Shown here: positions 1-64,000 of the stretch, one piece after another | How positions within the stretch are numbered: the first letter of the stretch is position 1 | How the letters are laid out: every line of letters begins with the position of its first letter | Virus record (IMG/VR): IMGVR_UViG_3300044716_000090 | Span: 40,813 to 104,812 of that record | Source: a virus | Taxonomy: Duplodnaviria; Heunggongvirae; Uroviricota; Caudoviricetes; Crassvirales | Strand: one strand, 5' to 3' | Length of the DNA: 64,000 nt | Position numbers and translations under genes: made by a program | Notes under the pieces: generated by a model | Seen by the model: only the letters and a program-made list of their open reading frames with translations | Databases searched by the model: none | Told to the model about the DNA's origin: nothing

Positions 1-3000
1 TCATGATATTCTGTACCTCTCTGAGCTCCTTTAAAGAACTTAGCCACACCATTCTCAAACGCTCCCCATGCTTTCTCTGTATCATTGATGCTAATAACAT
101 TCTCTAATATCTCATAAGGGATATTGCTAGCGTTCTTAGCATGCCATTCTTTGAACAATGCGATCTCAGAATCATTGATTCTAGCTACATCTGTTCTACC
201 CACTCTTCTGTATTCAGGACCACCAATGTTAATGTTCTTAGGTTGATCTAAAGACTCTGTAGAAGTAACCACTGCAGGTCCAGCTTCTGTACCATAAGGA
301 GTTGTTTGTGTAACTGTAGCAGCTGTTGTAGGAGCAGCTTTTCTTTCACTTAACAACTTAGCTGTGATGAACTCAGCAGCAAACTTAGCAGCAGTTTCAA
401 TAGGCTCATCTAACTCATCAAACTTACCTAGGTCTTTAAGTTGTTGTGTAGCCATAGCTAATAACTCTGGGCTATCAGCAATCTTTTTAATGTTTGGATT
501 TTCACCAACCAACTCTACAACAAAGTCACCTTTACTGTCTGTAGTAACTGTATATGTAACATCACCTACATTAGACTTATAAGTCTTAACATCAGATTCT
601 GCAGGTTTAGCCACAGACTGTGTAGGAAGCTCTAAGCCATTTAGGATGATGTATTTTTGTTTGTGTGTGTAAGGAACAGCCTCTGTAGCCTTAACTACAT
701 TAGTAGTTAATGGAGCTGTACGTGCAGATCCATCAGGATTCTTGCTAGCTAATAAATAAGATTGATAGTTCTTCCAGAATCTTTGTGCAAGCACACCATC
801 AGAACCTACGTACATTTCTACAAATGGCTCACCCAATCCTAAGTTAACTGTAAAGCTATTTACGTTATGGAATATCCCTTGTAGGTTACTCATCATACGC
901 TCTTCTGACTTTTCTAGATTAGCAAAGTCATATGTATTCTCTCCAATATGTAATATAGAACCTTCTATATAAATACGATTATTACTACCTTCACCAACAC
1001 CTTTAGCTACAGCTTCTGCGTTTGTGTAGAATGTAATACCCTGTAAAAATCTTTTGTGTATCTCTCTAAACTTAACTGGCTTCTTAGCAGCAATTTGTAG
1101 CTTAGCATCAGCAGACATAGCTTTGAGTACATTGTATACTGCTGCAGCTTGGTCTTTAGTTAATGGAGAATTGTTTAAGAACTCTAATGTATCTTGACTT
1201 TGGAATACAGGTCTGCCATTAGGGAAGGTATAAGATACACCATCTACATGGTCAATTGCTCCTTGTGTAACAACCTTTATAACTTGTTGTGTAGCAATTT
1301 GATTCTCAGGAATAAGGATATCACCTACAGCTTTTTTAACATCATCTGTAACAGCAATACCTTTAGATGGAGTGAAGTCAAACACTTGATAGCTATCTGC
1401 AGAAGCACTCATCAATTGATCACGATACGCTTGGTATCCAGCTAACTCTGCATTAGCTTGTTCTTCTTGACCAGCTCTATATCTAGGCTCACCTTTACTA
1501 TTAGTTAACTTAGCAGCAGGCATGCTTGTAAACACCACCTTGTTTAAATCAACTTGCTCACCCACCTTACCAATAGGATTACCATTCTTATCTATGAATT
1601 GTCTTTCACCTTTCTTATCTTCTACAAACACAAGACCAATGAATCCTTCAATAGGATCATTCAATAGGTCTGTATCAAAGTTACCTTCTCTAAAAGATAA
1701 TGCACCTAAGCCAGATAGTCCTAGGGCAGCTTCTTGTTTCTGAGAGACAATAATAGCTTTGATGTTCTTCCTATTCTTGAAGTCTTTTACTTTGTTTATG
1801 AATTCATTGTAACGTGTAACGTTAGGGGCTAATGTTTTACTCCAATCTATAGAAGCAGAAGAAGAGCTTGTAAATAATATACTTGCATCTTTCTTAGGAG
1901 TTTCTTTAGAAGAAGGAGTGTTCATTAGATCCTCATCATTCATGCCCGTAGGCACAACTCCAGATGTAGCAGCTAAGTCAGTTTGAGCAGACTTAATCTT
2001 ATCTGCTGCAGCACTCATCTTATTTCTATTAGCTTGAAGATCAGCTTGTTGCTTTAAATAATCTTCTGCACGCACACTAAACTCTGCTTCAATAGCATCA
2101 ATTAATGCTGCATTGTTTAATGAGTTAATATAGTTTAATTTATCTTCTTCCTCAGGAACAACAATACCGGCAAACTCTGGTTTAGATAAAACGTTATCAA
2201 TAGTAGAGTCCATGATATCTCTTAACTCTGGAGATTCTGCACCTTCTTCAGCTAAGTTTAAATTCTTAAATTGTTCAGGACTTAAGAAAGTTATATTACC
2301 CGTAGGCATTTGTACCTCAAGTTCACCACCAAGTGTTTGTGATAACACTTTAATCTTAGGTGATAGAGTGAGTGTATTATCTTCTTTTGTAACAGGTTGT
2401 TTTAAATAATAATCTTTACCAATCTCTAGCTTTCTTTCTTTTGTACCAGGGAACAATTCTATTTGCTCACCTGGTTCAGCAGCAACAGGTTCTTCTCCTT
2501 GCTCCACTGTAACAGGCACTTCTTCTGTAGCACCAAACTCTACAATAGACTTACGTTGGAAGTCTTCAGGTTTATTTTTAATAGCATCGTATTCATCAAT
2601 GAATAACTTTCTACGTAAAGACATTTCTATTACATCAGACAAGTTAGTCTTTAATTCATCCTTAATATCAGAAGTTACATCAAGCTCATTGATTTGCTCA
2701 ATAGCTTTATCTGTAGCTTCTTTGTTTGGTTTAAAGTCCTTAAGGATAGATTGTAATATATCATAAGTATTAACACCAACAGCTGTTAAGGTGTTGTTCA
2801 CTTGAGGGATACGTAAGTCATAGTTTGCCACTTTAGCAGAGGCATATACTAATTTATCAATTACATCAGAAGAATACTTCTTAGTACCATCTTCATTCTG
2901 TACACCAGAATATCTTAAGTCAAGTGCTTTATACAGTTCATTTGTATAGTTTGCCACCTTTTCAAATGTAGCAAGTCTTGCCTGGAAGGATTCTTTTGTG

Positions 3001-4847
3001 TCATTGATGTTAGCAATTCCTTGCTCTTTCAATGCACTAAGTCCTTCTTCAGTCAAAGATTCCATCTGTAGGTCATTGATATCATCTTTGACCATATCAA
3101 ATCTACCATACTTAACACGTGTAGCTAAATAGTTGTGCATTAAATCAGCATCAATATCTTTAGCTTCTAACTTATCTCCTTGAATTACAGCATCTTGTTG
3201 TTGCTGTTGTAAAATGTTAGCTCTGTTTACAGAGTTCATTCTGTCAACAAATGCTTGTTTGAAACCAGGAGTTGAGTTTAACTGATTTAAAAAAGCAGTA
3301 GTGTTATTTTTTAATTGTTTTGCTTGTTGGATATTAGCTTTAGTCTGCATTAGTCCTCCAGTGATACCACCAAGAGCAATGCTCTCCATACCCTCTTTAG
3401 AAACTAAAGCACCAACACCTTCACCATACTTATCTGTTCCAAATAAGCCATATAAGAATCCATCAACTAATACATCAGCATTATCTGATTGGAATGCTTT
3501 GTTATAATAGTTTTGTGTACCAACTTGTAATGCGTATTGTAATCCTTCTTGAGCTGCCTCTTTAGGATCAAATACATATCTACTCACACCTTTAACTCTA
3601 TCAGCAACTTTACCAAACTTAGTTGTAGCTTCTTTAGCTACATATTTACCATCTTTTAATACAACATCATCTGTTCTACCTAACAAACTATTTGCAGCTT
3701 GTTTACTAGATGAATAGTTAGAACCTAATAACTTAGGAAGTTGTACATATTCTGTAGCAGATAGAAGAGCTAAGTTACCAAAGAAAGAGGCTTTACCAAT
3801 CTTATCAGCTTTAGCATCAATATCTCTTAATGTATCAGCATCTGGTTGAGTACCAGTTTTGTCTATATGTTCTTCAATTAATCTATCTCTATATTCTTTG
3901 GCTGTACCTAAAGCTTCAAAAGAAGCCTCACCTGCAGAAGAGTAGGCAGCAACAGCTGTACGTCTTGCTGTGTTACCAAAGTTAGCAAATTGATTTGTAG
4001 TTTTTGCAAGGTCTCCAAGTTTAGAGGTTCTTGCAGTTAAATCAGCAATAGAAGAAATCTCTTTCTCCAACACTGCTGCAGCCTCAATATTCTTAGCATT
4101 ACTAAAAGCTCTTGCTGTGTTTCTTAATAATGGAGTGAATAATTTAAATGCTTGAGAAGACTCAGCAGCTGTAGCACCAGCCATAGCAGCTTTACCCAAA
4201 CCTTGACCTGCTTTTAACAAACCTGTATTTGCAATATTACCTGTTACCATAGCACCAACAGCAAACCCAGAGTTCTTAATTAACTTATCAAATAAGAAGT
4301 TAGCTTTGAACCAGTTGTCCGTAGAATACCAAGCAGCATTCTTTTCAGCATCTGTATAATAGTTAGGAAGATATTCTTGGTCCACTTTATTGTTCCAAGC
4401 ATCTAATCCTCTAGTAGCCTCATTATCCCATATATCAGCAAGTCTTCCAGTGAATGGAGATTTAACAGCACCATATAACATACCAAAGCTACCAGCAATA
4501 GTAGTACCTGCTAAGTTTAATCCTTTCAATAAACCATTGGCAGCTTTATCAGATACAGATTGTCCATAGGCTGCAAAGTCTTCATAGTTAGGAATAGTGG
4601 GATTGAATTCTCTATAACGCTTGTTTGCATCTAATTCTGCATTAGTTACATATACACCTTTTTCAACAGGATTAGAAGCAGCAGAAGCTTTCTTTAATCT
4701 ATCCATCACTCCTTCTGTACCACTAAAATCTTGGTTAGATATTTGTGAAGCAGTTTGAGGAACACTAATGCTACGCTGAGTCATATCAATTGACTTAGGC
4801 GCATTAGGAATTATTTTTGGTGTAAGGTCTTTATTAAAATCAGGCAT
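1..4847 (-). CDS. Giant virion/ejection protein, partial; N-terminus at 4847, C-terminus beyond the left window edge (more than 1600 aa)
   Basis: Hand translation of the reverse strand from ATG at 4847-4845 gives MPDFNKDLTPKIIPNA and stays open. Plus-strand ORFs in 1-4850 are all under 90 aa. It lies directly downstream of the 857-aa gene on the same strand. Confidence 0.55.
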   Translation of the reverse strand, partial: MPDFNKDLTPKIIPNAPKSIDMTQRSISVPQTASQISNQDFSGTEGVMDRLKKASAASNPVEKGVYVTNAELDANKRYREFNPTIPNYEDFAAYGQSVSDKAANGLLKGLNLAGTTIAGSFGMLYGAVKSPFTGRLADIWDNEATRGLDAWNNKVDQEYLPNYYTDAEKNAAWYSTDNWFKANFLFDKLIKNSGFAVGAMVTGNIANTGLLKAGQGLGKAAMAGATAAESSQAFKLFTPLLRNTARAFSNAKNIEAAAVLEKEISSIADLTARTSKLGDLAKTTNQFANFGNTARRTAVAAYSSAGEASFEALGTAKEYRDRLIEEHIDKTGTQPDADTLRDIDAKADKIGKASFFGNLALLSATEYVQLPKLLGSNYSSSKQAANSLLGRTDDVVLKDGKYVAKEATTKFGKVADRVKGVSRYVFDPKEAAQEGLQYALQVGTQNYYNKAFQSDNADVLVDGFLYGLFGTDKYGEGVGALVSKEGMESIALGGITGGLMQTKANIQQAKQLKNNTTAFLNQLNSTPGFKQAFVDRMNSVNRANILQQQQQDAVIQGDKLEAKDIDADLMHNYLATRVKYGRFDMVKDDINDLQMESLTEEGLSALKEQGIANINDTKESFQARLATFEKVANYTNELYKALDLRYSGVQNEDGTKKYSSDVIDKLVYASAKVANYDLRIPQVNNTLTAVGVNTYDILQSILKDFKPNKEATDKAIEQINELDVTSDIKDELKTNLSDVIEMSLRRKLFIDEYDAIKNKPEDFQRKSIVEFGATEEVPVTVEQGEEPVAAEPGEQIELFPGTKERKLEIGKDYYLKQPVTKEDNTLTLSPKIKVLSQTLGGELEVQMPTGNITFLSPEQFKNLNLAEEGAESPELRDIMDSTIDNVLSKPEFAGIVVPEEEDKLNYINSLNNAALIDAIEAEFSVRAEDYLKQQADLQANRNKMSAAADKIKSAQTDLAATSGVVPTGMNDEDLMNTPSSKETPKKDASILFTSSSSASIDWSKTLAPNVTRYNEFINKVKDFKNRKNIKAIIVSQKQEAALGLSGLGALSFREGNFDTDLLNDPIEGFIGLVFVEDKKGERQFIDKNGNPIGKVGEQVDLNKVVFTSMPAAKLTNSKGEPRYRAGQEEQANAELAGYQAYRDQLMSASADSYQVFDFTPSKGIAVTDDVKKAVGDILIPENQIATQQVIKVVTQGAIDHVDGVSYTFPNGRPVFQSQDTLEFLNNSPLTKDQAAAVYNVLKAMSADAKLQIAAKKPVKFREIHKRFLQGITFYTNAEAVAKGVGEGSNNRIYIEGSILHIGENTYDFANLEKSEERMMSNLQGIFHNVNSFTVNLGLGEPFVEMYVGSDGVLAQRFWKNYQSYLLASKNPDGSARTAPLTTNVVKATEAVPYTHKQKYIILNGLELPTQSVAKPAESDVKTYKSNVGDVTYTVTTDSKGDFVVELVGENPNIKKIADSPELLAMATQQLKDLGKFDELDEPIETAAKFAAEFITAKLLSERKAAPTTAATVTQTTPYGTEAGPAVVTSTESLDQPKNINIGGPEYRRVGRTDVARINDSEIALFKEWHAKNASNIPYEILENVISINDTEKAWGAFENGVAKFFKGAQRGTEYH

Positions 4848-4855
4848 TACTATAA

Positions 4856-7429
4856 TTATTGGTAGGTTCTTCTAATTTCATCTTTCAAAGACTGAGGCAC
4901 TCTATCACTTTGCAAAAAGATATTTAATATATCGTTATCTGTAAATTTGGATATCTCAGCTTGAGCATTTTTAATATCTAGAGGTATATCATCTAACTGT
5001 AAATTCTTCCAACCAGAAGGTAACTTTAAGTTTAAGTTTAGATAGTTTAGTGCACTCATTTGATCCTTCTGTAGATCCCCTGTAACAGAAACTCTTTTTG
5101 TGTTAGAGAATGCTCTAGGCTGGAAGTATGACTTTCTAGGATCATTTGATGGGTTGGTGTTACCATCAAAGTGTTGTTGCACTTCTCTGATATTTTCTTC
5201 CTCATATGTTAAGTCTGTATTAGACTTAGGTAATTGACTAATCAATGTTGGTATTAAAGGAATAACTATTTCTTCACTACCCTTCTGCATTACTAAAAAC
5301 TTCTTATCTCCTTGAGTGAGTTTAGAATACATGATGCTTCCTTTATCTTTACCAATCAACCAGTTTTTAGCAGAGGCTGCTTGGTCTGTGCTTAATTCAG
5401 CAGCACCTCCAGGTTGAGAACCTGCCACACCTGTATAAGTGTTAAGGGCCATGTTAGCAAGAGTTTCTAATCTTTCTCTAGACTGAGCACCATCTTTACC
5501 TGAAACAATGATAGCCTGCATCTTAGGAATGTACTTACCAGTCTTTTCTAACAGTGAGTTTCTGAAAGTATCATCAAAAGTCTTTTTGCTATTTTCAAAC
5601 TGTTGAAGAATAGGTCTGTGTCTAGTGATGAGAGCATTTATTGTACGAGCAGCTTCTGGATTCTTAGAGCTGTTTTCTAATATATTATAGATTTCTTTCT
5701 CTTTACCATTTAAAGTTTTAGGATCTATATAATCCATTTGAGCTCCTTTGAACTTAAGGTCTTCCGCAGACTTTCCTGTAACTCTCTTAACTTTAGCAAC
5801 AAAGTCAGCAATCTCTTTATTTGTAAAGCTAACAACATTACCACTTGATGTTCTTATATTAGCACCTGGTAATTGAGCAACTGCTCTATTGTAAGCTTCT
5901 CTAGAAGCCATCACCTTTGGATCGTTGCTAACTTCTTTTTCAGTTTTAGTTAATAATGCATCAAGTCTATCAGCTTGTAACAAGTTTTCAACAGCCATGT
6001 CAGCCTTACCCCTATAGTCTACATTGATTTTATTTTTATCACCATTTTGATAGGCTGTTAATTTGTTCTGTGCTTCAGACAAACTAATTCCTAACTTATT
6101 TGCATAACTTTTAACAAAGTCATTATATTGAGACTTATATTCATCTCTGTCTTGTTGAATAGCAATAACAGGATCTTTTACTTGTGTAGATGTTCCAAGA
6201 TAGGTTTCAATACCACCAACATCACCATACACACTCTTTATCTGAAGATCAAGTTTTTGTTTTTCAATAGTGAGGTTTTGAGTATCCATAAACTTATCCC
6301 AAGAGAACTTTTGTTCAGATAAAGCTTGACTTCTCTTCCTTAGATTAAGATCTTCCACCTTAAACTTATAGTCTTGGTATGGATTATCTAAGATTTGTTT
6401 CTTTCTTTTCTCCCAAGAAAAGGCTTCAGCAAATGAATTAATAAACCCATTCTTGTAAATTTCAGCCTTAGCTTCATCAGGATTCTCAGTAACATATTTT
6501 AGCTCTCTAGCTAATTGTTCTGGTAAAGCAGATTTCTTATCTTTTAACTCTTGGATTGCATCTAATGTTTTATTATATTCTTCAGTGTCAGACTTACTAG
6601 CATTAGCATGTCCTTCCAACTTAGTAATCATTTCATTATATGAATCTTCTGTATTTTTGAATCTATCTTTAGCCACTCTACTTAAATCTTCAGGAGTAGC
6701 ATTTCTAAACTGATACCTACCTGATATAGCCAATTGATTAAGATCTGTAGGAGTCAAAGATGTGTTGATAGCATTTTGGATTTGGGTTGCTGTTACAGCC
6801 TCACCACTTATCCTAGTCATTACAGCTGCAATCTTTCCAACATTAACTGTACCATCAGCATTCATCTCCCAAGGAATATCTTCCTCTCTAACATTAGGAT
6901 TAATCTTACCAATCACATCTGTCATAATCTTCTTTCTAACATCAGTGTAAGGAGTGTATCTACCTCTAAATACTTGACCAGCTTTATCAGAAGATAACCA
7001 AGAATTAGCTTGTTTGTTAAAATCTTCAATGTTCTCTACAGAAGATTTACCATCTGCAATTGCTTTCTCCATCTCAGTTAGTTGTTTTCTATACCAAGCT
7101 GTAGAAGAAACAGCATTTTGAACATTTCGATCTTTGACAATTTGAGTAGCCATACCTCCAACAGAATTAACCAATTGTTGATTGGAGAAGTCACCAGCTG
7201 CTACTGTCTTCAAATTATTACCCAGTTGATTTAACTTTGATTGTAGATATTTTTTATCTGCATCATTAGCAACATCCATTCCAGCTATGTTGTCTATATA
7301 GCCTTGGATCTTTTGTACACCTTGGTCATATTGGGCTTGCTTTTGCATGCCAACTTGAACCATTGCCTCAATAGGCAATTGTTGTACGTAGGGGTTAAAT
7401 TGTGATATTTGGTCGGTAAATGAAGCCAT
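4856..7429 (-). CDS. Large virion protein (857 aa), coiled-coil rich, function unknown
   Basis: Long ORF in the six-frame track within a co-directional structural gene run. Lys/Glu/Gln-rich heptad-like composition. Confidence 0.7.
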   Translation of the reverse strand: MASFTDQISQFNPYVQQLPIEAMVQVGMQKQAQYDQGVQKIQGYIDNIAGMDVANDADKKYLQSKLNQLGNNLKTVAAGDFSNQQLVNSVGGMATQIVKDRNVQNAVSSTAWYRKQLTEMEKAIADGKSSVENIEDFNKQANSWLSSDKAGQVFRGRYTPYTDVRKKIMTDVIGKINPNVREEDIPWEMNADGTVNVGKIAAVMTRISGEAVTATQIQNAINTSLTPTDLNQLAISGRYQFRNATPEDLSRVAKDRFKNTEDSYNEMITKLEGHANASKSDTEEYNKTLDAIQELKDKKSALPEQLARELKYVTENPDEAKAEIYKNGFINSFAEAFSWEKRKKQILDNPYQDYKFKVEDLNLRKRSQALSEQKFSWDKFMDTQNLTIEKQKLDLQIKSVYGDVGGIETYLGTSTQVKDPVIAIQQDRDEYKSQYNDFVKSYANKLGISLSEAQNKLTAYQNGDKNKINVDYRGKADMAVENLLQADRLDALLTKTEKEVSNDPKVMASREAYNRAVAQLPGANIRTSSGNVVSFTNKEIADFVAKVKRVTGKSAEDLKFKGAQMDYIDPKTLNGKEKEIYNILENSSKNPEAARTINALITRHRPILQQFENSKKTFDDTFRNSLLEKTGKYIPKMQAIIVSGKDGAQSRERLETLANMALNTYTGVAGSQPGGAAELSTDQAASAKNWLIGKDKGSIMYSKLTQGDKKFLVMQKGSEEIVIPLIPTLISQLPKSNTDLTYEEENIREVQQHFDGNTNPSNDPRKSYFQPRAFSNTKRVSVTGDLQKDQMSALNYLNLNLKLPSGWKNLQLDDIPLDIKNAQAEISKFTDNDILNIFLQSDRVPQSLKDEIRRTYQ

Positions 7430-7515
7430 GATATTTGGATTAGCAAATGTAATTTAAATTATTATATGTACCAAGAACTATAACGATTTTTGGTAATCTG
7501 CTATAATTGAATTAG

Positions 7516-10500
7516 TTAGAGATTTTTAATAGCTTTGACAATATTGCCGTTTCTTTTAACTGTAGTAGAGCCAGTTTTTTCCTTACTTCCTGTAATGTTA
7601 CCAGTCTTATCTCTACTTACAATTTTCTCATAGTAGTCTTTTATTCTGGTCTTTTCGTTTTCTGTTAAATCGTCCACACTACCAACGTCTGGTATATTAA
7701 AACGTTGTAAAGGGTTTACATTAATAGCTCTTCCTCTATTGTCATATCTATAGTTGTATAGATTTTCATATACACCTGCTGTTCTGTTTTCTAGTCTATT
7801 CCTGCTGTATTTATCAGAAATAGAGTTAAGAGCAGCTTGTGTTTGAGCTTTGGTATTAGATAGGGCTTGTGATTGTCTAACCATTTGTTGGTCATAGATG
7901 CCTATGTTCTTAAGTTGAGCATCATTTAATATGTTCCTATTAGCCTCATAAACACGAGCTCTTTCAGCTTGGTTTAATCTGGTTTGTTGTCCTAGGACAG
8001 CAGAGTTGGCTGCATATTTTTGAGCGTTCAATTGAGACAAGGCAGCTGGATTATATCCTACCATTCTTTGAGTGGCATTGTAATCTGCCTGATTAGCATT
8101 TAATTGATCCTGTAGAGAGATATCAAATGGGGTGCTTAACATAGGTTTATAGCTCTGAGCAAACACTGGTTCCACCTGATTAGCAGACAATGCAAACATT
8201 TCTCCAGATAGTTGTGTAGGGTCTAACTCAAGCTGGTTGCTAGGTCTTACATAAGGAAGAACAGTATTGTATATATCTTGCCAGCTATATTTTTTAGGAA
8301 CATCACCTTTCTCTTCTGTACCTGTTGTTATTGGAACAATAGGAGAAATGACATCTGTAATAGATGGTTCTGTAACAGGAGGTTTGGTTTCAGTTTTTTT
8401 AGGAGTAAGTTTATCAATAATATTATTCATTATATCATGATAAACACCTACTCTTGAATCTGTAGCTAAATACTTAGCTCGTTTAACCTTTTCTTCAAAT
8501 GTTTTAGCCTTTGCTAATTCCTTTTTAGCTGCTTCAGCACCTTCTCCTGTATAGTTTTCTATACTCTTGATAATTTCTTTAGCGGAAGTTGGATCAGAAA
8601 AAGCTTCCTCAACTTTAGGTTTCCATTCTGTTTCATATCTTCCAGCAGTGAAAATAGGATTTTCAGTTTGACCTAATGGACTATAATCAAGTGGATATTT
8701 TCCTGAACCTTTGATTTTAAACTTACCTCCCTTCTGAGCTGATTGTTTATCAGGCTGAGAGTTTCCAATTTGAACCCTATTAGCTTTAACATCCTTATTA
8801 AACTTAGCCACATCAGAATATCCAAACTCCTCAGAAGCATCATGGATGGCTTGTTGTAATGTACCAAGTTTTTGTGTTTCAACAGCAATATCTTTTAACT
8901 TCATATTGCCACCAAGAATTTGTGCTTGTAATGAATTCATTTCTAAGTTGTCAAATGGTGTAAGCACTTCTAAGTCGTTTAACTTATCTGTAGCTTTCTC
9001 AACCATCTTATTTTGTTTAGTTGTATTTTTAGTTAGTTCTGTACCATAGGTTTTAAACTTCTTACCCTTAGCGTTCTTATTAAGATCAGCTAAAGCGTAG
9101 TTAGGTATATCAAGAGCACCAAGTACCATTAGGTTCTTTTCCCCTGTACCACCATCTTCAAGTTTAACCATAGGCTCACCTCTTTCCACTTCTACAGGAT
9201 TATCACCAAACGTAATACCAATACCTGTATTACCCTTACCATCACTTTGAGAATGATAGTTTCCTCTAGGCATGTATGTTATACCACCGTCTGGTAAATA
9301 AGGATTCTCAGAAACAGGTTCTGTATATCCACCCCAATGAGTTTGAAGCTCACCACCCATTTGGAAGTCAGGTCTTTCTGTAGACATAGCTGCAGCACTA
9401 GGAGGAGTGTATTCTTTTAAATGACCACCAGCACGTAACATCTCTGCATCATGAGGAGGTTTTAATAAGTCTTTTAACTTGTGCTCACCAAAGGTAGCAA
9501 TCACTTGTGGCTGCCAATCATGACTTACCCATCCACCCTCTTCCATGAATCCACTGTTCTGATTCTGAATTTGCTGAGCTCCTTGTTGTAAAGCAGACAT
9601 TCCTAGATTTTGAAAACCTTGTTCATTTCTTTTTCTAGTTCCAGCATTCATTATTGCAGTGGTTAAATCTGTTGCAATGTTTACACCTGCCATTATAGGG
9701 TTGTTAAATGTATCTGCAAATCCACCAGCTTGGAACTGTTTAATGTTAGTGTTACGTAGTGGAGTGTATTCAAGATCTGTGTAGATTGAGTTTGGAGCAT
9801 AAGTGTTCTGAATCTCAGTAGGGTTGCCACCAATCATAGCACCATCCTCAGCTAGATAGTTTGTACCTTCTCCTCTAGGTCTGTTCATTTGATTTTGATC
9901 AAATCTCATATCCTCAGGTCTAACATATCTACGCTTGCTGATTTCTCCTCTTGTACCAGCAGCTTCTTTTGTAAGTCCACTTACACCTACAAATTGATTT
10001 GATTGTTGTCTAGCTCTGATTGCACCTTGTATCTTTTGAAAGTTACCAACTAGCTGTTCAGCACCTGGAGCATAACTAGCTACAGTGTTTAACAACTCAT
10101 TACCACCTGCACCACCTTGCCCACCTGGACTATATGCAAATCCTTGTTGTATTTGAGGATTGCTAGGATTACCACCTGGTTGTATTGGATACATACCAGC
10201 ACTAGGATTAGCAGGACTACCAGGTACACCAGTAGGACCACCCCCCATAAGAGGTTGATTAGGTCCCCATTGTAACTTAGGTACATTACCACCCTTTCTC
10301 ATAGCCATCATTGCCACGTTAGCTATCTTACCTATGTTTTCTATATCTTTATTACCACCACCCTTATTATTAGAATTAGCAGCCATCTGTTGCTGAGCTT
10401 CAGTGGCAGCTCTTTCATTTCTCATATCATTGGTCATACCTGTGGTCTGATAATCAAGATTATCATAGATGTCAGCAAAAGCAACACCATCAGTAACATC

Positions 10501-10713
10501 TTGTTCACCACCCATGTATGTACCCACCTGAGCTTGAGGAGGATTAGCAAAGTCAGTCAATTGTGTCAACTGTCTTTTTACCATAGCTTTACCCATAGCA
10601 GCTTTCTTCAAAGATTTACCATGCTTAGCCATAAATGCTTCTTCTGTAGGAAACTTCTTGTAGAATTCCTTTTCAGATTTAACTCCTGCGATCTTAAGGA
10701 TTTGATCTTTCAT
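7516..10713 (-). CDS. Large internal virion/ejection-like protein (1065 aa) with a Gly/Asn/Gln/Pro-rich low-complexity segment
   Basis: Long ORF. Residues about 115-235 are low complexity (NSNNKGGGNKD ... GGQGGAGGN). Sits among tail and giant-protein genes. Confidence 0.7.
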   Translation of the reverse strand: MKDQILKIAGVKSEKEFYKKFPTEEAFMAKHGKSLKKAAMGKAMVKRQLTQLTDFANPPQAQVGTYMGGEQDVTDGVAFADIYDNLDYQTTGMTNDMRNERAATEAQQQMAANSNNKGGGNKDIENIGKIANVAMMAMRKGGNVPKLQWGPNQPLMGGGPTGVPGSPANPSAGMYPIQPGGNPSNPQIQQGFAYSPGGQGGAGGNELLNTVASYAPGAEQLVGNFQKIQGAIRARQQSNQFVGVSGLTKEAAGTRGEISKRRYVRPEDMRFDQNQMNRPRGEGTNYLAEDGAMIGGNPTEIQNTYAPNSIYTDLEYTPLRNTNIKQFQAGGFADTFNNPIMAGVNIATDLTTAIMNAGTRKRNEQGFQNLGMSALQQGAQQIQNQNSGFMEEGGWVSHDWQPQVIATFGEHKLKDLLKPPHDAEMLRAGGHLKEYTPPSAAAMSTERPDFQMGGELQTHWGGYTEPVSENPYLPDGGITYMPRGNYHSQSDGKGNTGIGITFGDNPVEVERGEPMVKLEDGGTGEKNLMVLGALDIPNYALADLNKNAKGKKFKTYGTELTKNTTKQNKMVEKATDKLNDLEVLTPFDNLEMNSLQAQILGGNMKLKDIAVETQKLGTLQQAIHDASEEFGYSDVAKFNKDVKANRVQIGNSQPDKQSAQKGGKFKIKGSGKYPLDYSPLGQTENPIFTAGRYETEWKPKVEEAFSDPTSAKEIIKSIENYTGEGAEAAKKELAKAKTFEEKVKRAKYLATDSRVGVYHDIMNNIIDKLTPKKTETKPPVTEPSITDVISPIVPITTGTEEKGDVPKKYSWQDIYNTVLPYVRPSNQLELDPTQLSGEMFALSANQVEPVFAQSYKPMLSTPFDISLQDQLNANQADYNATQRMVGYNPAALSQLNAQKYAANSAVLGQQTRLNQAERARVYEANRNILNDAQLKNIGIYDQQMVRQSQALSNTKAQTQAALNSISDKYSRNRLENRTAGVYENLYNYRYDNRGRAINVNPLQRFNIPDVGSVDDLTENEKTRIKDYYEKIVSRDKTGNITGSKEKTGSTTVKRNGNIVKAIKNL

Positions 10714-10731
10714 ATTGAACGTTTGTGTGTT

Positions 10732-12162
10732 TTATTTATATTTGTTTAGCCAGCCACCGTTTTCTTTTTCAGGAACTACATCTTGAAAATCATCAGCATA
10801 ACTAACACCCTTACCAATTTTTAATGCTTTATTACTAGACTTATCTAATTTTGATAATCTACCTTTTTTAAATGGTACAAGATCTAATACAGCTTCACCA
10901 AAATCAATACCTGCATTTTTCCATTGACCATCAATAGCATATCTTAAGGATGTAGTAGCATCTGCTATAGAATTAAGAGCACCAATTCCTCTATTAACTG
11001 CAAACCCAATAGGGGTTCCTGCAAAAGGAATAGTTGCTAAATCTGCTGCAGATAATGTAGCTTTTATATTTTTTACAGCATCTGATGGTTCGTATCTTTT
11101 TTCTGGAATCTGACTAATTTCTTTTAGTGTAGGTTTTTTTAATTGCCCACCACCTTGATATTTATTTAACCATCCACCCTTTTTCATCATTGGGTATTCT
11201 GTAACATATTCACCATCAAAATCATAGTCTTCTCCAGGGTACATCATTTGTTGATCCCCTGTATCAGATATTCCTAGTACGGGATAATCTACCCCTTCCA
11301 TTGTTATGTCTGTAGATGGTATGATAGTTACTTCTCCTGGGTGTGCCCATTGTCCCATTGGGTCTACAATAGCTTCACCATCCTGAGCAATACTGTTAGG
11401 TTTGAAATCTAAACCTTCTTGGTAGAATTTCATCTCCTTACCATTCTGTGCAGAAGCTTTTGTCTTCTTTGCATACTTACCGTTACTAGGAGCTGAACCA
11501 GCTACACGTGCGTACGTAAATCCTACAGCACCTGGCATACTTCCACCCATAGCAAACTTAAGATAATCATATGTTTTCATAGGAGAAGGAAGTGGTTTAC
11601 CTTGCTCTACATATTTATGTCTTCTGTCAGCAAAATCTTGAGCAGACTGAATTGTTTTAAATGGACCACCTAATAATTCTCCTGTGTTGCGAAATTCTTT
11701 TTCTGGATCAGAAAAAAGTTTTCTATGTTTAAAACCAGGAACCAAATAGTATTCTCCATCTTTTCCTACTGTAGTAGAATATTCTGTTGAATATCCTTTC
11801 TCTTTTGGGTTCCATCCTACAGGTAACTTTGGATCATTTGGCTGTAAAAATGTTTTACCTAATATACCACCATCCTGAAACTGTCCACCCCATGCAGGAG
11901 AATAGTTTCTACCTTTGGTATTATATCCAAGACCTACAAAGTCAGGACCTACAGATGCTTGTACATCATTAGGATTAGGCTTCTTACCATAGTTATCAGT
12001 CTTTTGTTTTAATACCATTCCTCCTTGATCAAACTTATTTAACCAACCTCCATCTTCCATAGTGTTATCCTTTCCACATATGTGGCATACGTGCATGTCT
12101 TTCTTACTAGAATCTGATTTATTCCAGGAATGTCCACATGTGCATTTGATATCTTTAGCCAT
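10732..12162 (-). CDS. Virion protein (476 aa) with an N-terminal Cys/His zinc-ribbon-like motif and three GGWLNK[FY] repeats
   Basis: N-terminus CTCGH...HVCHICGK. Repeats DGGWLNKFDQGG, KGGWLNKYQGGG and ENGGWLNKYK. Its stop and start overlap neighbouring genes. Confidence 0.65.
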   Translation of the reverse strand: MAKDIKCTCGHSWNKSDSSKKDMHVCHICGKDNTMEDGGWLNKFDQGGMVLKQKTDNYGKKPNPNDVQASVGPDFVGLGYNTKGRNYSPAWGGQFQDGGILGKTFLQPNDPKLPVGWNPKEKGYSTEYSTTVGKDGEYYLVPGFKHRKLFSDPEKEFRNTGELLGGPFKTIQSAQDFADRRHKYVEQGKPLPSPMKTYDYLKFAMGGSMPGAVGFTYARVAGSAPSNGKYAKKTKASAQNGKEMKFYQEGLDFKPNSIAQDGEAIVDPMGQWAHPGEVTIIPSTDITMEGVDYPVLGISDTGDQQMMYPGEDYDFDGEYVTEYPMMKKGGWLNKYQGGGQLKKPTLKEISQIPEKRYEPSDAVKNIKATLSAADLATIPFAGTPIGFAVNRGIGALNSIADATTSLRYAIDGQWKNAGIDFGEAVLDLVPFKKGRLSKLDKSSNKALKIGKGVSYADDFQDVVPEKENGGWLNKYK

Positions 12163-13028
12163 TACTTGTAAGAGATTTGAGCAGGTGTGATAATGAATTG
12201 ACTTATTAAATGGGCATCTGATCTATCATCAAGGATGTGTCTCACCTTTAAATCCTTCGCACGTAGGGGTTCCTTTTTAAATGAACGTTTGCCATAATCC
12301 ATATTAGGTTGATTTACAATCTTATCTACAGATAATGAGTCACAACCAGTCACAAACAAAGGTACGGATTTATCTTTAACCAATGACCAGAATGTATTAT
12401 ATTGATAAAAATTATCTGATTTGGTAAACGTAATTGTCTTACTCTCAGCGTTATATACAGGATACTTCATGTATTCCTTGAGGTTGTTAATTGGCTTAGG
12501 AGCTAGTTCTAATATACCAGAAGACTGTTGTCCATTGTATAGAACAGCTTTATTGAAATAAACTGTGTTTGTTTCTATCTTAGCGTTATCATTAAACACA
12601 CCATCAGGGATAGGTAGGTATTTATATGCCTTAGTGTAATCCTTTACATTCTGTAAGATTTCATCAAAATACTCATAAGCAAATGGATACTCAATAACAT
12701 ATGGTTCTGTGTTTCCGTAGAACGTGTTGTAAATCATTGTATTAGTTAAATGTCTCCACAATGATGGGGTGTTTGTAGGAATAAACTCAATAGCTGCTAT
12801 ATCCGCAATACATAGTTCCTCTATAGGCATTTGTAATCTTGTCTTACATTTTCCTATAGATTCAATAATAATAACAGTAACATCATCACTCACCGAATAT
12901 GTAATTCCAGAAATAACTTGGCTCCTAGGAATGTTAGTTCCTAAGACATTTCCGTAATTATCAGAAATCTTAAACGGTCCAGTTCTAACACCAGCCTTTG
13001 TTAATTTTATTGTTATTACTTTAGACAT
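12162..13028 (-). CDS. Hypothetical structural protein (288 aa)
   Basis: ORF in track, co-directional, start overlaps the next gene. Confidence 0.6.
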   Translation of the reverse strand: MSKVITIKLTKAGVRTGPFKISDNYGNVLGTNIPRSQVISGITYSVSDDVTVIIIESIGKCKTRLQMPIEELCIADIAAIEFIPTNTPSLWRHLTNTMIYNTFYGNTEPYVIEYPFAYEYFDEILQNVKDYTKAYKYLPIPDGVFNDNAKIETNTVYFNKAVLYNGQQSSGILELAPKPINNLKEYMKYPVYNAESKTITFTKSDNFYQYNTFWSLVKDKSVPLFVTGCDSLSVDKIVNQPNMDYGKRSFKKEPLRAKDLKVRHILDDRSDAHLISQFIITPAQISYK

Positions 13029-13039
13029 ATATTAATTAA

Positions 13040-16000
13040 TTACGAAAGACATTGTTCTACAGCTGTTCCACCAGATAAAGTACAATCTGGTGCAGATGTT
13101 GTTGTTGTTGTTGTGGTTGGTGGTACAGTAGTTGTGGTTGTAGTAGTTGGAGGTATAGTTGTAGTAGTAGTAGTAGTTGGACTTGGACAGTTAGTAAATC
13201 CTGTTGCTGTAATTGCATACAATGTACCACCTGGATCTGTTGTTATAGATCCTGTAACTACCCACGTAATACCTGGAGAAGTTACCCTATCATTAATTGC
13301 AAATGTTCCAAATGGATACTCTTGAGAGTATGATATAGAGCTATTTGCACAGTTTGTTATTTGGTACCACACAGACAATGCGGTAGTAGTGGTAGTTGTT
13401 GTAGGAGTAGCTCCACAAGCTGTTGTACAATCAGCGTTTGATGGAGCTCCATCTAAATCAACATCATATGTTGGTCCAGATACTACAGTTTGAATTTGGT
13501 ATGTAAATGAGCCCACCTTATAATATAAGCCATCAATTGTTGATAATGAAGTACTTGATCTACCCACTACATCAGGTAATACACGATTACAGTTATCATT
13601 ACAATCAAATTTTCTGAGCGAATAGTAATAATACGTTATTGCAGTAGTGGTAGTAGTTGTTGTTGGTACAGGTGGGATTGTAGTAGTAGTGGTTGTTGTA
13701 CTGCTACTAGAACTTGTAGTTGTTGTAGTGGTTGGTGAAACAGTTGTGGTAGTAGTAGTTGTACTAGAACTAGTTGTTGTAGTTGTAGTGGTTGGACACT
13801 GTTCTACAGCTGTACCAAATACACAACAAGGATCAATTGCTGTACCCTCTAATGTACAATCTACACATAAGTCAACTGCTGTACCCACTAATCTACAATC
13901 TATTGTTGTTGATGTGGTTGTTGTGGTTGTGCAATTAGGAAGCTCAGAGAAAGCAATTGCTTCTAGGTCACATCCACCATTCAATCCAGAATAGAAGAAG
14001 TTATTCTCAGCAATGTAGAAGTTAGGAATGTAGCTATGGAAGCTTATCCAACTCTTTGTATTCATGCTGAATGATAGAGTCCATGACTTATTACAGAAGT
14101 ATTCTTGGTCATAAACACTAACGGTTGTCTTCAATGTGCTACCACCTAGCACTCTTTCTACATAGAATTCCTTAGTTGTAGCATCGTATTTGATGTTCTT
14201 ACTATTAGGAATATAATCTAGTTTAGATATAATAACCCTGTCATACTTACTATCAAACACTCCATGTAAGCCAATACCATTGTAATGGTTATCTACATTT
14301 ACATTAGGGAAGTGACGTAAGATTTCAAATGCTAAATGGTCTGTAAAGAACTTATTAAGTCCTGAACCAAATGCTGACAAATCTGTAGCTTGGTTACCTG
14401 CAATTAAGAACACTTGTCCTCTCTTAGCATCTACAGTGATTTGTCCTTGAGGAATCTTTAACAACATCTTATTCTGACTTCCTACATATCCAAGGTCTGT
14501 TTCTGCAAAGTCAATTGGAGGAGCACTCTTGAATAATGTATCGTTTCCTAGGTAGGCAGCTTGTGGATTGCTAGTTTGAACTGTAAGCATTGTATTGTAT
14601 AACAATGACTTGTTCTCAAATCTAGCTAACACAGCTTTGTTCTGAATACCATCTAATGATACAAGATTACCAAAGTTTTGAGGGAAATCAAAGAATGATG
14701 TAGCTCTGTAGATTAACCAGCTATTCACTCTGTTATCAGCATACACATCCTGAGGATCTGAATAAACAGCTCTGAATGGATACTTAGTGTAACAAAGTTG
14801 TTCTGCCCAATCTGCAGGAAGATGTGTAAATGTATTCTCTTTGTTTTGTTTAGAATACGTTACATTATAATAATATGTATTATCAAAAGCAATAGGCACC
14901 ACTGATTCCTGTAACCAGTTATCAGGAATACCAGAGCTCACGTGTGGGAAGAAGTCACCTTCTAAACTATTAAATGCTTGACGTAAGTCTACATTTATAG
15001 AAGATTCACAATAGAAAGAAGGAATACCATAAGCAAATAGATACATCTTTCCATCATAGAAAGTTCTATTAGGATTTACTATAGCAGGTCTAAAAGGAGT
15101 TGCTCTACGTGGTTCAGGATTTTGGTTATTAGGACAGTCAAAGTTATGAGCCTTATAAGAAATCATATTCTTTAACACCTCACCAGTACTTAATGTATAA
15201 TCTTGTAACACTGATCTAGCTGAGTGCCAGTATTGTGGATAACCCACATTACCCACCTCATCATAGAATATATCACTATCATCAGGAGCATTCACCCTAT
15301 CATCAAAGAAGAAAGGTAATTTGGTCTTAAATGCAAACCTACTAATAAATGTATCTCCACCAAACATAGTGGCTGATTTAGGGGTAGAGAACATTAAATT
15401 GTTAATGTCAATACTTTCCTGGAATCCTGTATCAATTGTATCATAAGAGTATATCTGACCCCATTGGTTAACAAATATATTCTTTAATGATCCATAGTAA
15501 GAAACTACATTGATAGATTCATTCTTACTAGGTACAGAACAGTTGTTCTTTTGTGATATTGTAAATCTTGATGTATCAGAGATACCACTTACACCACCAA
15601 CTAATAAACTATTAGTTTGATTAGGGAATGGTAAAGGTATTACAGATGAACCATCTCTAGTGCCAATTGTTTTTAGGTATACAGATGATTCTCTATTATA
15701 GTTATTAAAATCATGTAAATCAGCTACAGACTGCACACCTGGTATAACGTATTGATACTTATCTAGTTGTCTTTGTTTGATTCCTAGATTGTTATCAATA
15801 GCTCCACTGTAATCATAACTAGCTATTGAGTTAAATGAATAAGCATAGTTTCTTCTGGTGATTCCATTTATGTAAATTGTTAGGTATGCCTGATATGCAG
15901 CAAACATAGCTGATGCACTAAATGGTGTTGTTATACGACCAATACCCTCACTAGATTGAAGAGCATCACGCTGAGCCTCTGCTGTAAGAAGCTTATACAT

Positions 16001-18367
16001 TGCGTTCTTCTTAACTTCTACAAAGTGAGCTATACCAGCACCAAACATTACATTCTCTAACTTAAGAATAGATCCTAAGAAAGGTTGTCCAAAAGAAGTT
16101 TCAGGTGAGTTAAATACCATTCTGTACTTAGACTCATCTGTAGCAAACGCATCTAATTTATCAGGATGGCAAAGTGAGTTCTTTGTTGCATTTATAGTGA
16201 TACTATAACTAGCTGTTCCAGATAAGTAGATAGGATTGGATACTGAGTTAACTTGTTGTAATCCATTACCAGTAACTGTAATTTGTCTAAATACAGTTGT
16301 TAATGGATCTTGGTATTGAAACACTGTACTATTAGCACTAGTAAGGTTATAAGTATTATAATTAACTACAGAGATTGTAGCTGCTCCACTTACAATTACA
16401 GGAGTGCTTAATGAACATATTTTATTTGTAGTTCCAAAAATTAACGTTTCAGTTTTTGTTGCATTTGAAAAACAATCTGTATATTGTACTACAGTTGCTG
16501 TAGTGGTAATTATATTATATGTAATACACTGATCAAGATAGCCATTATTATTCTCAAGAATAAACTCATCCTTATTAAGATCGTTATATGGATAGTTAGG
16601 GAAATAGAATTCTGTTTCTTCTCTTTTGTATTTACCTACGTTTCTAAGGATACCCTTAGCCACAATAGATTTGTTTGTACCTCTATCTCCTCTTACAATC
16701 TTAAATCCTGCAATGCTTTCTTTCTGTGCTTGTGTAAGATTAGATGAATACACCAAGTATGAAACTTGTTGAACATCAATCTTTACACCCATTGGAAATA
16801 CAGCATCACTTTGCATCACTGGAGAAAATCCTGACCCTAGTGTGTATGTAGGACTTTCAAATATAGGACTTACTAATACATCAGGAAACTTGTGATGTCT
16901 AATAGGTTGACCAGCAAGATTTCCCCATACATCTATGTTACATGGATAGGTGTCTGTTGATTCCCAATAAGCAAACTCACCATATTGGTAAGGTCCTTTG
17001 TATGATTGATCTGTTGTGTATCCAGGAGAAAACGATGTTACTGAACCTGTGTTATAAATCTTCCAATAAGGAGCACTTGTTCCTTCTCCAATAAAATCAG
17101 GATTAGTACTAGGAACATCTGGTTGAGAACCTTCGTTAGCACTAATCATTCTACCTGGAATGTGGAAACCATCTGTTTGCTTACCATTACTTAATAGAAA
17201 CACTATCTCAAAAGCATACACTTCATCTCTTAGATAACCTCTAAGGTTTGTAGCATTTAGCTCATCAGCATAAGTTTCTGTACTAGGGATTCTATATGTT
17301 TCCCATTTAAGATCAATTTGGCTAGCAATCTGTTGATAGTTAATTCTATCAATAGAAGTTAAGTTATCCCAGATAAGGATATCTTGTGCAGTGGTTAAGT
17401 CTTGAGCTACCTCATAGTAAGGATATTTCTCAAATATGTCAGCAATTGTAAGACGAATCTGTGTAACATTCTGTCCTGTATAAGTTATCTCTCTAGTGTT
17501 ATCTTCTATAAAATATGTTCCAATCAACTCTACAGAAGATATACTGTTTACTGTTTTAATTACAGCAATATTAAAATAATCAAATTTTCCAGTGGTATCT
17601 AAATTAGCAACACTAACTATAATAGATTTACCCACTTGATAGTTAAAATCTAGTGTGGTAACTTGTGTGTCAGCAATAGGTGTAGGGTTGGTAATAGAAT
17701 AGTAAGATGTAAATGGATTACCAGCAGCATCACAATATTGGATGGCAAACTGATATGTACCAGCAGTGAGGTCACCACCATTTCTAACATCAGTTACATC
17801 TAATGAAGGAATGCTAAAATTAGGCTGAACGTTTAATTGATTGCAATCAAGTTCAGTGGTGTAAATAGGATTACACAAATCAGCATTAGGAGCTAGTTTA
17901 TATGGAACATTATTTAGGTCTATATATCTTCTAGGATTAAGACCATCTGTCCAATACACCTCTGTAGTGCAGTTTGTAATCTTGTGAACAGCTTTAAGAA
18001 TAGGATAGTTTATATCAAAGTTTAAACAAGGTGCACTAACCAATATACGGTAGATGCAATCATTGTTATCCATATATCCAATGTGGCTATCTCCCGTTTC
18101 AGGATTAACTAGAAAGAATATGTGTTTGTTCTTTTCAACAATGAAATGAGTTCCTATTAAATGGAAGTTTGTAGGAAAGTTTAGACATAGCTCGTTCCCT
18201 GGCTCATTCTGATAGTTTACAGAATCTGAGTCAAAGTTCTCAACAGATGCATTTAATGCATAAGTTAGCTTACCTTTAGGAACCTGATTTACAGATTGAT
18301 CTAAATTTAAGCCAGCAGTAGCATTGTTATACTCTTGTTTAATATTAGTTGTTTCTTCTCCAGCCAT
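13040..18367 (-). CDS. Giant tail fibre/adhesin-like protein (1775 aa) with a C-terminal region of poly-Thr/Ser linkers and repeated Cys-bracketed CxLxGTA[VI]xxC motifs
   Basis: ORF in track. The C-terminal 330 aa contain several T7-T10 tracts and the motifs DCRLVGTAVDLC, DCTLEGTAIDPC, CVFGTAVEQC and DCTLSGGTAVEQC. The DNA repeat gttctacagctgt occurs near 13048 and 13805. Confidence 0.75.
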   Translation of the reverse strand: MAGEETTNIKQEYNNATAGLNLDQSVNQVPKGKLTYALNASVENFDSDSVNYQNEPGNELCLNFPTNFHLIGTHFIVEKNKHIFFLVNPETGDSHIGYMDNNDCIYRILVSAPCLNFDINYPILKAVHKITNCTTEVYWTDGLNPRRYIDLNNVPYKLAPNADLCNPIYTTELDCNQLNVQPNFSIPSLDVTDVRNGGDLTAGTYQFAIQYCDAAGNPFTSYYSITNPTPIADTQVTTLDFNYQVGKSIIVSVANLDTTGKFDYFNIAVIKTVNSISSVELIGTYFIEDNTREITYTGQNVTQIRLTIADIFEKYPYYEVAQDLTTAQDILIWDNLTSIDRINYQQIASQIDLKWETYRIPSTETYADELNATNLRGYLRDEVYAFEIVFLLSNGKQTDGFHIPGRMISANEGSQPDVPSTNPDFIGEGTSAPYWKIYNTGSVTSFSPGYTTDQSYKGPYQYGEFAYWESTDTYPCNIDVWGNLAGQPIRHHKFPDVLVSPIFESPTYTLGSGFSPVMQSDAVFPMGVKIDVQQVSYLVYSSNLTQAQKESIAGFKIVRGDRGTNKSIVAKGILRNVGKYKREETEFYFPNYPYNDLNKDEFILENNNGYLDQCITYNIITTTATVVQYTDCFSNATKTETLIFGTTNKICSLSTPVIVSGAATISVVNYNTYNLTSANSTVFQYQDPLTTVFRQITVTGNGLQQVNSVSNPIYLSGTASYSITINATKNSLCHPDKLDAFATDESKYRMVFNSPETSFGQPFLGSILKLENVMFGAGIAHFVEVKKNAMYKLLTAEAQRDALQSSEGIGRITTPFSASAMFAAYQAYLTIYINGITRRNYAYSFNSIASYDYSGAIDNNLGIKQRQLDKYQYVIPGVQSVADLHDFNNYNRESSVYLKTIGTRDGSSVIPLPFPNQTNSLLVGGVSGISDTSRFTISQKNNCSVPSKNESINVVSYYGSLKNIFVNQWGQIYSYDTIDTGFQESIDINNLMFSTPKSATMFGGDTFISRFAFKTKLPFFFDDRVNAPDDSDIFYDEVGNVGYPQYWHSARSVLQDYTLSTGEVLKNMISYKAHNFDCPNNQNPEPRRATPFRPAIVNPNRTFYDGKMYLFAYGIPSFYCESSINVDLRQAFNSLEGDFFPHVSSGIPDNWLQESVVPIAFDNTYYYNVTYSKQNKENTFTHLPADWAEQLCYTKYPFRAVYSDPQDVYADNRVNSWLIYRATSFFDFPQNFGNLVSLDGIQNKAVLARFENKSLLYNTMLTVQTSNPQAAYLGNDTLFKSAPPIDFAETDLGYVGSQNKMLLKIPQGQITVDAKRGQVFLIAGNQATDLSAFGSGLNKFFTDHLAFEILRHFPNVNVDNHYNGIGLHGVFDSKYDRVIISKLDYIPNSKNIKYDATTKEFYVERVLGGSTLKTTVSVYDQEYFCNKSWTLSFSMNTKSWISFHSYIPNFYIAENNFFYSGLNGGCDLEAIAFSELPNCTTTTTTSTTIDCRLVGTAVDLCVDCTLEGTAIDPCCVFGTAVEQCPTTTTTTTSSSTTTTTTTVSPTTTTTTSSSSSTTTTTTTIPPVPTTTTTTTAITYYYYSLRKFDCNDNCNRVLPDVVGRSSTSLSTIDGLYYKVGSFTYQIQTVVSGPTYDVDLDGAPSNADCTTACGATPTTTTTTTALSVWYQITNCANSSISYSQEYPFGTFAINDRVTSPGITWVVTGSITTDPGGTLYAITATGFTNCPSPTTTTTTTIPPTTTTTTTVPPTTTTTTTSAPDCTLSGGTAVEQCLS

Positions 18368-19268
18368 ATCTGTAGCTTCTATTTGGTAATTCGTATCTGT
18401 TAAATCTATTCAAATCCTGTATTATTCTTCGTTGCTTAGTCCAAGCATCTTGCTTCTTCACCTCAATATCAGCCATGATAAATGCTTCATCAGCCATCTG
18501 TTTATAGTTCATCATCTTTCTTTCTAGCTGATTATATGTTTCATCGTTAGTTTGATTAGTAAGAGTTTCCATCATTTTGTATTTGATGAAAGCCTCAACA
18601 AACTCTCTAATACGATAGTTATCTGGAATCAATTCATTACCCACTCCATCATAAGCTGTAGAATAGAACACTAAGTGAACTACACCATTTCTAAAATTAG
18701 TAACAAACTTGTTATCTCTAATGTCAAATGAGTCAGCAGCAGAGCTACCAAAGTTTGCACACTGTAAATCACAATGTGCTTTAACAGATATGTTACCTGG
18801 CTTTAATAGGTATTGTCTGTGGTATTCTACAGCCACTTGTTGATTGGTCTTATATACAGCTTGAATAAGCTCAGGCATGCACGTAGGACAACCTGTTGTA
18901 CATTCTAGATTGGTACAAGGAGCTCCTCCAGAAATAACAGGACTCACCTGTATTGTTGTCTGTGAAGCAGCTTGAGAATAGAATGAGTTAGCTGTTTGAT
19001 AAGGATAACCAGGAATTGATGTACATAACCAAGCTTCTCTTACAGCAAAGAAGTTATCAGGAAGCCTAGCTTCAAAGTCCTCAATATATAGAAGCTGTTC
19101 GCTAATAACATAAGAAGACCTTCCTAGTTTCCTAAGACATTTATCCAGGTATGTAGGGAATAACAAATCATCTACAGCACCTGTATCGAAGTAGCTTTTA
19201 AACTCTTCTTTCACAGTCGCATAGACAGGCTCAGGGGAGATGAAGTTATACTTGTAGTAATATGACAT
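18345..19268 (-). CDS. Hypothetical virion protein (307 aa), Cys-rich segment
   Basis: ORF in track. Contains GGAPCTNLECTTGCPTCMPE. Confidence 0.6.
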   Translation of the reverse strand: MSYYYKYNFISPEPVYATVKEEFKSYFDTGAVDDLLFPTYLDKCLRKLGRSSYVISEQLLYIEDFEARLPDNFFAVREAWLCTSIPGYPYQTANSFYSQAASQTTIQVSPVISGGAPCTNLECTTGCPTCMPELIQAVYKTNQQVAVEYHRQYLLKPGNISVKAHCDLQCANFGSSAADSFDIRDNKFVTNFRNGVVHLVFYSTAYDGVGNELIPDNYRIREFVEAFIKYKMMETLTNQTNDETYNQLERKMMNYKQMADEAFIMADIEVKKQDAWTKQRRIIQDLNRFNRYELPNRSYRYGWRRNN

Positions 19269-19273
19269 TTATT

Positions 19274-19750
19274 TTATTTTTTCCACTCTCTATAAATATG
19301 TTGATATTGATCGTTGGTTTTTAGGTAGTGAGATAACAACCTTGAGGTTGTACGAGAAGGTTTAAAGTACCAGAGTTTCATGTTCTTGAATCTGGCAGAC
19401 TCTCTAAACCACATCCATCCGAAGAAATATCCTTCAGTGTGGTAATTAAAATTGTAGATGATTTTACCCTTCTCTTTAGACTTCTTCCAATCTACTGGTA
19501 AGTTAACAAACTCCTTACCATCGATGGTTTTCATCTTTTTTCTTTTCTTCTTATTAATAGAGAACTCACCAAAACCAAAAGGAAGTCTAGCTTTCTCTCC
19601 TGTTTCTAGGATGTAGTTCTTAAAACTCTCATTGTACAAATAGATTATATTTCTCCATTGGTCAAATGAGATTTTTATAGAAGGGTTCTTTTTACAGAAA
19701 TTATTGTAGTTTTCTTTACTGGAGCTTCTCCAATCAACTTTTGTTCGCAT
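19274..19750 (-). CDS. Hypothetical basic protein (158 aa)
   Basis: ORF in track. Lys/Arg/Trp-rich. Its start is adjacent to the upstream gene's stop at 19750. Confidence 0.5.
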   Translation of the reverse strand: MRTKVDWRSSSKENYNNFCKKNPSIKISFDQWRNIIYLYNESFKNYILETGEKARLPFGFGEFSINKKKRKKMKTIDGKEFVNLPVDWKKSKEKGKIIYNFNYHTEGYFFGWMWFRESARFKNMKLWYFKPSRTTSRLLSHYLKTNDQYQHIYREWKK

Positions 19751-20475
19751 TAGTTAGCATTAGTTGTGTTTGGTGCTTGACCATCCACCCCATCTTGCGT
19801 TTGATCTGTCTTCAGTCTGAAGTACGTAGATAATAGCTTTTGAGATGTAAGTTCTAGCACTTGCTTTTCTAAATATCCAGGGCAGCCATATTCTTTATCT
19901 AGAGGATTTTTACAATAGTCTTCTAGATTAATATTATCACTGCAGCAGCACTCAGCAAACATGATCTCATTAGGAACATCTTCTTCAAAGAAAGCAGCAA
20001 TTCTAATAGCTTGTAACAAAGGGTTATTTACGTATAAGTAACCATTTGAAATCCAATAGTATTGTTCGTTCTTGATGATTGGAAGTTTTAAGAGATTGAT
20101 ATATCTATTGATAGTAATCTCTTTCAACTTTTTGCCTTGTCCACTCATTGCGTTTATTGAATAAACACCTTGAATGATATATTGGTAATTACCCTCGCAT
20201 ATACGAGGAAGTTTAAATTTTGTTCTAGCAACTGTGCAAGGATCCACATAATCACAACATTCAGAAATAGGAACTTCTACCAATTCCAAACAAGGAATGG
20301 TAGTAAACAAAGTATCAGTAGCCCAAAGCTTTCTGAGATTTGTTTCACGTTTTACTAATAAAAGTGTGTTGTTCTTAATCTCAGATGCCACCACTCTATC
20401 AGTGATGAGGTTATCTGTTGATAACAATTTGTGCATTGCACGCACATCTGAAACTAATTTCCTTAAAGTTGCCAT
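19750..20475 (-). CDS. Hypothetical protein (241 aa)
   Basis: ORF in track. Shares start/stop junctions with both neighbours. Confidence 0.55.
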   Translation of the reverse strand: MATLRKLVSDVRAMHKLLSTDNLITDRVVASEIKNNTLLLVKRETNLRKLWATDTLFTTIPCLELVEVPISECCDYVDPCTVARTKFKLPRICEGNYQYIIQGVYSINAMSGQGKKLKEITINRYINLLKLPIIKNEQYYWISNGYLYVNNPLLQAIRIAAFFEEDVPNEIMFAECCCSDNINLEDYCKNPLDKEYGCPGYLEKQVLELTSQKLLSTYFRLKTDQTQDGVDGQAPNTTNAN

Positions 20476-21725
20476 TATAAATACTGTTTGAATATATTTG
20501 TCATTCCCTCAGCTTGATCGATTAAGAATGCTGTCACCTCACCTTTAGACATCGTGTGACCCATCTTATCATCCCAAAGGCTCTTAGCATTTGAGAAAGC
20601 TGGAATTTGGTAAAATTTAATACCGTTAAAGTCATGACTCACTTCGTGATGTTTATCTCCTGTGAATATATAGAAGTTATGGTGGAATGACCATTGGTCT
20701 CTATATTCTATTGGGAATAGTGCTGCAAGTTTAGCTGGCTTAATCGCATCCCCATGATTGAACATTAATGCTGAATTGCCGTAACTTACATACTTTCTAT
20801 ATTTAGGAGAATCATCAATTGTAAGTCTGTCTGTATTTCTAAAATATGTTTGTAACCAATTAACCATATGCCATCCTACAAACTCATCATGATTACCAGC
20901 TACATACACCACATTAACATGTTTAGCATGCTGTAATAACATTGTAATCATTAACACCTCATGGTTACATATATACTCAAATGAAGTGTGGTATGTATGT
21001 GTATTCTGTTGAGGGGTTCCTTTTGTAGTTGCATTAGTGTATTCACTATTAAACTCATCAGAGCCAATAATGTATGTAATCTCTTCTAGGTTGTTTGAAA
21101 GTTGAGCCTGTGTAGCTATCACATCCACCTTATACATAATCTTAGCCATTCTACTTGTTACATCATTATCACCATCTACATCCCATTTGTTTAAATGAGA
21201 GTCTTGTTTGTTGATAATTAACATACCGTTTGGTCTCTCTGGAAAGAACTTAGGACTCATAACTTCCTGACTAACAGGCTGATATGAAGCTAAAAAGTCT
21301 ACGAAGCTATCTTGAAATACTTGCTCTGTAGACTTCTTTCCTAACCATGCTTTAACTTGCCAATGGGGATTAGTTCCATTCCCCCAGAAGTTCTGTACAT
21401 ATTTAGTTATTTCCCACTTATCTGTGTCTATGTGACACTTCTCAATTAGTTCATCTAAGCTTTTAACTTCTTCGCTAAAGTTAGCTACTACCTCTCCTGT
21501 ACCCTTGCTTATATCCTCTGTAAACTTGATGATTACATTCTCTAGTTCAGCAATGTAGTTTCCAACCTCAGCATCTTCCTCACTCTTCTCTTGATTTCTT
21601 AACTCATTTAATAACTCATCCACCTCTAGTTCTGTAATTCCAAGCTTATCAGCATAGAACTTTTTACTCTTTTTCCAATGTAGGATCTCTTCTAGCTGTT
21701 GCAGCAAGGATTGATTTTCAGGCAT
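20475..21725 (-). CDS. Calcineurin-like metallophosphoesterase (416 aa)
   Basis: Contains VVYVAGNHDEF, the GNH[DE] signature of the metallophosphatase fold. An upstream His/Asp-rich stretch is consistent with metal-binding motifs. First gene after an intrinsic terminator and an AT-rich gap. Confidence 0.65.
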   Translation of the reverse strand: MPENQSLLQQLEEILHWKKSKKFYADKLGITELEVDELLNELRNQEKSEEDAEVGNYIAELENVIIKFTEDISKGTGEVVANFSEEVKSLDELIEKCHIDTDKWEITKYVQNFWGNGTNPHWQVKAWLGKKSTEQVFQDSFVDFLASYQPVSQEVMSPKFFPERPNGMLIINKQDSHLNKWDVDGDNDVTSRMAKIMYKVDVIATQAQLSNNLEEITYIIGSDEFNSEYTNATTKGTPQQNTHTYHTSFEYICNHEVLMITMLLQHAKHVNVVYVAGNHDEFVGWHMVNWLQTYFRNTDRLTIDDSPKYRKYVSYGNSALMFNHGDAIKPAKLAALFPIEYRDQWSFHHNFYIFTGDKHHEVSHDFNGIKFYQIPAFSNAKSLWDDKMGHTMSKGEVTAFLIDQAEGMTNIFKQYL

Positions 21726-21844
21726 ATATAGTTTAATTTAGTTAAAATTAGTGTAAAGGTACGAACTAATTTTCATATTTACAAAATTTTATTAACCAAA
21801 TTAATTATATAGATTAATCAATTTGATTAGAGTTTAAACAAAAA

Positions 21845-21868
21845 CCCCCAGCCTAGAAAGGCCAGGGG
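21845..21868 (-). terminator. Rho-independent terminator for leftward transcription
   Basis: Reverse strand reads CCCCUGGCCUUUCUAGGCUGGGGG followed by UUUUUGUUU. A GC hairpin in an AT-rich 190-bp gap downstream of gene 21920..22531. Confidence 0.6.
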
Positions 21869-21919
21869 ATACCTTGTAAAACCAACAAAACAAGGTTTTT
21901 GATTATTTATTTAACAAAA

Positions 21920-22531
21920 TTATGATGTATACTCTAATAATACAATGTCGCTTGTAGTAAAGGTTTTGTTGTTAAATGTATATGTACCACTTGCAGTTAC
22001 TGAAATTTGTTCATTTAATATACCATTGATATATAATGATAAAGTTGACGCAAGTGTGTAATTTGATATATCAACAATTACTGGTTCAGTTGTTAAACTT
22101 GCAAGTCCTGCAACCACTGCCTGACCCGTTGTAACAGGGAAAGAACCTGAGTTTATGAAATAAAATGATGCACCACCCGTAGTATAAACATTATCTATTT
22201 GTCCACTACCTGCTGGATTGCTTATTGTAAAGCTACCAACACCAGTTGTTGTTGTTGTGGTTGTAGTAGGAGGAGGAGTTGCAGTGGTTGTTGTAGTAGT
22301 TGTTGTAGGACATGGTACCACAGATAAATCTGTATAGTTTGTACAGGCTCCTGTAGACATAACACGAACGATTGTTGTACCATTAGGAACTAATGTAGAT
22401 GTGTATCCAGCCAATAGACTAGATCTTGACACACCTGTTTCAAAAGGAACAGAGTATGAGTCTACATTTGAATATAGACTGAATGGTCCTGTTGAAGAAC
22501 CTGCTGTTGTTAATGTAATTAATACTGTCAT
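21920..22531 (-). CDS. Fibre/adhesin-like protein (203 aa) with poly-Thr linker
   Basis: ORF in track. Contains CPTTTTTTTTATPPPTTTTTTTTG. Thr/Ser/Gly-rich beta-like composition. Confidence 0.6.
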   Translation of the reverse strand: MTVLITLTTAGSSTGPFSLYSNVDSYSVPFETGVSRSSLLAGYTSTLVPNGTTIVRVMSTGACTNYTDLSVVPCPTTTTTTTTATPPPTTTTTTTTGVGSFTISNPAGSGQIDNVYTTGGASFYFINSGSFPVTTGQAVVAGLASLTTEPVIVDISNYTLASTLSLYINGILNEQISVTASGTYTFNNKTFTTSDIVLLEYTS

Positions 22532-22553
22532 ATTATAGGTTTATAAAAAAATT

Positions 22554-23567
22554 TTAACAAGTTAAGTTTTTAACTGAAATCAAACAGTTGATGTCTGTAT
22601 TAACCAATTGATTAATAAAGATTAAAGTTCCGCTGCTACTTACTATATTTTGACAAGTAGTAGTGACATAGGTGCTATCAGTTAAGCTTATTCTCTGTCC
22701 AGGAGTTAGTGCATTACTATAATCTACTTCGATCGTAAGTGTTCCTACTTGAGACGTTGATAATTGACTAGCACTGCCAGCAGGACATGGTAAAGGGTTT
22801 GGTCCAACTGGTACAGCTGCTACACCATTTACTCTTACAGCATCAATACTTATATTTGGTGATGGATCAAAATCATATGTATTTGCTATATCTATAAAAG
22901 CATTAGGTACTGCAGTTGTTGTTGTTGTTGTTGTTGGTTCACAAATTCCTGACGCAGTTATACTAACACTACCAATTCCAGTAACAGTTCTAAAACAATA
23001 AGTTGAATTGACAGGTCCTGTAAGTGGTATTGTAAAAGGATCACCATTGCAATCTGTACCAAAAATTGTTGCACTTCCTTCACTAGGAACTATAATTGTG
23101 TATTCTACACATAATGGTGCTTCAGTGGTGGTGGTAGTCGTTGTTGGAGTAATAGTTGTTGTGGTAGTTGTTGTTGTTGGAGTAACAGTGGTTGTAGTGG
23201 TAGTTGTTGGAGTTAGTGTAGTTGTAGTGGTAGTGGTAGGTGTTACTGTTGTTGTAGTTGTTGTAATGGGGCTATAGATACAAGAGTTTACCAATGTACA
23301 GAACATCACCTTTAAAGATGGGTTCTGATTAATTACAGTGATAAGGGTTTGTACTAGTTCTATAGGTTCAAGTGCATTATCCAATTTCTGCATGGCTATA
23401 TTCATACCATCCCCTGTATCAACTCCTGAGTTAGGAAGATTGGGACCGTTGTATTGAATAGATGATGTAGGAATAGGATAACCAGCAAACCACCCATTAT
23501 TACATTGCTGTGGATAATAGGCATTTGATGTATTCTCAAAGCAAGGGGTACCAGGTACGCAAGCCAT
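22554..23567 (-). CDS. Fibre/adhesin-like protein (337 aa) with five tandem 10-aa Thr-rich repeats
   Basis: Residues 101-151 are ITTTTTTVTP, TTTTTTTLTP, TTTTTTTVTP, TTTTTTTTITP and TTTTTTTEAP, encoded by a 30-bp tandem DNA repeat. Confidence 0.65.
   Translation of the reverse strand: MACVPGTPCFENTSNAYYPQQCNNGWFAGYPIPTSSIQYNGPNLPNSGVDTGDGMNIAMQKLDNALEPIELVQTLITVINQNPSLKVMFCTLVNSCIYSPITTTTTTVTPTTTTTTTLTPTTTTTTTVTPTTTTTTTTITPTTTTTTTEAPLCVEYTIIVPSEGSATIFGTDCNGDPFTIPLTGPVNSTYCFRTVTGIGSVSITASGICEPTTTTTTTAVPNAFIDIANTYDFDPSPNISIDAVRVNGVAAVPVGPNPLPCPAGSASQLSTSQVGTLTIEVDYSNALTPGQRISLTDSTYVTTTCQNIVSSSGTLIFINQLVNTDINCLISVKNLTC
23115..23267 (-). repeat. Tandem 30-bp coding repeat (5 copies) encoding the Thr7-[VLI]-TP linker
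   Basis: Direct reading of repeated GTNGTNGTNGTNGTNGG-type units on the + strand at 23115..23267. Confidence 0.7.
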
Positions 23568-23586
23568 TATAGTTTAGTTTAATCGA

Positions 23587-24699
23587 TTAAGGAATGTACA
23601 TGATGTAGTAGCACGCACGTACAGGCTGGATGTTAGCATGACCTAATCCACCGCCTGTATTACCAATGGTTACATTTATACCTGTAGTGGCACTTGTTGT
23701 ATACTCAGGACCAGTTAATGCTGGACCAGGATTAGTTAATTGTGTAGCTACACATTGAGTTCCACCAGAGTCATCTGTAGTTCTGTTACCTCTAAAGATA
23801 GATGTACCAGGAGCATGTAAGTGACCTGGGTCAGTAACTGTTACAGGATGTGAGTGTGCAGGGATTTGTGTAGTGTTTAATATAACTTGGTTAGCACCAC
23901 CACCATCTCCTAGAGCATAGTTAGGGTTACCAACAAAGATAGGATCTACAGCAGGATCTAGAGCTCCACCACCTACACCAATAATAGCACCCACTGGAAC
24001 ACGTCCTCTTTTATCTGGAGTTCCATTTAAGCCATTACATAGGTAGATTTTATCAAACCCATTTGCAGGATTACCTGCCCCAGTGATATCAAAGTTACCC
24101 AATGAACCGTAGTATTCTACAGCTGTATAAGGAACCATTTTTGTGTAATACTGATTAGAAGGAGTGATGCTATCTAAGTAAGCTTGGATTAATGTGTTTA
24201 AGTCAGCAAGCTTTACGTAGTTAGTATCTAAGTCTAAAGCTAATGCATTTAGATCTACACCTAGTTGACAAAGCTTTGTAATAACAGCCTGAACCACAGC
24301 ATGTGTGTCAGAAGATGATGTTACACCTGAAAGGCAGCCTACATTATAATCTGCATTCAATACAGCAATGTCAGCTTCTACAGCATCAACCTGTACCTGT
24401 AAATTACAAGCAGCTTTTACTAAAGCTGTAAATAAGTCTAAAGCAGAAGGGTCCCCACATTCTGGGAAACAAGGAGGAAGATATTGTGTAACTAGGTTAC
24501 AATAAGCTTCTGAATCTATTGTGATAGAGATTCCTGTTCCATCTAGGAAACTAACCACTTTATCAATAAGAGATTGTTCTACAACAAGAAGGTTATCACC
24601 AGTCTCTATTTCTAGAGCAGGAACAGAGTTCCCTGTATATCTAACACATTTATCAGAAACAATCTCTACACAACCGTTATAGCAATTTGTACAAGACAT
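23587..24699 (-). CDS. Tail fibre protein with C-terminal phage tail-collar-like domain (370 aa)
   Basis: C-terminal part contains GTPDKRGRVPVG ... QIPAHSHPV, resembling the tail-collar domain motif (LPDLRGR ... HtH) known from T4 gp12-type fibres. Assigned by motif recall, not by search. Confidence 0.6.
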   Translation of the reverse strand: MSCTNCYNGCVEIVSDKCVRYTGNSVPALEIETGDNLLVVEQSLIDKVVSFLDGTGISITIDSEAYCNLVTQYLPPCFPECGDPSALDLFTALVKAACNLQVQVDAVEADIAVLNADYNVGCLSGVTSSSDTHAVVQAVITKLCQLGVDLNALALDLDTNYVKLADLNTLIQAYLDSITPSNQYYTKMVPYTAVEYYGSLGNFDITGAGNPANGFDKIYLCNGLNGTPDKRGRVPVGAIIGVGGGALDPAVDPIFVGNPNYALGDGGGANQVILNTTQIPAHSHPVTVTDPGHLHAPGTSIFRGNRTTDDSGGTQCVATQLTNPGPALTGPEYTTSATTGINVTIGNTGGGLGHANIQPVRACYYIMYIP

Positions 24700-24707
24700 T
24701 TTATAAA

Positions 24708-24974
24708 TTATTTATGAATTAAGAGTTTTACTTTACTAGCTATCATCTGTACAGTAAAGTGACTAGCGTAGTCAGGGTTACAGAACTTGTAAGCCAAGAT
24801 CCTTTTATAATTTAGTAAGTCACCAATTACAACCCCTGGTACAGGATAGTTTAAAGAGAACACAATATTGTTATATTGATTATTTGCCAAGTCTGTTAAC
24901 TTGCAATCAATATCAGCTAAGAGTACAGGTATAGTTGTACAATCAACACAGTTTGTAAGCCTTGGTGATAACAT
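24708..24974 (-). CDS. Hypothetical small protein (88 aa)
   Basis: ORF in track, tight spacing. Confidence 0.45.
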   Translation of the reverse strand: MLSPRLTNCVDCTTIPVLLADIDCKLTDLANNQYNNIVFSLNYPVPGVVIGDLLNYKRILAYKFCNPDYASHFTVQMIASKVKLLIHK

Positions 24975-25087
24975 TTTTTATTCTTTGAGTTGCTTGCTTC
25001 AGCTTGTAATTACATGCTGAACATAAGCCATTAATTAATTGACAACCACAGCCTACCTTTAGGCCGCATTCTCTACAGTTTGCCATG

Positions 25088-25645
25088 TTAATGAAAATTG
25101 ATTATGTAGTTATTTCCTGAACAACCACAATTGGTTTTAATAAAATTATTAAGCATTCTATTTGCTTGTATATATAACTTATTAGAAGTGTCTACAGCAC
25201 AGTTATTAGCTGCAGCAATAGAACCCTGAATCATGTAATATACACTATTTAAATCCACCTTAGCTTGTGTCTTGATAGCAAGATCACATTCCATCATATC
25301 AAGCTTCATGAAAGCATTGTCAAATTTCTCTTGTAATTGTTCAACACGAATGATGGTTTTGGTAACAAAGTTCTCGTATGCAGGAGCAACAGAATATGTT
25401 ATTGTATAGATTCCATCAGGAAGAGGAATCAATGGAGATCCTACAACACTAAGTCCTAAAGAAGCAGAGTTAAATATATTAAAGTCATTAACGTTAAATG
25501 GTAGAGATACAGGTGCAAATCCAGGCATTGTTATTTCAATGGTTGGAGAAGTAACAACAGGAGGATCTGTATCATAAATTGATGCATCTGCCACACCTAA
25601 TGTTAATGTGTTATAAGTTGGTATTACCAGTATATCTAAGGTCAT
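25088..25645 (-). CDS. Hypothetical structural protein (185 aa)
   Basis: ORF in track. Confidence 0.55.
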   Translation of the reverse strand: MTLDILVIPTYNTLTLGVADASIYDTDPPVVTSPTIEITMPGFAPVSLPFNVNDFNIFNSASLGLSVVGSPLIPLPDGIYTITYSVAPAYENFVTKTIIRVEQLQEKFDNAFMKLDMMECDLAIKTQAKVDLNSVYYMIQGSIAAANNCAVDTSNKLYIQANRMLNNFIKTNCGCSGNNYIINFH

Positions 25646-25728
25646 GTCTTTAAAATAAATATGCCAGAGGATTTGAGAAATATCCTCTCACCCTCTGGCA
25701 TAGGTTATATGATTCTACTTGTATTCTC

Positions 25729-26871
25729 TTAAGGAATCAAAGTAGTTGTTGTTGAAGTACTAGGCCAAATAGTAGTTGTAGTAGAAGTAGTACTTGTGAT
25801 AGGACCACTATCATCAGTTACAGGACCTAAACCAGCTACTAGGATTGCTTCGATTGCAGCAGTTGCACCACTAGGAATAGCAAGAATTACAGTGCTATCT
25901 TCGATGATGTAATCACCCCACTTGTAAGCAGATTTGTCATACTCATTGAACTTAATGTAATAAGTGTCATAAGTAGTACCGTCAGATACCCAAGACTCAA
26001 AGTTCTCGTTGTAACCAACCATTCTGTACAAATGCTTAAGGTAACCAGCTTGGTAGCTATAGAAGTTTTTCTCTAATTGCTTAATCTCATCTGAAGTACC
26101 AGATACATAAGAAGCACGTTGAGTAACTAAAGCCTCAGCAACGATGTTACAATTGTCAGCAACGATGAAGTCAGCAGTAGTTGCAGGACCAGAATACACG
26201 AATGTACGGAAGTACATACGATCGTATTCCCAAGGGAATGCAGCCACATCACATGGTTGACCATACTTAGTTAATGGTTTACCAGAGATAACTAACTTAG
26301 CGTTTTGATCGTTACCAACTCTTTGGAATTGATAGAAAGTGTTGAAGCTAATGTTGTCAGGGTTGTTACCTGGAGCTTGTTGTTCAAACTTTAAGATAGC
26401 TTGATCAATGAAAGCAGGAACGTCAACATCTGCACAAGGATCGCCACCACACTCTAAACAAGGAGCAACAACTGTAATAGAACGGGTAAAACCGTTGAAA
26501 TACAATGTGTCAATGTAAGAAGAATGAGCACGTAATGTGAATGTTACAACCTCACCAGCTTTAACGTTGAAGTTACCAACTTCAGTTACTTGGTTAGCAG
26601 CAACTGGGTTACCAGTCACTTTATACCACTCACTAACTTGGCTAGAAGCAATCTTATCAGAACGCTTAGAACCTTGTAAATAAGTGTTAACTCTACCTTG
26701 AGCTAAATAGAAATACGGTTTGAGAGCAATGTTACCTGCAGTAGCTACAGAGTAATCGCTTCTAAACACACCAAACTGACCTGCGGTCAAGTTTTGCGTA
26801 GAAGTACCAGGGCTAGGTAGAGTGTTTCCTACTGGCACTACGAAGAGCGTAGTTAATGAAAAATCAGCCAT
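25729..26871 (-). CDS. Structural protein (380 aa) with C-terminal Ser/Thr-rich tail; possibly a major tail or head-decoration component
   Basis: ORF in track. C-terminus TSTTSTTTTIWPSTSTTTTLIP. Confidence 0.6.
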   Translation of the reverse strand: MADFSLTTLFVVPVGNTLPSPGTSTQNLTAGQFGVFRSDYSVATAGNIALKPYFYLAQGRVNTYLQGSKRSDKIASSQVSEWYKVTGNPVAANQVTEVGNFNVKAGEVVTFTLRAHSSYIDTLYFNGFTRSITVVAPCLECGGDPCADVDVPAFIDQAILKFEQQAPGNNPDNISFNTFYQFQRVGNDQNAKLVISGKPLTKYGQPCDVAAFPWEYDRMYFRTFVYSGPATTADFIVADNCNIVAEALVTQRASYVSGTSDEIKQLEKNFYSYQAGYLKHLYRMVGYNENFESWVSDGTTYDTYYIKFNEYDKSAYKWGDYIIEDSTVILAIPSGATAAIEAILVAGLGPVTDDSGPITSTTSTTTTIWPSTSTTTTLIP

Positions 26872-26898
26872 TTTGTTTTATTTAAATTGTGAAAATAA

Positions 26899-27630
26899 CT
26901 ATTCGTTTGTCTGAATTCTAAGTTGAGCACTTTGAACAGCAGATTGGTTCTCTGTGTACATTGCTAGATTCTGAACTGTTAAGTCTAACAACTCATCTTC
27001 CAGGTATGTCTCAAGTTCACAATCAGCATCGTATGAGTCTTGTCCATCTAACATTACATATCCAGTCTTGTTAATGTACACTGGGTATCTCATGTAAGAT
27101 ATGTATATTTTCTTAGGGGTAAATGTACCGTCAGTAAATATAGAGATCTCATCAGAAGATAGGGAGTTGAAAGTTTCTTGATATTCAAATGATGGTTTAT
27201 AATGAGTGTTAGTTAAACAAAATTGCAAATCGCCATGTTTAGACAAATCTCTATTAATCCATATCTTTCTATCTTTACACAAACCTTTATCCGCAATTAC
27301 ATAACTATCTATATAGAACATGTACTTTGGAGTGAGTTGGTGTATTCCAGCTGCCCATTGATTTAATTCAGCATTCTTGACAGTTAAGTCAAGGGGTTGA
27401 TGGTTATAAGTTACCACCAAACTTTGTAGGTCCTCGTAACGCTTCTTGAAAGCATCTAGACCTAGACCAGAAATTGTGTTTTGACCATCAACCTTTTGTT
27501 TGATCAATTTGATCTGAGCCTCATTCAAGGCTAAAATCTTATCTTCTAATTGAATCTGTTGGTGTTCGTTCGTTGATAGTTTATTTAGTTTCTGGTCGAT
27601 TTTATATAATAAACTATCTACGGGTATCAT
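26899..27630 (-). CDS. Hypothetical structural protein (243 aa)
   Basis: ORF in track. Start overlaps the upstream gene (27627/27630). Confidence 0.55.
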   Translation of the reverse strand: MIPVDSLLYKIDQKLNKLSTNEHQQIQLEDKILALNEAQIKLIKQKVDGQNTISGLGLDAFKKRYEDLQSLVVTYNHQPLDLTVKNAELNQWAAGIHQLTPKYMFYIDSYVIADKGLCKDRKIWINRDLSKHGDLQFCLTNTHYKPSFEYQETFNSLSSDEISIFTDGTFTPKKIYISYMRYPVYINKTGYVMLDGQDSYDADCELETYLEDELLDLTVQNLAMYTENQSAVQSAQLRIQTNE

Positions 27631-28595
27631 ACAGAAGCTATTTTCTTAGTTTTTAATTTTCCTTCCAAGGTTAATAATTCGTCTTGGTTATCATCATCAG
27701 CAAGGAATTTAACTAAATCATCTTCATCCTTAGCAATCTCAAATTCACCTTCGTACACCTTACCATTAGGTTTTAAACGATATACTGAGTGAGCGATAGC
27801 CTGTTTAACCAAGTCTTTAATATGGAGTAAGTTTTCCTTCATGTCTGCAAATCTGCTGAACACCTCTACAGGGTTTAAACCAGCATGTTTACCATTCTTG
27901 AATTCTGTTTGTTTTAATAGGTTGTCTACCTGGTTGTATACAGATTCTTCTTTAGTGTCCTCTGTAACAGGTAATCCTAACAATCTTGCAACTTTGCGTT
28001 TCTTCTCTGGAGTCATTGCATCAAACTTGACAATAGCCTTGTTGATCAATTGTTTCTTCTTGAATATCACTGCATTCTCAATTTCATCATCAGCAACGTA
28101 AAATTGTGTATCTGCAGGAACTTCACCACGCTCCCAAGCTTGATAGCTAGAAGCAATTGTTGGATGAACTCTTAACCATGCGAAAGCTAATTCTTGAAAA
28201 GGATTAGAGAAATCAAAGTAGTTATCACCATCCATTAACTTAACAGCTTGTACATGTAATGTATCATCTGTAGATGTAGATAATCCATAGTTCCAGAAAC
28301 TAGAACGAGGACCTAAATCAACATCACCTAGAGCAGCTTCAAGTTTTTCTTTAAGTGCTGTAACTCTTTCAACTTCCATTTCTCTTTCAAGACTATCACC
28401 CATCCTACGGATGTATGAAGCTTTTGGATCTAAACCAGTTCTGTACTGTCCATCAAGTTCCTTGTAAGGATACTTAAATACACCTGTTCCAGGGATCCTA
28501 GTCAAGCCTTTCTGTGCAAGACCACCTTGCATAGTTTGTAACTGAGAGTTGTTGTAATCTTTCTTTAACGTAGAGATTTTTCCTATCTTACCCAT
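27627..28595 (-). CDS. Hypothetical head-associated protein (322 aa)
   Basis: ORF in track. First gene downstream of the capsid gene and its hairpin. Confidence 0.55.
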   Translation of the reverse strand: MGKIGKISTLKKDYNNSQLQTMQGGLAQKGLTRIPGTGVFKYPYKELDGQYRTGLDPKASYIRRMGDSLEREMEVERVTALKEKLEAALGDVDLGPRSSFWNYGLSTSTDDTLHVQAVKLMDGDNYFDFSNPFQELAFAWLRVHPTIASSYQAWERGEVPADTQFYVADDEIENAVIFKKKQLINKAIVKFDAMTPEKKRKVARLLGLPVTEDTKEESVYNQVDNLLKQTEFKNGKHAGLNPVEVFSRFADMKENLLHIKDLVKQAIAHSVYRLKPNGKVYEGEFEIAKDEDDLVKFLADDDNQDELLTLEGKLKTKKIASV

Positions 28596-28697
28596 ATGTA
28601 GTTGTTTTTGTTTGGTTTATTTTTGCAGATGGGTTCTCAGCGAAGAGAGTGCCATACAGACATGTAATCTGTATCCATCCATCTGTGTGAGAAGACT

Positions 28698-28721
28698 CCC
28701 CCACTTGGAGCAGTGGGGGGG
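28698..28721 (-). terminator. GC-rich hairpin downstream of the capsid gene; attenuator or partial terminator
   Basis: CCCCCACT-TGGAGC-AGTGGGGGGG is a perfect 8-bp G/C stem in an AT-rich genome, 35 nt past the capsid stop. The following run is only weakly U-rich. Confidence 0.45.
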
Positions 28722-28755
28722 AATTCTTCTCGGTAGGTTATTTCTAATCCTTAGA

Positions 28756-30309
28756 TTAGAATTGTGGTATTTCTTCGATTAATACTGTACGTGATAAATC
28801 TTCAATGAATACATCACAACGGTCTTTCATCCAAATCTCATAACCAGGGAATTTGTTTGCAGAACTCATACCTTGAGACTTAGCAAAACCTAAGTGGTGA
28901 CGAGTACCATCGATATAACCCCAAGTCATTGAAGGAGCACCCTTCATACGTACTTCACGGATGTTGTTTACCATTGAACCATCGCTCATTGGAGATACAT
29001 CAAACACCATGAATACAGGAGTAGATTTTTTGTTCTGACCGAATTCTAAGTTAGTTTGAGGAAGGTCTAATTCTTTTAAGTGAATTAGTTCAACACGACC
29101 TGTTTCACGTGTAACCATTGCATCGAATGCAAAGTTGTAAGTGATGTGTTGACCTTCTCCTTGCATGTAGCGATTACCAGAATCAGCCATGAAAGTTAAA
29201 CCAGAATTAAGTGCATCATTTTTAAGAGCTTGTTGGAACACATCAAAGCCAGCTTCGTTTGTGTACATTTTAACTCTACGATCCTTAACATCAACACGTC
29301 TGTAGAATAAGTCACCAAACACTGAACGAATCAAGTTTGCAGTGAACTCACCACGGTTGTATTGTACTAAGTTACCGTTATTACGCATTCTGTGGTAAAC
29401 ACCAGCAGATGTACGCTTTAATTCTTGCTTAGAACCATTAGTCTTCACGGTACCAGGCTTAGCCCAGATCATACGCTTAACTTTTAATTCTAACATAGAC
29501 TTACGCATCCAGAACTCAATAAATGGTTCCCATTTAACATCGTTACGAGTTAAAGGTAATTGGTTACGTCTTTGTGGAGCATATACTAAGATGTCAAGAG
29601 GCTTACCAGAAGCATCACGCATCATTTTATCATCAGCCCACTCAGTGATTTTGTGCTCATAACCATATGCAGAACCTAAAGATTCAAACATAGTGATTTG
29701 CTCACCTAAACGAGGAAGACCTAATAAGTCTTGATCGAATTCACCGATAGCAGCATCAACTAATTCTAGTTCGATACCAGTTTGTAAGAAAGTAGCACTT
29801 ACGTAATCTACTTGAGGGTTGTCAGTCACAAGAGTGAATGTGTACAAGAAACCAGCGTTCCAAGGTTGAGGATCCTTGATAACGTAGAAACGAGGACCAT
29901 ACTGACGAGTACCTACAGAAACAATAGCGTTCTTAGAAAACTCATTTGTGTCAATTACAAGAGAAAATTCTTGACCATCGATACCTGGCTTATCTAAAGC
30001 TAGAGTGGTATCAGGGATGTCAATGATTTTTGGAAACTTGTAAGGAACTTGTACTTGCCACTTCCAAGCATCACTGTTATTATCGATATAGTAAGGAGTA
30101 GACTTGTTGATCATGTCTAGGAAATCATTACTGTAAAGAGAACTCTGAGTATACAAACTGATAATTTTCTTATCATAATCTGCTGGCTCAGTTGAGTGAA
30201 AACTCTCCAAGTGGTTAGAATCTGTTAACTTACCTACTGCACGCTTGTCCATAGAAGCAACACGAGCATACGTAAATCCAGTTAAACCTGGGATTGTTTG
30301 AATTGCCAT
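28756..30309 (-). CDS. Major capsid protein, putative (517 aa)
   Basis: Assigned by position (terminase, portal, scaffold, then this gene) and size. Followed by a strong hairpin. No motif proof available by eye. Confidence 0.55.
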   Translation of the reverse strand: MAIQTIPGLTGFTYARVASMDKRAVGKLTDSNHLESFHSTEPADYDKKIISLYTQSSLYSNDFLDMINKSTPYYIDNNSDAWKWQVQVPYKFPKIIDIPDTTLALDKPGIDGQEFSLVIDTNEFSKNAIVSVGTRQYGPRFYVIKDPQPWNAGFLYTFTLVTDNPQVDYVSATFLQTGIELELVDAAIGEFDQDLLGLPRLGEQITMFESLGSAYGYEHKITEWADDKMMRDASGKPLDILVYAPQRRNQLPLTRNDVKWEPFIEFWMRKSMLELKVKRMIWAKPGTVKTNGSKQELKRTSAGVYHRMRNNGNLVQYNRGEFTANLIRSVFGDLFYRRVDVKDRRVKMYTNEAGFDVFQQALKNDALNSGLTFMADSGNRYMQGEGQHITYNFAFDAMVTRETGRVELIHLKELDLPQTNLEFGQNKKSTPVFMVFDVSPMSDGSMVNNIREVRMKGAPSMTWGYIDGTRHHLGFAKSQGMSSANKFPGYEIWMKDRCDVFIEDLSRTVLIEEIPQF

Positions 30310-30343
30310 TTTGTTATTTTTTTAATTAATGTTTATAAATTGT

Positions 30344-31609
30344 TTATTGAAACCATGAAGTTGTAGGCTTAGGCTTATTTCCTGTTTTTGTAGAACTTTT
30401 GCTAACTTGTCTAGCAACTTCACCAAACAATTCATTTGACTTTTTGGTGATACCAGTCTTTTGTATTGTAGATAGAGTAGGGTCCTTTTCTAAAATCTTT
30501 AATAAAAGTCCAAGCTTAACCTTTGTTGCATGGTTTTCTGGACGCTTAAGTTCTAGAATAGTCTTGTCAAAATCTGTGAGAGTCTCACCAGATGCTGTCT
30601 TATACTTATCTACTAACAGGAAATCTTGTAGTTCACCAGCCAATTTAGGGTTCAGAGGAATACCGTCAAACTCTTTTGCTTTTAGTTTTTCTTGTAATAC
30701 TGACTGAACGTTCTGAACATATTGTTGTTTAACAGCAGCTTGCTGTTGTAACCTTTTTTCGTTTTCTTGCTCCATTTGTTGGAGCTTTGCTGCTTCCTTC
30801 TTAACCAACACTTTGTGGTGTTTAGTGGCAACAGTTTCCAAATCACCGTAATTTTTAAGTCTTTCAACTTCTGTTGTAACATCCTCAGGATCAAATCCTT
30901 GATCAGCTAAAGCTTGTTTAATTACTGCAACTTGGTTAGATTCGTCTGCTAAGTCCATCTCAGCAAAACTCTTTATATTATTATAAGTACCGAAGTACTC
31001 TTTAGGATCTACTCCTTTTACAAATATGGCATCAAATGCTTGTTGATAGTCTTCACCAAACTGACCAATGAAGTTGTTTACCACCTCGATAGCTCCTTTC
31101 TTCTTCTCAGCGTTAAAACGCTCTAGGAATTCTTCAGGAGTTGAAATAGCAACATCTTCTTCATCTTCATCATTGGTAAATACACCAAGTTTGAAAAGAT
31201 CTTTAGATAGAGATGTAAATGGACTAGTTGGCTCATCACCATCTTCTTCATTGTCATCATCTGTATCTTCAGGAGCTTTTGCTTTAGGAGCTGGAGCAGG
31301 AGAATCATTTTCTTCATCTTCTTCTTCCTCATCATCTCCACCTAGTAAAAAGTCCTGTAAAGACTTTGTCTTATCTTCTTTATCCTCATCATTTTCTTCT
31401 GTAACTGTAGCAGCAGGAGATTGTGTCTTCTTAGCAGGTTTAGCCGCAGGAGCAGGTTCATCTTTAATATCTTGGATATCATCAGGATTGGTAGTAGAAG
31501 TCTCAGGAGCAAATAAGTCACTTAAAAGCTCTTGGTTTCCCATGCCCATATCCATAGTATCTTGAATACTAAAGTTTCCCATTGACGGGTTGTCTAGATT
31601 TTCAGCCAT
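30344..31609 (-). CDS. Scaffolding protein, putative (421 aa); acidic disordered N-terminal half, helical C-terminal half
   Basis: Long D/E/P/A-rich tracts (DDEEEEDEENDSPAPAPKAKAPEDTDDDNEEDGDE), then a K/E/Q-rich coiled-coil-like C-terminus. Sits directly upstream of the capsid gene. Confidence 0.55.
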   Translation of the reverse strand: MAENLDNPSMGNFSIQDTMDMGMGNQELLSDLFAPETSTTNPDDIQDIKDEPAPAAKPAKKTQSPAATVTEENDEDKEDKTKSLQDFLLGGDDEEEEDEENDSPAPAPKAKAPEDTDDDNEEDGDEPTSPFTSLSKDLFKLGVFTNDEDEEDVAISTPEEFLERFNAEKKKGAIEVVNNFIGQFGEDYQQAFDAIFVKGVDPKEYFGTYNNIKSFAEMDLADESNQVAVIKQALADQGFDPEDVTTEVERLKNYGDLETVATKHHKVLVKKEAAKLQQMEQENEKRLQQQAAVKQQYVQNVQSVLQEKLKAKEFDGIPLNPKLAGELQDFLLVDKYKTASGETLTDFDKTILELKRPENHATKVKLGLLLKILEKDPTLSTIQKTGITKKSNELFGEVARQVSKSSTKTGNKPKPTTSWFQ

Positions 31610-31730
31610 ATGTAGTTTATTTTATTATTGGTTTTCAGGTGTAAAAGTATATTATTATAAGTTAATACCAAAGAGATACAACACTATATGAACCATTATT
31701 CACGATAATATAGCATTAATGTAAATCACT

Positions 31731-32261
31731 CTAATCAAGATTGTTTGTAATCGTGTCATTTATCAACCTAAAACTCTTGATTGGAGCTAGGTCAGTAAGT
31801 GTAACTTGTTGAATCTCAACCCCCCACTTCCTTGCTTCCACTCTAACTTTCTTTGTCAGGGTGTTATCAAGTTCCGAATCTGTACATTCTTCCAGGGACA
31901 TAGACATGATTACGTTTTTTATGACACTTTGTGACATGTCAGCTATTGCATCTTGGGCATCAAATACTTCTAATAAGAATGTTTTCACATCTGATATCTT
32001 GTATTTGATTACACCCTTGACAACAATGTTCTGTCTATCACTAGTATACAAAGATTGTGCTGGAAGGCTTAATGTTGTAATAACGACATGTTGATCAATC
32101 ACCTCATCTACAAATGGTATCTTTGGATGGAATCCAGGTTTTAACACTTTTTTAAATTTACCAAATCTTAGAAGTACAGCTTCCTCATAATCCCTGATAA
32201 TAATACCAGGGAGTACGTCTGAGCCAAATTGTAACACAACATCAATCAGCCTATCTAACAT
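31731..32261 (-). CDS. SPFH/band-7 (stomatin/prohibitin-like) domain protein (176 aa)
   Basis: IIRDYEEAVLLRFGKFKKVLKPGFHPKIPFVDEVIDQHVVITTLSLPAQSLYTSDRQNIVVKGVIKYKISD matches the band-7 core (E.AVV.RFGK, L.PGLHF.IPFID.V, T.D.N.V.VD.VV.YRI.D). Lies between portal and scaffold. Confidence 0.7.
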   Translation of the reverse strand: MLDRLIDVVLQFGSDVLPGIIIRDYEEAVLLRFGKFKKVLKPGFHPKIPFVDEVIDQHVVITTLSLPAQSLYTSDRQNIVVKGVIKYKISDVKTFLLEVFDAQDAIADMSQSVIKNVIMSMSLEECTDSELDNTLTKKVRVEARKWGVEIQQVTLTDLAPIKSFRLINDTITNNLD

Positions 32262-32263
32262 AA

Positions 32264-34849
32264 TTACTTAGTTTTCTTACTCGCTCTATTCTTAGCATTC
32301 TCTTTAGCAATAGCTAAATCATTTGCTTGGTTCTCTCTAGCCACCTTTAGTTTCTCTTTTTCTATTTCTAGTTTCTGAGCAGCTAGGTTATTCTTAGATT
32401 GAATATCACTCATCTTTGTCTCATATTCTTTAACAGCTTTTGATTGTTCAAATGCTAACTTATTGATTTCCAATACATCAGGAGCTCCAGACATATCTAA
32501 ATCTGATAAAGGACCACTTTTTGATTCAGCAGCAATGAGAGCAATCTCCTTCTTATTGATCCTATCAAGTTCAGCTTGGTAATCATCATGAGCCAATTGT
32601 TTCTCTTGAGCTTCTTGAGCTTGTTGGATTTGAGCCATGGTATTTTGCTGTTGAACTTCCATTTGTTGCTGTTGCATATCCAACTGTTGTTGTTGCATAG
32701 CATCTTGCTTATCCTTAAGAGTCTTGAACACTTTCTTCATCTTACGTACAGAATCAGTGCTGTAAAGTTCAATGATGTCATGTAATGAACCACCATTTTG
32801 TATAACAGCTTGAGACAATCCACGTAATTCGTTAAACATCTTCTGATCCTCAGGACGATTAGTTAAGAACACCTTGAGGTCACGGAATCTAAGGTCAGAT
32901 CCATTCACCTGTACAAACGCTGATTCTCCATCAGAAGTAATGTATGATAGGGTGGATTGCGGTTTACTAGATTCTACATATAAAGCAGCATCAATGATAG
33001 CTTGGTACAATTGACCAAGAACATACTCGTGAGCTACGAATAAAGGTTCTGTTTGAGAATAAGATTGTGTAAGAGCTGCATTTGTACCTGTAGCAGATTC
33101 ACTAGCAGATATAGATCCCATTCTTTGTCTAGACATACCCACTAGTTCCCAACATTCAGTTTTTAACTGCATGGCTAATGTGTAACGAGATTGAATCTCC
33201 TGCGTACGTGTAAGGTCAATATCTCTAAACTGATTAAAGCTAGAAGGACTCTTTAAGTTCTCAGGACTATCATCAATAAAGACAACCCCTCTGTTACGAG
33301 CTTCTAGTTCCCATATGTCTAATGCATCTTGAGCATCACCATCCTTAGGAACAGGAATGTGTCTAATAGATGTTAAATACACCTTACCTACTTCCTTCTC
33401 AAGAAGTGTGTAAAGCTGATTCATACATACATTATATAACACTTGGAAAGGTTTCATAAGATCTACTAGAGACTTAGCCTCTGTATTCTTAACCTCGTGT
33501 ACCAATCCAATGATAGGACAATAACTTAATAATTTGTATGGTTTGATATGGTAGATGTCTGGACCAATCTTGATACCTTGGTACCATTGGTTAATCCAAC
33601 CCCATTCTAGAGAAACTTCTGTAGGAATAGTCTTGCTCTTATAGTTCTCATCTACAAGCATAGATTGTTCGTTACCCATTTCATCTAAATAGATAAGTTT
33701 ACCAATCTTCTTCTTAGAGATCCAATAGGCTCTAACAACTACATACTTATAACCAAATGAGCTAACGTTAGATGTTAATCCCAAGAAGTCTTTAAGTCCA
33801 TCATCGTTCTCTTTCATTTCTGATTCAATAATCATTCTTGTTTGTAGAACAAGAGGATCGTATGTATCGTATTGTACTGAATCAGTACCAGGTATTGCAT
33901 CTGGATTACCAAGATTAGATTCACGTACATTGATAAGACCATAGTCTTGTAGTGAACTTCTTAGGTGATCAATCTCGTCTTTGGTTAAATCAGGAATAGC
34001 TTCAATGATTTCTGATAGTTCCATAACCTGTACAATACCAGCAGCATATGCTCCTTGTGCTCTACCTGTAGGATCAGAAACATATTTTCTATCTGGTGTA
34101 GTGAGGAACCAAGTGTTCTTAGGGTTAGCCACCTCAATGTTAAATCCAAGCTTAGAGTTGTCCTCATAGATATGATAGAACTCTCTAGCTGAAATTAACA
34201 TATCTCTGAAGGCATCTTCTGATTTCTCTTTAAGATTGAACTCAGCTTTCTGACATGTAAGAATATGGTTAGCCCATTTCTCAGCAACAGATGTGTAGCT
34301 ATCTAGCTCATCTTTCACCTGATCCATTGTCATTTGCTCAAGCTCTTCTTCCTCTAGTTCAGCCCCTTGTAATTCAGCCTTTTGTAATATCTTTTGCTTA
34401 GCTTGGCTAATAACATATTCCTGTAGAATACCAGTCTTGAATTCCAATTCTTCAGATTGACTATCAGCATCAAATGCCTTTACACGGAAAGCATCTGGTC
34501 TTTTAGAGATTTCTCCAACCAACTCGTTAAGAGGTGTGGTGATGATAGAATACATCTTTACATATGAAGGAAGATTTAAGTTAGCTTCAAGAGTTTGTGT
34601 AAAGCTACTTACAACAGGCTCTTGGTAAAAATCCTCCATACGCAAAATACCCTTGACAAGATCATAGTTCTTAACAAAGGTGTCTCTATTCTTCACATAC
34701 TCAGCGTATGACTTATTAGCAAAATAGTCCATTGTGTTTTTAATCCAACTCTCATCTTGCTTTTCCTTCTCAGTTTTAAACTGATCTGGAAATATATTTA
34801 AATATGCATACCTAATCGTAGCATCTTTTGTATACCGTATAATTGCCAT
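32264..34849 (-). CDS. Portal protein, putative (861 aa)
   Basis: Immediately downstream of the large terminase, sharing its stop/start position at 34849. Size fits large podovirus portals. C-terminal Q/E/K-rich tail. Confidence 0.55.
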   Translation of the reverse strand: MAIIRYTKDATIRYAYLNIFPDQFKTEKEKQDESWIKNTMDYFANKSYAEYVKNRDTFVKNYDLVKGILRMEDFYQEPVVSSFTQTLEANLNLPSYVKMYSIITTPLNELVGEISKRPDAFRVKAFDADSQSEELEFKTGILQEYVISQAKQKILQKAELQGAELEEEELEQMTMDQVKDELDSYTSVAEKWANHILTCQKAEFNLKEKSEDAFRDMLISAREFYHIYEDNSKLGFNIEVANPKNTWFLTTPDRKYVSDPTGRAQGAYAAGIVQVMELSEIIEAIPDLTKDEIDHLRSSLQDYGLINVRESNLGNPDAIPGTDSVQYDTYDPLVLQTRMIIESEMKENDDGLKDFLGLTSNVSSFGYKYVVVRAYWISKKKIGKLIYLDEMGNEQSMLVDENYKSKTIPTEVSLEWGWINQWYQGIKIGPDIYHIKPYKLLSYCPIIGLVHEVKNTEAKSLVDLMKPFQVLYNVCMNQLYTLLEKEVGKVYLTSIRHIPVPKDGDAQDALDIWELEARNRGVVFIDDSPENLKSPSSFNQFRDIDLTRTQEIQSRYTLAMQLKTECWELVGMSRQRMGSISASESATGTNAALTQSYSQTEPLFVAHEYVLGQLYQAIIDAALYVESSKPQSTLSYITSDGESAFVQVNGSDLRFRDLKVFLTNRPEDQKMFNELRGLSQAVIQNGGSLHDIIELYSTDSVRKMKKVFKTLKDKQDAMQQQQLDMQQQQMEVQQQNTMAQIQQAQEAQEKQLAHDDYQAELDRINKKEIALIAAESKSGPLSDLDMSGAPDVLEINKLAFEQSKAVKEYETKMSDIQSKNNLAAQKLEIEKEKLKVARENQANDLAIAKENAKNRASKKTK

Positions 34850-36876
34850 TATGTAAAAAGTTTACGTTTTCTTTTATTAAATATTCCTCTTGATGTAGAA
34901 AATAAAGGATTCTTTGGTCCTCCTGAATACATTGCTTTCACTCTATCATCACTAGACCCACCAATCTTTCCAAAGATAGGATCCATCTTAAGTGCTTGAG
35001 CGATAGCTAGTTCTGCAGCAATGATACGGTCAAAGTTACCTGAATCATTATACTGAATAACTTCTTCAAGTAGCACAGGATCAAATATCTTACTCACACC
35101 CAACACTTCTCTTATAGTTTCACCAGCTTCATTAGTCTCCTTATATATCGTTCCTTCTAGATACTTCTTCAAGCAGTTGTGAAGATAGTCAATTATCTTC
35201 TGACTTGAACGATGTATTCCATACTCACGTTTAACAGTGGTATTTGGTACAATCTCCATAAGCCACTGAGGTTGCTTCTCTAGATAGTGAGCATCCCCTT
35301 TGGCTTTCATATATTCTATAAACGATATATCATCATTCTCACACAAGGTTCTAGCATTGTAATACTTGATAAGTAGACGAGCTTGTTCTTCCCAAGTTTC
35401 CTTCTTATCAGGTCTAGCACAATACGAAGCTACGAACATATCTTGATATTTCTCACCTGTAAGCTCATGCATTCTTTTATAAATGTAAACAGATCCTAAT
35501 GAGCTTGAATACGCAGATTGTCCTTGTCTGTAAGGATCGACTCCTGCTACATATAATCCATATGGAGGATTATCAATAGGGAATTCGTATATGACTACAG
35601 GAGCATTCTTTTGATCACTATTCTTTAGAGGGAAGTTTGATATAGGAAGTTTATCCGTAAACTCATGACTTATCTTCTCTCCATCATTGAATAATATAAT
35701 AGGTGTACCTGTTCTTTCTTGTTGTAATAGTTTACTCTTCTGTCTTTTAGCAGCTTCAATGTCAAAGATGTTTGTATCCTCATTAAGGAATATATCATCC
35801 ACCTCTTGTGGGTAGTACATCTTTTCTTTTAGATAGGCAACTCTATCACCAGCCTTCTTAAGTCTTTCTAAGTTTTGGACAGTGATTTGATCAGCCTTCT
35901 CTTGGTCACTTACCAACATCTCAATCTTATGTAAGTCGGATGTGTAAGGTTCATTTAAGAAAGCTCCAAGTGTACTTTTATCTTTGGCCTCCATTCTATA
36001 TTTATTAGAAATAAAGAGTCCATGTGTACGAGCTGTGTCTTTCTCATTATTATATGTAAGGAAGTTGAAGTTGTCTACATCAAACATTAAGCTCTTTGCA
36101 TCCATAAATTTCTTCATGTCACCACCAGTCCCAGTAAGAATAGGGCTACATCCCCACCCATATGGTGTAGTGAAACCAGGAATAGCCGCCTGTAAACCTC
36201 TAAGAAAATTTCCTTTACCGATCTCATCTATAATTAGTTTACGTGGTTTTGTACCTGCGATAGCTTCCTCATTATTACCTTCATCAAGGTTACGAATTAG
36301 GATGGAAGAAAAAGGGATACGTTCTCCAGACTTAGTCTTGATACCAAGTGTAACTTGGTTTTTCCAGTTATCCTCAATTCTCTGCCATCTCCAATATTCT
36401 GGAATGAAGTTAAGCCCCTTATCAATCTTATCTGTGATAAGCTTAATATCTGGAGCGTTCAAACCAGCAATAATGTTTTGTGAGTTTTCATCAAATGTTG
36501 CACCCCATGCAATATAAGATGCCTCAATAACGGACTTAGCAAAACGTCTAATACCTAGAATGACTAATCCCTTTCTTTCTTTTTGGGCTCTGTCAATTTC
36601 GTTTGTTACTAGCCACTCGTTATCACGTAATAAAGGATTAGCATATTTCTGTGCAATCCTTCCATACTCATCAATAATATCCACCTCTGTATGCCAGATG
36701 TTTAGGTGCCAATATAAAAAGGGGTTGATATATACACCCCCCATCATAGCACCATTTAAACATAGGTCTTTATGAAAATCATAGAATAGTTTATACTCCT
36801 CAGATGCTCTGTCAGGCAGGCGCTTCTGATTGATAAACCAGTCTTTGTAATCTATACTCTGTACGTGTACACTCAT
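34849..36876 (-). CDS. Terminase large subunit, putative (675 aa)
   Basis: Deviant Walker A LVILGIRRFAKS (GxRRxxKS type, as in TerL ATPases). Size and position immediately before the portal gene. Confidence 0.65.
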   Translation of the reverse strand: MSVHVQSIDYKDWFINQKRLPDRASEEYKLFYDFHKDLCLNGAMMGGVYINPFLYWHLNIWHTEVDIIDEYGRIAQKYANPLLRDNEWLVTNEIDRAQKERKGLVILGIRRFAKSVIEASYIAWGATFDENSQNIIAGLNAPDIKLITDKIDKGLNFIPEYWRWQRIEDNWKNQVTLGIKTKSGERIPFSSILIRNLDEGNNEEAIAGTKPRKLIIDEIGKGNFLRGLQAAIPGFTTPYGWGCSPILTGTGGDMKKFMDAKSLMFDVDNFNFLTYNNEKDTARTHGLFISNKYRMEAKDKSTLGAFLNEPYTSDLHKIEMLVSDQEKADQITVQNLERLKKAGDRVAYLKEKMYYPQEVDDIFLNEDTNIFDIEAAKRQKSKLLQQERTGTPIILFNDGEKISHEFTDKLPISNFPLKNSDQKNAPVVIYEFPIDNPPYGLYVAGVDPYRQGQSAYSSSLGSVYIYKRMHELTGEKYQDMFVASYCARPDKKETWEEQARLLIKYYNARTLCENDDISFIEYMKAKGDAHYLEKQPQWLMEIVPNTTVKREYGIHRSSQKIIDYLHNCLKKYLEGTIYKETNEAGETIREVLGVSKIFDPVLLEEVIQYNDSGNFDRIIAAELAIAQALKMDPIFGKIGGSSDDRVKAMYSGGPKNPLFSTSRGIFNKRKRKLFT

Positions 36877-37211
36877 TATTTTCTATTCTTAAGAAACTCT
36901 TCTGCAGCACCAGATAGTTCTCCTTTACCCCTCACTTCAACCTTTGCCTCTTCTACACTTCTTAACTTGTCTACCACCTCAATAAGGGCTAGATAGTTTT
37001 TCATTGTCTCTTGTACAAACTTTCCCTGTGCTTCAATAGATGCAATCACCATAGGTAACATGCCTCCTTTAGCTGTAGGTTTCCACTCAATTCTGTCTTT
37101 CAGTTCGTGGAGAGGGTTTGCATCTACATATTGTTTCCATGAAACAAGTTGTGACTCAGCCCATTCAAGCTCTGTATTTATAAATGTAGTTTTCTTAATA
37201 GTTGTCGCCAT
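36876..37211 (-). CDS. Small protein upstream of terminase (111 aa); small terminase subunit possible
   Basis: ORF in track. Stop overlaps the terminase start. Confidence 0.4.
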   Translation of the reverse strand: MATTIKKTTFINTELEWAESQLVSWKQYVDANPLHELKDRIEWKPTAKGGMLPMVIASIEAQGKFVQETMKNYLALIEVVDKLRSVEEAKVEVRGKGELSGAAEEFLKNRK

Positions 37212-37485
37212 AATCTTCGTCTTCTTCTTTTAGAATATTATCAAGATCCATTCCCTCTTTGATGATTTTGTCTAATTCAGACTCATCTGTGTGAGGGACA
37301 TCCATCTCTAATTTGGTTTTATATTTATCCATGACAAACGCAAGTTCTTTGTCTGTCATTCCCCATATATCTCCATATTCATCAAGAGCTGTGGCTATGT
37401 GCCTTCCCATGTTATACTCTGGGAATTCCTTATGTAGTTCTTGAAGCGTATGAATTATACTATTGTAATAATTCTTCTTACTCAC
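37195..37485 (-). CDS. Hypothetical acidic small protein (96 aa)
   Basis: ORF in track. Confidence 0.45.
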   Translation of the reverse strand: MSKKNYYNSIIHTLQELHKEFPEYNMGRHIATALDEYGDIWGMTDKELAFVMDKYKTKLEMDVPHTDESELDKIIKEGMDLDNILKEEDEDYGDNY

Positions 37486-37489
37486 GGTG

Positions 37490-37738
37490 TTATATTAGTT
37501 GGTTTAGGTCCTCATCGGACAGTTTTATATTTATTTGTGATTCGTCTGGATCCAAGTTTGTATCTTCCTCAGGAGACATGTATGATGAGTTGAAAGCAAT
37601 ACCTATCTTGTCTTGCTCTTCACCATTAACACCAAGGATGTCAACGTAATCCACCCCAGAGTTGTATATCTCTGTTAAATGGTCTAATAGAATTCCTAAA
37701 GGAATCTTTCTTAATATGACATCATGGTTATTCTCCAT
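37490..37738 (-). CDS. Hypothetical acidic small protein (82 aa)
   Basis: ORF in track. Confidence 0.45.
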   Translation of the reverse strand: MENNHDVILRKIPLGILLDHLTEIYNSGVDYVDILGVNGEEQDKIGIAFNSSYMSPEEDTNLDPDESQINIKLSDEDLNQLI

Positions 37739-38018
37739 CGATAGCTTGTTTTATTTCATCATACTGATCGTCTGTCATCATTCCCTTCCACTTATCAATG
37801 GGACAAGAACAAGAAAGACATTTTGTTTTGGCTGAAAGCGTACATCCACAATCTATACAATGTACATCTGGTCTAATGGACCTATGCTTTGTAGATATAT
37901 TCTCACAGGCATTACATATTACCATTCGTTCCTCACTAACTCTCTTAATGAGGTCTTTCATATCAGCTGGAGGAAACAGCTTGTTTCTCCATCCTTCATA
38001 CACATTACTTAGGTTCAT
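37728..38018 (-). CDS. Cys-rich zinc-finger small protein (96 aa)
   Basis: CNACEN ... HCIDCGC ... CLSCSCP, with multiple CxxC pairs. Confidence 0.5.
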   Translation of the reverse strand: MNLSNVYEGWRNKLFPPADMKDLIKRVSEERMVICNACENISTKHRSIRPDVHCIDCGCTLSAKTKCLSCSCPIDKWKGMMTDDQYDEIKQAIDGE

Positions 38019-38361
38019 AGCTTAGCTTGGTTTTTATTTGGCTAATTGTAATATGTGTGTTGGCGAGGGTGACCGTGGCTGCATTTCGTCTTTGATCTGA
38101 AATACCATCGTCTGCTAATATCTTCTCCATGGCTTTCACCTTGGCATCTAGGGCTTCTAGCTTCTTTGTAGCTTTCTTGGTGTTGAACATGAGTTTACCA
38201 AACCCACTGATTTCTACACTATTGTTTCCCTCAAGGGCTTCGTTAGCGGATTGGAACTGATGGTTGATGACAGCTTCAATGGTCTTCTCACTTGTAAGAA
38301 TCTTAACAGCTAATGTCCTAACTAGGTAGTCCTTGACGGACATGCTTATTGGCTTATCCAT
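38005..38361 (-). CDS. HU/IHF-like histone-like DNA-binding protein (118 aa)
   Basis: MSVKDYLVRTLAVKILTSEKTIEAVINHQF ... VEISGFGKLMFNTKKATKK matches the bacterial DNA-binding (HU) fold signature, including the GFGKF beta-arm region. Confidence 0.6.
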   Translation of the reverse strand: MDKPISMSVKDYLVRTLAVKILTSEKTIEAVINHQFQSANEALEGNNSVEISGFGKLMFNTKKATKKLEALDAKVKAMEKILADDGISDQRRNAATVTLANTHITISQIKTKLSYEPK

Positions 38362-38716
38362 GACTAAGGGTTATCTGTAAGACTATATCGTTCTCGAAGT
38401 TGAGGATAATCATTGGGTTCACCTTCACCTTTGTCCCATCCTTTACAAACACCCCTAGCTTCTTAAGCTTACTAATGATGTTATTTATTGTAGGAGCTGT
38501 ACTGTCGTATTTCTCACAGAACTCTGTTCTGATGTTGGCATAGGAGATGTTACCCTTTATGGCTGTAAATGCCACGAGCTGTATTTCTCTCTGTGTAAGC
38601 TTCAACCCATTCAATGCAGACAACAAAGCATAATACTTTTCAGCTGTAGCAAACTGATCCTCTACAGGCTTCTTAAGCTTCTGAACTGTTATCTTCTTGT
38701 TTGTTGGTTGTTCCAT
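38354..38716 (-). CDS. Hypothetical protein (120 aa), possible DNA-binding regulator
   Basis: ORF in track. First sizeable gene of the leftward block. Confidence 0.45.
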   Translation of the reverse strand: MEQPTNKKITVQKLKKPVEDQFATAEKYYALLSALNGLKLTQREIQLVAFTAIKGNISYANIRTEFCEKYDSTAPTINNIISKLKKLGVFVKDGTKVKVNPMIILNFENDIVLQITLSHG

Positions 38717-38795
38717 ATATAATTAACGCAAAGGTAGTTGAATTTCAATCATCTACAAATAACTTAAATAGTTATTTATAACACCTAATGCTATA

Positions 38796-39065
38796 TTATG
38801 CATCATTTTCTTCATTCTCAATCCAAAACACAATACATACATTAATGAAAAAGAAACCTAGACGTAATTCTCTCTCTATGTTACCGTCATCTAATGTGAA
38901 TTCTGTATAGGATAAACCTATAAGGAAATAAGGACTCCTGAATAAGTTAATCTCCAATGCAAAATCTATCGAGTTATATCTGGAGAAACCATGTACTAGG
39001 GATGTGACAATCAGTAATGTCAGTATTATATATATCATGCTATTAGTTTTTAACCCACCCTCCAC
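38796..39065 (-). CDS. Small hydrophobic (membrane) protein, tentative (89 aa)
   Basis: MIYIILTLLIVTSLVHGF N-terminal TM-like segment and a second hydrophobic stretch. Lies in the control region. Confidence 0.3.
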   Translation of the reverse strand: MEGGLKTNSMIYIILTLLIVTSLVHGFSRYNSIDFALEINLFRSPYFLIGLSYTEFTLDDGNIERELRLGFFFINVCIVFWIENEENDA

Positions 39066-39320
39066 CCCAAAGGTAAGGGGAGGGAATTCATATTAACAAA
39101 TTTATTTTCAAATTGTGGATAACTTATTATATGCCTATAAATATAATGTGTCATAAAAGGGACATATTATATGCAAGGACATTCCTTATAAGACACATTA
39201 TGTAAAGCAATAGCTTGACAAAACGTAAGGCTAGGTAAAGCTATACCTTGACAATCTAGGAAGTGAAAGGCTGCCAAACCTGGAAGTGTTTGAACCATCT
39301 GGAAATTCCAGAGAGTTCAA

Positions 39321-39539
39321 CTATATCATCTCTATATCATCCCCCTTACCATTCATGGGATTGTCATACACCCTAATATCATCAGAATAGAAATGTTTGA
39401 TGATGCCTCCAGGTAGCCTAACTAACCAGACGGTATTAACATTTAACCCATAGTCCATAATGAACAGAGCTTCCCCTTCTCCATGTGCTTTGCACCAAAC
39501 AGGAATTGTGGGATTGAGCTGTAACATCATTCCATACAT
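39321..39539 (-). CDS. Hypothetical small protein (72 aa)
   Basis: ORF in track with protein-like composition. Confidence 0.35.
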   Translation of the reverse strand: MYGMMLQLNPTIPVWCKAHGEGEALFIMDYGLNVNTVWLVRLPGGIIKHFYSDDIRVYDNPMNGKGDDIEMI

Positions 39540-39721
39540 ATATTACATTTTTATTTAATACAAATATACGACATTCTTTTGGAAGAAAAAAATTTTTCTA
39601 AAACTAGAGGTCTGTCATATGCATGGGGGAAGAGTCCTCTCCATATTGCAACCCCCAGTACAGATTGGGGAGTTGACACAGTCCCCCTATTAATCATTTC
39701 ATAATCAAAAAAACAAAACAG

Positions 39722-40105
39722 ATGACAAAGAATTACGTTATCAACAATGGCAGTTTTACTGCAAATGGCAATTTCAGTGGTTACACAGCATTGGGCGAAA
39801 GAGTCCACATTTTTGGCAGACAAATGGAAGCATTAGGTTGGAAGGGCAACGCTGATGTTAGTTTCCCATTCTATGCAATTGGTCAGATGAAACAGATTAA
39901 CCAATTGAACGAGAAGGGTGAGACTATTGGAACAGCTGATAGACTTACAGCTTTGAGTGCATTCAAGACACGCGAAGAGATTAAGCAAGCTCATGCAGAC
40001 AGCTCATTGCTTGACATTGAGATTCAGCAAGAGATTAAAGCACAAGCAAGCAGCGCAGGCTTAACAGAATCTGCAATCAATAGCTTGTTACAAGCTTCAT
40101 TCTAA
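39722..40105 (+). CDS. First rightward gene, hypothetical (127 aa)
   Basis: ORF in track. Followed by a hairpin terminator candidate. Preferred over the overlapping Cys-rich minus ORF 39551..39823. Confidence 0.5.
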   Translation: MTKNYVINNGSFTANGNFSGYTALGERVHIFGRQMEALGWKGNADVSFPFYAIGQMKQINQLNEKGETIGTADRLTALSAFKTREEIKQAHADSSLLDIEIQQEIKAQASSAGLTESAINSLLQASF

Positions 40106-40117
40106 TTCATAATAGGG

Positions 40118-40150
40118 AGTGACGTTCTAATTAATAGAACGTTGCTCTCT
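40118..40150 (+). terminator. Hairpin terminator candidate
   Basis: ACGTTCTA-ATTAA-TAGAACGT is a perfect 8-bp stem at 40121..40141, followed by U-rich TTGCTCTCTTATTAT. Confidence 0.4.
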
Positions 40151-40336
40151 TATTATATGTATGGGTGGGCAATTATTGCATTAGGGTTGGGGATATTACG
40201 AGATAACTCATTGATTTACAATATATTCTGTGTGAATATATGAGTTGCTGTGTAACCTCTCATGGATAAATACACCTTTTTTGATAACAGCTACATGTAA
40301 AACATAATACAATACATATAGCATTAAATAACAATT

Positions 40337-40531
40337 ATGCCACAATTAGCAATTAGAACAGATGATGATCATGAACTATGGGTAGATAGAGATATTATTC
40401 ATATACCTAGACTAGGAGATAATATACATCTTCCTTATGCTGGTTATAAGATATATAGAGTGATAGAAGTTACTTGGCTATATGGTGAGAGTAACAATTA
40501 TTCTATTATGGTTATAGTCAAGACATTATAA
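40337..40531 (+). CDS. Hypothetical small protein (64 aa)
   Basis: ORF in track. Confidence 0.4.
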   Translation: MPQLAIRTDDDHELWVDRDIIHIPRLGDNIHLPYAGYKIYRVIEVTWLYGESNNYSIMVIVKTL

Positions 40532-40742
40532 TGTACCATTTCAGCTTCCCAAGGGCTGACAGATGTAATCAGTGGGAGTCATGACCCAACCATCTACCTC
40601 ATTAGGGTTTAATAAACCTAGGTCTATAAGAAGGATGTATTACATTTGAGTACAGAGGGATATTTGTTGCACATGGAATACATTAGAATATATATGCTGA
40701 GGCAACATTAGGCTATATATTCGCTTTATAAACACATATAAC

Positions 40743-40940
40743 ATGAGAAAGATTACATTATTCCTTCTTATAACCACTATTGTTGGTTGCACCATTAGTT
40801 CTCGTCCTTCTACTAATGGATATCAGATGACAGTTGATGCTGATTCTATTTACATCTTTGATGGAGATAGATATGTTGGTTCATTAGCTTGTTCAGCTGT
40901 TCCTGCATTAGATAGTCTTATTATAGAGGACAATAGATAA
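40743..40940 (+). CDS. Small lipoprotein (65 aa)
   Basis: MRKITLFLLITTIVGC-T is a signal peptide with a lipobox (IVGC). Confidence 0.6.
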   Translation: MRKITLFLLITTIVGCTISSRPSTNGYQMTVDADSIYIFDGDRYVGSLACSAVPALDSLIIEDNR

Positions 40941-40973
40941 TAACACACATTACTAACCATTTAAACACATTCA

Positions 40974-41105
40974 CATGAAGATTTTATTTAAAGGCTTTAT
41001 ATTTGTAATAGCATTAACATCATTATTCACCGCTTGCAGTGGTCCAAACAAGTTAAAATGTCCTAGTGACACATCTTGGGAGACATCACGAAAGCACAAC
41101 CTTAG
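40974..41105 (+). CDS. Second small lipoprotein (43 aa), not in the ORF track
   Basis: Hand translation gives MKILFKGFIFVIALTSLFTAC-SGPNKLKCPSDTSWETSRKHNP. Signal peptide plus lipobox (FTAC). Confidence 0.5.
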
Positions 41106-41112
41106 ATAAATT

Positions 41113-41652
41113 ATGTTTATAGATTGCAAGCTCGTACTTAAATCATATGTACCTGAGAAATTAGAGAAGGGCATGTGGTTCGTAAGAGTTAAAACAGAAG
41201 TGATATATGGAGATAAAACAGAATATCTCTCCGTACATGAACTAGCATTAGTTCCTAGGGATATGGAAACATATCTCACATACAATGGCTATCCTGTTAA
41301 GCCATATTTAGTATATCCAATGATTAATCCTGATGATACAGAGGTTATTGCAGCCTATCCAGAGGAAATAGGTTGGTGGGATGAAGGTGATCATGTGGAT
41401 GAATTGAGGGATATAACAGTGAAAGATATCAACAATATATTGGAATGGGACAATTCAATGGTACAAATAGAGGTGCTTGATGATGAGGAAGATGAAGATG
41501 GTACACCAATTCCAGTGTTATACAATGATAAGGTGACTCTCAGAGATGTACATACAATAGATCATGATGATGATGAAGATTGGGATGATGAAGACTATTT
41601 AGATGATGGAGATGATGATGTATGGGATCCTGAGGACCACAATACAGAATAA
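41113..41652 (+). CDS. Strongly acidic protein (179 aa); DNA-mimic/anti-restriction candidate
   Basis: C-terminal half is EVLDDEEDEDG ... DHDDDEDWDDEDYLDDGDDDVWDPEDH. Confidence 0.6.
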   Translation: MFIDCKLVLKSYVPEKLEKGMWFVRVKTEVIYGDKTEYLSVHELALVPRDMETYLTYNGYPVKPYLVYPMINPDDTEVIAAYPEEIGWWDEGDHVDELRDITVKDINNILEWDNSMVQIEVLDDEEDEDGTPIPVLYNDKVTLRDVHTIDHDDDEDWDDEDYLDDGDDDVWDPEDHNTE

Positions 41653-41677
41653 TATTTATTAACCAACACACACAAAC

Positions 41678-41851
41678 ATGCAAGAATTACTAAACTTATT
41701 ATCACAGGTGGTTAAAAACCAAGAACAGCCACCTAAGATTGAAATCAAATTTAAAACAGTGGAACCAGACACCAGACCACAATTTGAAGAATGGTGTCAG
41801 GAATACAATGTTGGAATGCTTTGGGATCGCTCTGCGGTCCATCTTGGTTAG
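41678..41851 (+). CDS. Small ORF (57 aa), not in track
   Basis: Hand translation gives MQELLNLLSQVVKNQEQPPKIEIKFKTVEPDTRPQFEEWCQEYNVGMLWDRSAVHLG. Fills a gap. Confidence 0.35.
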   Translation: MQELLNLLSQVVKNQEQPPKIEIKFKTVEPDTRPQFEEWCQEYNVGMLWDRSAVHLG

Positions 41852-41930
41852 TGTTATGTGGTGGATAAGAGAGCTCTCAATTAAGTTTGGGAGCTCTTTT
41901 TATTTGTACATTAATTAAATTCAAATCAAA

Positions 41931-42467
41931 ATGACAAAAGTAACATACACAGATGCAGCTAAGAAACATGCTGTAAGAGAGTTCTTATTCTCATATTTTA
42001 AGTTCAATGCTATTGTAGGGCTAGCAGGTCCTAATATCAATGAATACATACAATGGTGTAAATCAAAGGGTTATAAAGATATAGAAGTGTGGGAGAATAC
42101 ACCTGATGTACTAATGAATCAGCTATTAACCTTACAACATCCAATTAAGATGAAGTTTGGTAATATATTAGATGCTGAAGATGCTAAACCTAATACAGTT
42201 TATGACCTTGATTATTGTTCCACTGTATATACATTGGAAGACCATATAACCAAGTTCAAGAACAATTTTATTATGACATTCTCATTGAGAGCTGGTATTC
42301 AGTTCACTATCAAGGAGTTCTTTAAGACCAGAAAAGAGAAAATAATAAAATCTATTGTTAAAAACAGTCCAATTAACCACACAATATTTACTACAAATCA
42401 AGGTAAATATATTTTTACACCTTATTGTGATACATCAGCGATGTGTTGCATAGCTAAAATCAAATAA
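41931..42467 (+). CDS. Hypothetical protein (178 aa)
   Basis: ORF in track. Faint motif-I-like IVGLAGPN, but see rejected list. Confidence 0.55.
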   Translation: MTKVTYTDAAKKHAVREFLFSYFKFNAIVGLAGPNINEYIQWCKSKGYKDIEVWENTPDVLMNQLLTLQHPIKMKFGNILDAEDAKPNTVYDLDYCSTVYTLEDHITKFKNNFIMTFSLRAGIQFTIKEFFKTRKEKIIKSIVKNSPINHTIFTTNQGKYIFTPYCDTSAMCCIAKIK

Positions 42468-42468
42468 C

Positions 42469-42780
42469 ATGGCAAAGAGAACAATTATCTTCTGGACTAC
42501 ACCAGAATTGCAAAAAGCAAAGAAATTCTTAACAAAGAATAATAACAACGTAGCTGCAACAGCTAGGGAGTTATCAAGGGTTATAAATAGAACTGAACAG
42601 AGTATTGCATTTAAATTACATGAGATTAAGAATGTAGCTAATCCTGTAGCTATTAGAAAGGAAAGAGTAACAGGAGTTGTTAAGACAAAGAATGCATTAC
42701 AACTTCCAAAAGGCTTTTCATTTGATTTTACTCCAAAGAGAGCTGAAATGCTTAAAGATCATGTAAGACTTTATTTCTAG
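42469..42780 (+). CDS. Putative helix-turn-helix regulator (103 aa)
   Basis: VAATARELSRVINRTEQSIAFKLHEI is an HTH-like segment. Basic protein. Confidence 0.45.
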   Translation: MAKRTIIFWTTPELQKAKKFLTKNNNNVAATARELSRVINRTEQSIAFKLHEIKNVANPVAIRKERVTGVVKTKNALQLPKGFSFDFTPKRAEMLKDHVRLYF

Positions 42781-42800
42781 TCACCAAAAAATCCACACAT

Positions 42801-43004
42801 ATGCCAAACGCTACATTAGTCTATTCATCAAGACTACATCCAAGAAATCACATTACAGTGTATTATGCCAATAGTACAAACTGGAATGCTACAAAGCTTA
42901 TTGATGCTATTATAGCTGCATCAAAACAACGTAGAGTTGTTCCTAAGAATAATACATTTGTATTTATGGGTAAGGTTGTACGCAAAAAAAATGTTGGGCA
43001 GTAA
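42801..43004 (+). CDS. Hypothetical small protein (67 aa)
   Basis: ORF in track. Followed by a strong hairpin. Confidence 0.45.
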   Translation: MPNATLVYSSRLHPRNHITVYYANSTNWNATKLIDAIIAASKQRRVVPKNNTFVFMGKVVRKKNVGQ

Positions 43005-43015
43005 GTAAAACAATG

Positions 43016-43055
43016 AGCCCTGTGTACTATCTTTGTACATGGGGCTTATTTTTAA
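43016..43055 (+). terminator. Rho-independent terminator
   Basis: AGCCCTGTGTAC-TATCTTT-GTACATGGGGCT is a 12-bp stem with two G-U pairs, followed by TATTTTTAA. Confidence 0.6.
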
Positions 43056-43071
43056 CATTAAATAAACTAAT

Positions 43072-43383
43072 ATGAGCGTAGAATGCGTATGTATCAATGA
43101 TGGTGGTAGACCAAAAGAAATACCAGCAAACAAATGGGTTAAGAAGGGTAACACATACACAGTGATATTTACTGTCACTGTATTACCACAGAAGGAATTA
43201 GGTGTACAGCTAGCTGAAATAGAGCTAACAGACAGAGAATTACCATATGAATACTTCTTAGCCAATAGATTTGCATTTACAGAGGAAGCATTAAAGAAAC
43301 TAATTGAATTAATTAAAGACTGTTCTGATATAACGTTCTCAATGGATGAGCTCTTGAAACAAACAGAGCTTGTTGAAGCATAA
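43072..43383 (+). CDS. Hypothetical protein (103 aa)
   Basis: ORF in track. Confidence 0.5.
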   Translation: MSVECVCINDGGRPKEIPANKWVKKGNTYTVIFTVTVLPQKELGVQLAEIELTDRELPYEYFLANRFAFTEEALKKLIELIKDCSDITFSMDELLKQTELVEA

Positions 43384-43394
43384 ACAAATAACCT

Positions 43395-43631
43395 ATGAAA
43401 CTATATACAGAAGAACAAGTAAGATTATTACTTGATTTGTCTAAATTAAAAGTTAATGGTGAAATGTATTCTAAAGATGTTTTATTAGAACAAGTAGCAC
43501 CAATAGAACTACCAAGTGATGAGGATATAAGTATACAAGCAAGTAATAGACATTATGGAACTAATTTTAAACATGTATTTGCATCAGGTGCTAAATGGAT
43601 GAAAGAACAAATACTTAACCAAAACAAATAA
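43395..43631 (+). CDS. Small early protein (78 aa), C-terminus NQNK
   Basis: ORF in track, preceded by AAACAAATAACCTATG. Confidence 0.5.
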   Translation: MKLYTEEQVRLLLDLSKLKVNGEMYSKDVLLEQVAPIELPSDEDISIQASNRHYGTNFKHVFASGAKWMKEQILNQNK

Positions 43632-43634
43632 CCT

Positions 43635-43844
43635 ATGCAAACAGTATTACAAGAATTGATTAGTGAATTAAAAAGCATTGAATCATATGACTCTATTGTG
43701 CAGGGTATAATAAAAAGAGCAGAATCTAAACTTGAAAAAGAAAAACAGCAGATAATAGATGCTTGTTGGTATGGACATGATATAAAACATGAATATTTTA
43801 ATCCAATACATTACATTGATAAAACATACCCTCAAAACAAATAA
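43635..43844 (+). CDS. Small early protein (69 aa), C-terminus PQNK
   Basis: ORF in track, preceded by the same junction motif. Confidence 0.5.
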   Translation: MQTVLQELISELKSIESYDSIVQGIIKRAESKLEKEKQQIIDACWYGHDIKHEYFNPIHYIDKTYPQNK

Positions 43845-43846
43845 CC

Positions 43847-44035
43847 ATGGAAGGTAAAATACTAATAAACGTTACAGACACCAAGGTGACCCTTGATGTT
43901 GAAGGAGAAAACACAGCATTAATAGCAGGCTTAGCTTCTGTATTACTATCTGAAGAGGGTGGTGAGTTTAGAGACCTACTCATATCAGCATTTGAATTAG
44001 CAGACAGTGAAGTTGAGAAAATAAAAAAACAATAG
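43847..44035 (+). CDS. Small early protein (62 aa)
   Basis: ORF in track, same junction motif. Confidence 0.5.
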   Translation: MEGKILINVTDTKVTLDVEGENTALIAGLASVLLSEEGGEFRDLLISAFELADSEVEKIKKQ

Positions 44036-44037
44036 CC

Positions 44038-44226
44038 ATGGATCCACTATATGACTATCTGTTCCATTTTAATCATTACCAAGGATTATGGAATGCAATA
44101 CCAAGAGCAAAATATTTAGACTATTGGACTAATGATAATATAGAAGGTGTATTAAAAGCAAAAGAAATACATGTTCTAATTGATTTGATTAGTCGTGGTC
44201 AAGAGTTTATTGACACTATTAACTAA
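44038..44226 (+). CDS. Small early protein (62 aa)
   Basis: ORF in track. Confidence 0.45.
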   Translation: MDPLYDYLFHFNHYQGLWNAIPRAKYLDYWTNDNIEGVLKAKEIHVLIDLISRGQEFIDTIN

Positions 44227-44233
44227 TTTAGTT

Positions 44234-44440
44234 ATGACAGTTATAGGTAAAATAATTAAGCAACGATCCATAATGAATCAAAATGATTTCGATACATGGA
44301 TATTAGAGAACTTAGATATATTATTTGAAGAAGAGAAACAAATGTTAACAGATGCTATGATGTACGCTTTTGATGAAGATGGACACACAGGCACATGGAA
44401 ACATGATGTAATTAATAAATATTATAATAAAATTAAATAA
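44234..44440 (+). CDS. Small early protein (about 68 aa; internal Met start of the 44195 ORF preferred)
   Basis: Track ORF 44195..44440 overlaps the previous gene by 30 nt. ATG at 44234 avoids the overlap. Confidence 0.4.
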   Translation: MTVIGKIIKQRSIMNQNDFDTWILENLDILFEEEKQMLTDAMMYAFDEDGHTGTWKHDVINKYYNKIK

Positions 44441-44441
44441 G

Positions 44442-44651
44442 ATGCCTCCAAAAAAAGCTAAAGCTAAAGAAAAACAATATGTTTTAATGTATGATAATAC
44501 AGAAGCATGGGTAGTAGGTACAAAAAAGGATATTATTGATGATTTCAATGAAAATCCTGATGTATATTTAGATGCTAAACATAAGATTAAAATTTATGAG
44601 TTAGGTGAACCTATACCATTCAGTTTTATTACACCACAAATAAGCTTTTAA
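44442..44651 (+). CDS. Small protein (69 aa)
   Basis: ORF in track. Confidence 0.45.
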   Translation: MPPKKAKAKEKQYVLMYDNTEAWVVGTKKDIIDDFNENPDVYLDAKHKIKIYELGEPIPFSFITPQISF

Positions 44652-44653
44652 TT

Positions 44654-46606
44654 ATGAAGATACTCATCTATGACATAGAAACCATGCAGGAGCTGTTTCT
44701 AATAGGTATATACAATCCTGATACACAGCAGTGGTATGAATTTCAGGTGAGTAGAAACATTAACCAATTAGATGCATTCCAAAGGTTTACAGAGGAACAT
44801 GCTGATTACTATTGGGTTGGGTATAACAATCTACGCTTCGATAGTCAGGTGGTTGAGTGGGTGTTACGTAATCATAATGATTGGTATGATCTAAGTGCAT
44901 TAGAAGTGTGTGCTAAAATAGCACAGAAAGCTGCTGATGTGATACATGATGCTAATTATGATGTATTTCCTGAGTATAGGGAAGAATGGCTCACCCTCAA
45001 ACAAATAGACCTATTCAGAGTGAATCACTATGACAATAAGAATCGTAGGGTTAGCTTGAAGAGGTTAGAGTTTGAGATGGATCTTCCAAACATTGAAGAG
45101 ATGCCTATTCATCATACTAAAACTGATATGACAGATGAGGAGATACAGCTCACTATTGACTATTGTCGTAATGATATATATGCCACATATGAATTCTATT
45201 TAGTAACCATTGGTCAAACAGACCATCCTTTGTACAAGGGTAATAACCAAATAGAGCTCAGACAGGATATATACAACGAGTTTGGTATTCCTTGCTTAAA
45301 CTATTCTGACAGTAAGATAGGTGATGAGATGATTAAGAAGTATTACTGTCAAGAGAAGGGTATGTCTTACAGTGATTTACCAAAGAAGGGATATTTCAGA
45401 AAGCAAGTGAGAGCCAAAGATTGCATTGCTCACTATGTGGATTTCCAGACACCAGAGCTAAAAGACTTCCTGAAGCATGTAAAGAAGCAGATATTCACAC
45501 TCACTGATGAATTTAAAGAGTCATTAGAGTTTTATGGCAACACTTACACATTTGCAAAAGGTGGGCTACACACAGAAAACAAGCCCAAGATATTTGAGGC
45601 TGATGAAGATAACATCATAGTTGACTGGGATGTTAGTTCATACTATCCAGCTATCATCATTAACAATGGTAAATATCCACAGCATTTGGGTAAAGAGTTT
45701 CTTAGAGGATACAAACAGATGTTTGATAAACGATTGGAACTCAAACCATTAGCTAAAAAGGATAAGAAGATTAAAGGTATTGTTGGTGCATTGAAGCTTG
45801 CAGTTAACTCTGTGTATGGTAAGAGTTCTGATATGCAGTCGTGGATCTATGATAGACAACTAACTATGTTTACCACTATTACGGGTGAGCTGAGCTTACT
45901 TATGCTTATTGAGGCATATGAATTAGCTGGCATACGTGTAATATCTGCTAATACAGATGGAGTGACAATACTTGTAAAAAATACAAGTTTTGATACTATG
46001 ACTGCTATTAATAAGTGGTGGATGGATGTTACACAATATGAGCTAGAACGCACTGATTATCAAAAGATTATATTCTCAACAGTAAATGACTATTTAGCAA
46101 TTAAAACCGATGGAGAAATTAAGAAGAAGGGTGACTTCCTCACTGATTTTGAGTTACACAAGAATAAGTCAGCTAGGATTGTACCTATTGCTCTCGAGCA
46201 TTATTTTGTTAATGGTGTCCCTGTGGCTGATACCATTCATAATTGTACAAACATATATGACTTTTGTCTCAGGCAGAAAGCAAGCAAGGACTTCCATTAT
46301 GAAGGAGTAAGCAATGGTAAGAAAACAGTGTACAATAAGCTAATCAGGTATTATGTGTCTAATAAGGGTGAGAAGCTGTTAAAGGTTAAGAACCCTGAAT
46401 GTCAATCTAATGCTGCAGATGTATCTCAAGTGGAAGCAGGTGATTGGGTGATGCATGTATGTAATCATCTACCACCAGACCATCCTCTGGATAACATCAA
46501 TTATGCTTATTACATAGAACGTGCTGAACGTATTATCAGCAAAATACAGTTAGAAGGTAAAAAGAGAAAGATAACAATCAATCCTAATCAATTAAGTTTA
46601 TTCTAA
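44654..46606 (+). CDS. Family-B DNA polymerase with 3'-5' exonuclease (650 aa)
   Basis: Exo I is YDIET. Exo II is YNNLRFDSQV. Exo III is YCRNDIYATYEFY. Motif A is DVSSYYPAII. Motif B is KLAVNSVYGKSS. Motif C region is ISANTDGVTILV. Confidence 0.85.
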   Translation: MKILIYDIETMQELFLIGIYNPDTQQWYEFQVSRNINQLDAFQRFTEEHADYYWVGYNNLRFDSQVVEWVLRNHNDWYDLSALEVCAKIAQKAADVIHDANYDVFPEYREEWLTLKQIDLFRVNHYDNKNRRVSLKRLEFEMDLPNIEEMPIHHTKTDMTDEEIQLTIDYCRNDIYATYEFYLVTIGQTDHPLYKGNNQIELRQDIYNEFGIPCLNYSDSKIGDEMIKKYYCQEKGMSYSDLPKKGYFRKQVRAKDCIAHYVDFQTPELKDFLKHVKKQIFTLTDEFKESLEFYGNTYTFAKGGLHTENKPKIFEADEDNIIVDWDVSSYYPAIIINNGKYPQHLGKEFLRGYKQMFDKRLELKPLAKKDKKIKGIVGALKLAVNSVYGKSSDMQSWIYDRQLTMFTTITGELSLLMLIEAYELAGIRVISANTDGVTILVKNTSFDTMTAINKWWMDVTQYELERTDYQKIIFSTVNDYLAIKTDGEIKKKGDFLTDFELHKNKSARIVPIALEHYFVNGVPVADTIHNCTNIYDFCLRQKASKDFHYEGVSNGKKTVYNKLIRYYVSNKGEKLLKVKNPECQSNAADVSQVEAGDWVMHVCNHLPPDHPLDNINYAYYIERAERIISKIQLEGKKRKITINPNQLSLF

Positions 46607-46782
46607 TGGGAAAATCACAATTTAAAATTGCAGCAGACCTAGTAGTAGAAGATTGTAAAGAGAATGGATACATATATCCTACAGCATCAGATTACTATTG
46701 GGCTTATAAGAAGTTCTTTGAAGCTGCAGAAGTGAACTTTGATATAGATAAGTTCAATGATTACATAATAAAAAGAATGTAA
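46606..46782 (+). CDS. Small ORF (58 aa), not in track
   Basis: Hand translation gives MGKSQFKIAADLVVEDCKENGYIYPTASDYYWAYKKFFEAAEVNFDIDKFNDYIIKRM. Fills the gap and shows TAATG-type overlap coupling. Confidence 0.35.
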   Translation: MGKSQFKIAADLVVEDCKENGYIYPTASDYYWAYKKFFEAAEVNFDIDKFNDYIIKRM

Positions 46783-47033
46783 TGAAAGTTAATAGAGAAA
46801 ACATAGCTGACCACTTGATAGACTACCAATTAGGAATGATTGGTAAGTCTACTCAAGAGGCATATATGACAAAAGAATGGTACAATAAGTGGACCATGAC
46901 ACAAGAGCAACACGATCAGTTCAAAGCTTACGCTATCCCTCTTATTAAGAAGGTATTTAAATGCAGAAAAGCAAGAGCTGAAGATACATTCAATTGGTTT
47001 GATTTACAATTTGGATTACGTATTAAAAATTAA
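46782..47033 (+). CDS. Hypothetical (83 aa)
   Basis: ORF in track. Confidence 0.45.
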   Translation: MKVNRENIADHLIDYQLGMIGKSTQEAYMTKEWYNKWTMTQEQHDQFKAYAIPLIKKVFKCRKARAEDTFNWFDLQFGLRIKN

Positions 47034-47037
47034 AATT

Positions 47038-47592
47038 ATGGGAGCAAGTTGGTTTCAACAAACGGGATATGGTAAAACATTAGATGATGCATACAAAATT
47101 GCTTGTGAAGAAGCAGAAGATGAGTATGGTCATCAAGAAGGATATAATGGTACAATAAGCACCACACATGGTGTTAGAGACATTACAGAGGAGTATAAGA
47201 GAAGTAAACTGGACCTAGAACCATTTGTACGTTCTAAGGTGGAAATGTTAAACAAAAGAGACTGTTGTTCGATTTGCTTACAAGAGCCTGTTGGAAATAC
47301 GAACAAAGTTAAATCTCAAGTTGCTGATATAGTAACAAAAGGTACAAAGAAATGGGTTTTAAAATATACAGTATCTTTACAAAGAGATGATTCACCTCTT
47401 GGTTCATATGATACAAAAGGTGAAGCTGTTGCCAAAGCTAGAGCATATACAGAAGCAACACAGCAAGCTACTGAAGTTTATATGGAAAAAACACTTGAGA
47501 AAGTTACACCTATTGTAGCTAGAATTACATACAAGAAAGCACCAACAGAAAAACCAGGTAAATGGATGTTCTTTGGTTGGGCTGCAGAATAA
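47038..47592 (+). CDS. Hypothetical protein (about 184 aa; internal Met start)
   Basis: Track ORF 46999..47592. ATG at 47038 (MGASWFQQ) avoids overlap with the previous gene. Confidence 0.5.
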   Translation: MGASWFQQTGYGKTLDDAYKIACEEAEDEYGHQEGYNGTISTTHGVRDITEEYKRSKLDLEPFVRSKVEMLNKRDCCSICLQEPVGNTNKVKSQVADIVTKGTKKWVLKYTVSLQRDDSPLGSYDTKGEAVAKARAYTEATQQATEVYMEKTLEKVTPIVARITYKKAPTEKPGKWMFFGWAAE

Positions 47593-47602
47593 AACTAAAT
47601 AT

Positions 47603-47827
47603 ATGCCAGATATAACAATGTGCAAAGGTGGTCATTGTATGCTAAGACTTAGCTGCCACAGATATACAGCAAAAGCTGATGAATTAGCTCAATCATACTT
47701 TACTGAACCTCCATATAAGGTGAACATGATGTTAGACAATAATGAGAAATCATTAGGTGTCGTAACATTAAGTTGTGCTTATTTTTGGAACAATGTAGAA
47801 GAAAGAGATGAAAAAGCTAAAGATTAA
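47603..47827 (+). CDS. Small Cys/His-containing protein (about 74 aa)
   Basis: Track ORF 47573..47827. ATG at 47603 (MPDITMCKGGHCMLRLSCHRY) follows the previous stop. Confidence 0.45.
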   Translation: MPDITMCKGGHCMLRLSCHRYTAKADELAQSYFTEPPYKVNMMLDNNEKSLGVVTLSCAYFWNNVEERDEKAKD

Positions 47828-48008
47828 AGAAGATTTTGAAAGAGAATTTCTTAAAGATTACGTATATTTGCAAGAGGAGAGCCATGAGCTTGATAAACAA
47901 ATACAAGAGGAGATAAACAAGTTTAGAAAGCCTGCAGCTATATTTATTGTAGATACAGATAAAATCTTAGAAAGAGATGAAGTTAGACATAACGTACTTC
48001 CATTTTGA
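47808..48008 (+). CDS. Small protein (66 aa)
   Basis: ORF in track. Confidence 0.35.
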   Translation: MKKLKIKEDFEREFLKDYVYLQEESHELDKQIQEEINKFRKPAAIFIVDTDKILERDEVRHNVLPF

Positions 48009-48600
48009 GGAACTACTCAAGAAAGGATACAGCCTAGATGTTGTATTCCTATTAAAGCTTATAGAGGAGAATTATGATGTTCGTGCGTTACGAACTGATA
48101 ACATTAAGATAGAAGCTCTTTATCAGACGTTAGTTAGGAAAGGATTGATAACAGAAAAGGGACTAACGCTCACAGGTAAAGAGCTTCTAAAATTTATCAA
48201 CATCAAAGAACCAACTGTCAGAATACAGAAGAAGGTTGACATCACATCAGAGTTTGAAGAGTGGTGGAAAGCTTTTCCAGGTACAGATAACTTTACACAC
48301 AAAGGGAAGAAGTTCTCAGGTGATAGAACGCTTAGAAAGACCAAGGAAGACTGTCAGTTGAAATTTGATAAGATATTAGAGGAAGGAGAATATACAGCAA
48401 AAGACCTGATAGATTCATTGAATCTAGATGTGTTACAAAAGAAAGAGAATTCTGTAAAGACAGGGACTAACAAGCTAACATACATGCAAAACAGTCTCAC
48501 TTATTTAAACCAGCGTTCTTTTGAACCCTTTATAGAGCTCTTAAAAGAAGGCTATACTGTGGAAGATAAAGCACCTACAAATGGAGGTACAGATATATGA
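47977..48600 (+). CDS. Hypothetical protein (207 aa); candidate helicase loader/replication initiator
   Basis: Stop overlaps the start of the DnaB-like helicase gene (ATGA junction). Assigned by position only. Confidence 0.5.
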   Translation: MKLDITYFHFEELLKKGYSLDVVFLLKLIEENYDVRALRTDNIKIEALYQTLVRKGLITEKGLTLTGKELLKFINIKEPTVRIQKKVDITSEFEEWWKAFPGTDNFTHKGKKFSGDRTLRKTKEDCQLKFDKILEEGEYTAKDLIDSLNLDVLQKKENSVKTGTNKLTYMQNSLTYLNQRSFEPFIELLKEGYTVEDKAPTNGGTDI

Positions 48601-49661
48601 GTTTTGAAGACTTAAAAAAACAGGTACAGGCAGGCTTAGAGGGTAGGAATGGTGGTATACCTATGGGTTTTGATAGACTTAATAGATATATTGGTATTAG
48701 AAAGTCCATATATACGCTTATAGGTGGTCTCACTGGTTCTGGTAAGACTAGCTTTATTGATGATGCATATGTGCTTAATCCATTTGATTGGTATATAAGC
48801 AAAGCAAATAAGACAAACATCAAGCTAAGGATTATATATAGATCCATGGAGAGAAGTAGAACTTATAAGATGGCTAAATGGGTAGGTAGAAGAATATTCA
48901 TCGATCATGGTGTAACTATCACAGTTAACAAGTTATTGGGCTGGAATGATAAAATGACCAAGGATGAACATGATCTATTTCTAATGTATGAAGACTATAT
49001 AGGAGAGATGAGCGAAGTGATTACAATCATTGATGGTCCAGAGAATGCTGTAGGTATTGCTAAAGAACTAAAGGCACATGCTTTACAGAATGGAACTATT
49101 GAGCAGTTGGATGAATACAATAAGAAGTATGTTCCCACAAATGAGAATGAAATCACTATGGTTGTTATCGATCATATAGGCTTATTAAAAACTACACAAG
49201 CCCAGCCTACAAAGAAAGATGCTATTGATAAGATGAGTGATGAGCTCAGATATGCTAGAGACTTCTATGGATATAGTCCTGTTGTTGTTAGTCAGTTCAA
49301 TAGGAGCATTTCTAACATGGCAAGATTAAAGAGTGGTGATGTAGAACCACAACTAGAAGACTTTGCAGAGAGTTCAAGCACGCAGAATGATGCTGATGTT
49401 GTACTAGGATTGTTTGACCCAATGAGATATAAAGTGGCTGATCCATCAGGCTATGAATTAGATAAGTTAAAAGATAACTTTGGTGCCAAGTATTTTAGAT
49501 CTCTCAGGCTAATTAAGAATAGCTATGGTGAAGATGATGTTAGAATAGGCTTAGGCTTCTTAGGAAGCATTGGTATGTTCAAAGAACTGCCTAGAGTGAA
49601 GGACATTACAGAGGCGGATTACACAGCAGTGGTGAATAAATCATTTTTCCTAAACAAATAA
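48597..49661 (+). CDS. DnaB-family replicative helicase, RecA-like C-terminal domain type (354 aa)
   Basis: Walker A is GGLTGSGKTSF. Walker B is VVIDHIGLL. H3/arginine-finger region VSQFNRSIS resembles DnaB SQLNRS. Confidence 0.7.
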   Translation: MSFEDLKKQVQAGLEGRNGGIPMGFDRLNRYIGIRKSIYTLIGGLTGSGKTSFIDDAYVLNPFDWYISKANKTNIKLRIIYRSMERSRTYKMAKWVGRRIFIDHGVTITVNKLLGWNDKMTKDEHDLFLMYEDYIGEMSEVITIIDGPENAVGIAKELKAHALQNGTIEQLDEYNKKYVPTNENEITMVVIDHIGLLKTTQAQPTKKDAIDKMSDELRYARDFYGYSPVVVSQFNRSISNMARLKSGDVEPQLEDFAESSSTQNDADVVLGLFDPMRYKVADPSGYELDKLKDNFGAKYFRSLRLIKNSYGEDDVRIGLGFLGSIGMFKELPRVKDITEADYTAVVNKSFFLNK

Positions 49662-49832
49662 ACATGAGTATAAAAACAAACGTATATAACACGCTACCAA
49701 GTAAAAAAGACCATTGGTGGCAGATTGTAGTATTGCCTACAGTTAGTATTATGAACAACATACAAAAATATGATCCATACGTGGCTGTCAATTTTGAATG
49801 GTTATTTTGGTCATTTACTACAATTATAAGCT

Positions 49833-50921
49833 ATGGCAAAAAAGGAAATCTCTTTACGAGATAAGAGGCAACAGGAGTTTGCTGAGGTGTTCCTAAAACA
49901 TGGAGAGTTTGGTATTCTAAACTTATGTCCTAGATTTGGGAAGATCTATACAACTATCAACATATTAGAGAAACTAGACAAAGATATCAACATCCTGATA
50001 GCCTATCCAGATCTTAAGATTAAGGATGCTTGGGAAGCTGATTTCAAGACTAGAAAATACAAGAATCCCCATATAACGTACACTACGCATCTATCTATTA
50101 AAAAGCACACAGGGGGTGTATTTGACCTAGTAATACTAGATGAGATACATTTGCTGTCAGAAGCACAAATAGAGGCTGTAAAGGAGCTAAAATGCATAAG
50201 TGTGCTTGGTCTTACAGGTACATTATCTAGCTTTACAGAAAGGACCCTTGCTGAAGAGCTTGGACTGAATGTATTAGCTACCTATCCAATAGAACAAGCT
50301 ATTGCAGAAGGAGTTATTACAGACTATGAAATCACTGTAATAAAGGTTCCTTTGGATGATAAGCGTATTAACGATTATAAAGGGAAGAAGCGTACAGAGA
50401 AGAAACAATTTGATAGCTATGCCTGGGTGATTGATCAACTGGAAAGACAAGGAAAAGCAACAATGTTCCTACGTCTAGCTAGAATGAGAATCATACAGAA
50501 TAGCATATCTAAAATGGAGAAGACAAGAGAAATCTTAGCTAAATACAAGCAAGATAGAATCTTGGTATTTTGTGGTGTTACTAAAATAGCTGACACACTT
50601 GGTATTCCTTCATATCACAGTAAATCTACAGAGAAAGAAATCTTTACAGATTTTGCTGCAGGTAAGGGAAATCATTTGGCTGTTGTTAAGATAGGTAACA
50701 CAGGTGTAACTTACAAACCACTTAACAAGGTGATTATCAATTACTTCGATAGTAATGCAGAAAACCTTGCTCAGAAGATTAATAGATGTATGGCTATGGA
50801 ATACAACACTCCAGACAAGAAAGCCCATATATACATCATATCTTCTAATGAGGAAGTGGAATTAAAATGGCTCAAGAAAGCTCTTGAGTTCTTTGACAAA
50901 TCAAAAATTAAATACTTATGA
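49833..50921 (+). CDS. SF2 DExH-box helicase (362 aa)
   Basis: Motif I-like CPRFGKIYTT. Motif II LVILDEIHLL. Motif III LGLTGTLS. Confidence 0.6.
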   Translation: MAKKEISLRDKRQQEFAEVFLKHGEFGILNLCPRFGKIYTTINILEKLDKDINILIAYPDLKIKDAWEADFKTRKYKNPHITYTTHLSIKKHTGGVFDLVILDEIHLLSEAQIEAVKELKCISVLGLTGTLSSFTERTLAEELGLNVLATYPIEQAIAEGVITDYEITVIKVPLDDKRINDYKGKKRTEKKQFDSYAWVIDQLERQGKATMFLRLARMRIIQNSISKMEKTREILAKYKQDRILVFCGVTKIADTLGIPSYHSKSTEKEIFTDFAAGKGNHLAVVKIGNTGVTYKPLNKVIINYFDSNAENLAQKINRCMAMEYNTPDKKAHIYIISSNEEVELKWLKKALEFFDKSKIKYL

Positions 50922-51130
50922 TCTTAGAATTATTAGAAGAAACTAATCCAGGAAATGGTACAATGTATGCAGTGAGAGCAGATGGTTTTTCTGTTAAATG
51001 GTTTGCTCATAAAGCTGATGCAGAAAAGTTTTATAGTGAAATTCTTGCTAATCCAGACCTCCTAAAACCTCAAAAAAATATTTTGAAATCTCAGGAAATT
51101 ACCTTATCTTTGGAGGAAACAAATAACTAA
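50918..51130 (+). CDS. Small protein (70 aa)
   Basis: ORF in track, ATGA overlap with the helicase gene. Confidence 0.4.
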   Translation: MILELLEETNPGNGTMYAVRADGFSVKWFAHKADAEKFYSEILANPDLLKPQKNILKSQEITLSLEETNN

Positions 51131-51139
51131 ATATTAAAC

Positions 51140-51811
51140 ATGGCAAGCAAATTAATTGGTATTGTTGGTCCAACTGGTACAGGTAAATCAACGTCTATCA
51201 AACACTTAGACCCAAAGGAAACGTACATCATCAATGTTGCTAAAAAGGAACTACCTTTCAAAGGAGCAGAGAAGTTGTACAATTCAGAAAACAAGAATTA
51301 CAAAGAGGTAGATGATGCAATTGAAATCACTCGATTACTCAGAACTATCTCAGAGAAAGCACCTCACATTAAAAACATCATCATTGAAGACTCTAATTAC
51401 ATTATGGGTTTCAATATGATAGCAAAAGCTACAGAAGTTGGTTATACCAAGTTCACTCTAATGGCTAGAGATATGGTAGAATTGTTTAGAGAAGCAAGAC
51501 GCTTGCGTGATGATTTAAAAGTGTTCTATTTCACACACCCTGAAACTATTGAAGATGGTGGTGAGATTGTAGGATACAAAATCAAAACTGCAGGTAAATT
51601 GATTGATAATCAGATTGTCCTTGAAGGTTTACTAACTGTGTGTTTATATACACATGTAGAAGATAACAAGGATGGTTCTGCTAATTATCAGTTCTTAACA
51701 AATCGCTTTAGAAAGTATCCAGCTAAGAGCCCAGATGGTATGTTTGCGGAAGTTAAAATCCCAAACAACTTACAGCTTGTAGTAGACACAATTGACGAAT
51801 ATTATAAATAA
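51140..51811 (+). CDS. P-loop NTPase (223 aa); Sak4-like RecA-core recombination ATPase candidate
   Basis: N-terminal Walker A GIVGPTGTGKSTS. Size and position upstream of a possible SSB resemble Sak4-type proteins. Inference only. Confidence 0.45.
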   Translation: MASKLIGIVGPTGTGKSTSIKHLDPKETYIINVAKKELPFKGAEKLYNSENKNYKEVDDAIEITRLLRTISEKAPHIKNIIIEDSNYIMGFNMIAKATEVGYTKFTLMARDMVELFREARRLRDDLKVFYFTHPETIEDGGEIVGYKIKTAGKLIDNQIVLEGLLTVCLYTHVEDNKDGSANYQFLTNRFRKYPAKSPDGMFAEVKIPNNLQLVVDTIDEYYK

Positions 51812-51830
51812 CAATTAAAACTAGAAAAAC

Positions 51831-52703
51831 ATGTCAGGAATCGGTGGAAACAAAAGACAGCAATCAGGTGGAGAATCTACATTCTCAAAGAAGGTAGGAT
51901 TATTTGAAGCTAATGTGATTGCAATTAACCCAACAATTGAAGAGTTCAAAGACAAATTAGGTATTGAACTTAAAGAAGACAGCAAGGCGGTTGATTACTT
52001 AGGAATGAGTCAAGATGGTAACAAAACACTACGTGTAGACATCTGGCTTGAAGAAGTTAAGAGTAAGGATAAGTTTAAGGCTGTATTCTTCCTTGAGAAC
52101 AAAGAAAGAGAAAACAAAGATGGCAGCAAGAAGCAATATATCAACTCTGTTGGTAGTTGTTCTTGGGCTGATGATGAAAACAATCTTCCTAAATGGTTTA
52201 CAGAGCGTGAAGTTCGTGTAGCTAATGTAGGTGAAGAAGATCTTTATAATTTCATGCGTACATGGTTAGGTAATTTAGATTATCGTGATGCTGAAACCAC
52301 TCTACAATTAGACTGGAGCAAGCTTATGAAAGGTAATGTTAAAGACCTAAGAGACCAAATCAACGGTGAATGGTGTACAAATGTCGTTGCTTTAGCTACA
52401 GTGAAGACTGTTGAGAAAGATGGTGATATTAAGGAGTATCAAGGTGTATATAATAAGGGATTCCTACCTGCTTATACATTGAAGCAATTTAGATTGGTAG
52501 ATTTCAGTAGCTCTACAATCCTTAAGGGATTACGTGAGAAGAAGTCTAAAGATCTAAAACCTCATGAGCGTTTTGTATTAAACGTTACAGGTGAGTATGG
52601 ATGTAAAGAGTTCTATACATTCAAAGACTTAGCAGAGTATAACGCAGATGATAATCTTGTAGCCTCGGATAGAGTGCTAGAAGAAGATGATAGCGACTTT
52701 TAA
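51831..52703 (+). CDS. Hypothetical protein (290 aa); possible ssDNA-binding protein
   Basis: ORF in track. Acidic C-terminal tail (LEEDDSDF), as in phage SSBs. Assigned by position only. Confidence 0.4.
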   Translation: MSGIGGNKRQQSGGESTFSKKVGLFEANVIAINPTIEEFKDKLGIELKEDSKAVDYLGMSQDGNKTLRVDIWLEEVKSKDKFKAVFFLENKERENKDGSKKQYINSVGSCSWADDENNLPKWFTEREVRVANVGEEDLYNFMRTWLGNLDYRDAETTLQLDWSKLMKGNVKDLRDQINGEWCTNVVALATVKTVEKDGDIKEYQGVYNKGFLPAYTLKQFRLVDFSSSTILKGLREKKSKDLKPHERFVLNVTGEYGCKEFYTFKDLAEYNADDNLVASDRVLEEDDSDF

Positions 52704-52704
52704 T

Positions 52705-52760
52705 TTTGTCCCCTCCCCCTATAAAAAGCCCCTCATCTGTAAAAAGGTGGGGGGTTTTAA
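52705..52760 (+). terminator. GC-rich structured element followed by a T-run; terminator candidate
   Basis: GTCCCCTCCCCCTATAAAAAGCCCCTCATCTGTAAAAAGGTGGGGGGTTTT. C-runs and a G-run can pair. Lies between the 51831 gene and the primase. Confidence 0.4.
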
Positions 52761-52770
52761 CTTTATATAT

Positions 52771-53769
52771 ATGATAAACGGAAAAAGAAAAACAAAGCTT
52801 ACACCAGAGTCCGTACTAGACAAGATAACTGATTATGATATATTTAGATTCTATATGCCTGATAAGAGTTGGAAGCTTAACCAAGTGACCTATTCTCCAT
52901 TTAGGAATGAGAACAATCCTTCCTTTGTAATAGGGAATAAAAGGGGCTTTATATCATTTATTGACTTTGCTGATACCAGTAAGAGAGGTGATTGTTTTGA
53001 GTTTGTTAAGCTCCTTCACAATCTATCTAGTATGAATGATGTGTTAAAGATTATAGACAGAGATTTTGGATTAGGTATAGTTACCAAGGGTACAGAAGAA
53101 TACAAGAAAATAACAGCTGAATACAAACAACCAGATGCTGTTAAGAGGTATTCTCTCATCCAGGTGGTAACAAAGAAGTTTACACAAGAGGAGTTAGCCT
53201 ATTGGAATCAATATCATATAGATATAGAGGATCTAAAGAGTAACAACGTCTATTCTATCAAAAAGGTGTATTTGAACAAGAGTTTGTTCTACACTAGTGG
53301 TCAGGAAATGAGGTTTGGTTATTTCTATGATGGACATTGGAAGATTTATACACCGTTTGGAGATAAGAAAAACAAATGGTTACCTAATAATGTTCCTATC
53401 ACCGCTATGGATGGTAAAGAGGACATAGTTAATTGCAAGGTGGCATTCATCAATAAGAGTAAGAAGGACTATATGGTTATGAAGAAGATATTTCCATGTA
53501 GCTGTGCTGTACAGAATGAAGGTGTTGGATGTTTCTCTCCAGAGAACCTAGAATATCTTAAAGCTAATTCTGACAGACAAATCCTCAGCTTTGATAGCGA
53601 TGTTACAGGTGTAACTAACTCACAACAGATTACCAAGCTATTTGATTTTGATTATGCTAATGTTCCCCGTAAGTATCTAACAGAGGGTATAAAGGACTGG
53701 GCTGATTTAGCAAAAGCTCATGGTATGGGAGCAATAGAATCTTATTTAAAACAAAAACACATTTTATAA
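52771..53769 (+). CDS. DnaG-like primase with a degenerate (Cys-less) zinc-binding-domain homologue and TOPRIM-like DxD (about 332 aa)
   Basis: YSPFRNENNPSFVIGNKRGFISFIDFADTSKRGDCFEFVKLL aligns with the DnaG zinc-ribbon [36 protein letters not shown], with the metal ligands replaced. Downstream LSFDSDVTG is a DxD TOPRIM motif. The track ORF starts at 52687, but the first 84 nt overlie the terminator-like element, so Met at 52771 is preferred. Confidence 0.55.
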   Translation: MINGKRKTKLTPESVLDKITDYDIFRFYMPDKSWKLNQVTYSPFRNENNPSFVIGNKRGFISFIDFADTSKRGDCFEFVKLLHNLSSMNDVLKIIDRDFGLGIVTKGTEEYKKITAEYKQPDAVKRYSLIQVVTKKFTQEELAYWNQYHIDIEDLKSNNVYSIKKVYLNKSLFYTSGQEMRFGYFYDGHWKIYTPFGDKKNKWLPNNVPITAMDGKEDIVNCKVAFINKSKKDYMVMKKIFPCSCAVQNEGVGCFSPENLEYLKANSDRQILSFDSDVTGVTNSQQITKLFDFDYANVPRKYLTEGIKDWADLAKAHGMGAIESYLKQKHIL

Positions 53770-54539
53770 TGACTACTGAAAACTACAACACAACAAAAGA
53801 ATTGATTCTTGCAACAGATATTCCTGCACAGACAAGAACTTACAAACCAGTTAGCCACGGTCAATTGATTGATCTTACAATGGAAGGCATTCAAAAAGCT
53901 GGATTTGTATTAGACAAAGAAACATACACAGCTAGTACAAATGGTCAGATTGCTAATGGTAGATTTACTATCAAGAACGTAATGGATAGTGAGATGCAAT
54001 TAGAGATTGGCTGGCAGAATAGCTACAACAAGCAACTTACATTAAAGTTTGCCCTAGGTACACGCATTATGATTTGTCAGAATGGTTGTGTATCAGGTGA
54101 TTATGGTGCATTTAAGAAGAAACACGTAGGTGAAATACAATCATTTACACCAAATGCTATTAGTGAATACATCAAGGCTGCAGGAGAAAGCTTTAGAACT
54201 ATTCAGTTCCAGAGAGATCAAATGAAGCAAGTGGAAGTTACTAAGCGTACCAAAGCTGAATTGATTGGTAGAATGATGATTGAAGAGCAGTTTATTACAT
54301 CTACACAATTAAACATCATTACCAGAGAATTAACTAGCCCTACACATGATTATGGTGCACCTGATAGCTTATGGGAGTTGTACAACTATACAACATTTGC
54401 TATGAAGGAAACACATCCTGCAAACTGGATGAGTAGTCACATTAAAGCACATTCATTCTTTGTAGATGCTTCAGGACTTCATACAGCAGTTGATGAGATG
54501 CCTATGATTATGCAATTAGAACAATTAGAATTATTTTAA
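53769..54539 (+). CDS. Hypothetical protein (256 aa)
   Basis: ORF in track, ATGA overlap with the primase gene. Confidence 0.5.
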   Translation: MTTENYNTTKELILATDIPAQTRTYKPVSHGQLIDLTMEGIQKAGFVLDKETYTASTNGQIANGRFTIKNVMDSEMQLEIGWQNSYNKQLTLKFALGTRIMICQNGCVSGDYGAFKKKHVGEIQSFTPNAISEYIKAAGESFRTIQFQRDQMKQVEVTKRTKAELIGRMMIEEQFITSTQLNIITRELTSPTHDYGAPDSLWELYNYTTFAMKETHPANWMSSHIKAHSFFVDASGLHTAVDEMPMIMQLEQLELF

Positions 54540-54540
54540 T

Positions 54541-55257
54541 ATGAATTGGGATAAATTTAAAGATCAGTTTCATCCATCATGGCATAGGTTAATACAACCT
54601 TTCATTGAAAGTGAAGCTTGTGATAACATCTATAAATTTATAAAATCAGAGAGTCAGAGGGGCAAGAAAATTGCTCCTCTTTCTCCTAATGTTTATAGAT
54701 GCTTTTTAGAGACCTCACTAGATGACCTAAAGATGGTTATGGTGGGTATGTGTCCCTACCACACATTAAAGAATGGTAGTCCTATAGCAGATGGTTTGTT
54801 AATGAGCTGTTCTACAACAGGTATATTGCAGCCATCTCTAACAAAGTTCTATGATGGAATAGAAAAAGAGTTGTATCAAGGATTAAACCTCACTATACTA
54901 AAGAATCCAGATGTTACCTATTTGGCTAAACAAGGAGTGCTTATGTATAATGCAGCTTTAACCACTGAAATCAACAAAGCAGGTTCACATATTGATATCT
55001 GGGAACCTTTTACTAAGTATCTATTTGAAGAAGTGCTATCCTATACAGGAGTGCCTATTCTGTTCTTAGGAAAAGATGCTTCCAAGTATGAGAGATATGT
55101 ACCACCGTTTAGTTGGTCATTCACTGTAAGTCATCCAGCCAGTGCTTCTTACAAGCAAACTGATTGGGATACAGAAGGTGTATTTACCAAGCTAAACAAG
55201 ATACTAAAAGAAAACAATAATACAGAAATCGATTGGCTAGAAAAAGTGCCATTCTAA
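54541..55257 (+). CDS. Uracil-DNA glycosylase family-1 homologue with a non-canonical catalytic motif (238 aa)
   Basis: MVGMCPYHTLKNGSPIADGLLMSCS aligns with UNG GQDPYHGPNQAHGLAFSV, with Asp to Cys at the water-activating position. VSHPASASYKQ aligns with the HPSPLSA motif. Confidence 0.65.
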   Translation: MNWDKFKDQFHPSWHRLIQPFIESEACDNIYKFIKSESQRGKKIAPLSPNVYRCFLETSLDDLKMVMVGMCPYHTLKNGSPIADGLLMSCSTTGILQPSLTKFYDGIEKELYQGLNLTILKNPDVTYLAKQGVLMYNAALTTEINKAGSHIDIWEPFTKYLFEEVLSYTGVPILFLGKDASKYERYVPPFSWSFTVSHPASASYKQTDWDTEGVFTKLNKILKENNNTEIDWLEKVPF

Positions 55258-55270
55258 AAACACAAACACT

Positions 55271-55636
55271 ATGTACAACGTTAGATTTGGAGAAAGAATT
55301 GAAAAGGGAGACCTCATTGCTGTTGCTAATGGTAATGATTTCTCATTGGGTATTTATTATGGAAGAGGAATAGGAGGAACTGTTCAGTATTACATGCCTT
55401 CTGGTGTTAAACATGCTATGCAGTATTTTAACGATACTATGGCACAATTAGCTGCTCAAGGAAAACCTACAGAACCTCTTAAGTTAAATAGATTTTGGAA
55501 GTGTTACATTAACACACCAAGAGACACACGAATAATGAAATTAAACAGAGAAAACATTACAAGTCCAAAAGACATAGAAGAAGTTATGATAGCAAAAGAA
55601 GCACTAAAAAACTTTAACATCGACGTAAAATACTAA
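55271..55636 (+). CDS. Hypothetical (121 aa)
   Basis: ORF in track. Confidence 0.5.
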   Translation: MYNVRFGERIEKGDLIAVANGNDFSLGIYYGRGIGGTVQYYMPSGVKHAMQYFNDTMAQLAAQGKPTEPLKLNRFWKCYINTPRDTRIMKLNRENITSPKDIEEVMIAKEALKNFNIDVKY

Positions 55637-55638
55637 TC

Positions 55639-57954
55639 ATGATACTAGAAAAACAGACAGAAGCAACTATCCTACAAGAAGGAGAATCACAAGAATCAAT
55701 TGGAATGTCATTAGACCTGGACTCAGCTCAGGTGTTAATGCAAATGTTAAGTAAGAACTTATATTCAGATGCAATAGGTTCCACCATTCGTGAGTGTGCC
55801 TCTAATGCATTAGACAGTCACAGAAGAGCAGGCATTGATAAACCAATTATCGTTAGCCTCAATAGGAATAACCATGATAACTATGAATTCTCTGTAGAGG
55901 ATTTTGGTATTGGTTTAGATGCAGATGATGTAGTTAATATCATCAGCAAATATGGTAAAAGTACAAAGCGTAATAGCAACACAGAATTAGGCATGATGGG
56001 TCTTGGTTTTAAGGCCCCACTAGCATACACATCTACCTTCTATTTTACTGCAAGGAAAAATGGAATGGAAAGAAAATACATGATGTATGAGGGAGAAGAA
56101 GTGAATTCAATTGATTTACTTCATGAGACTCCCACAGATCAGCCAAACGGTGTTAAGGTGACTATACCAGTTAACTATTACGACAGACATGATTTTGTAC
56201 GTAAGACTAAAGAGCAACTAGCTTATTTTGAGAACGTGTATTTCAATGTACTAGATGGTGAGGTGGGCAATGATTTCACTATCCATAGATCTGAACACTA
56301 TCAAGCTTCTAGCTTATCCAGAGATAGTTGGTTACACATTTGTTTAGATAACGTGTATTATCCATTGGATTTCACTAGATTAGGTATAGATAGAATAAGC
56401 GTTCCTGTAGGTTTAAGATTTAGTCTTACAGATGGTCTATTCCCTACACCAAACAGAGAATCCATCAGATATACCAAGGAAGCAAAGGATATCATCCTAG
56501 CTAAGATTGGTAAAATGGTTGATCATTTTATTACCAAATACAATGAAACTGTTGCTGATTCAGATGATTTCATGGCTGTACTAAGATACCATGCTACAAA
56601 CAGAAGATATGTTGATGTTCCTGGTAAGAATACTAACTTTGATTTAAGTGATTTAGTTAAACATGGTAGTGTTCTAATCGCTTCTCCTAAGGTGAGCAGC
56701 TTAAAGAAGCTTGACTTACAAAAACTTGTCAGAAACAAGGAATACATCCTTGGTGAGTATGATAAGAAGTTTGAGCTTTACAATGGTAGAATGTCTCAAT
56801 TAAAAACCTATTGGAGATCTGGTGTTGATGTTATAAACAGAAACGATGAACCACACTATTTCTATTCTGAGAAGATTAGTGGTGCTATGAAGGATTATAT
56901 TAAGAGTATAGCTCCAAAGAGCAGACATGCATATTTCATTAGAAAGGTGAAGACATTTAAACTGGGTGGTCTTACAAAAATGAATGATTATGACACTTAC
57001 ATGAAGCTTCTTGACTTACCAAATTATCCAAGAACTGAGTGGAGAGAGCTTATTACAGAGTTTCAAGCTGTGTTAGCTTCTCTTACAAAGACATTCATCA
57101 ACCTTGATGAGATGGTAATACCACAAGCTTTCCTAGATTCTAGGAAGAAGCAAAAGGGAATCACTGTTAATGTTGGTGGAACAAAGGTGAGACGTATTAA
57201 GTTGGAAGGTGAAGTGATTGGTAGGTATGCTGTGGACTTAGAGAGGTATGTAGATGGTAAGAATTCTAAACTGGTTAGCAAGATTTATAGTCTTGCTGAA
57301 ATGCATAAGTATAACAAGCTTGTTATCTATGGTTCCCAGGCAGATATCTCTACTATGGATAAACTATATGGAGCTATTAATAAGAATAAGGTAGAACTAG
57401 CTGTATTCTCTGAGAGAGAACTTAAGACGCTATCTACTATTGACGTACACAATCTAATCCCTTTAAGCAAGTTTATGGAAGGTAAAAACAAACCATTCAA
57501 GAGAATTGTAACAGCCTATCTAATCCAAAAGTTACACAACAGCTTCAGCAGGTCATTCATTAGAAGAGAGAAAATTGGTCTCATCTCTACAGATTTATGT
57601 GAAAAAATGAGAAGACTAAGTGATTACAAGATTGAGCATCACTGTGGTGGTAATGACACAATCTATAATTCTATGCTAGAGGTAGCACAAACACATAACT
57701 TATTTGATATGGAGATATATCATGAGTATGTGGAAGTGAAGAACCTTTTAGAAAGATTACCATTCATTGAAGCTATGGCAGATAAACTCCAGAGCTACGA
57801 TAATGATAACTCTCCAATAATCAGTGCATTCCGTGATTTATTCAAGTATCATGGACATAGAATTGACTGGAAACACTACAATATTCGTATTAATGAAGAG
57901 GTAGTGGAAGAGTTAACAGAGAATTCTGTTGAAGAGTTAGTAGAGAATATTTAA
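55639..57954 (+). CDS. GHKL-superfamily (Hsp90/MutL/MORC-type) ATPase with a 600-aa C-terminal region of unknown function (771 aa)
   Basis: N-box is IRECASNALDSH (ExxxNxxD). G1 is VEDFGIGLD (DxGxG). G2 is ELGMMGLGFKAP (GxxGxG), resembling Hsp90 IGQFGVGFYS. Motif spacing fits the Bergerat fold. No TOPRIM EGDSA motif seen. Confidence 0.7.
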   Translation: MILEKQTEATILQEGESQESIGMSLDLDSAQVLMQMLSKNLYSDAIGSTIRECASNALDSHRRAGIDKPIIVSLNRNNHDNYEFSVEDFGIGLDADDVVNIISKYGKSTKRNSNTELGMMGLGFKAPLAYTSTFYFTARKNGMERKYMMYEGEEVNSIDLLHETPTDQPNGVKVTIPVNYYDRHDFVRKTKEQLAYFENVYFNVLDGEVGNDFTIHRSEHYQASSLSRDSWLHICLDNVYYPLDFTRLGIDRISVPVGLRFSLTDGLFPTPNRESIRYTKEAKDIILAKIGKMVDHFITKYNETVADSDDFMAVLRYHATNRRYVDVPGKNTNFDLSDLVKHGSVLIASPKVSSLKKLDLQKLVRNKEYILGEYDKKFELYNGRMSQLKTYWRSGVDVINRNDEPHYFYSEKISGAMKDYIKSIAPKSRHAYFIRKVKTFKLGGLTKMNDYDTYMKLLDLPNYPRTEWRELITEFQAVLASLTKTFINLDEMVIPQAFLDSRKKQKGITVNVGGTKVRRIKLEGEVIGRYAVDLERYVDGKNSKLVSKIYSLAEMHKYNKLVIYGSQADISTMDKLYGAINKNKVELAVFSERELKTLSTIDVHNLIPLSKFMEGKNKPFKRIVTAYLIQKLHNSFSRSFIRREKIGLISTDLCEKMRRLSDYKIEHHCGGNDTIYNSMLEVAQTHNLFDMEIYHEYVEVKNLLERLPFIEAMADKLQSYDNDNSPIISAFRDLFKYHGHRIDWKHYNIRINEEVVEELTENSVEELVENI

Positions 57955-58114
57955 ACAAAGTGCAATAAATTACACATATATTTCTAATTGTTTAATCTTT
58001 TATGCATAATATGTATTAAACGTTAAACAATTAGAAATATATTGCACTTTTTGCATGAATTTTTCTGAAATTTCATGCAAGTCAACTATTTAATAAAACA
58101 AAAAACAAAACAAA
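57955..58114. promoter_or_regulatory. 160-bp AT-rich intergenic region with two separate inverted repeats
   Basis: IR1 is ATATTTCTAATTGTTTAA (57976..57993) paired with TTAAACAATTAGAAATAT (58022..58039), extended by GTGCAATA/TATTGCAC. IR2 is TGCATGAATTT-TTCTG-AAATTTCATGCA (about 58063..58090). Confidence 0.5.
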
Positions 58115-59689
58115 ATGGGACTATTCAGTTTAAGCTGGTTCAAAAGCCAGAAACAAAAGCAATTAGATGAATTACAACATGAGATTGAAGTTAAAAAATT
58201 AGAGAAGACACTAGAAAGACTAGATGAAAAAGAGAAACCTTCTACTTACACAATAGGGATTAGTAATCCATGGGTACCTACTACAACAAGTGTTGTTAAA
58301 CCTTATTCTAACATTAAGATTGTGAATGATGTGCTTACTGTGGTGCTTAATGATGGTTCTATCATTACTAAGTCTAAAGCTACACCAGAAGACTTCAATA
58401 ATGCCAGAGAATGTAAGACAGAAGCTTGTTTGTTGACCCTTGTAGGTTCTCCAGATATACTAAAAGAGAAGCAAGAAGCACAGGCTAAATATGAGAAAGC
58501 TAAGGCTATTCAGAAAGGTGCTGAGTATCTAGCTAAGTTTGATGATTTTGAGATGAAAGACGGTAGTCTTTATATCAAGGGAATCAATAGAAGCATTCCA
58601 CCTTTGATGGTAGATGAGTTCTTACGCATCATTGGTAATCACAGTTACAACTCTATGGAAAATGTAACAGATAGAGAAATTGATGAGGTGAATGAACTTA
58701 TACAAGAAGACGAAGAGTATCAATCTCTTAAGCGTTTCTTTATGTGGTGTTGCTTAAATCCTAGAGCTGAGGTGGCTGACAAGCTATACAACTTCCTAAA
58801 GAAGAATAGCTTCCGTATCACCAAGCAAGGATTCTTTGTAGCATTACGTAACGTTGTAACATTACATGGATCTACAGAGCTAGTACAGTTTATCAGCAAT
58901 GCTTACAACAAGACTAAAGCTGTATGGAAGAAGAACCCAGCTGATTATTTTGTATTCTTACAAGATGATGGTCAATACAAAATGGTTCACAGAGATGCTT
59001 TGTATAGGTCAGAAATGGTTGAGTGTTCTTATTGTGATGGTTATAAGTTTGTTCCAGATGAAGATAATGAGGAAGAAAACATAGAATGTCCAGAATGCGA
59101 TGGAACTGGTGAATATGAAGAAATGACATCTGTTGACTATGGTGAAAGAATTGGTAACTTAACAGACCTCTATCTTGATTTGCCTAATAGAGTAGAGAAT
59201 AGATTTACAGATGCTCACACAAAGACGTTTGACATCAGAATTGGTAGACCAGTGAACATGCCTATGGAGCAATGTAGATGGAATACTGATGATTGTGGTG
59301 CTGAAGGTCTTCACTTCACATCTGATGAGATTCATTATGTAGGTTGTGGTGATACATCTGTACTTGTACTTATCAATCCAATGAAGGTTGTAGGTATCGG
59401 TGAGTCTAAGGGTAGATGTTATGAGTATTTACCAATCATGACTGTTCCTCGTGAAGAAGCAACAGAAATCTTACATGATCTAGACTTTGATACAATGGAG
59501 CTTGATGAGAGCTATGCAATTCGCGAATTGGAAAATCTAGGTACAAAAGCTAGAGAAGGCTTTATTGCAGAAGCTAAGAAGTATGAGTTCAATCTCCCTG
59601 CTTTATCTGCTGTAGAAGTACTTAAAATCGTTAAGAACCTTGACGAAATAAGACAAGAAATCTCTAAGAGAATCGTAAATATTGACTAA
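58115..59689 (+). CDS. Protein with DnaJ-type CxxCxGxG zinc-finger repeats (524 aa)
   Basis: CSYCDGYKF ... CPECDGTGE are two CxxCxGxG units of the DnaJ cysteine-rich domain type. Remainder unknown. Confidence 0.6.
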   Translation: MGLFSLSWFKSQKQKQLDELQHEIEVKKLEKTLERLDEKEKPSTYTIGISNPWVPTTTSVVKPYSNIKIVNDVLTVVLNDGSIITKSKATPEDFNNARECKTEACLLTLVGSPDILKEKQEAQAKYEKAKAIQKGAEYLAKFDDFEMKDGSLYIKGINRSIPPLMVDEFLRIIGNHSYNSMENVTDREIDEVNELIQEDEEYQSLKRFFMWCCLNPRAEVADKLYNFLKKNSFRITKQGFFVALRNVVTLHGSTELVQFISNAYNKTKAVWKKNPADYFVFLQDDGQYKMVHRDALYRSEMVECSYCDGYKFVPDEDNEEENIECPECDGTGEYEEMTSVDYGERIGNLTDLYLDLPNRVENRFTDAHTKTFDIRIGRPVNMPMEQCRWNTDDCGAEGLHFTSDEIHYVGCGDTSVLVLINPMKVVGIGESKGRCYEYLPIMTVPREEATEILHDLDFDTMELDESYAIRELENLGTKAREGFIAEAKKYEFNLPALSAVEVLKIVKNLDEIRQEISKRIVNID

Positions 59690-59697
59690 CTTTGTAG

Positions 59698-59728
59698 GAC
59701 CAGGGGCTAAAATCCCTGGTCTTATATT
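59698..59728 (+). terminator. Rho-independent terminator
   Basis: GACCAGGG-GCTAAAAT-CCCTGGTC is a perfect 8-bp stem, followed by TTATATT. Confidence 0.6.
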
Positions 59729-59734
59729 AAGCTT

Positions 59735-60136
59735 ATGAAAAAGAACGCAACAAAGAGAAGAGCAAAAATACCTAGAGCTAAAAATCCAAAGGTGAGAAAC
59801 GCTGGTACTATGACAGAATCAGCTTTCTGGAGCTTCATTAGAAGTGCTTTGAGACAGAAATCTAGATGGTGGAAACCTATTACAGAATGCAAGATGAAAG
59901 CTCGTAGGGCATATAAAGGTCCCAGTAAGAGACAAAAATTTGAATATCAATGCAATAGCTGTAAAGAATGGTTTCCAGAGAAACAAATTAACGTGGATCA
60001 CATTAAGCCTGCAGGTAGTTTAAACTGTAAAGAAGACTTAGCAGGATTTGTAGAACGTCTGTTCTGTGAATTAGATAATCTACAGGTGCTGTGTGAGAAA
60101 TGCCATGATGTAAAAACTAAACTAGAGAAAAAATGA
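59735..60136 (+). CDS. HNH endonuclease (133 aa)
   Basis: CNSC ... VDHIKP ... NLQVLCEKCH is the canonical HNH arrangement. Confidence 0.7.
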   Translation: MKKNATKRRAKIPRAKNPKVRNAGTMTESAFWSFIRSALRQKSRWWKPITECKMKARRAYKGPSKRQKFEYQCNSCKEWFPEKQINVDHIKPAGSLNCKEDLAGFVERLFCELDNLQVLCEKCHDVKTKLEKK

Positions 60137-60402
60137 GTGATTTAGAAATAACAATCAACAAAGAGCCATCTTTTACAGAGATATGGCATGAGGGATACAT
60201 AACTTACAACTCACAAAAGCATTACTTCTGGTTAATCCACCCACGCAATGTAGATGATAAGGGAGATCCTTATGAACTAGAAGTGAGATGGTTCTTCCAG
60301 AGGGTGCCAAGAGAAGTGAGAGCTATGCATCCATATATTATAGAATCTTTTAAACAAACACTAAATGATACAGGGACCAAACAGAACAGAGGCAGCTTAT
60401 AG
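60133..60402 (+). CDS. Hypothetical (89 aa)
   Basis: ORF in track, ATGA overlap with the HNH gene. Confidence 0.45.
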   Translation: MSDLEITINKEPSFTEIWHEGYITYNSQKHYFWLIHPRNVDDKGDPYELEVRWFFQRVPREVRAMHPYIIESFKQTLNDTGTKQNRGSL

Positions 60403-61408
60403 AGCCATCCAGATGGATAGTTCTTCTAGCTTAAAAGAATTCTCTACAGACAGAAAGAAGTATTATAAGAAATACATTCTTAATGAGTCTGTGGAAGATA
60501 AAGATTCAATGGCAGCAACCATTGGTAGAGTGGTGGAGACATTGCTTATGGAACCTGAGTTATTTGATACCAGGTTTTATATGTCAACTGTTGTTAGTGC
60601 ACCAACAGGATTAATGTTAGAATTTGTAGAAGCATTGTATAAGCATACAGCCGCAGCTACAAATGCAGATGGTGTACTCACTAGAGAATTTGAAGACATT
60701 GCAAAAGATGCGCATGCTGATTCAGGATTCAAGATTACACTTGATGCTGTCCTTAAGAAGTTTGTAGGATCTGATGCAGAAATCTATTACAAAGAAATCC
60801 GTGAGGTGAGAAGCAAGGGCCTCACCGTTGTTACCACACAGGATGTAACCAATGCAGAAAAGGTTGTAGAAGAGCTTAAGGTTAATGATTTTACAGCTCC
60901 TGTTGTAAACCTAGTTAACAGCGCACGTTATAACGTGTATAACCAATTACAGATAGAAGGATATGTTGTATTTGGTCACATGTTTAAGAGCATGTTAGAT
61001 AAGGTGATTGTTGACCACCAAGAGAAAACCATCCAGGTGAGCGATCTTAAATGCACGTGGGCTGTAGAGAACTTCTATGATGAGTATTATCTCTATCGTA
61101 GAGCTTACATTCAAGGATACTTATACTATTATGCAGCAAAGCACATGTTTGATGAGCTTGTAGCTGTAGAATATGAAGTGTTACCTCCTCAGTTTATCGT
61201 TTGTGACAGCACTAACTATGCATGTCCGTTGATATTCAGAATGGATGATAACACATTCCAAGATGCAGAGCAAGGCTTTGAGTATAAAGGAAGGAAGTAT
61301 CCTGGTGTTAAGAGTCTTATTGAGGACCTCAAATGGGCTATCAAGAATGACAAATGGAACATTTCAAGAGAGAATTATTTAAATAACGGCATAGTAAAAT
61401 TAGGCTAA
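60365..61408 (+). CDS. PD-(D/E)xK-type nuclease candidate (347 aa), recombination exonuclease-like
   Basis: KVIVDHQEKTIQVSDLKCT gives the hVD ... (S)DLK pattern of the restriction-endonuclease-like fold. Assigned by motif only. Confidence 0.45.
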   Translation: MIQGPNRTEAAYRAIQMDSSSSLKEFSTDRKKYYKKYILNESVEDKDSMAATIGRVVETLLMEPELFDTRFYMSTVVSAPTGLMLEFVEALYKHTAAATNADGVLTREFEDIAKDAHADSGFKITLDAVLKKFVGSDAEIYYKEIREVRSKGLTVVTTQDVTNAEKVVEELKVNDFTAPVVNLVNSARYNVYNQLQIEGYVVFGHMFKSMLDKVIVDHQEKTIQVSDLKCTWAVENFYDEYYLYRRAYIQGYLYYYAAKHMFDELVAVEYEVLPPQFIVCDSTNYACPLIFRMDDNTFQDAEQGFEYKGRKYPGVKSLIEDLKWAIKNDKWNISRENYLNNGIVKLG

Positions 61409-61959
61409 TGGAGGCAGTAAAGACGATTACCACTATATTCATTGTTCCAATATTTAGTATTGACAAAGAAAAACTAAAAGCTAATGGGTTCGTCAATGGT
61501 TTTATAAAAGATAGCAGAAGAGATGTTCAATACAAGGATTCTGTCTATCTTTTATTTAAGCCTGAGGATCTAGATAAGTTCAAGGTATTTCTAGATGGTG
61601 AATATGAAAGAACAAAGTCTATTATAGATGATTATGATTATGAAGAGGGTTATGTTGTAGTAGTTTATCAAATCAGTCCAAGGTTATCTCCTGATATAGA
61701 GTTGGTAAAAAAGGGCAAATATTCCCAAACTTCTACCAAATTTCAGCAGATTTTCCCTAAAATTATCAAAATAAACAAACATGGCTTCCAAAAGGATGAA
61801 ATATCTCTTCAGCATAGAATCTTTAATAAGACTGAAGATTTGAAACAGTTTTGGGAAGACAAGTTAGGTGTTATATTTGATGATGACATGGAAGTTTGGC
61901 ATGGTTTTATAGAAGAAAAAGAGATTCTTGACCTAGATAAAATCAAAGAATATGTATAA
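61408..61959 (+). CDS. Hypothetical (183 aa)
   Basis: ORF in track. Confidence 0.5.
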   Translation: MEAVKTITTIFIVPIFSIDKEKLKANGFVNGFIKDSRRDVQYKDSVYLLFKPEDLDKFKVFLDGEYERTKSIIDDYDYEEGYVVVVYQISPRLSPDIELVKKGKYSQTSTKFQQIFPKIIKINKHGFQKDEISLQHRIFNKTEDLKQFWEDKLGVIFDDDMEVWHGFIEEKEILDLDKIKEYV

Positions 61960-62164
61960 CAAAGAAGTTCTAGAAGAACTAGTAAGTAAGTTTGGTATAG
62001 AAAGTACCATCCTATTCTGCAAAATGGAGGCTGTCAAAAATGCTATTCTATACGAGGATTGTATTAAGAACAATGAGAGTACAACCGATTGTATAGAGTT
62101 TGATTTTGAGAGAGACTGGTGGCAGAACAAATATGAAGAACTAAATAAAACAAAAGCCCTATGA
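61952..62164 (+). CDS. Hypothetical (70 aa)
   Basis: ORF in track. Confidence 0.4.
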   Translation: MYNKEVLEELVSKFGIESTILFCKMEAVKNAILYEDCIKNNESTTDCIEFDFERDWWQNKYEELNKTKAL

Positions 62165-62526
62165 CAGGATTAGAACTATTAGAAAAGTATGACAAGGCAG
62201 CAATTGTAGTCAAGCAATTCTACCTAAATGTTATGTTAGAATCTCTGAATGATGATAATCTTCCAGAGAGTTTCAAAGAGTATGCTCGTGAAGCAGGTAT
62301 TGATAACAATAAGATAGCTGCATTTATAGATGCTCAGCCTAGAGGATTGTTTGATGTATTTGATAACAACAAGGTTTATGTAGGAATTACCCCCAACTTC
62401 TTAGTTGGTGGTATGGAATTTAAATACACTATATCTAATGACATATCTGGTGAAGCTCCTACAAGAATGGAAGCTGAGAAGATAGCTGTTGAGAAAGCAT
62501 TTGAAATCTTAAACAATAAGTTATGA
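62161..62526 (+). CDS. Hypothetical (121 aa)
   Basis: ORF in track. Confidence 0.5.
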   Translation: MTGLELLEKYDKAAIVVKQFYLNVMLESLNDDNLPESFKEYAREAGIDNNKIAAFIDAQPRGLFDVFDNNKVYVGITPNFLVGGMEFKYTISNDISGEAPTRMEAEKIAVEKAFEILNNKL

Positions 62527-62792
62527 GTACAGACTTAATCGTAGAAGATAAAATAGTTATGAGTGTCTTGGCAAAATATGCTACACGTAGCAAGGTGGGT
62601 CAAGAAAAGTATGGCACCACTCTAGACAGTAATAACAAAGATAATTTTCTAAAGCATTTGCAGGAAGAATTGATGGATGCCACTCTCTATTTAGAGAAAA
62701 TAATGTATCTAAATCAAGAACTAACTAATTTAGTTAGAGACCATTCTAATGATGCAGAATTAGGAATGAAAATAAGAAATTTAGTTAGATAG
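62523..62792 (+). CDS. Hypothetical (89 aa)
   Basis: ORF in track. Followed by a terminator. Confidence 0.5.
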   Translation: MSTDLIVEDKIVMSVLAKYATRSKVGQEKYGTTLDSNNKDNFLKHLQEELMDATLYLEKIMYLNQELTNLVRDHSNDAELGMKIRNLVR

Positions 62793-62821
62793 AATTTTTG
62801 AAATGTCTTGGTTTATAAGAA

Positions 62822-62853
62822 GGGCGGTTGTACATTTGCAACCCCCTTTTTTT
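62822..62853 (+). terminator. Rho-independent terminator
   Basis: GGGCGGTTG-TACATTTG-CAACCCCC is a stem with one C-C mismatch, followed by TTTTTTT. Confidence 0.6.
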
Positions 62854-62878
62854 AACCAATTAAAAAACAAAACATAAC

Positions 62879-64000
62879 ATGGATTTAGGATTAGATGCGT
62901 TGAGTAAAATCACGATTTTTAGTAAGTATGCAAAGTATGTCCCAGAGAAGAAAAGAAGAGAAACCTGGGATGAAATAGTGGATAGGTATGAGACAATGAT
63001 GATCAAGAAATATCCTAATCTAAAAGATGCAATTGTAGAGAGTGCAAAGTTTATCAGAGATAAGAAGGTGTTACCCTCTATGAGAGCTTTACAATTTGCT
63101 GGTCCAGCGATGGAAGTGAATAACGCTAGAGGATACAACTGTGCTTATTTGCCAGTTGATAGCCTATATAGCTTCAGTGAGACTATGTTTCTCTTATTAG
63201 GAGGTTCTGGTGTAGGTTTTTCTGTACAGAAACACCACGTAGACCAATTACCAGCTATTAAGAAGCAACAAAGCTACAAGCAAAAGAACTATCTTATTGA
63301 GGATAGTATTATGGGATGGGCTGATGCTGTAAAGGTGTTAGTTAAGTTCTACTTTGAGGGTGGTTATAAGCCTAAGTTTGACTTTAGAGCTATCCGTGAG
63401 AAAGGAGCTAGACTGGTAACAGCTGGTGGTAAAGCACCTGGTCCAGAACCATTAAAGATTGCTTTAGCTCACATTGATGCTATTATGGAACGTAAGGAAG
63501 ATGGTAGTAAACTATCTCCTCTAGAATGCCATGATATTATGTGTCATATTGCTAATAGTGTTCTTGCAGGTGGTATTAGAAGAAGTGCTATGATTAGCCT
63601 ATTCAGCCATGATGATGAGGAAATGATTACATGTAAGTATGGCAACTGGTGGGAACTTAATGAACAACGTGGTAGAAGTAATAACTCAGCTGTCCTTAAA
63701 AGAGGTGAGGTGAGTGAAGAAGAATTTATGTCTCTATGGAAAAGAATTGAAGCATCAGGAAGTGGTGAACCAGGTATCTATTGGTCTAACGACTTAGATT
63801 GGGGAACTAATCCTTGTTGTGAAATAGGACTGCGTCCATTCCAATTCTGTAACCTATGTGAGGTAAATGTATCTGATATTAAGGATCAAGACGATCTTAA
63901 TGAAAGAGTGGCAATTGCTTCATTCTTTGGTACATTACAAGCAGGTTTCTTTGACTTTCATTACTTACGTCCTATCTGGCAAAAGACTACACAGAAAGAT
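62879..64000 (+). CDS. Ribonucleotide reductase catalytic subunit, N-terminal 374 aa; continues beyond the right window edge
   Basis: Hand translation from ATG 62879 is open to the window end. Contains GTNPCCEIGLRPFQFCNLCEVNV (RNR active-site NPC[GC]E ... CNL motif), GGIRRSAMISL and YNCAYLPV (the N-terminal Cys region). The CNLCEV variant suggests a class II-like enzyme. Confidence 0.65.
   Translation, partial: MDLGLDALSKITIFSKYAKYVPEKKRRETWDEIVDRYETMMIKKYPNLKDAIVESAKFIRDKKVLPSMRALQFAGPAMEVNNARGYNCAYLPVDSLYSFSETMFLLLGGSGVGFSVQKHHVDQLPAIKKQQSYKQKNYLIEDSIMGWADAVKVLVKFYFEGGYKPKFDFRAIREKGARLVTAGGKAPGPEPLKIALAHIDAIMERKEDGSKLSPLECHDIMCHIANSVLAGGIRRSAMISLFSHDDEEMITCKYGNWWELNEQRGRSNNSAVLKRGEVSEEEFMSLWKRIEASGSGEPGIYWSNDLDWGTNPCCEIGLRPFQFCNLCEVNVSDIKDQDDLNERVAIASFFGTLQAGFFDFHYLRPIWQKTTQKD

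What the first reader, a model, noticed from the sequence alone, without database searches (positions are those of the whole stretch)
1..18367. Run of four consecutive giant virion proteins (1775 aa, 1065 aa, 857 aa and more than 1600 aa) at the distal end of the structural operon
This arrangement matches the cargo/ejection protein block of crAss-like and other large podoviruses. In those phages one of the giant proteins carries a virion-packaged RNA polymerase with a DxDGD-type catalytic site. The truncated more-than-1600-aa ORF is a candidate for that role, but I could not verify the catalytic motif by eye.
Basis: inference. Interest (0 to 1): 0.55.

Follow-up and report, generated by a model that had tools for sequence, protein, structure and literature searches.

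The report
CrAss-like muzzle, cargo and polymerase genes
This is the tail-tip ("muzzle"), ejected-cargo and virion RNA-polymerase gene block of an environmental crAss-like phage. It is a known kind of module, and the polymerase active site lies beyond the edge of the window.

Summary
The large ORFs are real, but they are not four consecutive giants and not all are cargo. On the minus strand of 1-18367 there are six genes: 1775, 288, 476, 1065, 857 and more than 1615 aa.

The context is a crassvirus-type structural operon: TerL, portal, Crass_capsid, Ring 3/4, R2, IHF-like, R1.

- **1775 aa:** the tail muzzle protein (Pfam crAss_MUZ, 84 bits on the N-terminal 400 aa), an external tail part, not cargo.
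- **1065 aa:** a probable but unproven counterpart of cargo protein 1.
- **857 aa:** a widespread, mostly helical family with no solved-structure match and no RNA polymerase (RNAP) fold.
- **Truncated ORF:** 3720 aa in a contig 99.86% identical to the window. Residues 1 to about 1770 resemble crAss001 gp47. Residues 2386-3181 match the phi14:2 gp66 virion RNAP (PDB 6VR4, E=1.3e-23), with DFDID at 2920-2924.

However, the window holds only its non-polymerase N-terminal 1615 residues, so no catalytic motif lies inside the window.

Fusions of these proteins are already reported. This is a new member of a known kind, with minor variations: an HExxE zincin-like motif and a split muzzle C-terminus.

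The parts
13040..18367 (-). 1775-aa muzzle protein (counterpart of crAss001 gp44 and phi14:2 gp71). The N-terminal ~1500 aa are conserved and the C-terminal ~300 aa are variable.
   Evidence: The N-terminal 400 aa hit Pfam PF25731 crAss_MUZ at E=8.6e-24, 84 bits against a cutoff of 27. BLASTP aligns residues 102-216 with crAss001 gp44 89-198 at E=9e-7. PHROG 37948 and 15100 are 'virion structural protein' families. More than 2580 homologues were found, some with varied C-terminal beta-propeller or EGF-like domains. The gene lies directly after R1.
17357..18331 (-). crAss_MUZ-matching region of the muzzle protein (residues 13-337)
   Evidence: It matches model positions 4-319 of 1224. Only the N-terminal part of the model is recognisable.
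12162..13028 (-). 288-aa protein homologous to the C-terminal domain of one-piece muzzle-like proteins; encoded here as a separate gene
   Evidence: BLASTP aligns residues 89-288 with Lbo-JY46 1654-aa protein residues 1462-1654 at E=8e-24. PHROG 15100 positions 1589-1781 of 1783 match at E=9e-16. Relatives have the same 288/289-aa gene after the muzzle.
10732..12162 (-). 476-aa accessory protein, Gly/Lys-rich, with an N-terminal Cys4 motif and three 'GGWLNK[FY]' repeats; a variable slot in relatives
   Evidence: Sequence. Residues 262-330 are 43% identical to Lbo-JY46 495-aa protein residues 10-84. Relatives carry 169-aa or HNH 173-aa genes at this position. No Pfam or PHROG hit.
7516..10713 (-). 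1065-aa probable ejected cargo protein, a possible cargo protein 1 (crAss001 gp45) counterpart. The N-terminal ~450 aa are largely disordered and Gly/Gln/Pro-rich; the core from residue 360 to 1065 is conserved.
   Evidence: 1134 representative homologues. The AF2 model has pLDDT 61, with residues 49-454 mostly below 50. hhalign aligns residues 446-556 with gp45 420-507, the portal-bound domain, at E=2.9e-4 and probability 40%. The Pfam crAss_CARG1 HMM does not hit. No DxDxD motif. No PDB fold match.
9046..9378 (-). Candidate CARG1-like (portal-binding) domain of the 1065-aa protein, residues 446-556
   Evidence: hhalign. Shared pattern: GG.L.T..GG / G.T / G.SH.E / GI.I / VE.GE / IP. The region is beta-rich with pLDDT about 80 in the model.
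4856..7429 (-). 857-aa conserved protein, a probable ejected or internal virion protein of unknown fold
   Evidence: 2726 or more homologues of nearly constant length, about 855-870 aa. The AF2 model has pLDDT 80 and is mostly helical. Foldseek against the PDB finds nothing below E=0.4. Foldseek against BFVD matches the phi17:2 structural protein at 1.6e-10 and phi14:2 gp70, a 593-aa structural protein, at 3.4e-3. The N-terminal 350 aa are homologous to the Lbo-JY46 845-aa protein (hhalign 99%). hhalign to crAss001 gp45 and gp46 is negative.
1..4847 (-). First 1615 codons of a 3720-aa giant ORF that joins a gp47/gp67-like module, a zincin-like module and a two-barrel virion RNAP. The RNAP part is outside the window.
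2238..4700 (-). Module A (residues ~50-870): the conserved N-terminal region shared with crAss001 gp47, phi14:2 gp67 and the Lbo-JY46 1552-aa protein
   Evidence: BLASTP aligns residues 105-780 with gp47 101-844 at E=3e-24, with gp67 at E=9e-4, and with Lbo_1552 at E=4e-13. Conservation across 31 homologues is shown.
4215..4520 (-). Two Gly-rich hydrophobic segments (residues 110-128 and 193-211) with an aromatic-rich loop between them. This is the best-conserved stretch, 45% identical to crAss001 gp47.
   Evidence: tblastn. These are the most hydrophobic 19-aa windows in the in-window part of the ORF. Equivalent segments occur at the same positions in gp47, gp67 and Lbo_1552. Membrane insertion is an inference.
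408..1910 (-). Module B (residues ~980-1480): a variable middle region
   Evidence: It is conserved only among closer relatives.
3..215 (-). Start of module C (residues ~1545-1615 of ~1545-1760): a zincin-like domain. The 'YHEIFE' motif begins at the last in-window codon, H1615.
   Evidence: Alignment. crAss001 gp47 and many homologues have GT.YHEAFH (HExxH); this clade has HExxE. BLASTP aligns residues 1506-1722 with gp47 2049-2290 at E=1e-5.
18345..19268 (-). Tail ring protein 1 (context, just outside the finding)
   Evidence: Pfam CrAss_Ring_1, E=1.5e-10.
19274..19750 (-). IHF-like protein (context)
   Evidence: BLASTP to phi14:2 gp73 'IHF subunit' at E=1e-17 and to crAss001 gp42 at E=1e-5.
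19750..20475 (-). Tail ring protein 2 (context)
   Evidence: Pfam CrAss_Ring_2, E=9e-18.

Best explanation
The region is the distal part of the virion operon of an environmental crAss-like podovirus. After ring proteins R2 and R1 comes the tail muzzle protein (1775 aa), with its C-terminal domain split off as a separate 288-aa gene. Next come a variable 476-aa accessory protein and two conserved internal proteins (1065 and 857 aa). The last gene is a 3720-aa giant, of which only the first 1615 residues are in the window.

The giant joins in one chain what crAss001 encodes as gp47 and gp50, and phi14:2 as gp67 and gp66:
- an N-terminal module with two conserved Gly-rich hydrophobic segments;
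- a variable middle region and a Thr/Ala/Pro-rich linker;
- a zincin-like module (HExxE here);
- a two-barrel RNA polymerase with a DFDID metal site, bridge helix and trigger loop.

Shown here: gene order, the homologies, and the catalytic motif in the near-identical contig.

Inferred from crAss001, phi14:2, T7 and N4 work:
- The 1065-aa, 857-aa and giant proteins are packed in the capsid and tail barrel and leave through the muzzle ahead of the DNA.
- The smaller ones and the N-terminal hydrophobic module of the giant help form or anchor the trans-envelope conduit.
- The polymerase part, whether or not it is cleaved off near the zincin-like module, transcribes the early genes.
For: **Context**
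- TerL, portal, Crass_capsid, Ring 3/4, R2, IHF-like and R1 occur in crassvirus order.

**Muzzle**
- crAss_MUZ at 84 bits, gp44 BLASTP at E=9e-7, and position directly after R1.

**Giant ORF**
- It is 3720 aa in L003, which is 99.86% nt-identical to the window.
- DFDID lies at 2920-2924.
- phmmer matches 6VR4 at E=1.3e-23 over gp66 residues 862-1393 and 1484-1671. This span covers the connector, bridge helix and trigger loop as placed by Drobysheva et al..
- BLASTP aligns the N-terminus with gp47 at E=3e-24, and residues 1506-1722 with the gp47 C-terminus at E=1e-5. The RNAP part matches gp50 at E=4e-27.
- Relatives have the same fused gene, 3688 and 4014 aa.

**Literature**
- gp45, gp46, gp47, gp49 and gp50 are virion cargo proteins (PMC10172136).
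- gp65, gp66 and gp67 are virion proteins that are fused in some phages (bioRxiv 10.1101/2020.03.07.982082).

**Cargo-like traits**
- The 1065-aa protein has a disordered N-terminal half. Some family members carry glycine-zipper or peptidase M15 hits.
- The 857-aa model resembles MS-proven structural proteins of phi17:2 and phi14:2.
Against: - No experimental evidence of packaging or ejection exists for this phage.
- The 1065-aa protein fails the Pfam crAss_CARG1 HMM, and Foldseek did not retrieve the solved gp45 fragment. Its link to cargo protein 1 rests on one hhalign hit (E=2.9e-4, probability 40%), motif similarity and synteny.
- The 857-aa protein has no detectable sequence relation to gp45 or gp46.
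- The hydrophobic segments score only about 1.1 on the Kyte-Doolittle scale, below a usual transmembrane threshold.
- The zincin-like motif lacks the second His, so proteolytic self-processing is doubtful.
- The last 390 residues of the giant, and whatever follows it, were not seen.
Confidence: 0.85

Rival explanations
1. The in-window more-than-1600-aa piece is itself the RNA polymerase, with a divergent catalytic site hidden in residues 1-1615.
For: The ORF is annotated 'putative RNA-polymerase subunit' in crAss001 for its gp47 homologue. One DxDxD string occurs at residue 564, 'DIDAD'.
Against: All similarity to the solved vRNAP maps to residues 2386-3181. phmmer and a 31-sequence profile of the in-window part find nothing RNAP-like in the PDB, only coiled-coil noise. 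The D564 motif is not among the invariant or nearly invariant columns across homologues. The genuine DFDID is at residue 2920.
Confidence: 0.03
2. The giants are tail-length or host-recognition proteins (tape measure or tail fibres) rather than muzzle and cargo proteins.
For: The sizes are large. Parts of the 1065-aa protein and of module B are coiled-coil-like. The C-terminal ends of 1775-aa homologues are variable and adhesin-like (DUF5122 propeller, EGF-like), so the muzzle C-terminus may contact the host surface.
Against: No tape-measure or tail-fibre Pfam or PHROG hit was found for any of them. The crassvirus podovirus-type tail module (ring proteins, muzzle) is present. A separate tail-fibre-like gene lies upstream at 23587..24699. 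The 1775-aa protein passes crAss_MUZ.
Confidence: 0.05
3. The giant ORF is a 'polyvalent protein' toxin or effector carrier of the kind found in phages and conjugative elements. The polymerase would be one of several independent effector modules rather than part of an ejection-coupled machine.
For: Distant homologues of the N-terminal module carry an ART-PolyVal ADP-ribosyltransferase domain after the zincin-like module (P0041, P0050). Domain boundaries differ between phages.
Against: In this phage no effector domain other than the zincin-like module and the RNAP was detected. The gene sits in the conserved cargo slot of the virion operon. The polyvalent-protein and cargo readings are not mutually exclusive.
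Confidence: 0.07

Closest known systems
Bacteroides phage crAss001 tail and cargo block, gp40-gp47 plus gp49/gp50 (Bayfield et al. 2023, PMC10172136)
   Same: The order R2, IHF-like, R1, muzzle, cargo proteins, gp47-like is the same. The muzzle N-terminus, the gp47 N-terminal module, the gp47 C-terminal zincin-like module and the gp50 RNAP core are all detectably homologous.
   Different: Here the gp47-like and gp50-like parts form one 3720-aa ORF on one strand; in crAss001 gp49/gp50 are inverted and separate. There is no gp46 (CARGO2) homologue. The gp45 relation is only borderline. Extra 288-aa, 476-aa and 857-aa genes are present. The zincin motif is HExxE instead of HEAFH. TerL identity to gut crassviruses is only about 27%.
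Cellulophaga phage phi14:2 g074-g065 block with gp66 virion RNAP (PDB 6VR4; Drobysheva et al.)
   Same: The arrangement is collinear: R2, IHF, R1, muzzle (gp71), smaller structural proteins (gp70-68), gp67, gp66 RNAP. The DFDID motif is identical, and homology covers both barrels, the bridge helix and the trigger loop. The 857-aa model resembles gp70.
   Different: gp67 and gp66 are separate genes in phi14:2 and fused here. In phi14:2 the HExxH zincin-like motif is in gp65, downstream of the RNAP, not between the gp67-like and RNAP parts. RNAP identity is about 23%.
Coliphage N4 giant vRNAP gp50 and its ejection cassette gp51/gp52 (PMC13434306)
   Same: Both have a single polypeptide of about 3500-3700 residues with a hydrophobic N-terminal domain, then a polymerase and a C-terminal extension. 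Both are encoded next to smaller ejection proteins in a podovirus.
   Different: The N4 polymerase is a T7-like single-subunit enzyme, whereas this one is a two-barrel (QDE-1/multisubunit-like) enzyme. No sequence similarity was found. The resemblance is architectural (analogy), not membership.
Leptolyngbya phage Lbo-JY46 and Cellulophaga phages phi17:2/phi4:1 (the nearest cultured relatives by TerL and muzzle)
   Same: These give the best TerL match (40% and 32%) and the best muzzle match (34% and 29%). Lbo-JY46 shares the order R2, IHF-like, R1, muzzle, then an 845-aa homologue of the 857-aa protein and a 1552-aa gp47-like protein.
   Different: The Lbo-JY46 2748-aa giant has no DFDxD motif and no BLASTP similarity to the RNAP part. 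None of the seven phi17:2/phi4:1 records appears among the RNAP tblastn hits at E<=1e-5 (this is inferred from the organism counts).

Membership tests
Crassvirus muzzle protein (Pfam PF25731 crAss_MUZ; crAss001 gp44) | Score above the Pfam gathering threshold | tested here: met
   The N-terminal 400 aa of the 1775-aa protein score 84.2 bits against a cutoff of 27, E=8.6e-24. The full-length scan missed it. An 87%-identical homologue, P0175, scores 110 bits.
Crassvirus muzzle protein (Pfam PF25731 crAss_MUZ; crAss001 gp44) | Encoded directly downstream of ring protein 1 | tested here: met
   R1 lies at 18345..19268 and the muzzle at 13040..18367, on the same strand and overlapping by 23 nt.
Crassvirus muzzle protein (Pfam PF25731 crAss_MUZ; crAss001 gp44) | Full five-domain gp44 architecture (ring-joining domain, 7-bladed propeller, two Ig-like domains, large novel domain) | tested here: inconclusive
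   Only model positions 4-319 of 1224 align. The rest matches PHROG 37948 and 15100 only. No structure was predicted for this protein.
crAss-type two-barrel virion RNA polymerase (phi14:2 gp66, crAss001 gp50) | DFDxD metal-binding motif in the second double-psi beta-barrel | tested here: met
   'SGSDFDIDK' lies at residues 2915-2925 of the ORF as read in L003 (99.86% nt-identical to the window) and in L006. It aligns to gp66 1361-1365. It is OUTSIDE the window.
crAss-type two-barrel virion RNA polymerase (phi14:2 gp66, crAss001 gp50) | Sequence homology across both barrels, the connector, the bridge helix and the trigger loop | tested here: met
   phmmer against 6VR4 gives E=1.3e-23, aligning residues 2386-2938 with 862-1393 and 2990-3181 with 1484-1671. 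BLASTP to gp50 gives E=4e-27. This region is outside the window.
crAss-type two-barrel virion RNA polymerase (phi14:2 gp66, crAss001 gp50) | Polymerase domain present within the finding's coordinates (1-18367) | tested here: not met
   The in-window residues 1-1615 have no RNAP similarity. The 857-aa, 1065-aa and 1775-aa proteins have no conserved DxDxD motif, and the first two have no PDB fold match.
crAss-type two-barrel virion RNA polymerase (phi14:2 gp66, crAss001 gp50) | Packaged in the virion and active on early promoters | not testable with these tools
   This needs virion proteomics and in vitro transcription.
crAss001 gp47 / phi14:2 gp67-like RNAP-associated cargo protein | Conserved N-terminal module with paired hydrophobic Gly-rich segments | tested here: met
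   BLASTP to gp47 gives E=3e-24 and to gp67 E=9e-4. tblastn shows 45% identity over residues 115-206. Hydrophobic maxima fall at equivalent positions.
crAss001 gp47 / phi14:2 gp67-like RNAP-associated cargo protein | C-terminal zincin-like module with an HExxH motif (as in crAss001 gp47 'YHEAFH') | tested here: not met
   The module is present (E=1e-5), but the motif is HEIFE (HExxE), as it is in the closest relatives.
Crassvirus cargo protein 1 (Pfam PF25725 crAss_CARG1; crAss001 gp45) | Portal-binding CARG1 domain recognised by the Pfam HMM | tested here: not met
   The 1065-aa protein, its residues 441-650 alone, and 30 family members give no hit. The positive controls crAss001 gp45 (222 bits) and phi14:2 gp70 (41 bits) do hit.
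Crassvirus cargo protein 1 (Pfam PF25725 crAss_CARG1; crAss001 gp45) | Remote homology of the same domain by profile comparison, and by fold | tested here: inconclusive
   hhalign aligns A2 residues 446-556 with gp45 420-507 at E=2.9e-4, probability 40%, with a collinear weaker hit at the C-terminus. Foldseek of the pLDDT-61 model against the PDB did not return the gp45 fragment.
Crassvirus cargo protein 2 (Pfam PF25712 crAss_CARGO2; crAss001 gp46) | Pfam HMM match or profile similarity | tested here: not met
   No window protein hits it. hhalign of the 857-aa and 1065-aa families against gp46 gives E>0.6.
   None was found for any of the six ORFs. A tail-fibre-like hit occurs only upstream, at 23587..24699.
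N4-like (T7-type single-subunit) virion RNAP | Sequence similarity to N4 gp50 or T7 RNAP structures | tested here: not met
   The PDB search of the 3330 available residues returns only 6VR4.

The most novel reading that the evidence does not exclude
In this environmental lineage the crAss-type ejection module, a degenerate zincin-like (HExxE) module and the two-barrel polymerase may function as one uncleaved chain of about 3700 residues. The N-terminal hydrophobic hairpin would anchor the chain at the entry pore. That would be an independent, convergent version of the tripartite N4 vRNAP design, built on an unrelated polymerase fold. It would also sit in a lineage whose nearest cultured relatives by structural genes (Lbo-JY46, phi17:2, epsilon-group crassviruses) show no such polymerase by these searches. 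If so, fusion, fission and loss of the virion polymerase would be an evolutionarily labile trait that could be mapped across this large clade.
Probability: 0.25. Interest if true: 0.5.

Novelty: new member of a known kind. Interest (0 to 1): 0.3.

Why it matters
This assigns roles to a long block of unannotated giant genes in an abundant, uncultured environmental relative of crassviruses: thousands of homologues, none with a source name beyond 'hypothetical protein'. It shows that the crAss-type virion polymerase extends to a lineage only 27-40% identical in TerL to cultured phages.

It also records three smaller points:
- Boundaries in the 'transcription block' vary between phages: gp47-like | zincin-like | RNAP are split at different places in crAss001, phi14:2, Lbo-JY46 and here.
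- The 857-aa family is a well-folded, widespread virion-block protein with no known fold, which makes it a reasonable target for structural work.
- A full-length Pfam scan can miss crAss_MUZ on compositionally biased proteins.

None of this changes current understanding of crassvirus biology.

Tried and rejected
- **Nearest phage DNA:** megablast of window 1-20000 against GenBank phages found no match.
- **PDB by sequence:** phmmer of the 1775-aa protein and of the in-window giant fragment found nothing. Profile searches of the 857-aa, 1065-aa and giant N-terminal families found only calmodulin, ApoE or coiled-coil noise.
- **Pfam and PHROGs on the 3330-aa giant:** nothing.
- **HExxH search in the giant:** none. 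This led to recognising the HExxE variant.
- **Zincin module C against phi14:2 gp65:** hhalign shows no relation. The gp65 protease-like domain reported in the literature therefore cannot be shown to be the same domain.
- **857-aa family against crAss001 gp45 and gp46, and against the 1065-aa family:** hhalign was negative.
- **hmmsearch of the 1065-aa family HMM against crAss001 and phi14:2 proteins:** no gp45 hit.
- **Foldseek against the PDB for both AF2 models:** no significant match, no RNAP fold, and no retrieval of the solved gp45 fragment.
- **Attempts to recover the last 390 residues of the giant and its downstream neighbour:** exact-pattern scans of genome contigs and viral contigs found nothing. 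The metagenome scan gave L006, which stops at about residue 3351.
- **Promoter and terminator consensus scan of 1-20000:** fewer promoter-like and only slightly more terminator-like sites than in shuffles, so uninformative.
- **Transmembrane prediction:** a simple Kyte-Doolittle threshold of 1.5 found no clear helices in the cargo candidates.
Full report
**Observation**

The minus strand of window 1-18367 carries six ORFs:
- 13040..18367, 1775 aa
- 12162..13028, 288 aa
- 10732..12162, 476 aa
- 7516..10713, 1065 aa
- 4856..7429, 857 aa
- an ORF starting with ATG at 4847 that stays open to window position 1 (1615 codons)

With a stop probability of 0.0755 per codon on this strand, ORFs of 857-1775 codons have chance probabilities of 10^-29 to 10^-60. 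The four large ORFs are therefore real and lie at the stated coordinates. They are not strictly consecutive, because the 476-aa and 288-aa genes sit between two of them. The last ORF also does not end the operon inside the window.

**Context**

Upstream on the same strand lie:
- a large terminase (34849..36876) and a portal (32264..34849);
- a major capsid protein that hits Pfam Crass_capsid (28756..30309);
- a Ring 3/4-like protein (26899..27630) and a tail-fibre-like protein;
- ring protein 2 (19750..20475, CrAss_Ring_2), an IHF-like protein (19274..19750) and ring protein 1 (18345..19268, CrAss_Ring_1).

This is the gene order of crAss001 gp40-gp47 and of phi14:2 g074-g065. The plus-strand half of the window is a replication module.

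The phage is only distantly related to cultured ones:
- There is no megablast match to GenBank phages.
- The TerL protein is 40% identical to Leptolyngbya phage Lbo-JY46, 32% to Cellulophaga phi17:2/phi4:1 and about 27% to gut crassviruses.

**The 1775-aa protein is the muzzle**

A full-length Pfam scan found nothing. Homologues 87% identical carried PF25731, so I rescanned the N-terminal 400 residues alone. They hit crAss_MUZ at 84 bits against a cutoff of 27, E=8.6e-24. BLASTP aligns residues 102-216 with crAss001 gp44 residues 89-198 at E=9e-7.

Bayfield et al. show that gp44 forms the hexameric muzzle at the tail tip (PMC10172136). This giant is therefore an external tail component, not cargo.

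Only the first ~320 of 1224 model positions align. The C-terminal ~300 residues vary among more than 2580 homologues, some of which end in beta-propeller or EGF-like domains.

The following 288-aa gene is homologous to the C-terminal ~200 residues of one-piece muzzle-like proteins (Lbo-JY46, E=8e-24; PHROG 15100 positions 1589-1781). The same split is seen in relatives.

**The truncated ORF**

The 857-aa protein is encoded identically on contig JBFDOX010001593.1 (locus L003), where the next gene is called at 3720 aa. L003 is 99.86% identical to window 1-17449 at the nucleotide level. It is 99.8% identical over the 1615 shared residues, so it can stand in for the missing part.

Evidence for the polymerase in the 3330 residues available:
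- One DFDxD motif occurs, 'TKSGSDFDIDK', at residues 2920-2924. A second, more divergent contig (L006) has it at the same position.
- phmmer against all PDB sequences returns one significant hit, 6VR4, the phi14:2 gp66 virion RNA polymerase, at E=1.3e-23. Residues 2386-2938 align with gp66 862-1393, and 2990-3181 with 1484-1671.
- By the coordinates given by Drobysheva et al., this span covers the connector, the DFDID site (1361-1365), the bridge helix and the trigger loop.
- BLASTP also matches crAss001 gp50 at E=4e-27.

The in-window part is a different module:
- Residues 105-780 match crAss001 gp47 residues 101-844 at E=3e-24.
- Residues 1506-1722 match the gp47 C-terminus (2049-2290) at E=1e-5.
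- The N-terminus matches phi14:2 gp67 at E=9e-4 and the Lbo-JY46 1552-aa protein at E=4e-13.

The giant is therefore a gp47/gp67-like protein (about residues 1-1770) fused in frame to a gp50/gp66-like polymerase. Relatives whose 857-aa proteins are 74% and 43% identical have the same arrangement, with giants of 3688 and 4014 aa. [quoted passage not shown] Variable boundaries of the transcription block are also described by Yutin et al. (PMC7886860).

**Anatomy of the in-window part**

Mapping 52 homologues gives four regions:
- **Module A, residues ~50-870.** This is broadly conserved. Its best-conserved stretch, residues 100-230, holds the two most hydrophobic windows in the in-window part of the ORF (110-128 and 193-211). 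They are Gly-rich and separated by an aromatic-rich loop. Equivalent segments occur at the same positions in gp47, gp67 and Lbo_1552.
- **Module B, residues ~980-1480.** This is variable.
- **Linker, residues ~1480-1545.** It is rich in Thr, Ala and Pro.
- **Module C, residues ~1545-1760.**

Aligned with homologues, module C reads 'WG.F..G...........GT.YHE.F[HE]'. crAss001 gp47 and many others have a canonical HExxH (YHEAFH). The window's clade has HExxE (YHEIFE), and a downstream conserved AE.F has become AD.F. His1615 of this motif is the last residue encoded in the window.

The module looks zincin-like, but I could not confirm the fold. It is not detectably related to the HExxH region of phi14:2 gp65. 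It does relate weakly to an HExxH region in the next giant of Lbo-JY46 (E=1.9e-4). That Lbo-JY46 protein has no DFDxD motif and no similarity to the polymerase part.

**The 857-aa and 1065-aa proteins**

Neither contains a DxDxD or HExxH motif.

*857 aa.* This family is large (2726 or more hits) and has a nearly constant length.
- Its AF2 model is good (pLDDT 80, mostly helical).
- Foldseek finds no PDB match below E=0.4.
- In BFVD it matches virus NIOZ-UU157 proteins, the phi17:2 structural protein (1.6e-10) and the phi14:2 593-aa structural protein gp70 (3.4e-3).
- gp70 itself carries a crAss_CARG1 domain.
- Profile comparisons with crAss001 gp45 and gp46 are negative.

*1065 aa.* This family has 1134 representative homologues.
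- Its model is poor overall (pLDDT 61), with residues 49-454 mostly disordered and a confident beta-rich domain at 463-530.
- hhalign aligns residues 446-556 with crAss001 gp45 residues 420-507, the portal-bound domain, at E=2.9e-4 and probability 40%. The motif pattern is convincing, and a weaker collinear C-terminal alignment follows.
- The Pfam CARG1 HMM does not hit this protein or 30 relatives. Foldseek did not retrieve the solved gp45 fragment.
- I therefore call it a probable cargo protein 1 counterpart, with membership unproven.
- A few family members carry glycine-zipper or peptidase M15 hits, as ejection proteins often do.

*476 aa.* This protein has a Cys4 motif and three GGWLNK[FY] repeats, and it occupies a variable slot.

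**Mechanism**

The following is shown here:
- gene order;
- the identity of the ring and muzzle proteins;
- homology of the giant to gp47/gp67 and to the solved vRNAP;
- the conserved catalytic motif in the near-identical contig.

The following is inferred from crAss001 cryo-EM and mass spectrometry, phi14:2 biochemistry and the N4 ejection model:
- The 1065-aa, 857-aa and giant proteins are packed inside the capsid and tail barrel and are expelled through the muzzle ahead of the DNA.
- The smaller proteins and the hydrophobic N-terminal module of the giant contribute to, or dock at, the trans-envelope channel.
- The polymerase then transcribes the early genes.

Whether the giant is cleaved is unknown. 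The module at the junction has lost the second His of HExxH, which argues against a standard zinc protease.

**Comparison and novelty**

The block works like, and is in part demonstrably homologous to, the crAss001 and phi14:2 muzzle, cargo and vRNAP blocks. The resemblance to the tripartite N4 vRNAP (hydrophobic N-terminal domain, polymerase, C-terminal domain) is architectural only.

Everything essential here is already described for crassviruses: a crAss-type operon, giant virion proteins, a DFDxD polymerase, and occasional fusions. This is a new member of a known kind, from a divergent environmental lineage, with minor variations.

It was wrong in three respects:
- The motif could not be found in the window, because it lies outside it.
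- The 1775-aa protein is not cargo.
- The four ORFs are not adjacent.

Noticed in passing
window 12162..13028 (-): The 288-aa ORF corresponds to the C-terminal domain of one-piece muzzle-like proteins (Lbo-JY46 1654-aa protein, PHROG 15100). In this clade the muzzle C-terminus is a separate gene, and the same split is conserved in relatives.
   Followed up: partly
window 10732..12162 (-): The 476-aa Gly/Lys-rich protein has an N-terminal CxC...CxxC motif and three 'GGWLNK[FY]' repeats, one at the extreme C-terminus. Short 'xGGx-hydrophobic' motifs are enriched in this protein, the 1065-aa protein, crAss001 gp45 and phi14:2 gp69/gp70, and are absent from most neighbouring proteins. The slot holds a 169-aa gene or an HNH endonuclease in relatives.
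   Followed up: partly
window 1..215 (-) and beyond the window edge (residues 1545-1760 of the giant ORF): The zincin-like module reads HExxE instead of HExxH, and a downstream AE.F has become AD.F, in this phage and its closest relatives. crAss001 gp47 and more distant homologues keep HEAFH. This could mean metal binding with changed ligands, or a dead protease.
   Followed up: partly
window 13040..18367 (-): A full-length Pfam scan of the Thr/Ser-rich 1775-aa protein returned nothing, whereas its N-terminal 400 aa alone score 84 bits on crAss_MUZ. HMMER filters can hide this family on the whole protein.
   Followed up: yes
L002/L008 (Leptolyngbya phage Lbo-JY46, PP438436.1 62354-105739): This cyanobacterial phage shares the crassvirus-like order R2, IHF-like, R1, muzzle, 845-aa protein, gp47-like protein. 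All of these are annotated as hypothetical. Its 2748-aa giant has no DFDxD motif and no BLASTP similarity to the polymerase. It may be a crAss-like phage without the virion RNAP, or with one too diverged to detect.
   Followed up: partly
window 20475..21725 (-): A 416-aa exonuclease/phosphoesterase-like gene (PHROG 704 'DNA repair exonuclease') sits inside the structural block next to R2. It parallels the calcineurin-like phosphoesterase g075 beside g074 in phi14:2.
   Followed up: no
window 55639..59689 (+): RIIA-like (771 aa) and RIIB-like (524 aa) genes lie in the replication-side module. A PolA-type DNA polymerase (44654..46606), a DnaB-like helicase and a primase are nearby. No tRNA genes occur anywhere in the window.
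   Followed up: no
P0041 and P0050 (distant homologues of the giant's N-terminal module): Some gp47-like proteins carry an ART-PolyVal ADP-ribosyltransferase domain after the zincin-like module. Effector domains therefore appear to be swapped onto this ejected scaffold in other crAss-like phages.
   Followed up: no

What the first reader, a model, noticed from the sequence alone, without database searches (positions are those of the whole stretch)
13040..14030. C-terminal receptor-binding-like region of the 1775-aa fibre built from Cys-bracketed mini-domains on poly-Thr stalks, with evidence of recent internal duplication
Four copies of a C-x-L-x-G-T-A-[VI]-x-x-C motif are separated by runs of 7-10 Thr/Ser. 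The DNA around 13048 and 13805 shares a near-identical 20-nt segment (gttctacagctgt-cc), indicating cassette duplication. The same Thr-linker architecture recurs in three other genes (21920..22531, 22554..23567, 25729..26871), including a 5x30-bp tandem repeat. Such modular, repeat-driven tips are candidates for receptor switching. Poly-Thr linkers are typical targets of O-glycosylation in Bacteroidota.
Basis: seen in the sequence. Interest (0 to 1): 0.55.

Follow-up and report, generated by a model that had tools for sequence, protein, structure and literature searches.

The report
Hypervariable poly-threonine arm on split phage muzzle
The flagged region is not the tip of a fibre: it is a fast-changing, threonine-tethered string of small binding-type modules, inserted where an uncultured crAss-like phage has split its conserved tail-tip "muzzle" protein into two genes, and it shows how such phages may swap surface-binding parts.

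Summary
The four Cys-x-L-x-G-T-A-[VI] motifs are real and non-random. Three of them abut each other, though, and are not separated by poly-Thr.

The 1775-aa protein is a homologue of the crAss001 muzzle protein gp44, not a fibre. In five homologues one polypeptide runs straight from "..FFYSG" to "..LWRH..". Here, and in all 68 related metagenomic loci with both anchors, that hairpin is interrupted by three things:
- a variable tail (28-1011 aa);
- a stop codon, a short spacer and a start codon;
- a conserved 88-aa "TGPF" domain.

Tails differ between nearly all relatives. A contig identical in 2.3 kb of flanks differs only inside the tail, including a 225-nt loss of domain B. Domain B sits in three different poly-Thr genes in different genomes.

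Best reading: six flexible display arms per virion carry exchangeable adhesin modules, and the poly-Thr DNA acts as recombination joints. Binding function is inferred, not shown. The Bacteroidota O-glycosylation idea is not supported (no sequons), but relatives encode GT2 glycosyltransferases, so phage-driven glycosylation stays open. This is a new variant of modular receptor-binding architecture.

The parts
13982..18367 (-). Body of the muzzle-protein homologue (aa 1-1462), the N-terminal fragment of a split gene
   Evidence: A family profile hits crAss001 gp44 (7qok_A) at E 9.2e-13. tblastn finds homologues in Leptolyngbya phage Lbo-JY46, csAssE-Sib (annotated 'Muzzle protein'), and Cellulophaga and Flavobacterium phages. 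All of those alignments stop at aa 1462-1476.
13931..13981 (-). Junction peptide NGGCDLEAIAFSELPNC (aa 1463-1479). It is the first residues past the point where homologues continue into the C-terminal domain, and it is a degenerate copy of the Cys repeat.
   Evidence: Conserved as N[GE]GCDLEAIA..E[IV]P in close relatives.
13796..13897 (-). Three abutting DCxLxGTA[VI] repeats (aa 1491-1524), preceded by a T/S run (aa 1480-1488, 13904..13930)
   Evidence: Repeat number ranges from 0 to 6 among relatives.
13643..13795 (-). Linker block (aa 1525-1575): three T/S runs of 17, 18 and 7 residues punctuated by VSP and IPPVP. Contains a 30-nt tandem repeat at 13714..13796.
13403..13642 (-). Domain A (aa 1576-1655), a small mainly beta domain with a short helix and CxxxC...CxxxC
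13382..13402 (-). T7 linker between domains A and B
   Evidence: Lies inside the 225-nt indel 13166..13390 relative to L086.
13178..13381 (-). Domain B (aa 1663-1730), a small beta-barrel with two invariant Cys; a mobile cassette
13085..13177 (-). Distal linkers (aa 1731-1761): T7-IPP-T7-VPP-T7S-APD. Contains a 30-nt tandem repeat at 13101..13181.
   Evidence: 13 mismatches to L086 fall at 13096..13160, most of them in this stretch.
13040..13084 (-). C-terminal fourth repeat CTLSGGTAVEQC, then LS and the TAA stop
   Evidence: 13 of the 55 distinct tails end with a motif within their last 18 residues, seven of them in the ..PAP[DES]C.L..GTA.E.CP(S) form seen here. Relatives such as L007, L012 and L013 lack it.
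13029..13039 (-). 11-nt spacer (TTAATTAATAT) between the two fragments
   Evidence: Read directly from the sequence: further in-frame and out-of-frame stops rule out read-through or a simple frameshift. In loci with no extra ORF in between, the spacer is about 1-26 nt.
12765..13028 (-). 'TGPF' domain (aa 1-88 of the 288-aa protein). Conserved, absent from fused homologues, and paralogous to the N-terminal anchor of ORF 21920..22531.
   Evidence: Found in 75 loci. BLASTP against the ORF203 N-terminus gives E 4e-9.
12162..12764 (-). C-terminal ~200 aa of the muzzle protein, encoded as a separate gene (aa 89-288)
   Evidence: Aligns to the last ~190-200 aa of Lbo-JY46 (E 5e-25), FpV4 (3e-17), phi17:2 (5e-7) and csAssE-Sib. 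The alignment begins 2-6 residues after the point where the big protein's alignment ends. Also matches phrog_15100 positions 1589-1781 of 1783.
21920..22531 (-). Paralogous display gene: TGPF anchor, two T8 linkers and a unique cargo domain
   Evidence: Homologues lie between the two muzzle fragments in 14 or more relatives.
22554..23567 (-). Second display gene: conserved 100-aa anchor, a (T7-x-T-P) linker array and two cargo domains nearly unique to this genome
18345..19268 (-). Ring protein 1 gene immediately upstream (synteny with crAss001 gp43-gp44)
   Evidence: Pfam CrAss_Ring_1, E 1.5e-10, 41.4 bits against a cut-off of 27. Gene numbering follows PMC10172136.

Best explanation
Window 13040..14030 encodes a hypervariable display arm grafted onto the tail-tip (muzzle) complex of an uncultured crAss-like phage.

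Anatomy (shown):
- crAss001 gp44 and four other homologues have a tight turn between two beta-strands late in the protein (gp44 about residues 1232-1238). By position this is probably in the C-terminal part of the propeller.
- At that point this lineage carries three things: a tail, then a stop plus 11 nt plus a start, then an 88-aa TGPF domain fused to the remaining ~200 residues.
- The muzzle subunit is therefore made as two polypeptides from tightly coupled genes.
- The tail consists of ~11-residue DCxLxGTA repeats next to the body, about 100 residues of poly-Thr/Ser(-Pro) linker in eight runs, two small Cys-pinned beta domains (A and B), and a last repeat copy at the C-terminus.

Function (inferred):
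- gp44 is a hexamer, so a virion would carry six such arms. Each has a contour length of roughly 30 nm.
- The arms present exchangeable small binding modules that make first, reversible contacts with host-surface structures, probably glycans. This tunes adsorption or host range.

Evolution (shown as a pattern; mechanism inferred):
- Modules are gained, lost and swapped between the muzzle tail and at least two other virion genes built as 'conserved anchor + poly-Thr + cargo'.
- Breakpoints fall in the low-complexity poly-Thr-coding DNA, which acts as recombination joints.
For: Identity and split:
- A profile of the family hits gp44 (7qok_A) at E 9.2e-13. The alignment runs colinearly across the junction, with gp44 1192-1304 matching '..SFhSYiPnyY..FYsG....glWsH..YqvFYGe.yPF'.
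- In Lbo-JY46, phi17:2 and FpV4 the big protein's aa 1462-1464 and the small protein's aa 89 align 2-6 residues apart on a single chain. csAssE-Sib behaves the same way.
- All 68 related loci with both anchors are split. The spacer is about 1-26 nt in loci with no extra ORF in between.

Hypervariability:
- Tails are 28-1011 aa, with 55 distinct versions.
- 55 of 55 pairs with 90-95% identical flanks, and 16 of 20 pairs at 95-98%, differ in tail length.
- L086 has 0 mismatches over 13643..15100 and over 12001..13039. All 33 mismatches and 3 indels, including the 225-nt loss of domain B, lie within 13096..13568.

Cassette mobility:
- Domain B is found in three different genes in close relatives.
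- Anchors are conserved in 57-76 loci, while the cargo domains are essentially unique to this genome.
- Extra TGPF + poly-T + cargo genes sit between the two fragments in 14 or more loci.
- Poly-T-coding DNA forms a dispersed repeat family across four genes.

The modules are real domains:
- AF2 gives pLDDT 93.9 for B and above 90 for A.
- Invariant Cys pairs are present.
- Hits reach 161 clusters at E<=1e-3; locally that is 54 A-domains in 53 proteins and 125 B-domains in 98. Two of the carriers match a PHROG 'virion structural protein' family of other phages.
- In the viral structure library the only matches at E<=0.001-0.004 are uncharacterised proteins, at least one from an uncultured Caudovirales phage. 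No relative was found in 185,579 species genomes.

Plausibility of exposure and disulfides: the crAss001 muzzle sits at the tail tip and its tail parts are disulfide-stabilised (PMC10172136).
Against: - Where the insertion point lies on the muzzle surface (outside, or towards the ring) was not determined. The third stretch of the gp44 alignment is weak on its own (i-Evalue 0.97).
- A separate gene, 23587..24699, carries tail-fibre C-terminal homology and may be the main receptor-binding protein.
- Some relatives carry linkers with no cargo at all (L006, L008, L009, L011). The arm therefore need not carry a binding module to be kept.
- Host and virion are uncultured, so copy number and reach are extrapolations.
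Confidence: 0.6

Rival explanations
1. Mucin-like glycosylated stalks. Phage-encoded glycosyltransferases O-glycosylate the poly-Thr runs in the cytoplasm, as in mycobacteriophage virion glycosylation or bacterial serine-rich-repeat adhesins. The main role of the arms would then be a glycan coat (stiffening, protease or aggregation resistance, shielding, or stickiness), with the small domains secondary.
For: - Thr/Ser-rich tails or linkers occur on four virion genes.
- A close relative (L088, same contig as L006) encodes Glycos_transf_2 (45 bits against a cut-off of 23.3), a hexapeptide sugar acyl/acetyltransferase, and a second GT2. These lie about 4-6 kb beyond the window's right end.
- A GT2a homologue is present in 33 of 50 relatives with enough flanking sequence and is absent from the cultured relatives that lack the arms.
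- Several relatives keep linkers without any cargo.
- Precedent for phage-encoded virion glycosylation comes from my own knowledge (Freeman et al. 2023); papers citing it were found.
Against: - No glycosyltransferase is found among 45 ORFs of the window itself.
- 17 of 50 relatives show none in the same place, and at least some of these (L100/L057 and L149/L019, which share contigs) still carry poly-Thr tails.
- The GT2 matches are generic, far below any equivalog cut-off. Phage GT2s often act on host polysaccharide or lipid carriers.
- There is no Bacteroidota sequon.
- This reading does not explain the rapid turnover of folded cargo domains.
Confidence: 0.3
2. Non-host adherence (BAM-like). 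The arms stick virions to particles, extracellular polymers or non-host surfaces, raising encounter rates rather than determining which host is infected.
For: - The same cargo families decorate several different virion proteins, and virion proteins of other phage families.
- Cargo in relatives includes generic adhesion-type modules, such as a DUF1566-like domain and propeller repeats.
- The modules are small and weakly conserved, like accessory decoration domains.
Against: - The arm is placed on the tail-tip complex rather than on the capsid.
- Strain-level replacement of modules suggests an arms-race type of selection.
- The domains are not Ig-like.
Confidence: 0.25
3. Mainly structural. The Cys repeats and the TGPF domain exist to clamp the two halves of the split muzzle subunit together, for example as a disulfide-laddered mini-solenoid or through inter-subunit cross-links. 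The rest of the tail would be tolerated baggage.
For: - The repeats and the TGPF domain flank the split point on either side, and both are conserved while everything distal varies.
- crAss001 tail parts are disulfide-stabilised.
- 13 of the 55 distinct tails end with a motif within their last 18 residues, so the repeat recurs at the very C-terminus. This could let the end fold back onto the repeat block.
Against: - Four loci have no repeat at all and are still split (L038, L040, L044, L072).
- Repeat number varies from 0 to 6.
- This reading does not explain why in-frame folded domains on long linkers are kept in almost every genome.
- No structure prediction of the repeat block was made.
Confidence: 0.2
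4. One reading: this is the receptor-binding tip of a tail fibre, generated by a recent internal duplication.
For: Repeated motifs and a shared 14-18-nt segment. The region is variable.
Against: - The protein is the muzzle homologue, and it matches no tail-fibre family in Pfam or PHROGs.
- The true C-terminus of the family is in the next ORF.
- Both motif copies are old and shared by relatives.
Confidence: 0.03

Closest known systems
Muzzle protein gp44 of Bacteroides phage crAss001 (PDB 7QOK/7QOL/8CKB; Bayfield et al. 2023, PMC10172136)
   Same: Homologous body (profile E 9.2e-13). Same gene position after the ring-1 gene. Colinear match across the junction. Length variation by insertions is already noted for this family.
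   Different: gp44 is one 1371-aa chain, and its reported insertions lie in the crass and IG2 domains. Here the interruption is late in the protein (by position probably the C-terminal propeller part), the gene is split into two ORFs, and a poly-Thr arm plus a TGPF domain are added. No fused homologue examined has either addition.
Modular receptor-binding proteins with a conserved N-terminal anchor and exchangeable C-terminal domains, such as Klebsiella phage depolymerase/RBP systems and T-even or lambdoid fibre tips (own knowledge; for example 10.64898/2026.05.12.724579 and PMC12654880, listed)
   Same: Conserved anchor with variable distal modules. Modules are exchanged horizontally between genes and phages. 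Close strains differ in their modules.
   Different: The carrier is the muzzle (nozzle-type) protein, not a fibre or spike. The joints are long homopolymeric Thr linkers rather than conserved structured adaptor domains. The modules are 60-80-aa domains with no enzymatic or known receptor-binding fold.
Thr/Pro-rich linkers joining carbohydrate-binding modules in cellulases and cellulosomal proteins, and serine-rich-repeat adhesins of Gram-positive bacteria (own knowledge)
   Same: Beads-on-a-string design: small beta domains on extended hydroxy-amino-acid linkers. Relatives of domains A and B also use PT-type linkers. Possible O-glycosylation.
   Different: Those are secreted cellular proteins, whereas this is a virion protein presumably assembled in the cytoplasm. 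No homology of the domains to known carbohydrate-binding modules was found.
Glycosylated C-terminal extensions of capsid and tail-tube proteins in mycobacteriophages (Freeman et al. 2023; own knowledge, cited by papers found)
   Same: Ser/Thr-rich extensions on virion proteins, together with phage-encoded glycosyltransferases in the lineage.
   Different: Glycosylation is untested here. The GT genes lie outside the window and are not universal. The arms also carry folded domains.
Accessory Ig-like decoration domains on phage virions (Hoc-type, 'BAM' model; own knowledge)
   Same: Small accessory beta domains displayed on virion surfaces, likely weak binders.
   Different: Not the Ig fold. Tethered by long linkers. 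Sited on the tail tip.

Membership tests
crAss-type muzzle protein (gp44 family) | Sequence homology to gp44 | tested here: met
   A profile of 10 homologues hits 7qok_A at E 9.2e-13 in three colinear stretches. The single sequence alone found nothing.
crAss-type muzzle protein (gp44 family) | Gene lies in the crAss-type tail module, directly after the ring-1 gene | tested here: met
   CrAss_Ring_1 at 18345..19268, Ring_2 at 19750..20475, Ring_3_4 at 26899..27630, Crass_capsid at 28756..30309.
crAss-type muzzle protein (gp44 family) | One polypeptide carrying the ring-joining domain, the complete seven-blade propeller, IG1/IG2 and the crass domain | tested here: not met
   The last ~200 residues are encoded by a separate ORF, 12162..13028, after a stop and 11 nt. 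The fold of the individual domains was not modelled.
crAss-type muzzle protein (gp44 family) | Hexamer closing the tail tip | not testable with these tools
   Needs a multimer model or cryo-EM.
Tail fibre / receptor-binding fibre | Homology to fibre or spike families, or fibrous repeat architecture | tested here: not met
   No Pfam family at all. PHROGs gives only 'virion structural protein'. Tail-fibre homology is found instead in 23587..24699.
Substrate of the general Bacteroidota O-glycosylation system | D-(S/T)-(A/I/L/V/M/T) sequon | tested here: not met
   0 sequons in the 313-aa tail, against 4 in the 1462-aa body.
Substrate of the general Bacteroidota O-glycosylation system | Protein exported to the periplasm of a Bacteroidota host | not tested
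   Virion proteins are normally assembled in the cytoplasm (established knowledge). The host phylum is unknown: the closest cultured relative by capsid and muzzle proteins is a Leptolyngbya cyanophage.
Phage-encoded virion glycosylation (mycobacteriophage type) | Phage-encoded glycosyltransferase(s) | tested here: inconclusive
   None in the window. Two GT2 genes and an acyltransferase are present in a close relative, and GT2a is present in 33 of 50 relatives.
Phage-encoded virion glycosylation (mycobacteriophage type) | Glycan attached to Ser/Thr-rich extensions of virion proteins | not testable with these tools
   Needs mass spectrometry.
Diversity-generating retroelement target | Reverse transcriptase plus template/variable repeat pair with adenine-specific changes | tested here: not met
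   No RT family among 45 window ORFs. Variation is by cassette replacement and indels.
Ig-like virion decoration domains | Immunoglobulin-like fold | tested here: not met

The most novel reading that the evidence does not exclude
The locus may be a phage 'adhesome'. In this reading the DCxLxGTA repeat block at the split point and the TGPF domains form a docking system, comparable in logic to cohesin-dockerin. Free TGPF + poly-Thr + cargo proteins (ORF 21920..22531 and the extra genes that sit between the two muzzle fragments in relatives) would plug onto the muzzle through it. The result would be a combinatorial, quickly re-shuffled and possibly glycosylated set of tethered binders on a two-chain propeller that complements in trans. 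The C-terminal repeat copy would fold back onto the block and close the arm into a loop.
Probability: 0.15. Interest if true: 0.8.

Novelty: new variant of a known kind. Interest (0 to 1): 0.6.

Why it matters
Crassvirus-like phages are abundant, yet how their tail tips recognise cells is largely unknown. For crAss001 the muzzle has only been proposed to contact the cell surface.

- This lineage shows that the conserved muzzle can be split in two and used as a chassis for exchangeable, tethered modules.
- Turnover is visible even between contigs whose flanks are identical.
- It defines two phage-restricted domain families (A and B), an anchor domain (TGPF) and an ~11-residue Cys repeat. None of these has a Pfam match.
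- It points to poly-Thr-coding DNA as a natural 'domain-shuffling joint'.

If binding is confirmed, this gives a handle for predicting host range in uncultured aquatic phages and a simple template for engineering display arms on phage tails. If the linkers are glycosylated by the lineage's GT2 enzymes, it would extend virion glycosylation well beyond actinobacteriophages.

Tried and rejected
- PDB sequence search with the single 1775-aa protein gave no hit. A profile of the C-terminal fragment alone also gave none. Only the full-length family profile reached gp44.
- Near-identical DNA in cultured phages: none.
- Pfam on every sub-domain (repeat block, A, B, TGPF, three cargo domains, the inner insertion) gave nothing usable. 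Pfam on eight long carriers of A or B gave nothing.
- The afdb50 library was unavailable.
- Domain B in 185,579 species genomes: no relative.
- Docking idea: repeat count against TGPF-domain count per locus gives Spearman 0.26, p 0.03, without correction for relatedness. This is too weak to use.
- Frameshift or read-through joining the two ORFs was rejected, because stops occur in all three frames of the 11-nt spacer.
- Assembly artefact or pseudogene was rejected, because the split is kept in all 68 loci and in independent assemblies.
- DGR was rejected.
- Genome walk towards the missing ~45 kb: one query hit a promiscuous DUF6321 domain and returned unrelated contigs. Exact-match look-ups reached only short contigs on the right side.
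- Literature: nothing found on poly-Thr linkers in phage tail proteins or on Lbo-JY46.
Full report
**What is at the coordinates**

The region lies in a minus-strand gene, 13040..18367, encoding 1775 aa. The last 313 residues (aa 1463-1775, window 13043..13981) read, in order:
- NGGCDLEAIAFSELPNC;
- a T/S run;
- CRLVGTAVDLC-VD-CTLEGTAIDPC-CVFGTAVEQC;
- three T/S runs (17, 18 and 7 residues);
- an 80-aa segment;
- T7;
- a 68-aa segment;
- three more T7-8 runs;
- APD-CTLSGGTAVEQC-LS-stop.

The four motifs are the only ones in the six-frame translation of the window, and 8 of 20000 shuffles of the tail produce even one. The tail is 31% Thr and 5% Cys, against 8% and 1.2% in the body.

The core observation therefore holds, with three corrections:
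- Three motifs are tandem rather than separated by Thr runs.
- Two globular segments were overlooked.
- The shared DNA is 14 nt exact (18 nt with one mismatch) and simply encodes the same TAVEQ peptide.

**What the protein is**

The window is a crAss-like phage. Pfam finds Crass_capsid (28756..30309), a P22-type portal (32264..34849), and ring proteins 1, 2 and 3/4 (18345..19268, 19750..20475, 26899..27630).

The 1775-aa gene follows the ring-1 gene, as gp44 follows gp43 in crAss001 (PMC10172136). Evidence that it is the muzzle homologue:
- tblastn finds homologues in Leptolyngbya phage Lbo-JY46, in csAssE-Sib (annotated 'Muzzle protein'), and in Cellulophaga and Flavobacterium phages.
- A profile of the family hits the solved muzzle protein gp44 (7qok_A) at E 9.2e-13.

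It is the muzzle protein, not a fibre. A different gene, 23587..24699, carries tail-fibre C-terminal homology.

**The key finding: an insertion that split the gene**

All cultured-phage alignments stop at aa 1462-1476. The next ORF, 12162..13028 (288 aa), matches the C-terminal end of the same PHROG family that the big protein matches at its N-terminus.

Pairwise comparison shows that big aa 1462-1464 and small aa 89 align to positions only 2-6 residues apart on a single chain in Lbo-JY46, phi17:2 and FpV4. The csAssE-Sib muzzle protein behaves the same way.

In the gp44 alignment the profile runs colinearly through the junction: '..SFMSYegVPAMFN-VSSEFYA-FK----DGKMWEQFAG--DYNMFFGEYKPF..'. The site therefore corresponds to a tight turn at about gp44 1232-1238. 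That is late in the protein and, by position, probably in the C-terminal part of the propeller (inference from the domain limits in PMC10172136). This third stretch is weak on its own (i-Evalue 0.97).

Between the two halves this genome has the 313-aa tail, then TAA, then 11 nt with stops in the other frames, then ATG, then an 88-aa domain absent from all fused homologues.

**Relatives**

A scan of IMG/VR gave 242 relatives, of which 80 were kept (57-89% identity; contigs up to 114 kb).
- In every one of the 68 loci that contain both anchors, the gene is split at the same place.
- The 88-aa 'TGPF' domain is conserved in 75 loci.
- The tail ranges from 28 to 1011 aa, with 55 distinct versions, all containing T/S runs.

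Close relatives (83-89% identical bodies) carry very different tails:
- domain B only;
- a different domain;
- two extra repeat units;
- linkers with no domain at all.

More distant relatives carry large propeller-repeat or other cargo. Turnover is fast:
- All 55 pairs whose flanks are 90-95% identical differ in tail length.
- 16 of 20 pairs at 95-98% differ in tail length.
- 2 of 7 pairs at 98-99.5% differ in tail length.

**A strain-level event**

An exact-match look-up of the small protein found contig L086 (ENA ERZ27292209), where the big protein is 1702 aa instead of 1775. Aligned to the window, it has:
- 0 mismatches over 13643..15100;
- 0 mismatches over 12001..13039;
- all 33 mismatches and 3 indels within 13096..13568.

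Those differences break down as 19 mismatches and two small indels in domain A, a 225-nt deletion (13166..13390) that removes one T7 linker plus domain B, and 13 mismatches at 13096..13160 in the distal linker region. This is a recombination tract confined to the arm.

**Cassettes move between genes**

Domain B lies in the muzzle tail in the window, L007, L010 and L012. It lies in the homologue of ORF 22554..23567 in L009/L055, and in the homologue of ORF 21920..22531 in L013.

Those two genes have conserved anchors (57 and 76 loci) followed by poly-Thr and cargo that differs in nearly every genome. Some copies end after the linker ('..TTTTTTTIP').

The ORF 21920..22531 anchor is a paralogue of the TGPF domain (E 4e-9). 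In 14 or more relatives, one or two such TGPF + poly-T + cargo genes sit between the two muzzle fragments. The poly-Thr-coding DNA forms a dispersed repeat family across four genes, and tandem 30-nt units occur within it.

**The modules**

- In the viral structure library, the only matches to domain B at E<=0.001-0.004 are uncharacterised proteins, at least one from an uncultured Caudovirales phage.
- Exhaustive HMMER found 161 clusters. Locally this is 54 A-domains and 125 B-domains. In the sequences read they sit on poly-T or PT-type linkers, and two carriers match a PHROG 'virion structural protein' family of other phages.
- None was found in 185,579 species genomes.
- No sub-domain has a Pfam match.

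The repeat, defined on 128 instances, is [DN]-C-x-[LI]-x-G-T-A-[VI], spaced 10-13 residues apart, with 0-6 copies per tail. In 13 of the 55 distinct tails a motif lies within the last 18 residues.

**Glycosylation**

The tail has no D[ST][AILVMT] sequon, and no glycosyltransferase occurs among 45 window ORFs.

However, about 4-6 kb beyond the window's right end a close relative encodes a GT2, a hexapeptide sugar acyl/acetyltransferase and a second GT2. A GT2a homologue is present in 33 of 50 relatives and is absent from cultured relatives.

Phage-driven glycosylation of the linkers is therefore possible but untested. The host phylum is also open, since the capsid protein matches only a cyanophage among cultured phages.

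**Interpretation**

Shown:
- a split muzzle gene;
- a conserved repeat block and TGPF domain at the split;
- long poly-Thr linkers;
- folded phage-specific modules;
- rapid cassette turnover, with the L086 breakpoints and the cassette boundaries in relatives lying in linker DNA.

Inferred:
- six arms per virion (gp44 is a hexamer);
- about 30 nm of reach, from roughly 100 linker residues;
- a role in reversible binding to host-surface structures.

Rival or complementary readings are a glycosylated mucin-like coat, non-host adherence, and a purely structural clamp.

Known systems share the logic of 'conserved anchor plus exchangeable distal domain'. The carrier (a two-chain muzzle), the homopolymeric joints and the modules are new, hence 'new variant of a known kind'.

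Noticed in passing
L088:17971-19811 (contig IMGVR_UViG_3300044614_000224, about 4-6 kb beyond the window's right end): Cluster of Glycos_transf_2, a hexapeptide sugar acyl/acetyltransferase and a second Glycos_transf_2 in a close relative. A GT2a homologue is present in 33 of 50 relatives. None is present in the window itself.
   Followed up: partly
window 16124..16558 (big protein aa 604-748): A second lineage-specific insertion relative to Lbo-JY46: two ~60-aa beta-rich, Cys-containing repeats. It is more divergent among close relatives (52-79% identity) than the body (~87%). It probably lies in the IG2/crass region, where length variation is already known.
   Followed up: partly
window 1..4847 and beyond (L248:12583-22574): A 3720-aa ORF follows 4856..7429 and runs off the left end of the window. 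Given its place after the putative cargo genes, it is probably the giant virion-packaged protein (RNA polymerase-like) of crAss-type phages.
   Followed up: no
window 31731..32261: An SPFH/Band 7 domain protein (Pfam E 4.9e-27) sits inside the structural module between the portal and capsid genes. This is unusual for a phage head module.
   Followed up: no
window 23587..24699: A 370-aa protein with a Cys-rich N-terminus and C-terminal homology to tail-fibre or tail-protein PHROGs (E 5e-18 and 2e-13). It is a better candidate for the true fibre or receptor-binding protein.
   Followed up: no
window 20475..21725: A DNA-repair-exonuclease-like gene (phrog_704, E 1.8e-45) sits in the middle of the tail genes, between the ring-2 gene and the poly-Thr display genes.
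   Followed up: no
window 13647..13994, + strand: A 115-aa GTG ORF rich in poly-Val. It is the antisense shadow of the poly-Thr codons, not a gene.
   Followed up: yes
L019/L082 tails; L009/L011 ORF337-like genes: Cargo in relatives includes long propeller-type repeats ('GG.FT.YNG....I.RLN.DG..D..F') and a DUF1566-like domain ('GYSDWYLPS..EL'). The arms can therefore carry large, bacterial-type adhesion modules.
   Followed up: no
window 25729..26871: A 380-aa virion-module protein with no family match ends in a cargo-less S/T linker (..TSTTSTTTTIWPSTSTTTTLIP). This resembles the truncated '..TTTTTTTIP' ends seen in relatives.
   Followed up: partly
L085, L248: The window's sequence occurs 100% identical over 3 kb in JGI sample 3300043437. 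The same contig is deposited in NCBI assembly GCA_043532145.1 (JBFDOX010001593.1), which might give a binning-based host lead.
   Followed up: no

Follow-up and report, generated by a model that had tools for sequence, protein, structure and literature searches.

A short SPFH-core protein between the portal and capsid genes of a crAss-like phage: a possible host-directed accessory protein

Introduction

Why a phage should carry a stomatin-like gene in the midst of its head genes is not obvious. Such a gene lies in the stretch of DNA analyzed here (the window, 64,000 nucleotides of the Crassvirales record IMGVR_UViG_3300044716_000090), directly behind the portal gene. The original prediction, made from the sequence alone, had placed its SPFH/band-7 product in the slot usually occupied by a prohead protease and had considered an assembly chaperone or cage, a part in membrane-tethered assembly, or a packaged protein. 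SPFH ORFs of phages have been on record since 2006 (PMC1524935), and authors writing in 2026 described the reason for their presence in phages as unclear (PMC13239085). Here, the architecture of the protein, termed mini-SPFH, the neighbourhood of its gene and its distribution among phages were used to weigh these possibilities.

The mini-SPFH Gene and Its Neighbours

The ORF was found exactly where it had been predicted, with the expected length and all three peptides quoted in the prediction. It is arranged with the following head genes.

34849..36876, minus strand: TerL gene, upstream of the portal gene (phrog_6681, E 4.7e-86)
32264..34849, minus strand: portal protein gene (phrog_6547, E 2.8e-99; Pfam P22_portal, E 8.6e-12)
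31731..32261, minus strand: mini-SPFH gene, 176 aa, ATG start
30344..31609, minus strand: gene of a 421-aa acidic protein, gp31 homologue and putative scaffold (BLASTP, phrog_16294)
28756..30309, minus strand: crAss-type major capsid protein (MCP) gene (Pfam Crass_capsid, E 5.6e-29; phrog_11589, E 1.3e-33)

According to the ORF coordinates the TerL stop overlaps the portal start at 34849. The portal stop and the SPFH start (32261/32264) had likewise been described as overlapping. This is ruled out by the sequence of the junction, TAA-TT-ATG, in which the portal stop (32264-32266) and the SPFH start codon (32259-32261) are separated by a gap of 2 nt. The predicted placement of the gene between the portal gene and the putative scaffold gene was correct; its tight packing against the acidic gene was not, as a conserved intergenic region of 121 nt separates the two. 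Pairwise dN/dS values of 0.007-0.14 were obtained between close relatives at dS values of 0.14-0.45. The mini-SPFH gene is therefore a real and constrained gene under strong purifying selection.

Architecture of the mini-SPFH Protein

The assignment to the band-7 family was substantiated by Pfam, in which Band_7 (PF01145) matched residues 21-163 with an E-value of 4.9e-27 and 95.5 bits against a gathering cut-off of 23.6. A profile of the mini-SPFH family detected chains of stomatin, QmcA, HflK and HflC in the PDB at 1e-12 to 6e-9. Structure prediction with AF2 from a diverse alignment of 35 sequences yielded a model with a pLDDT of 89.3; it superseded an unusable model (pLDDT 53) from a shallow alignment of 18 close homologues. 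From the N-terminus, the model consists of a helix (residues 2-16), the beta region of SPFH1, the alpha/beta region of SPFH2, which extends to residue 160, and a short helix of low confidence (residues 165-174). The protein possesses the SPFH1 plus SPFH2 alpha/beta fold. The parts of the protein correspond to the following positions of the window.

32214..32258, minus strand: N-terminal amphipathic helix, residues 2-16 (AF2; hydropathy and hydrophobic moment)
31782..32207, minus strand: SPFH1 plus SPFH2 core, residues 19-160 (AF2 secondary structure, pLDDT above 90)
31734..31781, minus strand: short C-terminal tail, residues 161-176, which replaces the coiled-coil wall and cap and holds R165

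R165 is nearly invariant and conserved in at least 90% of the family members. When the model was compared with the PDB using Foldseek, human stomatin ranked first (E 2.7e-14, TM 0.77 normalised to the query). HflK/C, QmcA, prohibitin, erlin, flotillin and major vault protein followed; normalised to the length of the target, the TM-scores amount to only 0.45-0.55. Among viral structures, a 173-aa "HflK" from an uncultured phage matched best, with a TM of 0.84.

The likeness to stomatin is confined to the core. It covers stomatin residues ~28-178 and ends where the stomatin coiled coil begins; the alignments to stomatin terminate at about residue 178-189 of chains of 256-308 aa. The mini-SPFH chain itself ends 16 residues past SPFH2 and contains neither a coiled-coil (CC1/CC2) wall nor a C-terminal cap. 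Its N-terminal ~20 residues sit where HflC and stomatin carry their transmembrane anchor. By a 19-residue hydrophobicity test, which is crude, this segment reached a Kyte-Doolittle value of only 1.40 in its best window at a hydrophobic moment of 0.64, and it contains three Asp and one Arg. The transmembrane segment of HflC, used as a control, gave a hydropathy of 3.36 and a moment of 0.06. By this 19-residue hydropathy the transmembrane helix or hairpin anchor of cage-forming SPFH proteins is missing from mini-SPFH. Neither a signal peptide nor a lipobox was detected in the protein. The lipoprotein identity implied by the label of phrog_200 was rejected, as the protein has no Cys and no lipobox.

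In the solved SPFH cages the coiled-coil region forms a wall that encloses a protease, and anchor, wall and cap together build the enclosure. Since all three are absent here, formation of a canonical ring or cage by mini-SPFH is unlikely, and the cage of the original prediction loses its canonical form. Mini-SPFH is an SPFH core minus anchor, coiled-coil wall and cap.

Head Module of the Phage and the Lack of a Prohead Protease

The structural module of the window contains a Crass_capsid MCP, CrAss_Ring_1, 2 and 3/4, portal, TerL, a gp31-like gene and an HU/IHF-like gene. Consequently, the phage is crAss-like (Crassvirales sensu lato). A megablast search of the head module against GenBank phages returned no match. 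The nearest relative in GenBank is the cultured Leptolyngbya phage Lbo-JY46, the portal and MCP of which are 28% and 26% identical to those of the window.

The 421-aa acidic protein shows weak homology to gp31 of crAss001 (BLASTP E 3e-6 over 263 aa) and also matched a 407-aa protein of Lbo-JY46 (E 0.004). In crAss001 the gp31 gene immediately precedes the MCP gene. We regard the acidic protein as a putative scaffold. The main text of the crAss001 structural atlas does not name gp31 (PMC10172136), which is compatible with a scaffold role and no proof of it.

No protease domain was found by Pfam and PHROGs in the late-region ORFs scanned, at a profile sensitivity below which remote homologues would escape. 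The types considered were ClpP/S14, S49, HK97 S78/U35 and T4 gp21/herpesvirus, and the scan included four very large ORFs. This confirms the earlier impression that the module has no recognisable prohead protease. It also covers the 421-aa protein and the nearby genes, in which a protease would have made the SPFH gene incidental. The structural atlas of crAss001 mentions no scaffold, protease or cleavage (PMC10172136), and a review of the Crassvirales mentions no protease and states that capsid assembly is not yet established (PMC10136315). Because neither source mentions one, the lack of a recognisable prohead protease appears to be normal for the crAss-like group.

These observations bear on the idea that mini-SPFH regulates a maturation protease acting on scaffold or capsid, in the style of SPFH-NfeD or HflKC-FtsH. 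Cellular SPFH proteins do pair with NfeD or FtsH proteases, and HflK is the best NCBIfam match of mini-SPFH. However, the late ORFs scanned contain neither a protease nor an NfeD domain, the protein lacks the coiled-coil region, and no conserved partner gene accompanies it across its contexts. For NfeD the result comprises the gene neighbours and the late ORFs scanned by Pfam/PHROGs. Such a regulator is extremely improbable.

Two further features of the late region were noted. A 416-aa ORF on the minus strand (20475-21725), flanked by the CrAss ring-2 gene and by other late genes, matched phrog_704, "DNA repair exonuclease" (E 1.8e-45), an unexpected family within a tail gene block. The four very large late ORFs lie on the minus strand at 3-4871, 4856-7429, 7516-10713 and 13040-18367 and encode at least 1615, 857, 1065 and 1775 aa, respectively. 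None had a Pfam match, and PHROGs, against which two of them were scanned, gave none for those two. They could represent cargo or virion RNA polymerase proteins of the crassvirus kind.

The Portal-to-gp31 Interval

A comparison of crassviruses revealed different contents at the position of the mini-SPFH gene. In crAss001 the interval between the portal gene and the gp31-like plus MCP pair holds ten genes (gp21-gp30) with head fibre, tailspikes/hydrolases and the lysis cassette gp27-gp30; this content, including holin, lysis regulators and endolysin, is unrelated to mini-SPFH. The interval contains three hypothetical genes in cr272_1, the SPFH gene alone in the window clade, and nothing in Lbo-JY46, although the latter has the same head gene order as the window. 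Therefore, the interval is a variable insertion site for accessory cargo and not a fixed functional position, and it is no "protease slot" in this lineage. With no protease mentioned in the crAss001 atlas or the review either, this part of the original prediction is not supported.

Within the clade, the arrangement is strict. The order TerL-portal-SPFH-acidic-MCP was kept in all 80 IMG/VR loci of a first scan, wherever the genes were on the contig, and in 76 of the 78 loci of a later scan. The synteny of portal, SPFH and scaffold genes that had been suggested for a check thus held in about 160 loci, with the SPFH gene usually a few nt past the portal stop. It does not extend to Lbo-JY46, and tblastn with the SPFH protein (E<=1e-3) gave no match in those crAss-like GenBank records to which the portal is similar. 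SPFH proteins of the clade are 68-99% identical, compared to ~82% for the portal and ~95% for the MCP; mini-SPFH diverges faster, at 68-80% against these values in the first scan.

Several loci deviated in detail. In L050 (6873-7081) and L088 (7575-8001), the SPFH start follows the end of the portal match only after 200-425 nt, where 2-20 nt are usual; a portal C-terminus that has diverged, or a small insertion, may account for this. In L066 the TerL gene (5380-7401) is 57% identical to the window copy and the adjacent portal gene (7404-9992) 83%; the boundary looks like a recombination junction. When translated with table 11, the annotated portal-to-MCP coding sequences of cr272_1 (L082, 9460-12357) contain in-frame stops, which would fit the reassignment of stop codons known from some crassviruses.

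The Intergenic Region and Transcription

The intergenic region behind the mini-SPFH gene contains blocks that are invariant in the clade, in the order 15-mer TTAATGCTATATTAT, TCTTTG and, 19 nt on, TAnnTTTTAC. Two elements were located in the window.

31705..31719, minus strand: invariant 15-mer TTAATGCTATATTAT, directly past the SPFH stop, identical in 19/19 aligned loci
31642..31672, minus strand: TTTG-N19-TACTTTTA, a promoter-like motif of the Bacteroidota type upstream of the acidic and MCP genes, conserved in clade loci

Near-copies of the 15-mer occur elsewhere in the window, in two further intergenic regions (38785-38796, plus strand; 40316-40327, minus strand), and it may be a regulator-binding site. 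The pattern TTTG-N17-21-TAnnTTT[GA], which we take to match the Bacteroidota -33/-7 promoter consensus, was found at four minus-strand sites (39100-39068, 38759-38729, 31672-31642 and 21785-21754), 13-35 nt upstream of minus-strand gene starts. Its presence at four gene starts suggests a Bacteroidota host, and the sites suggest boundaries of late transcription units. A generic scan for sigma-70 promoters and terminators performed no better than on shuffled sequences, and RNA structure in the conserved region between the SPFH and acidic genes was unsupported (0 covarying pairs).

To judge from the promoter-like motif, the gp31-like and MCP genes probably have a strong promoter of their own, which would make SPFH the last gene of a unit after TerL and portal. 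The end of a unit would be a typical spot for the insertion of an accessory gene, like the operon ends of the lineages L084, L147 and L174 described below.

The Wider Family and Its Gene Contexts

When 1.84 billion representatives (50% clustering) were searched exhaustively with the family profile, 6,490 matches were obtained, roughly 1,200 of them below 1e-10 and 94 below 1e-30. Among the 150 best of these 6,490, nearly all are 168-190 aa long and aligned end to end. IMG/VR scans with distant members or a sub-alignment mostly returned the same clade; a profile search aimed at members outside it was likewise dominated by the clade and added three useful long contigs. Two scans of species-representative genomes found no close relatives, only one weak match in Phycisphaerae. 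Outside the window clade the following gene contexts were obtained.

L173, distant 126-kb crAss-like contig: portal, homing endonuclease, 89-aa ORF, SPFH, gp31-like, MCP
L175, third crAss-like lineage: exonuclease, SPFH, 197-aa ORF, TerL, portal, gp31-like, MCP
L091, T7-like podovirus with 67% GC: SPFH directly past TerL
L084: SPFH past a GH108 endolysin and small ORFs, ahead of a strand switch
L147: SPFH past DUF5675, two small hydrophobic (TM) ORFs and a metallophosphoesterase; strand switch next
L174: SPFH near a phage lysozyme, then terminator-like hairpins; the contig has an integrase-like gene and a Por_Secre_tail protein
L089: SPFH adjoins primase
L083: SPFH adjoins GTP cyclohydrolase I
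L178/L179: SPFH in a divergently transcribed early region of small ORFs, in an integrase-bearing temperate phage with SU10-type capsid
L177, L092 and L093: SPFH among unannotated ORFs

These contexts are heterogeneous. In a small sample of ~12 independent contexts that was not systematically drawn, cell-wall hydrolases adjoin mini-SPFH in three, and TerL or portal adjacency was found in four independent lineages (the window clade, L173, L175 and L091). A few family members have gained hydrophobic anchors, P0146 at the C-terminus and P0210 within an inserted segment; this suggests that the family works at the membrane.

The portal gene of L173 is flanked by genes of the homing-endonuclease type, Endonuclease_7 before it (5061-5807) and NUMOD1 after it (9000-9713); the latter lies together with the SPFH gene in the portal-to-gp31 interval. 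Beside mini-SPFH, L147 carries a weak PAPS-reductase-like gene (9016-9804, minus strand), and the GTP cyclohydrolase I gene of L083 lies at 727-1365. SPFH, GTP cyclohydrolase I and an APS-reductase-family protein have been listed together as "host metabolism" genes of a Xanthomonas phage (PMC13384950). Their co-occurrence may be a coincidence or a link to a DNA-modification gene set.

A distribution like that of a moron, with horizontal mobility, a gene placed last in transcription units and its occurrence in temperate-like phages, would suit superinfection exclusion or counter-defence at the membrane, in which mini-SPFH would keep competing phages from entering or neutralise a membrane-associated host defence that possibly contains SPFH proteins itself. 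Against this, PADLOC-DB defence models gave zero matches for the window protein and four diverse relatives, no defence or anti-defence genes were seen among the neighbours, and late expression in a lytic crAss-like phage would be odd timing for exclusion. We consider this reading unlikely.

The contexts also bear on a packaged virion protein, ejected as cargo for the next host. The window gene does lie in the structural/late block, and crassviruses are known to package cargo proteins (PMC10136315). However, the known crAss cargo is large and partly unfolded, whereas mini-SPFH is a compact folded domain of 20 kDa; moreover, the family occurs in early and replication contexts of other phages, and the crAss001 locus has no homologue. 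A packaged protein is thus very unlikely.

Horizontal Transfer

In the three crAss-like lineages the SPFH proteins are 48-56% identical to the window copy. The corresponding values for the core genes are 22-26% for the MCP (with only 76 residues aligned in the third lineage), 26-27% for the portal and 24-28% for TerL. Between lineages SPFH is thus more conserved than the core genes, yet within the clade it diverges faster, which points to transfer and not to slow evolution. By an identity matrix and an NJ tree without bootstrap, the nearest neighbour of the window clade is the non-crAss copy of L147 (~60%), and the L175 copy pairs with the non-crAss copy of L174 (64-66%). This interleaving of crAss and non-crAss copies indicates that the family has been exchanged horizontally between unrelated phages. 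Lbo-JY46, which does not have the gene, is closer to L173 (portal 42%, MCP 36%) than the window is.

Capsid assembly factors usually co-evolve with portal and capsid. A gene family that hops between phages with unrelated head genes therefore disfavours a capsid-specific assembly role, and the assembly chaperone of the original prediction is argued against in this form. A head-assembly factor might nevertheless work from the membrane. In T4, gp40 helps the gp20 portal to start proheads on the membrane; by analogy of role, not by homology, an inner-membrane mini-SPFH could recruit or nucleate the portal dodecamer. Several positions of the gene would fit: 2 nt past the portal gene and downstream of TerL and portal in the window, unchanged throughout the clade and in the very distant crAss-like L173, and near TerL in L175 and L091. 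On the other side, the gene is shared among unrelated heads (Crass_capsid; SU10_MCP with SPP1_portal; T7-like) and also lies near lysis, replication or early genes. Furthermore, it is absent (tblastn) from Lbo-JY46 and the portal-matching crAss-like GenBank records, which have the same core head genes, and it evolves faster than portal and MCP in the clade. The recurrence beside TerL or portal in four lineages keeps membrane-tethered assembly alive, as a distinctly unlikely reading.

A wider variant is a portable membrane platform that phages attach to their genes for packaging and the head. Bound to the inner membrane and to portal or terminase, it would bring the initiation of procapsids or the packaging of DNA to the membrane, as a transferable equivalent of the gp40/gp20 membrane initiation step of T4, and it would explain the TerL/portal adjacency in four unrelated lineages. 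In a related alternative the protein, devoid of the coiled coil, would act as a poison subunit: inserted into the SPFH cages of the host, it would open them and so release or disable the protease inside. These readings are distinctly unlikely as well.

Proposed Role

The reading that we prefer, with a rough probability of 55%, is that mini-SPFH is a host-directed peripheral-membrane accessory protein and neither a capsid-specific assembly factor nor a substitute for a prohead protease. The protein would be made late in infection. As it has no signal peptide or lipobox, it should stay in the cytoplasm, where its amphipathic helix and SPFH1 may bind the inner leaflet of the host membrane. The target, as a guess, would be a host component common to many bacteria, such as microdomains, SPFH-protease assemblies, or membrane integrity and lysis timing. 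The membrane and lysis theme is favoured by the anchors gained in some relatives, by the hydrolase-adjacent contexts together with the Kayvirus protein MbpS (see below), and by the lysis cassette of crAss001 in the same interval. The strict synteny with the portal gene in about 160 clade loci counts against the accessory reading. So does the adjacency to TerL or portal in four lineages, which may exceed what a purely random placement would produce.

The analysis gives no support to the idea that an SPFH protein takes the place of a prohead protease. The locus cautions against reading a function from a "slot" defined in head modules of the HK97 or T4 type, and it adds one more crassvirus example to the portal-to-gp31 interval as a hot spot for accessory genes. 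The mini-SPFH family is abundant in uncultured phages, strongly constrained and horizontally mobile. With a single domain of 20 kDa it is a tractable candidate for learning how an isolated SPFH core acts at a bacterial membrane.

Comparison with Known SPFH Systems

Stomatin, QmcA (YbbK) and the archaeal stomatin PH1511 comprise ~250-310 aa, in contrast to the 176 aa of mini-SPFH. Unlike them, mini-SPFH has no transmembrane segment or hairpin, no coiled coil, no cap and no adjacent NfeD gene.

The best NCBIfam match was HflK (TIGR01933, E 3.2e-21), with 75.9 bits against an equivalog cut-off of 159.4 and coverage of model positions 3-148 of 261 only. HflC (TIGR01932) was matched with 49.8 bits against a cut-off of 134.4, again with partial coverage of the model. 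Thus, the protein falls below the cut-offs for both equivalogs; the automatic JGI annotation of clade members reads "regulator of protease activity HflC". The SPFH domains of HflK/C are periplasmic in E. coli, whereas mini-SPFH, having no signal or transmembrane segment, should stay cytoplasmic.

Other phage SPFH proteins are MbpS of Kayvirus, ORFs of the T4-like phages 44RR, Aeh1 and RB43, the "SPFH lipoproteins" of Schitoviridae and Vi01-like phages, and phrog_200. In contrast to mini-SPFH they comprise ~250-380 aa and have membrane anchors or lipoprotein signals; the phrog_200 profile (379 positions) is matched by mini-SPFH at positions 105-258 only. They share with mini-SPFH an SPFH domain encoded by a phage. 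For crAss and SPFH together, the literature search yielded one 2026 preprint with a cd03408 match from BACPHLIP, given with no location or analysis. A published description of a short, anchorless, coiled-coil-less phage SPFH family or of its mobility was not found. MbpS is an SPFH protein within the lysis module (PMC7150955), and several mini-SPFH genes similarly lie near lysis genes. Short, anchorless and devoid of a coiled coil, mini-SPFH represents a distinct architecture among the SPFH proteins of phages.
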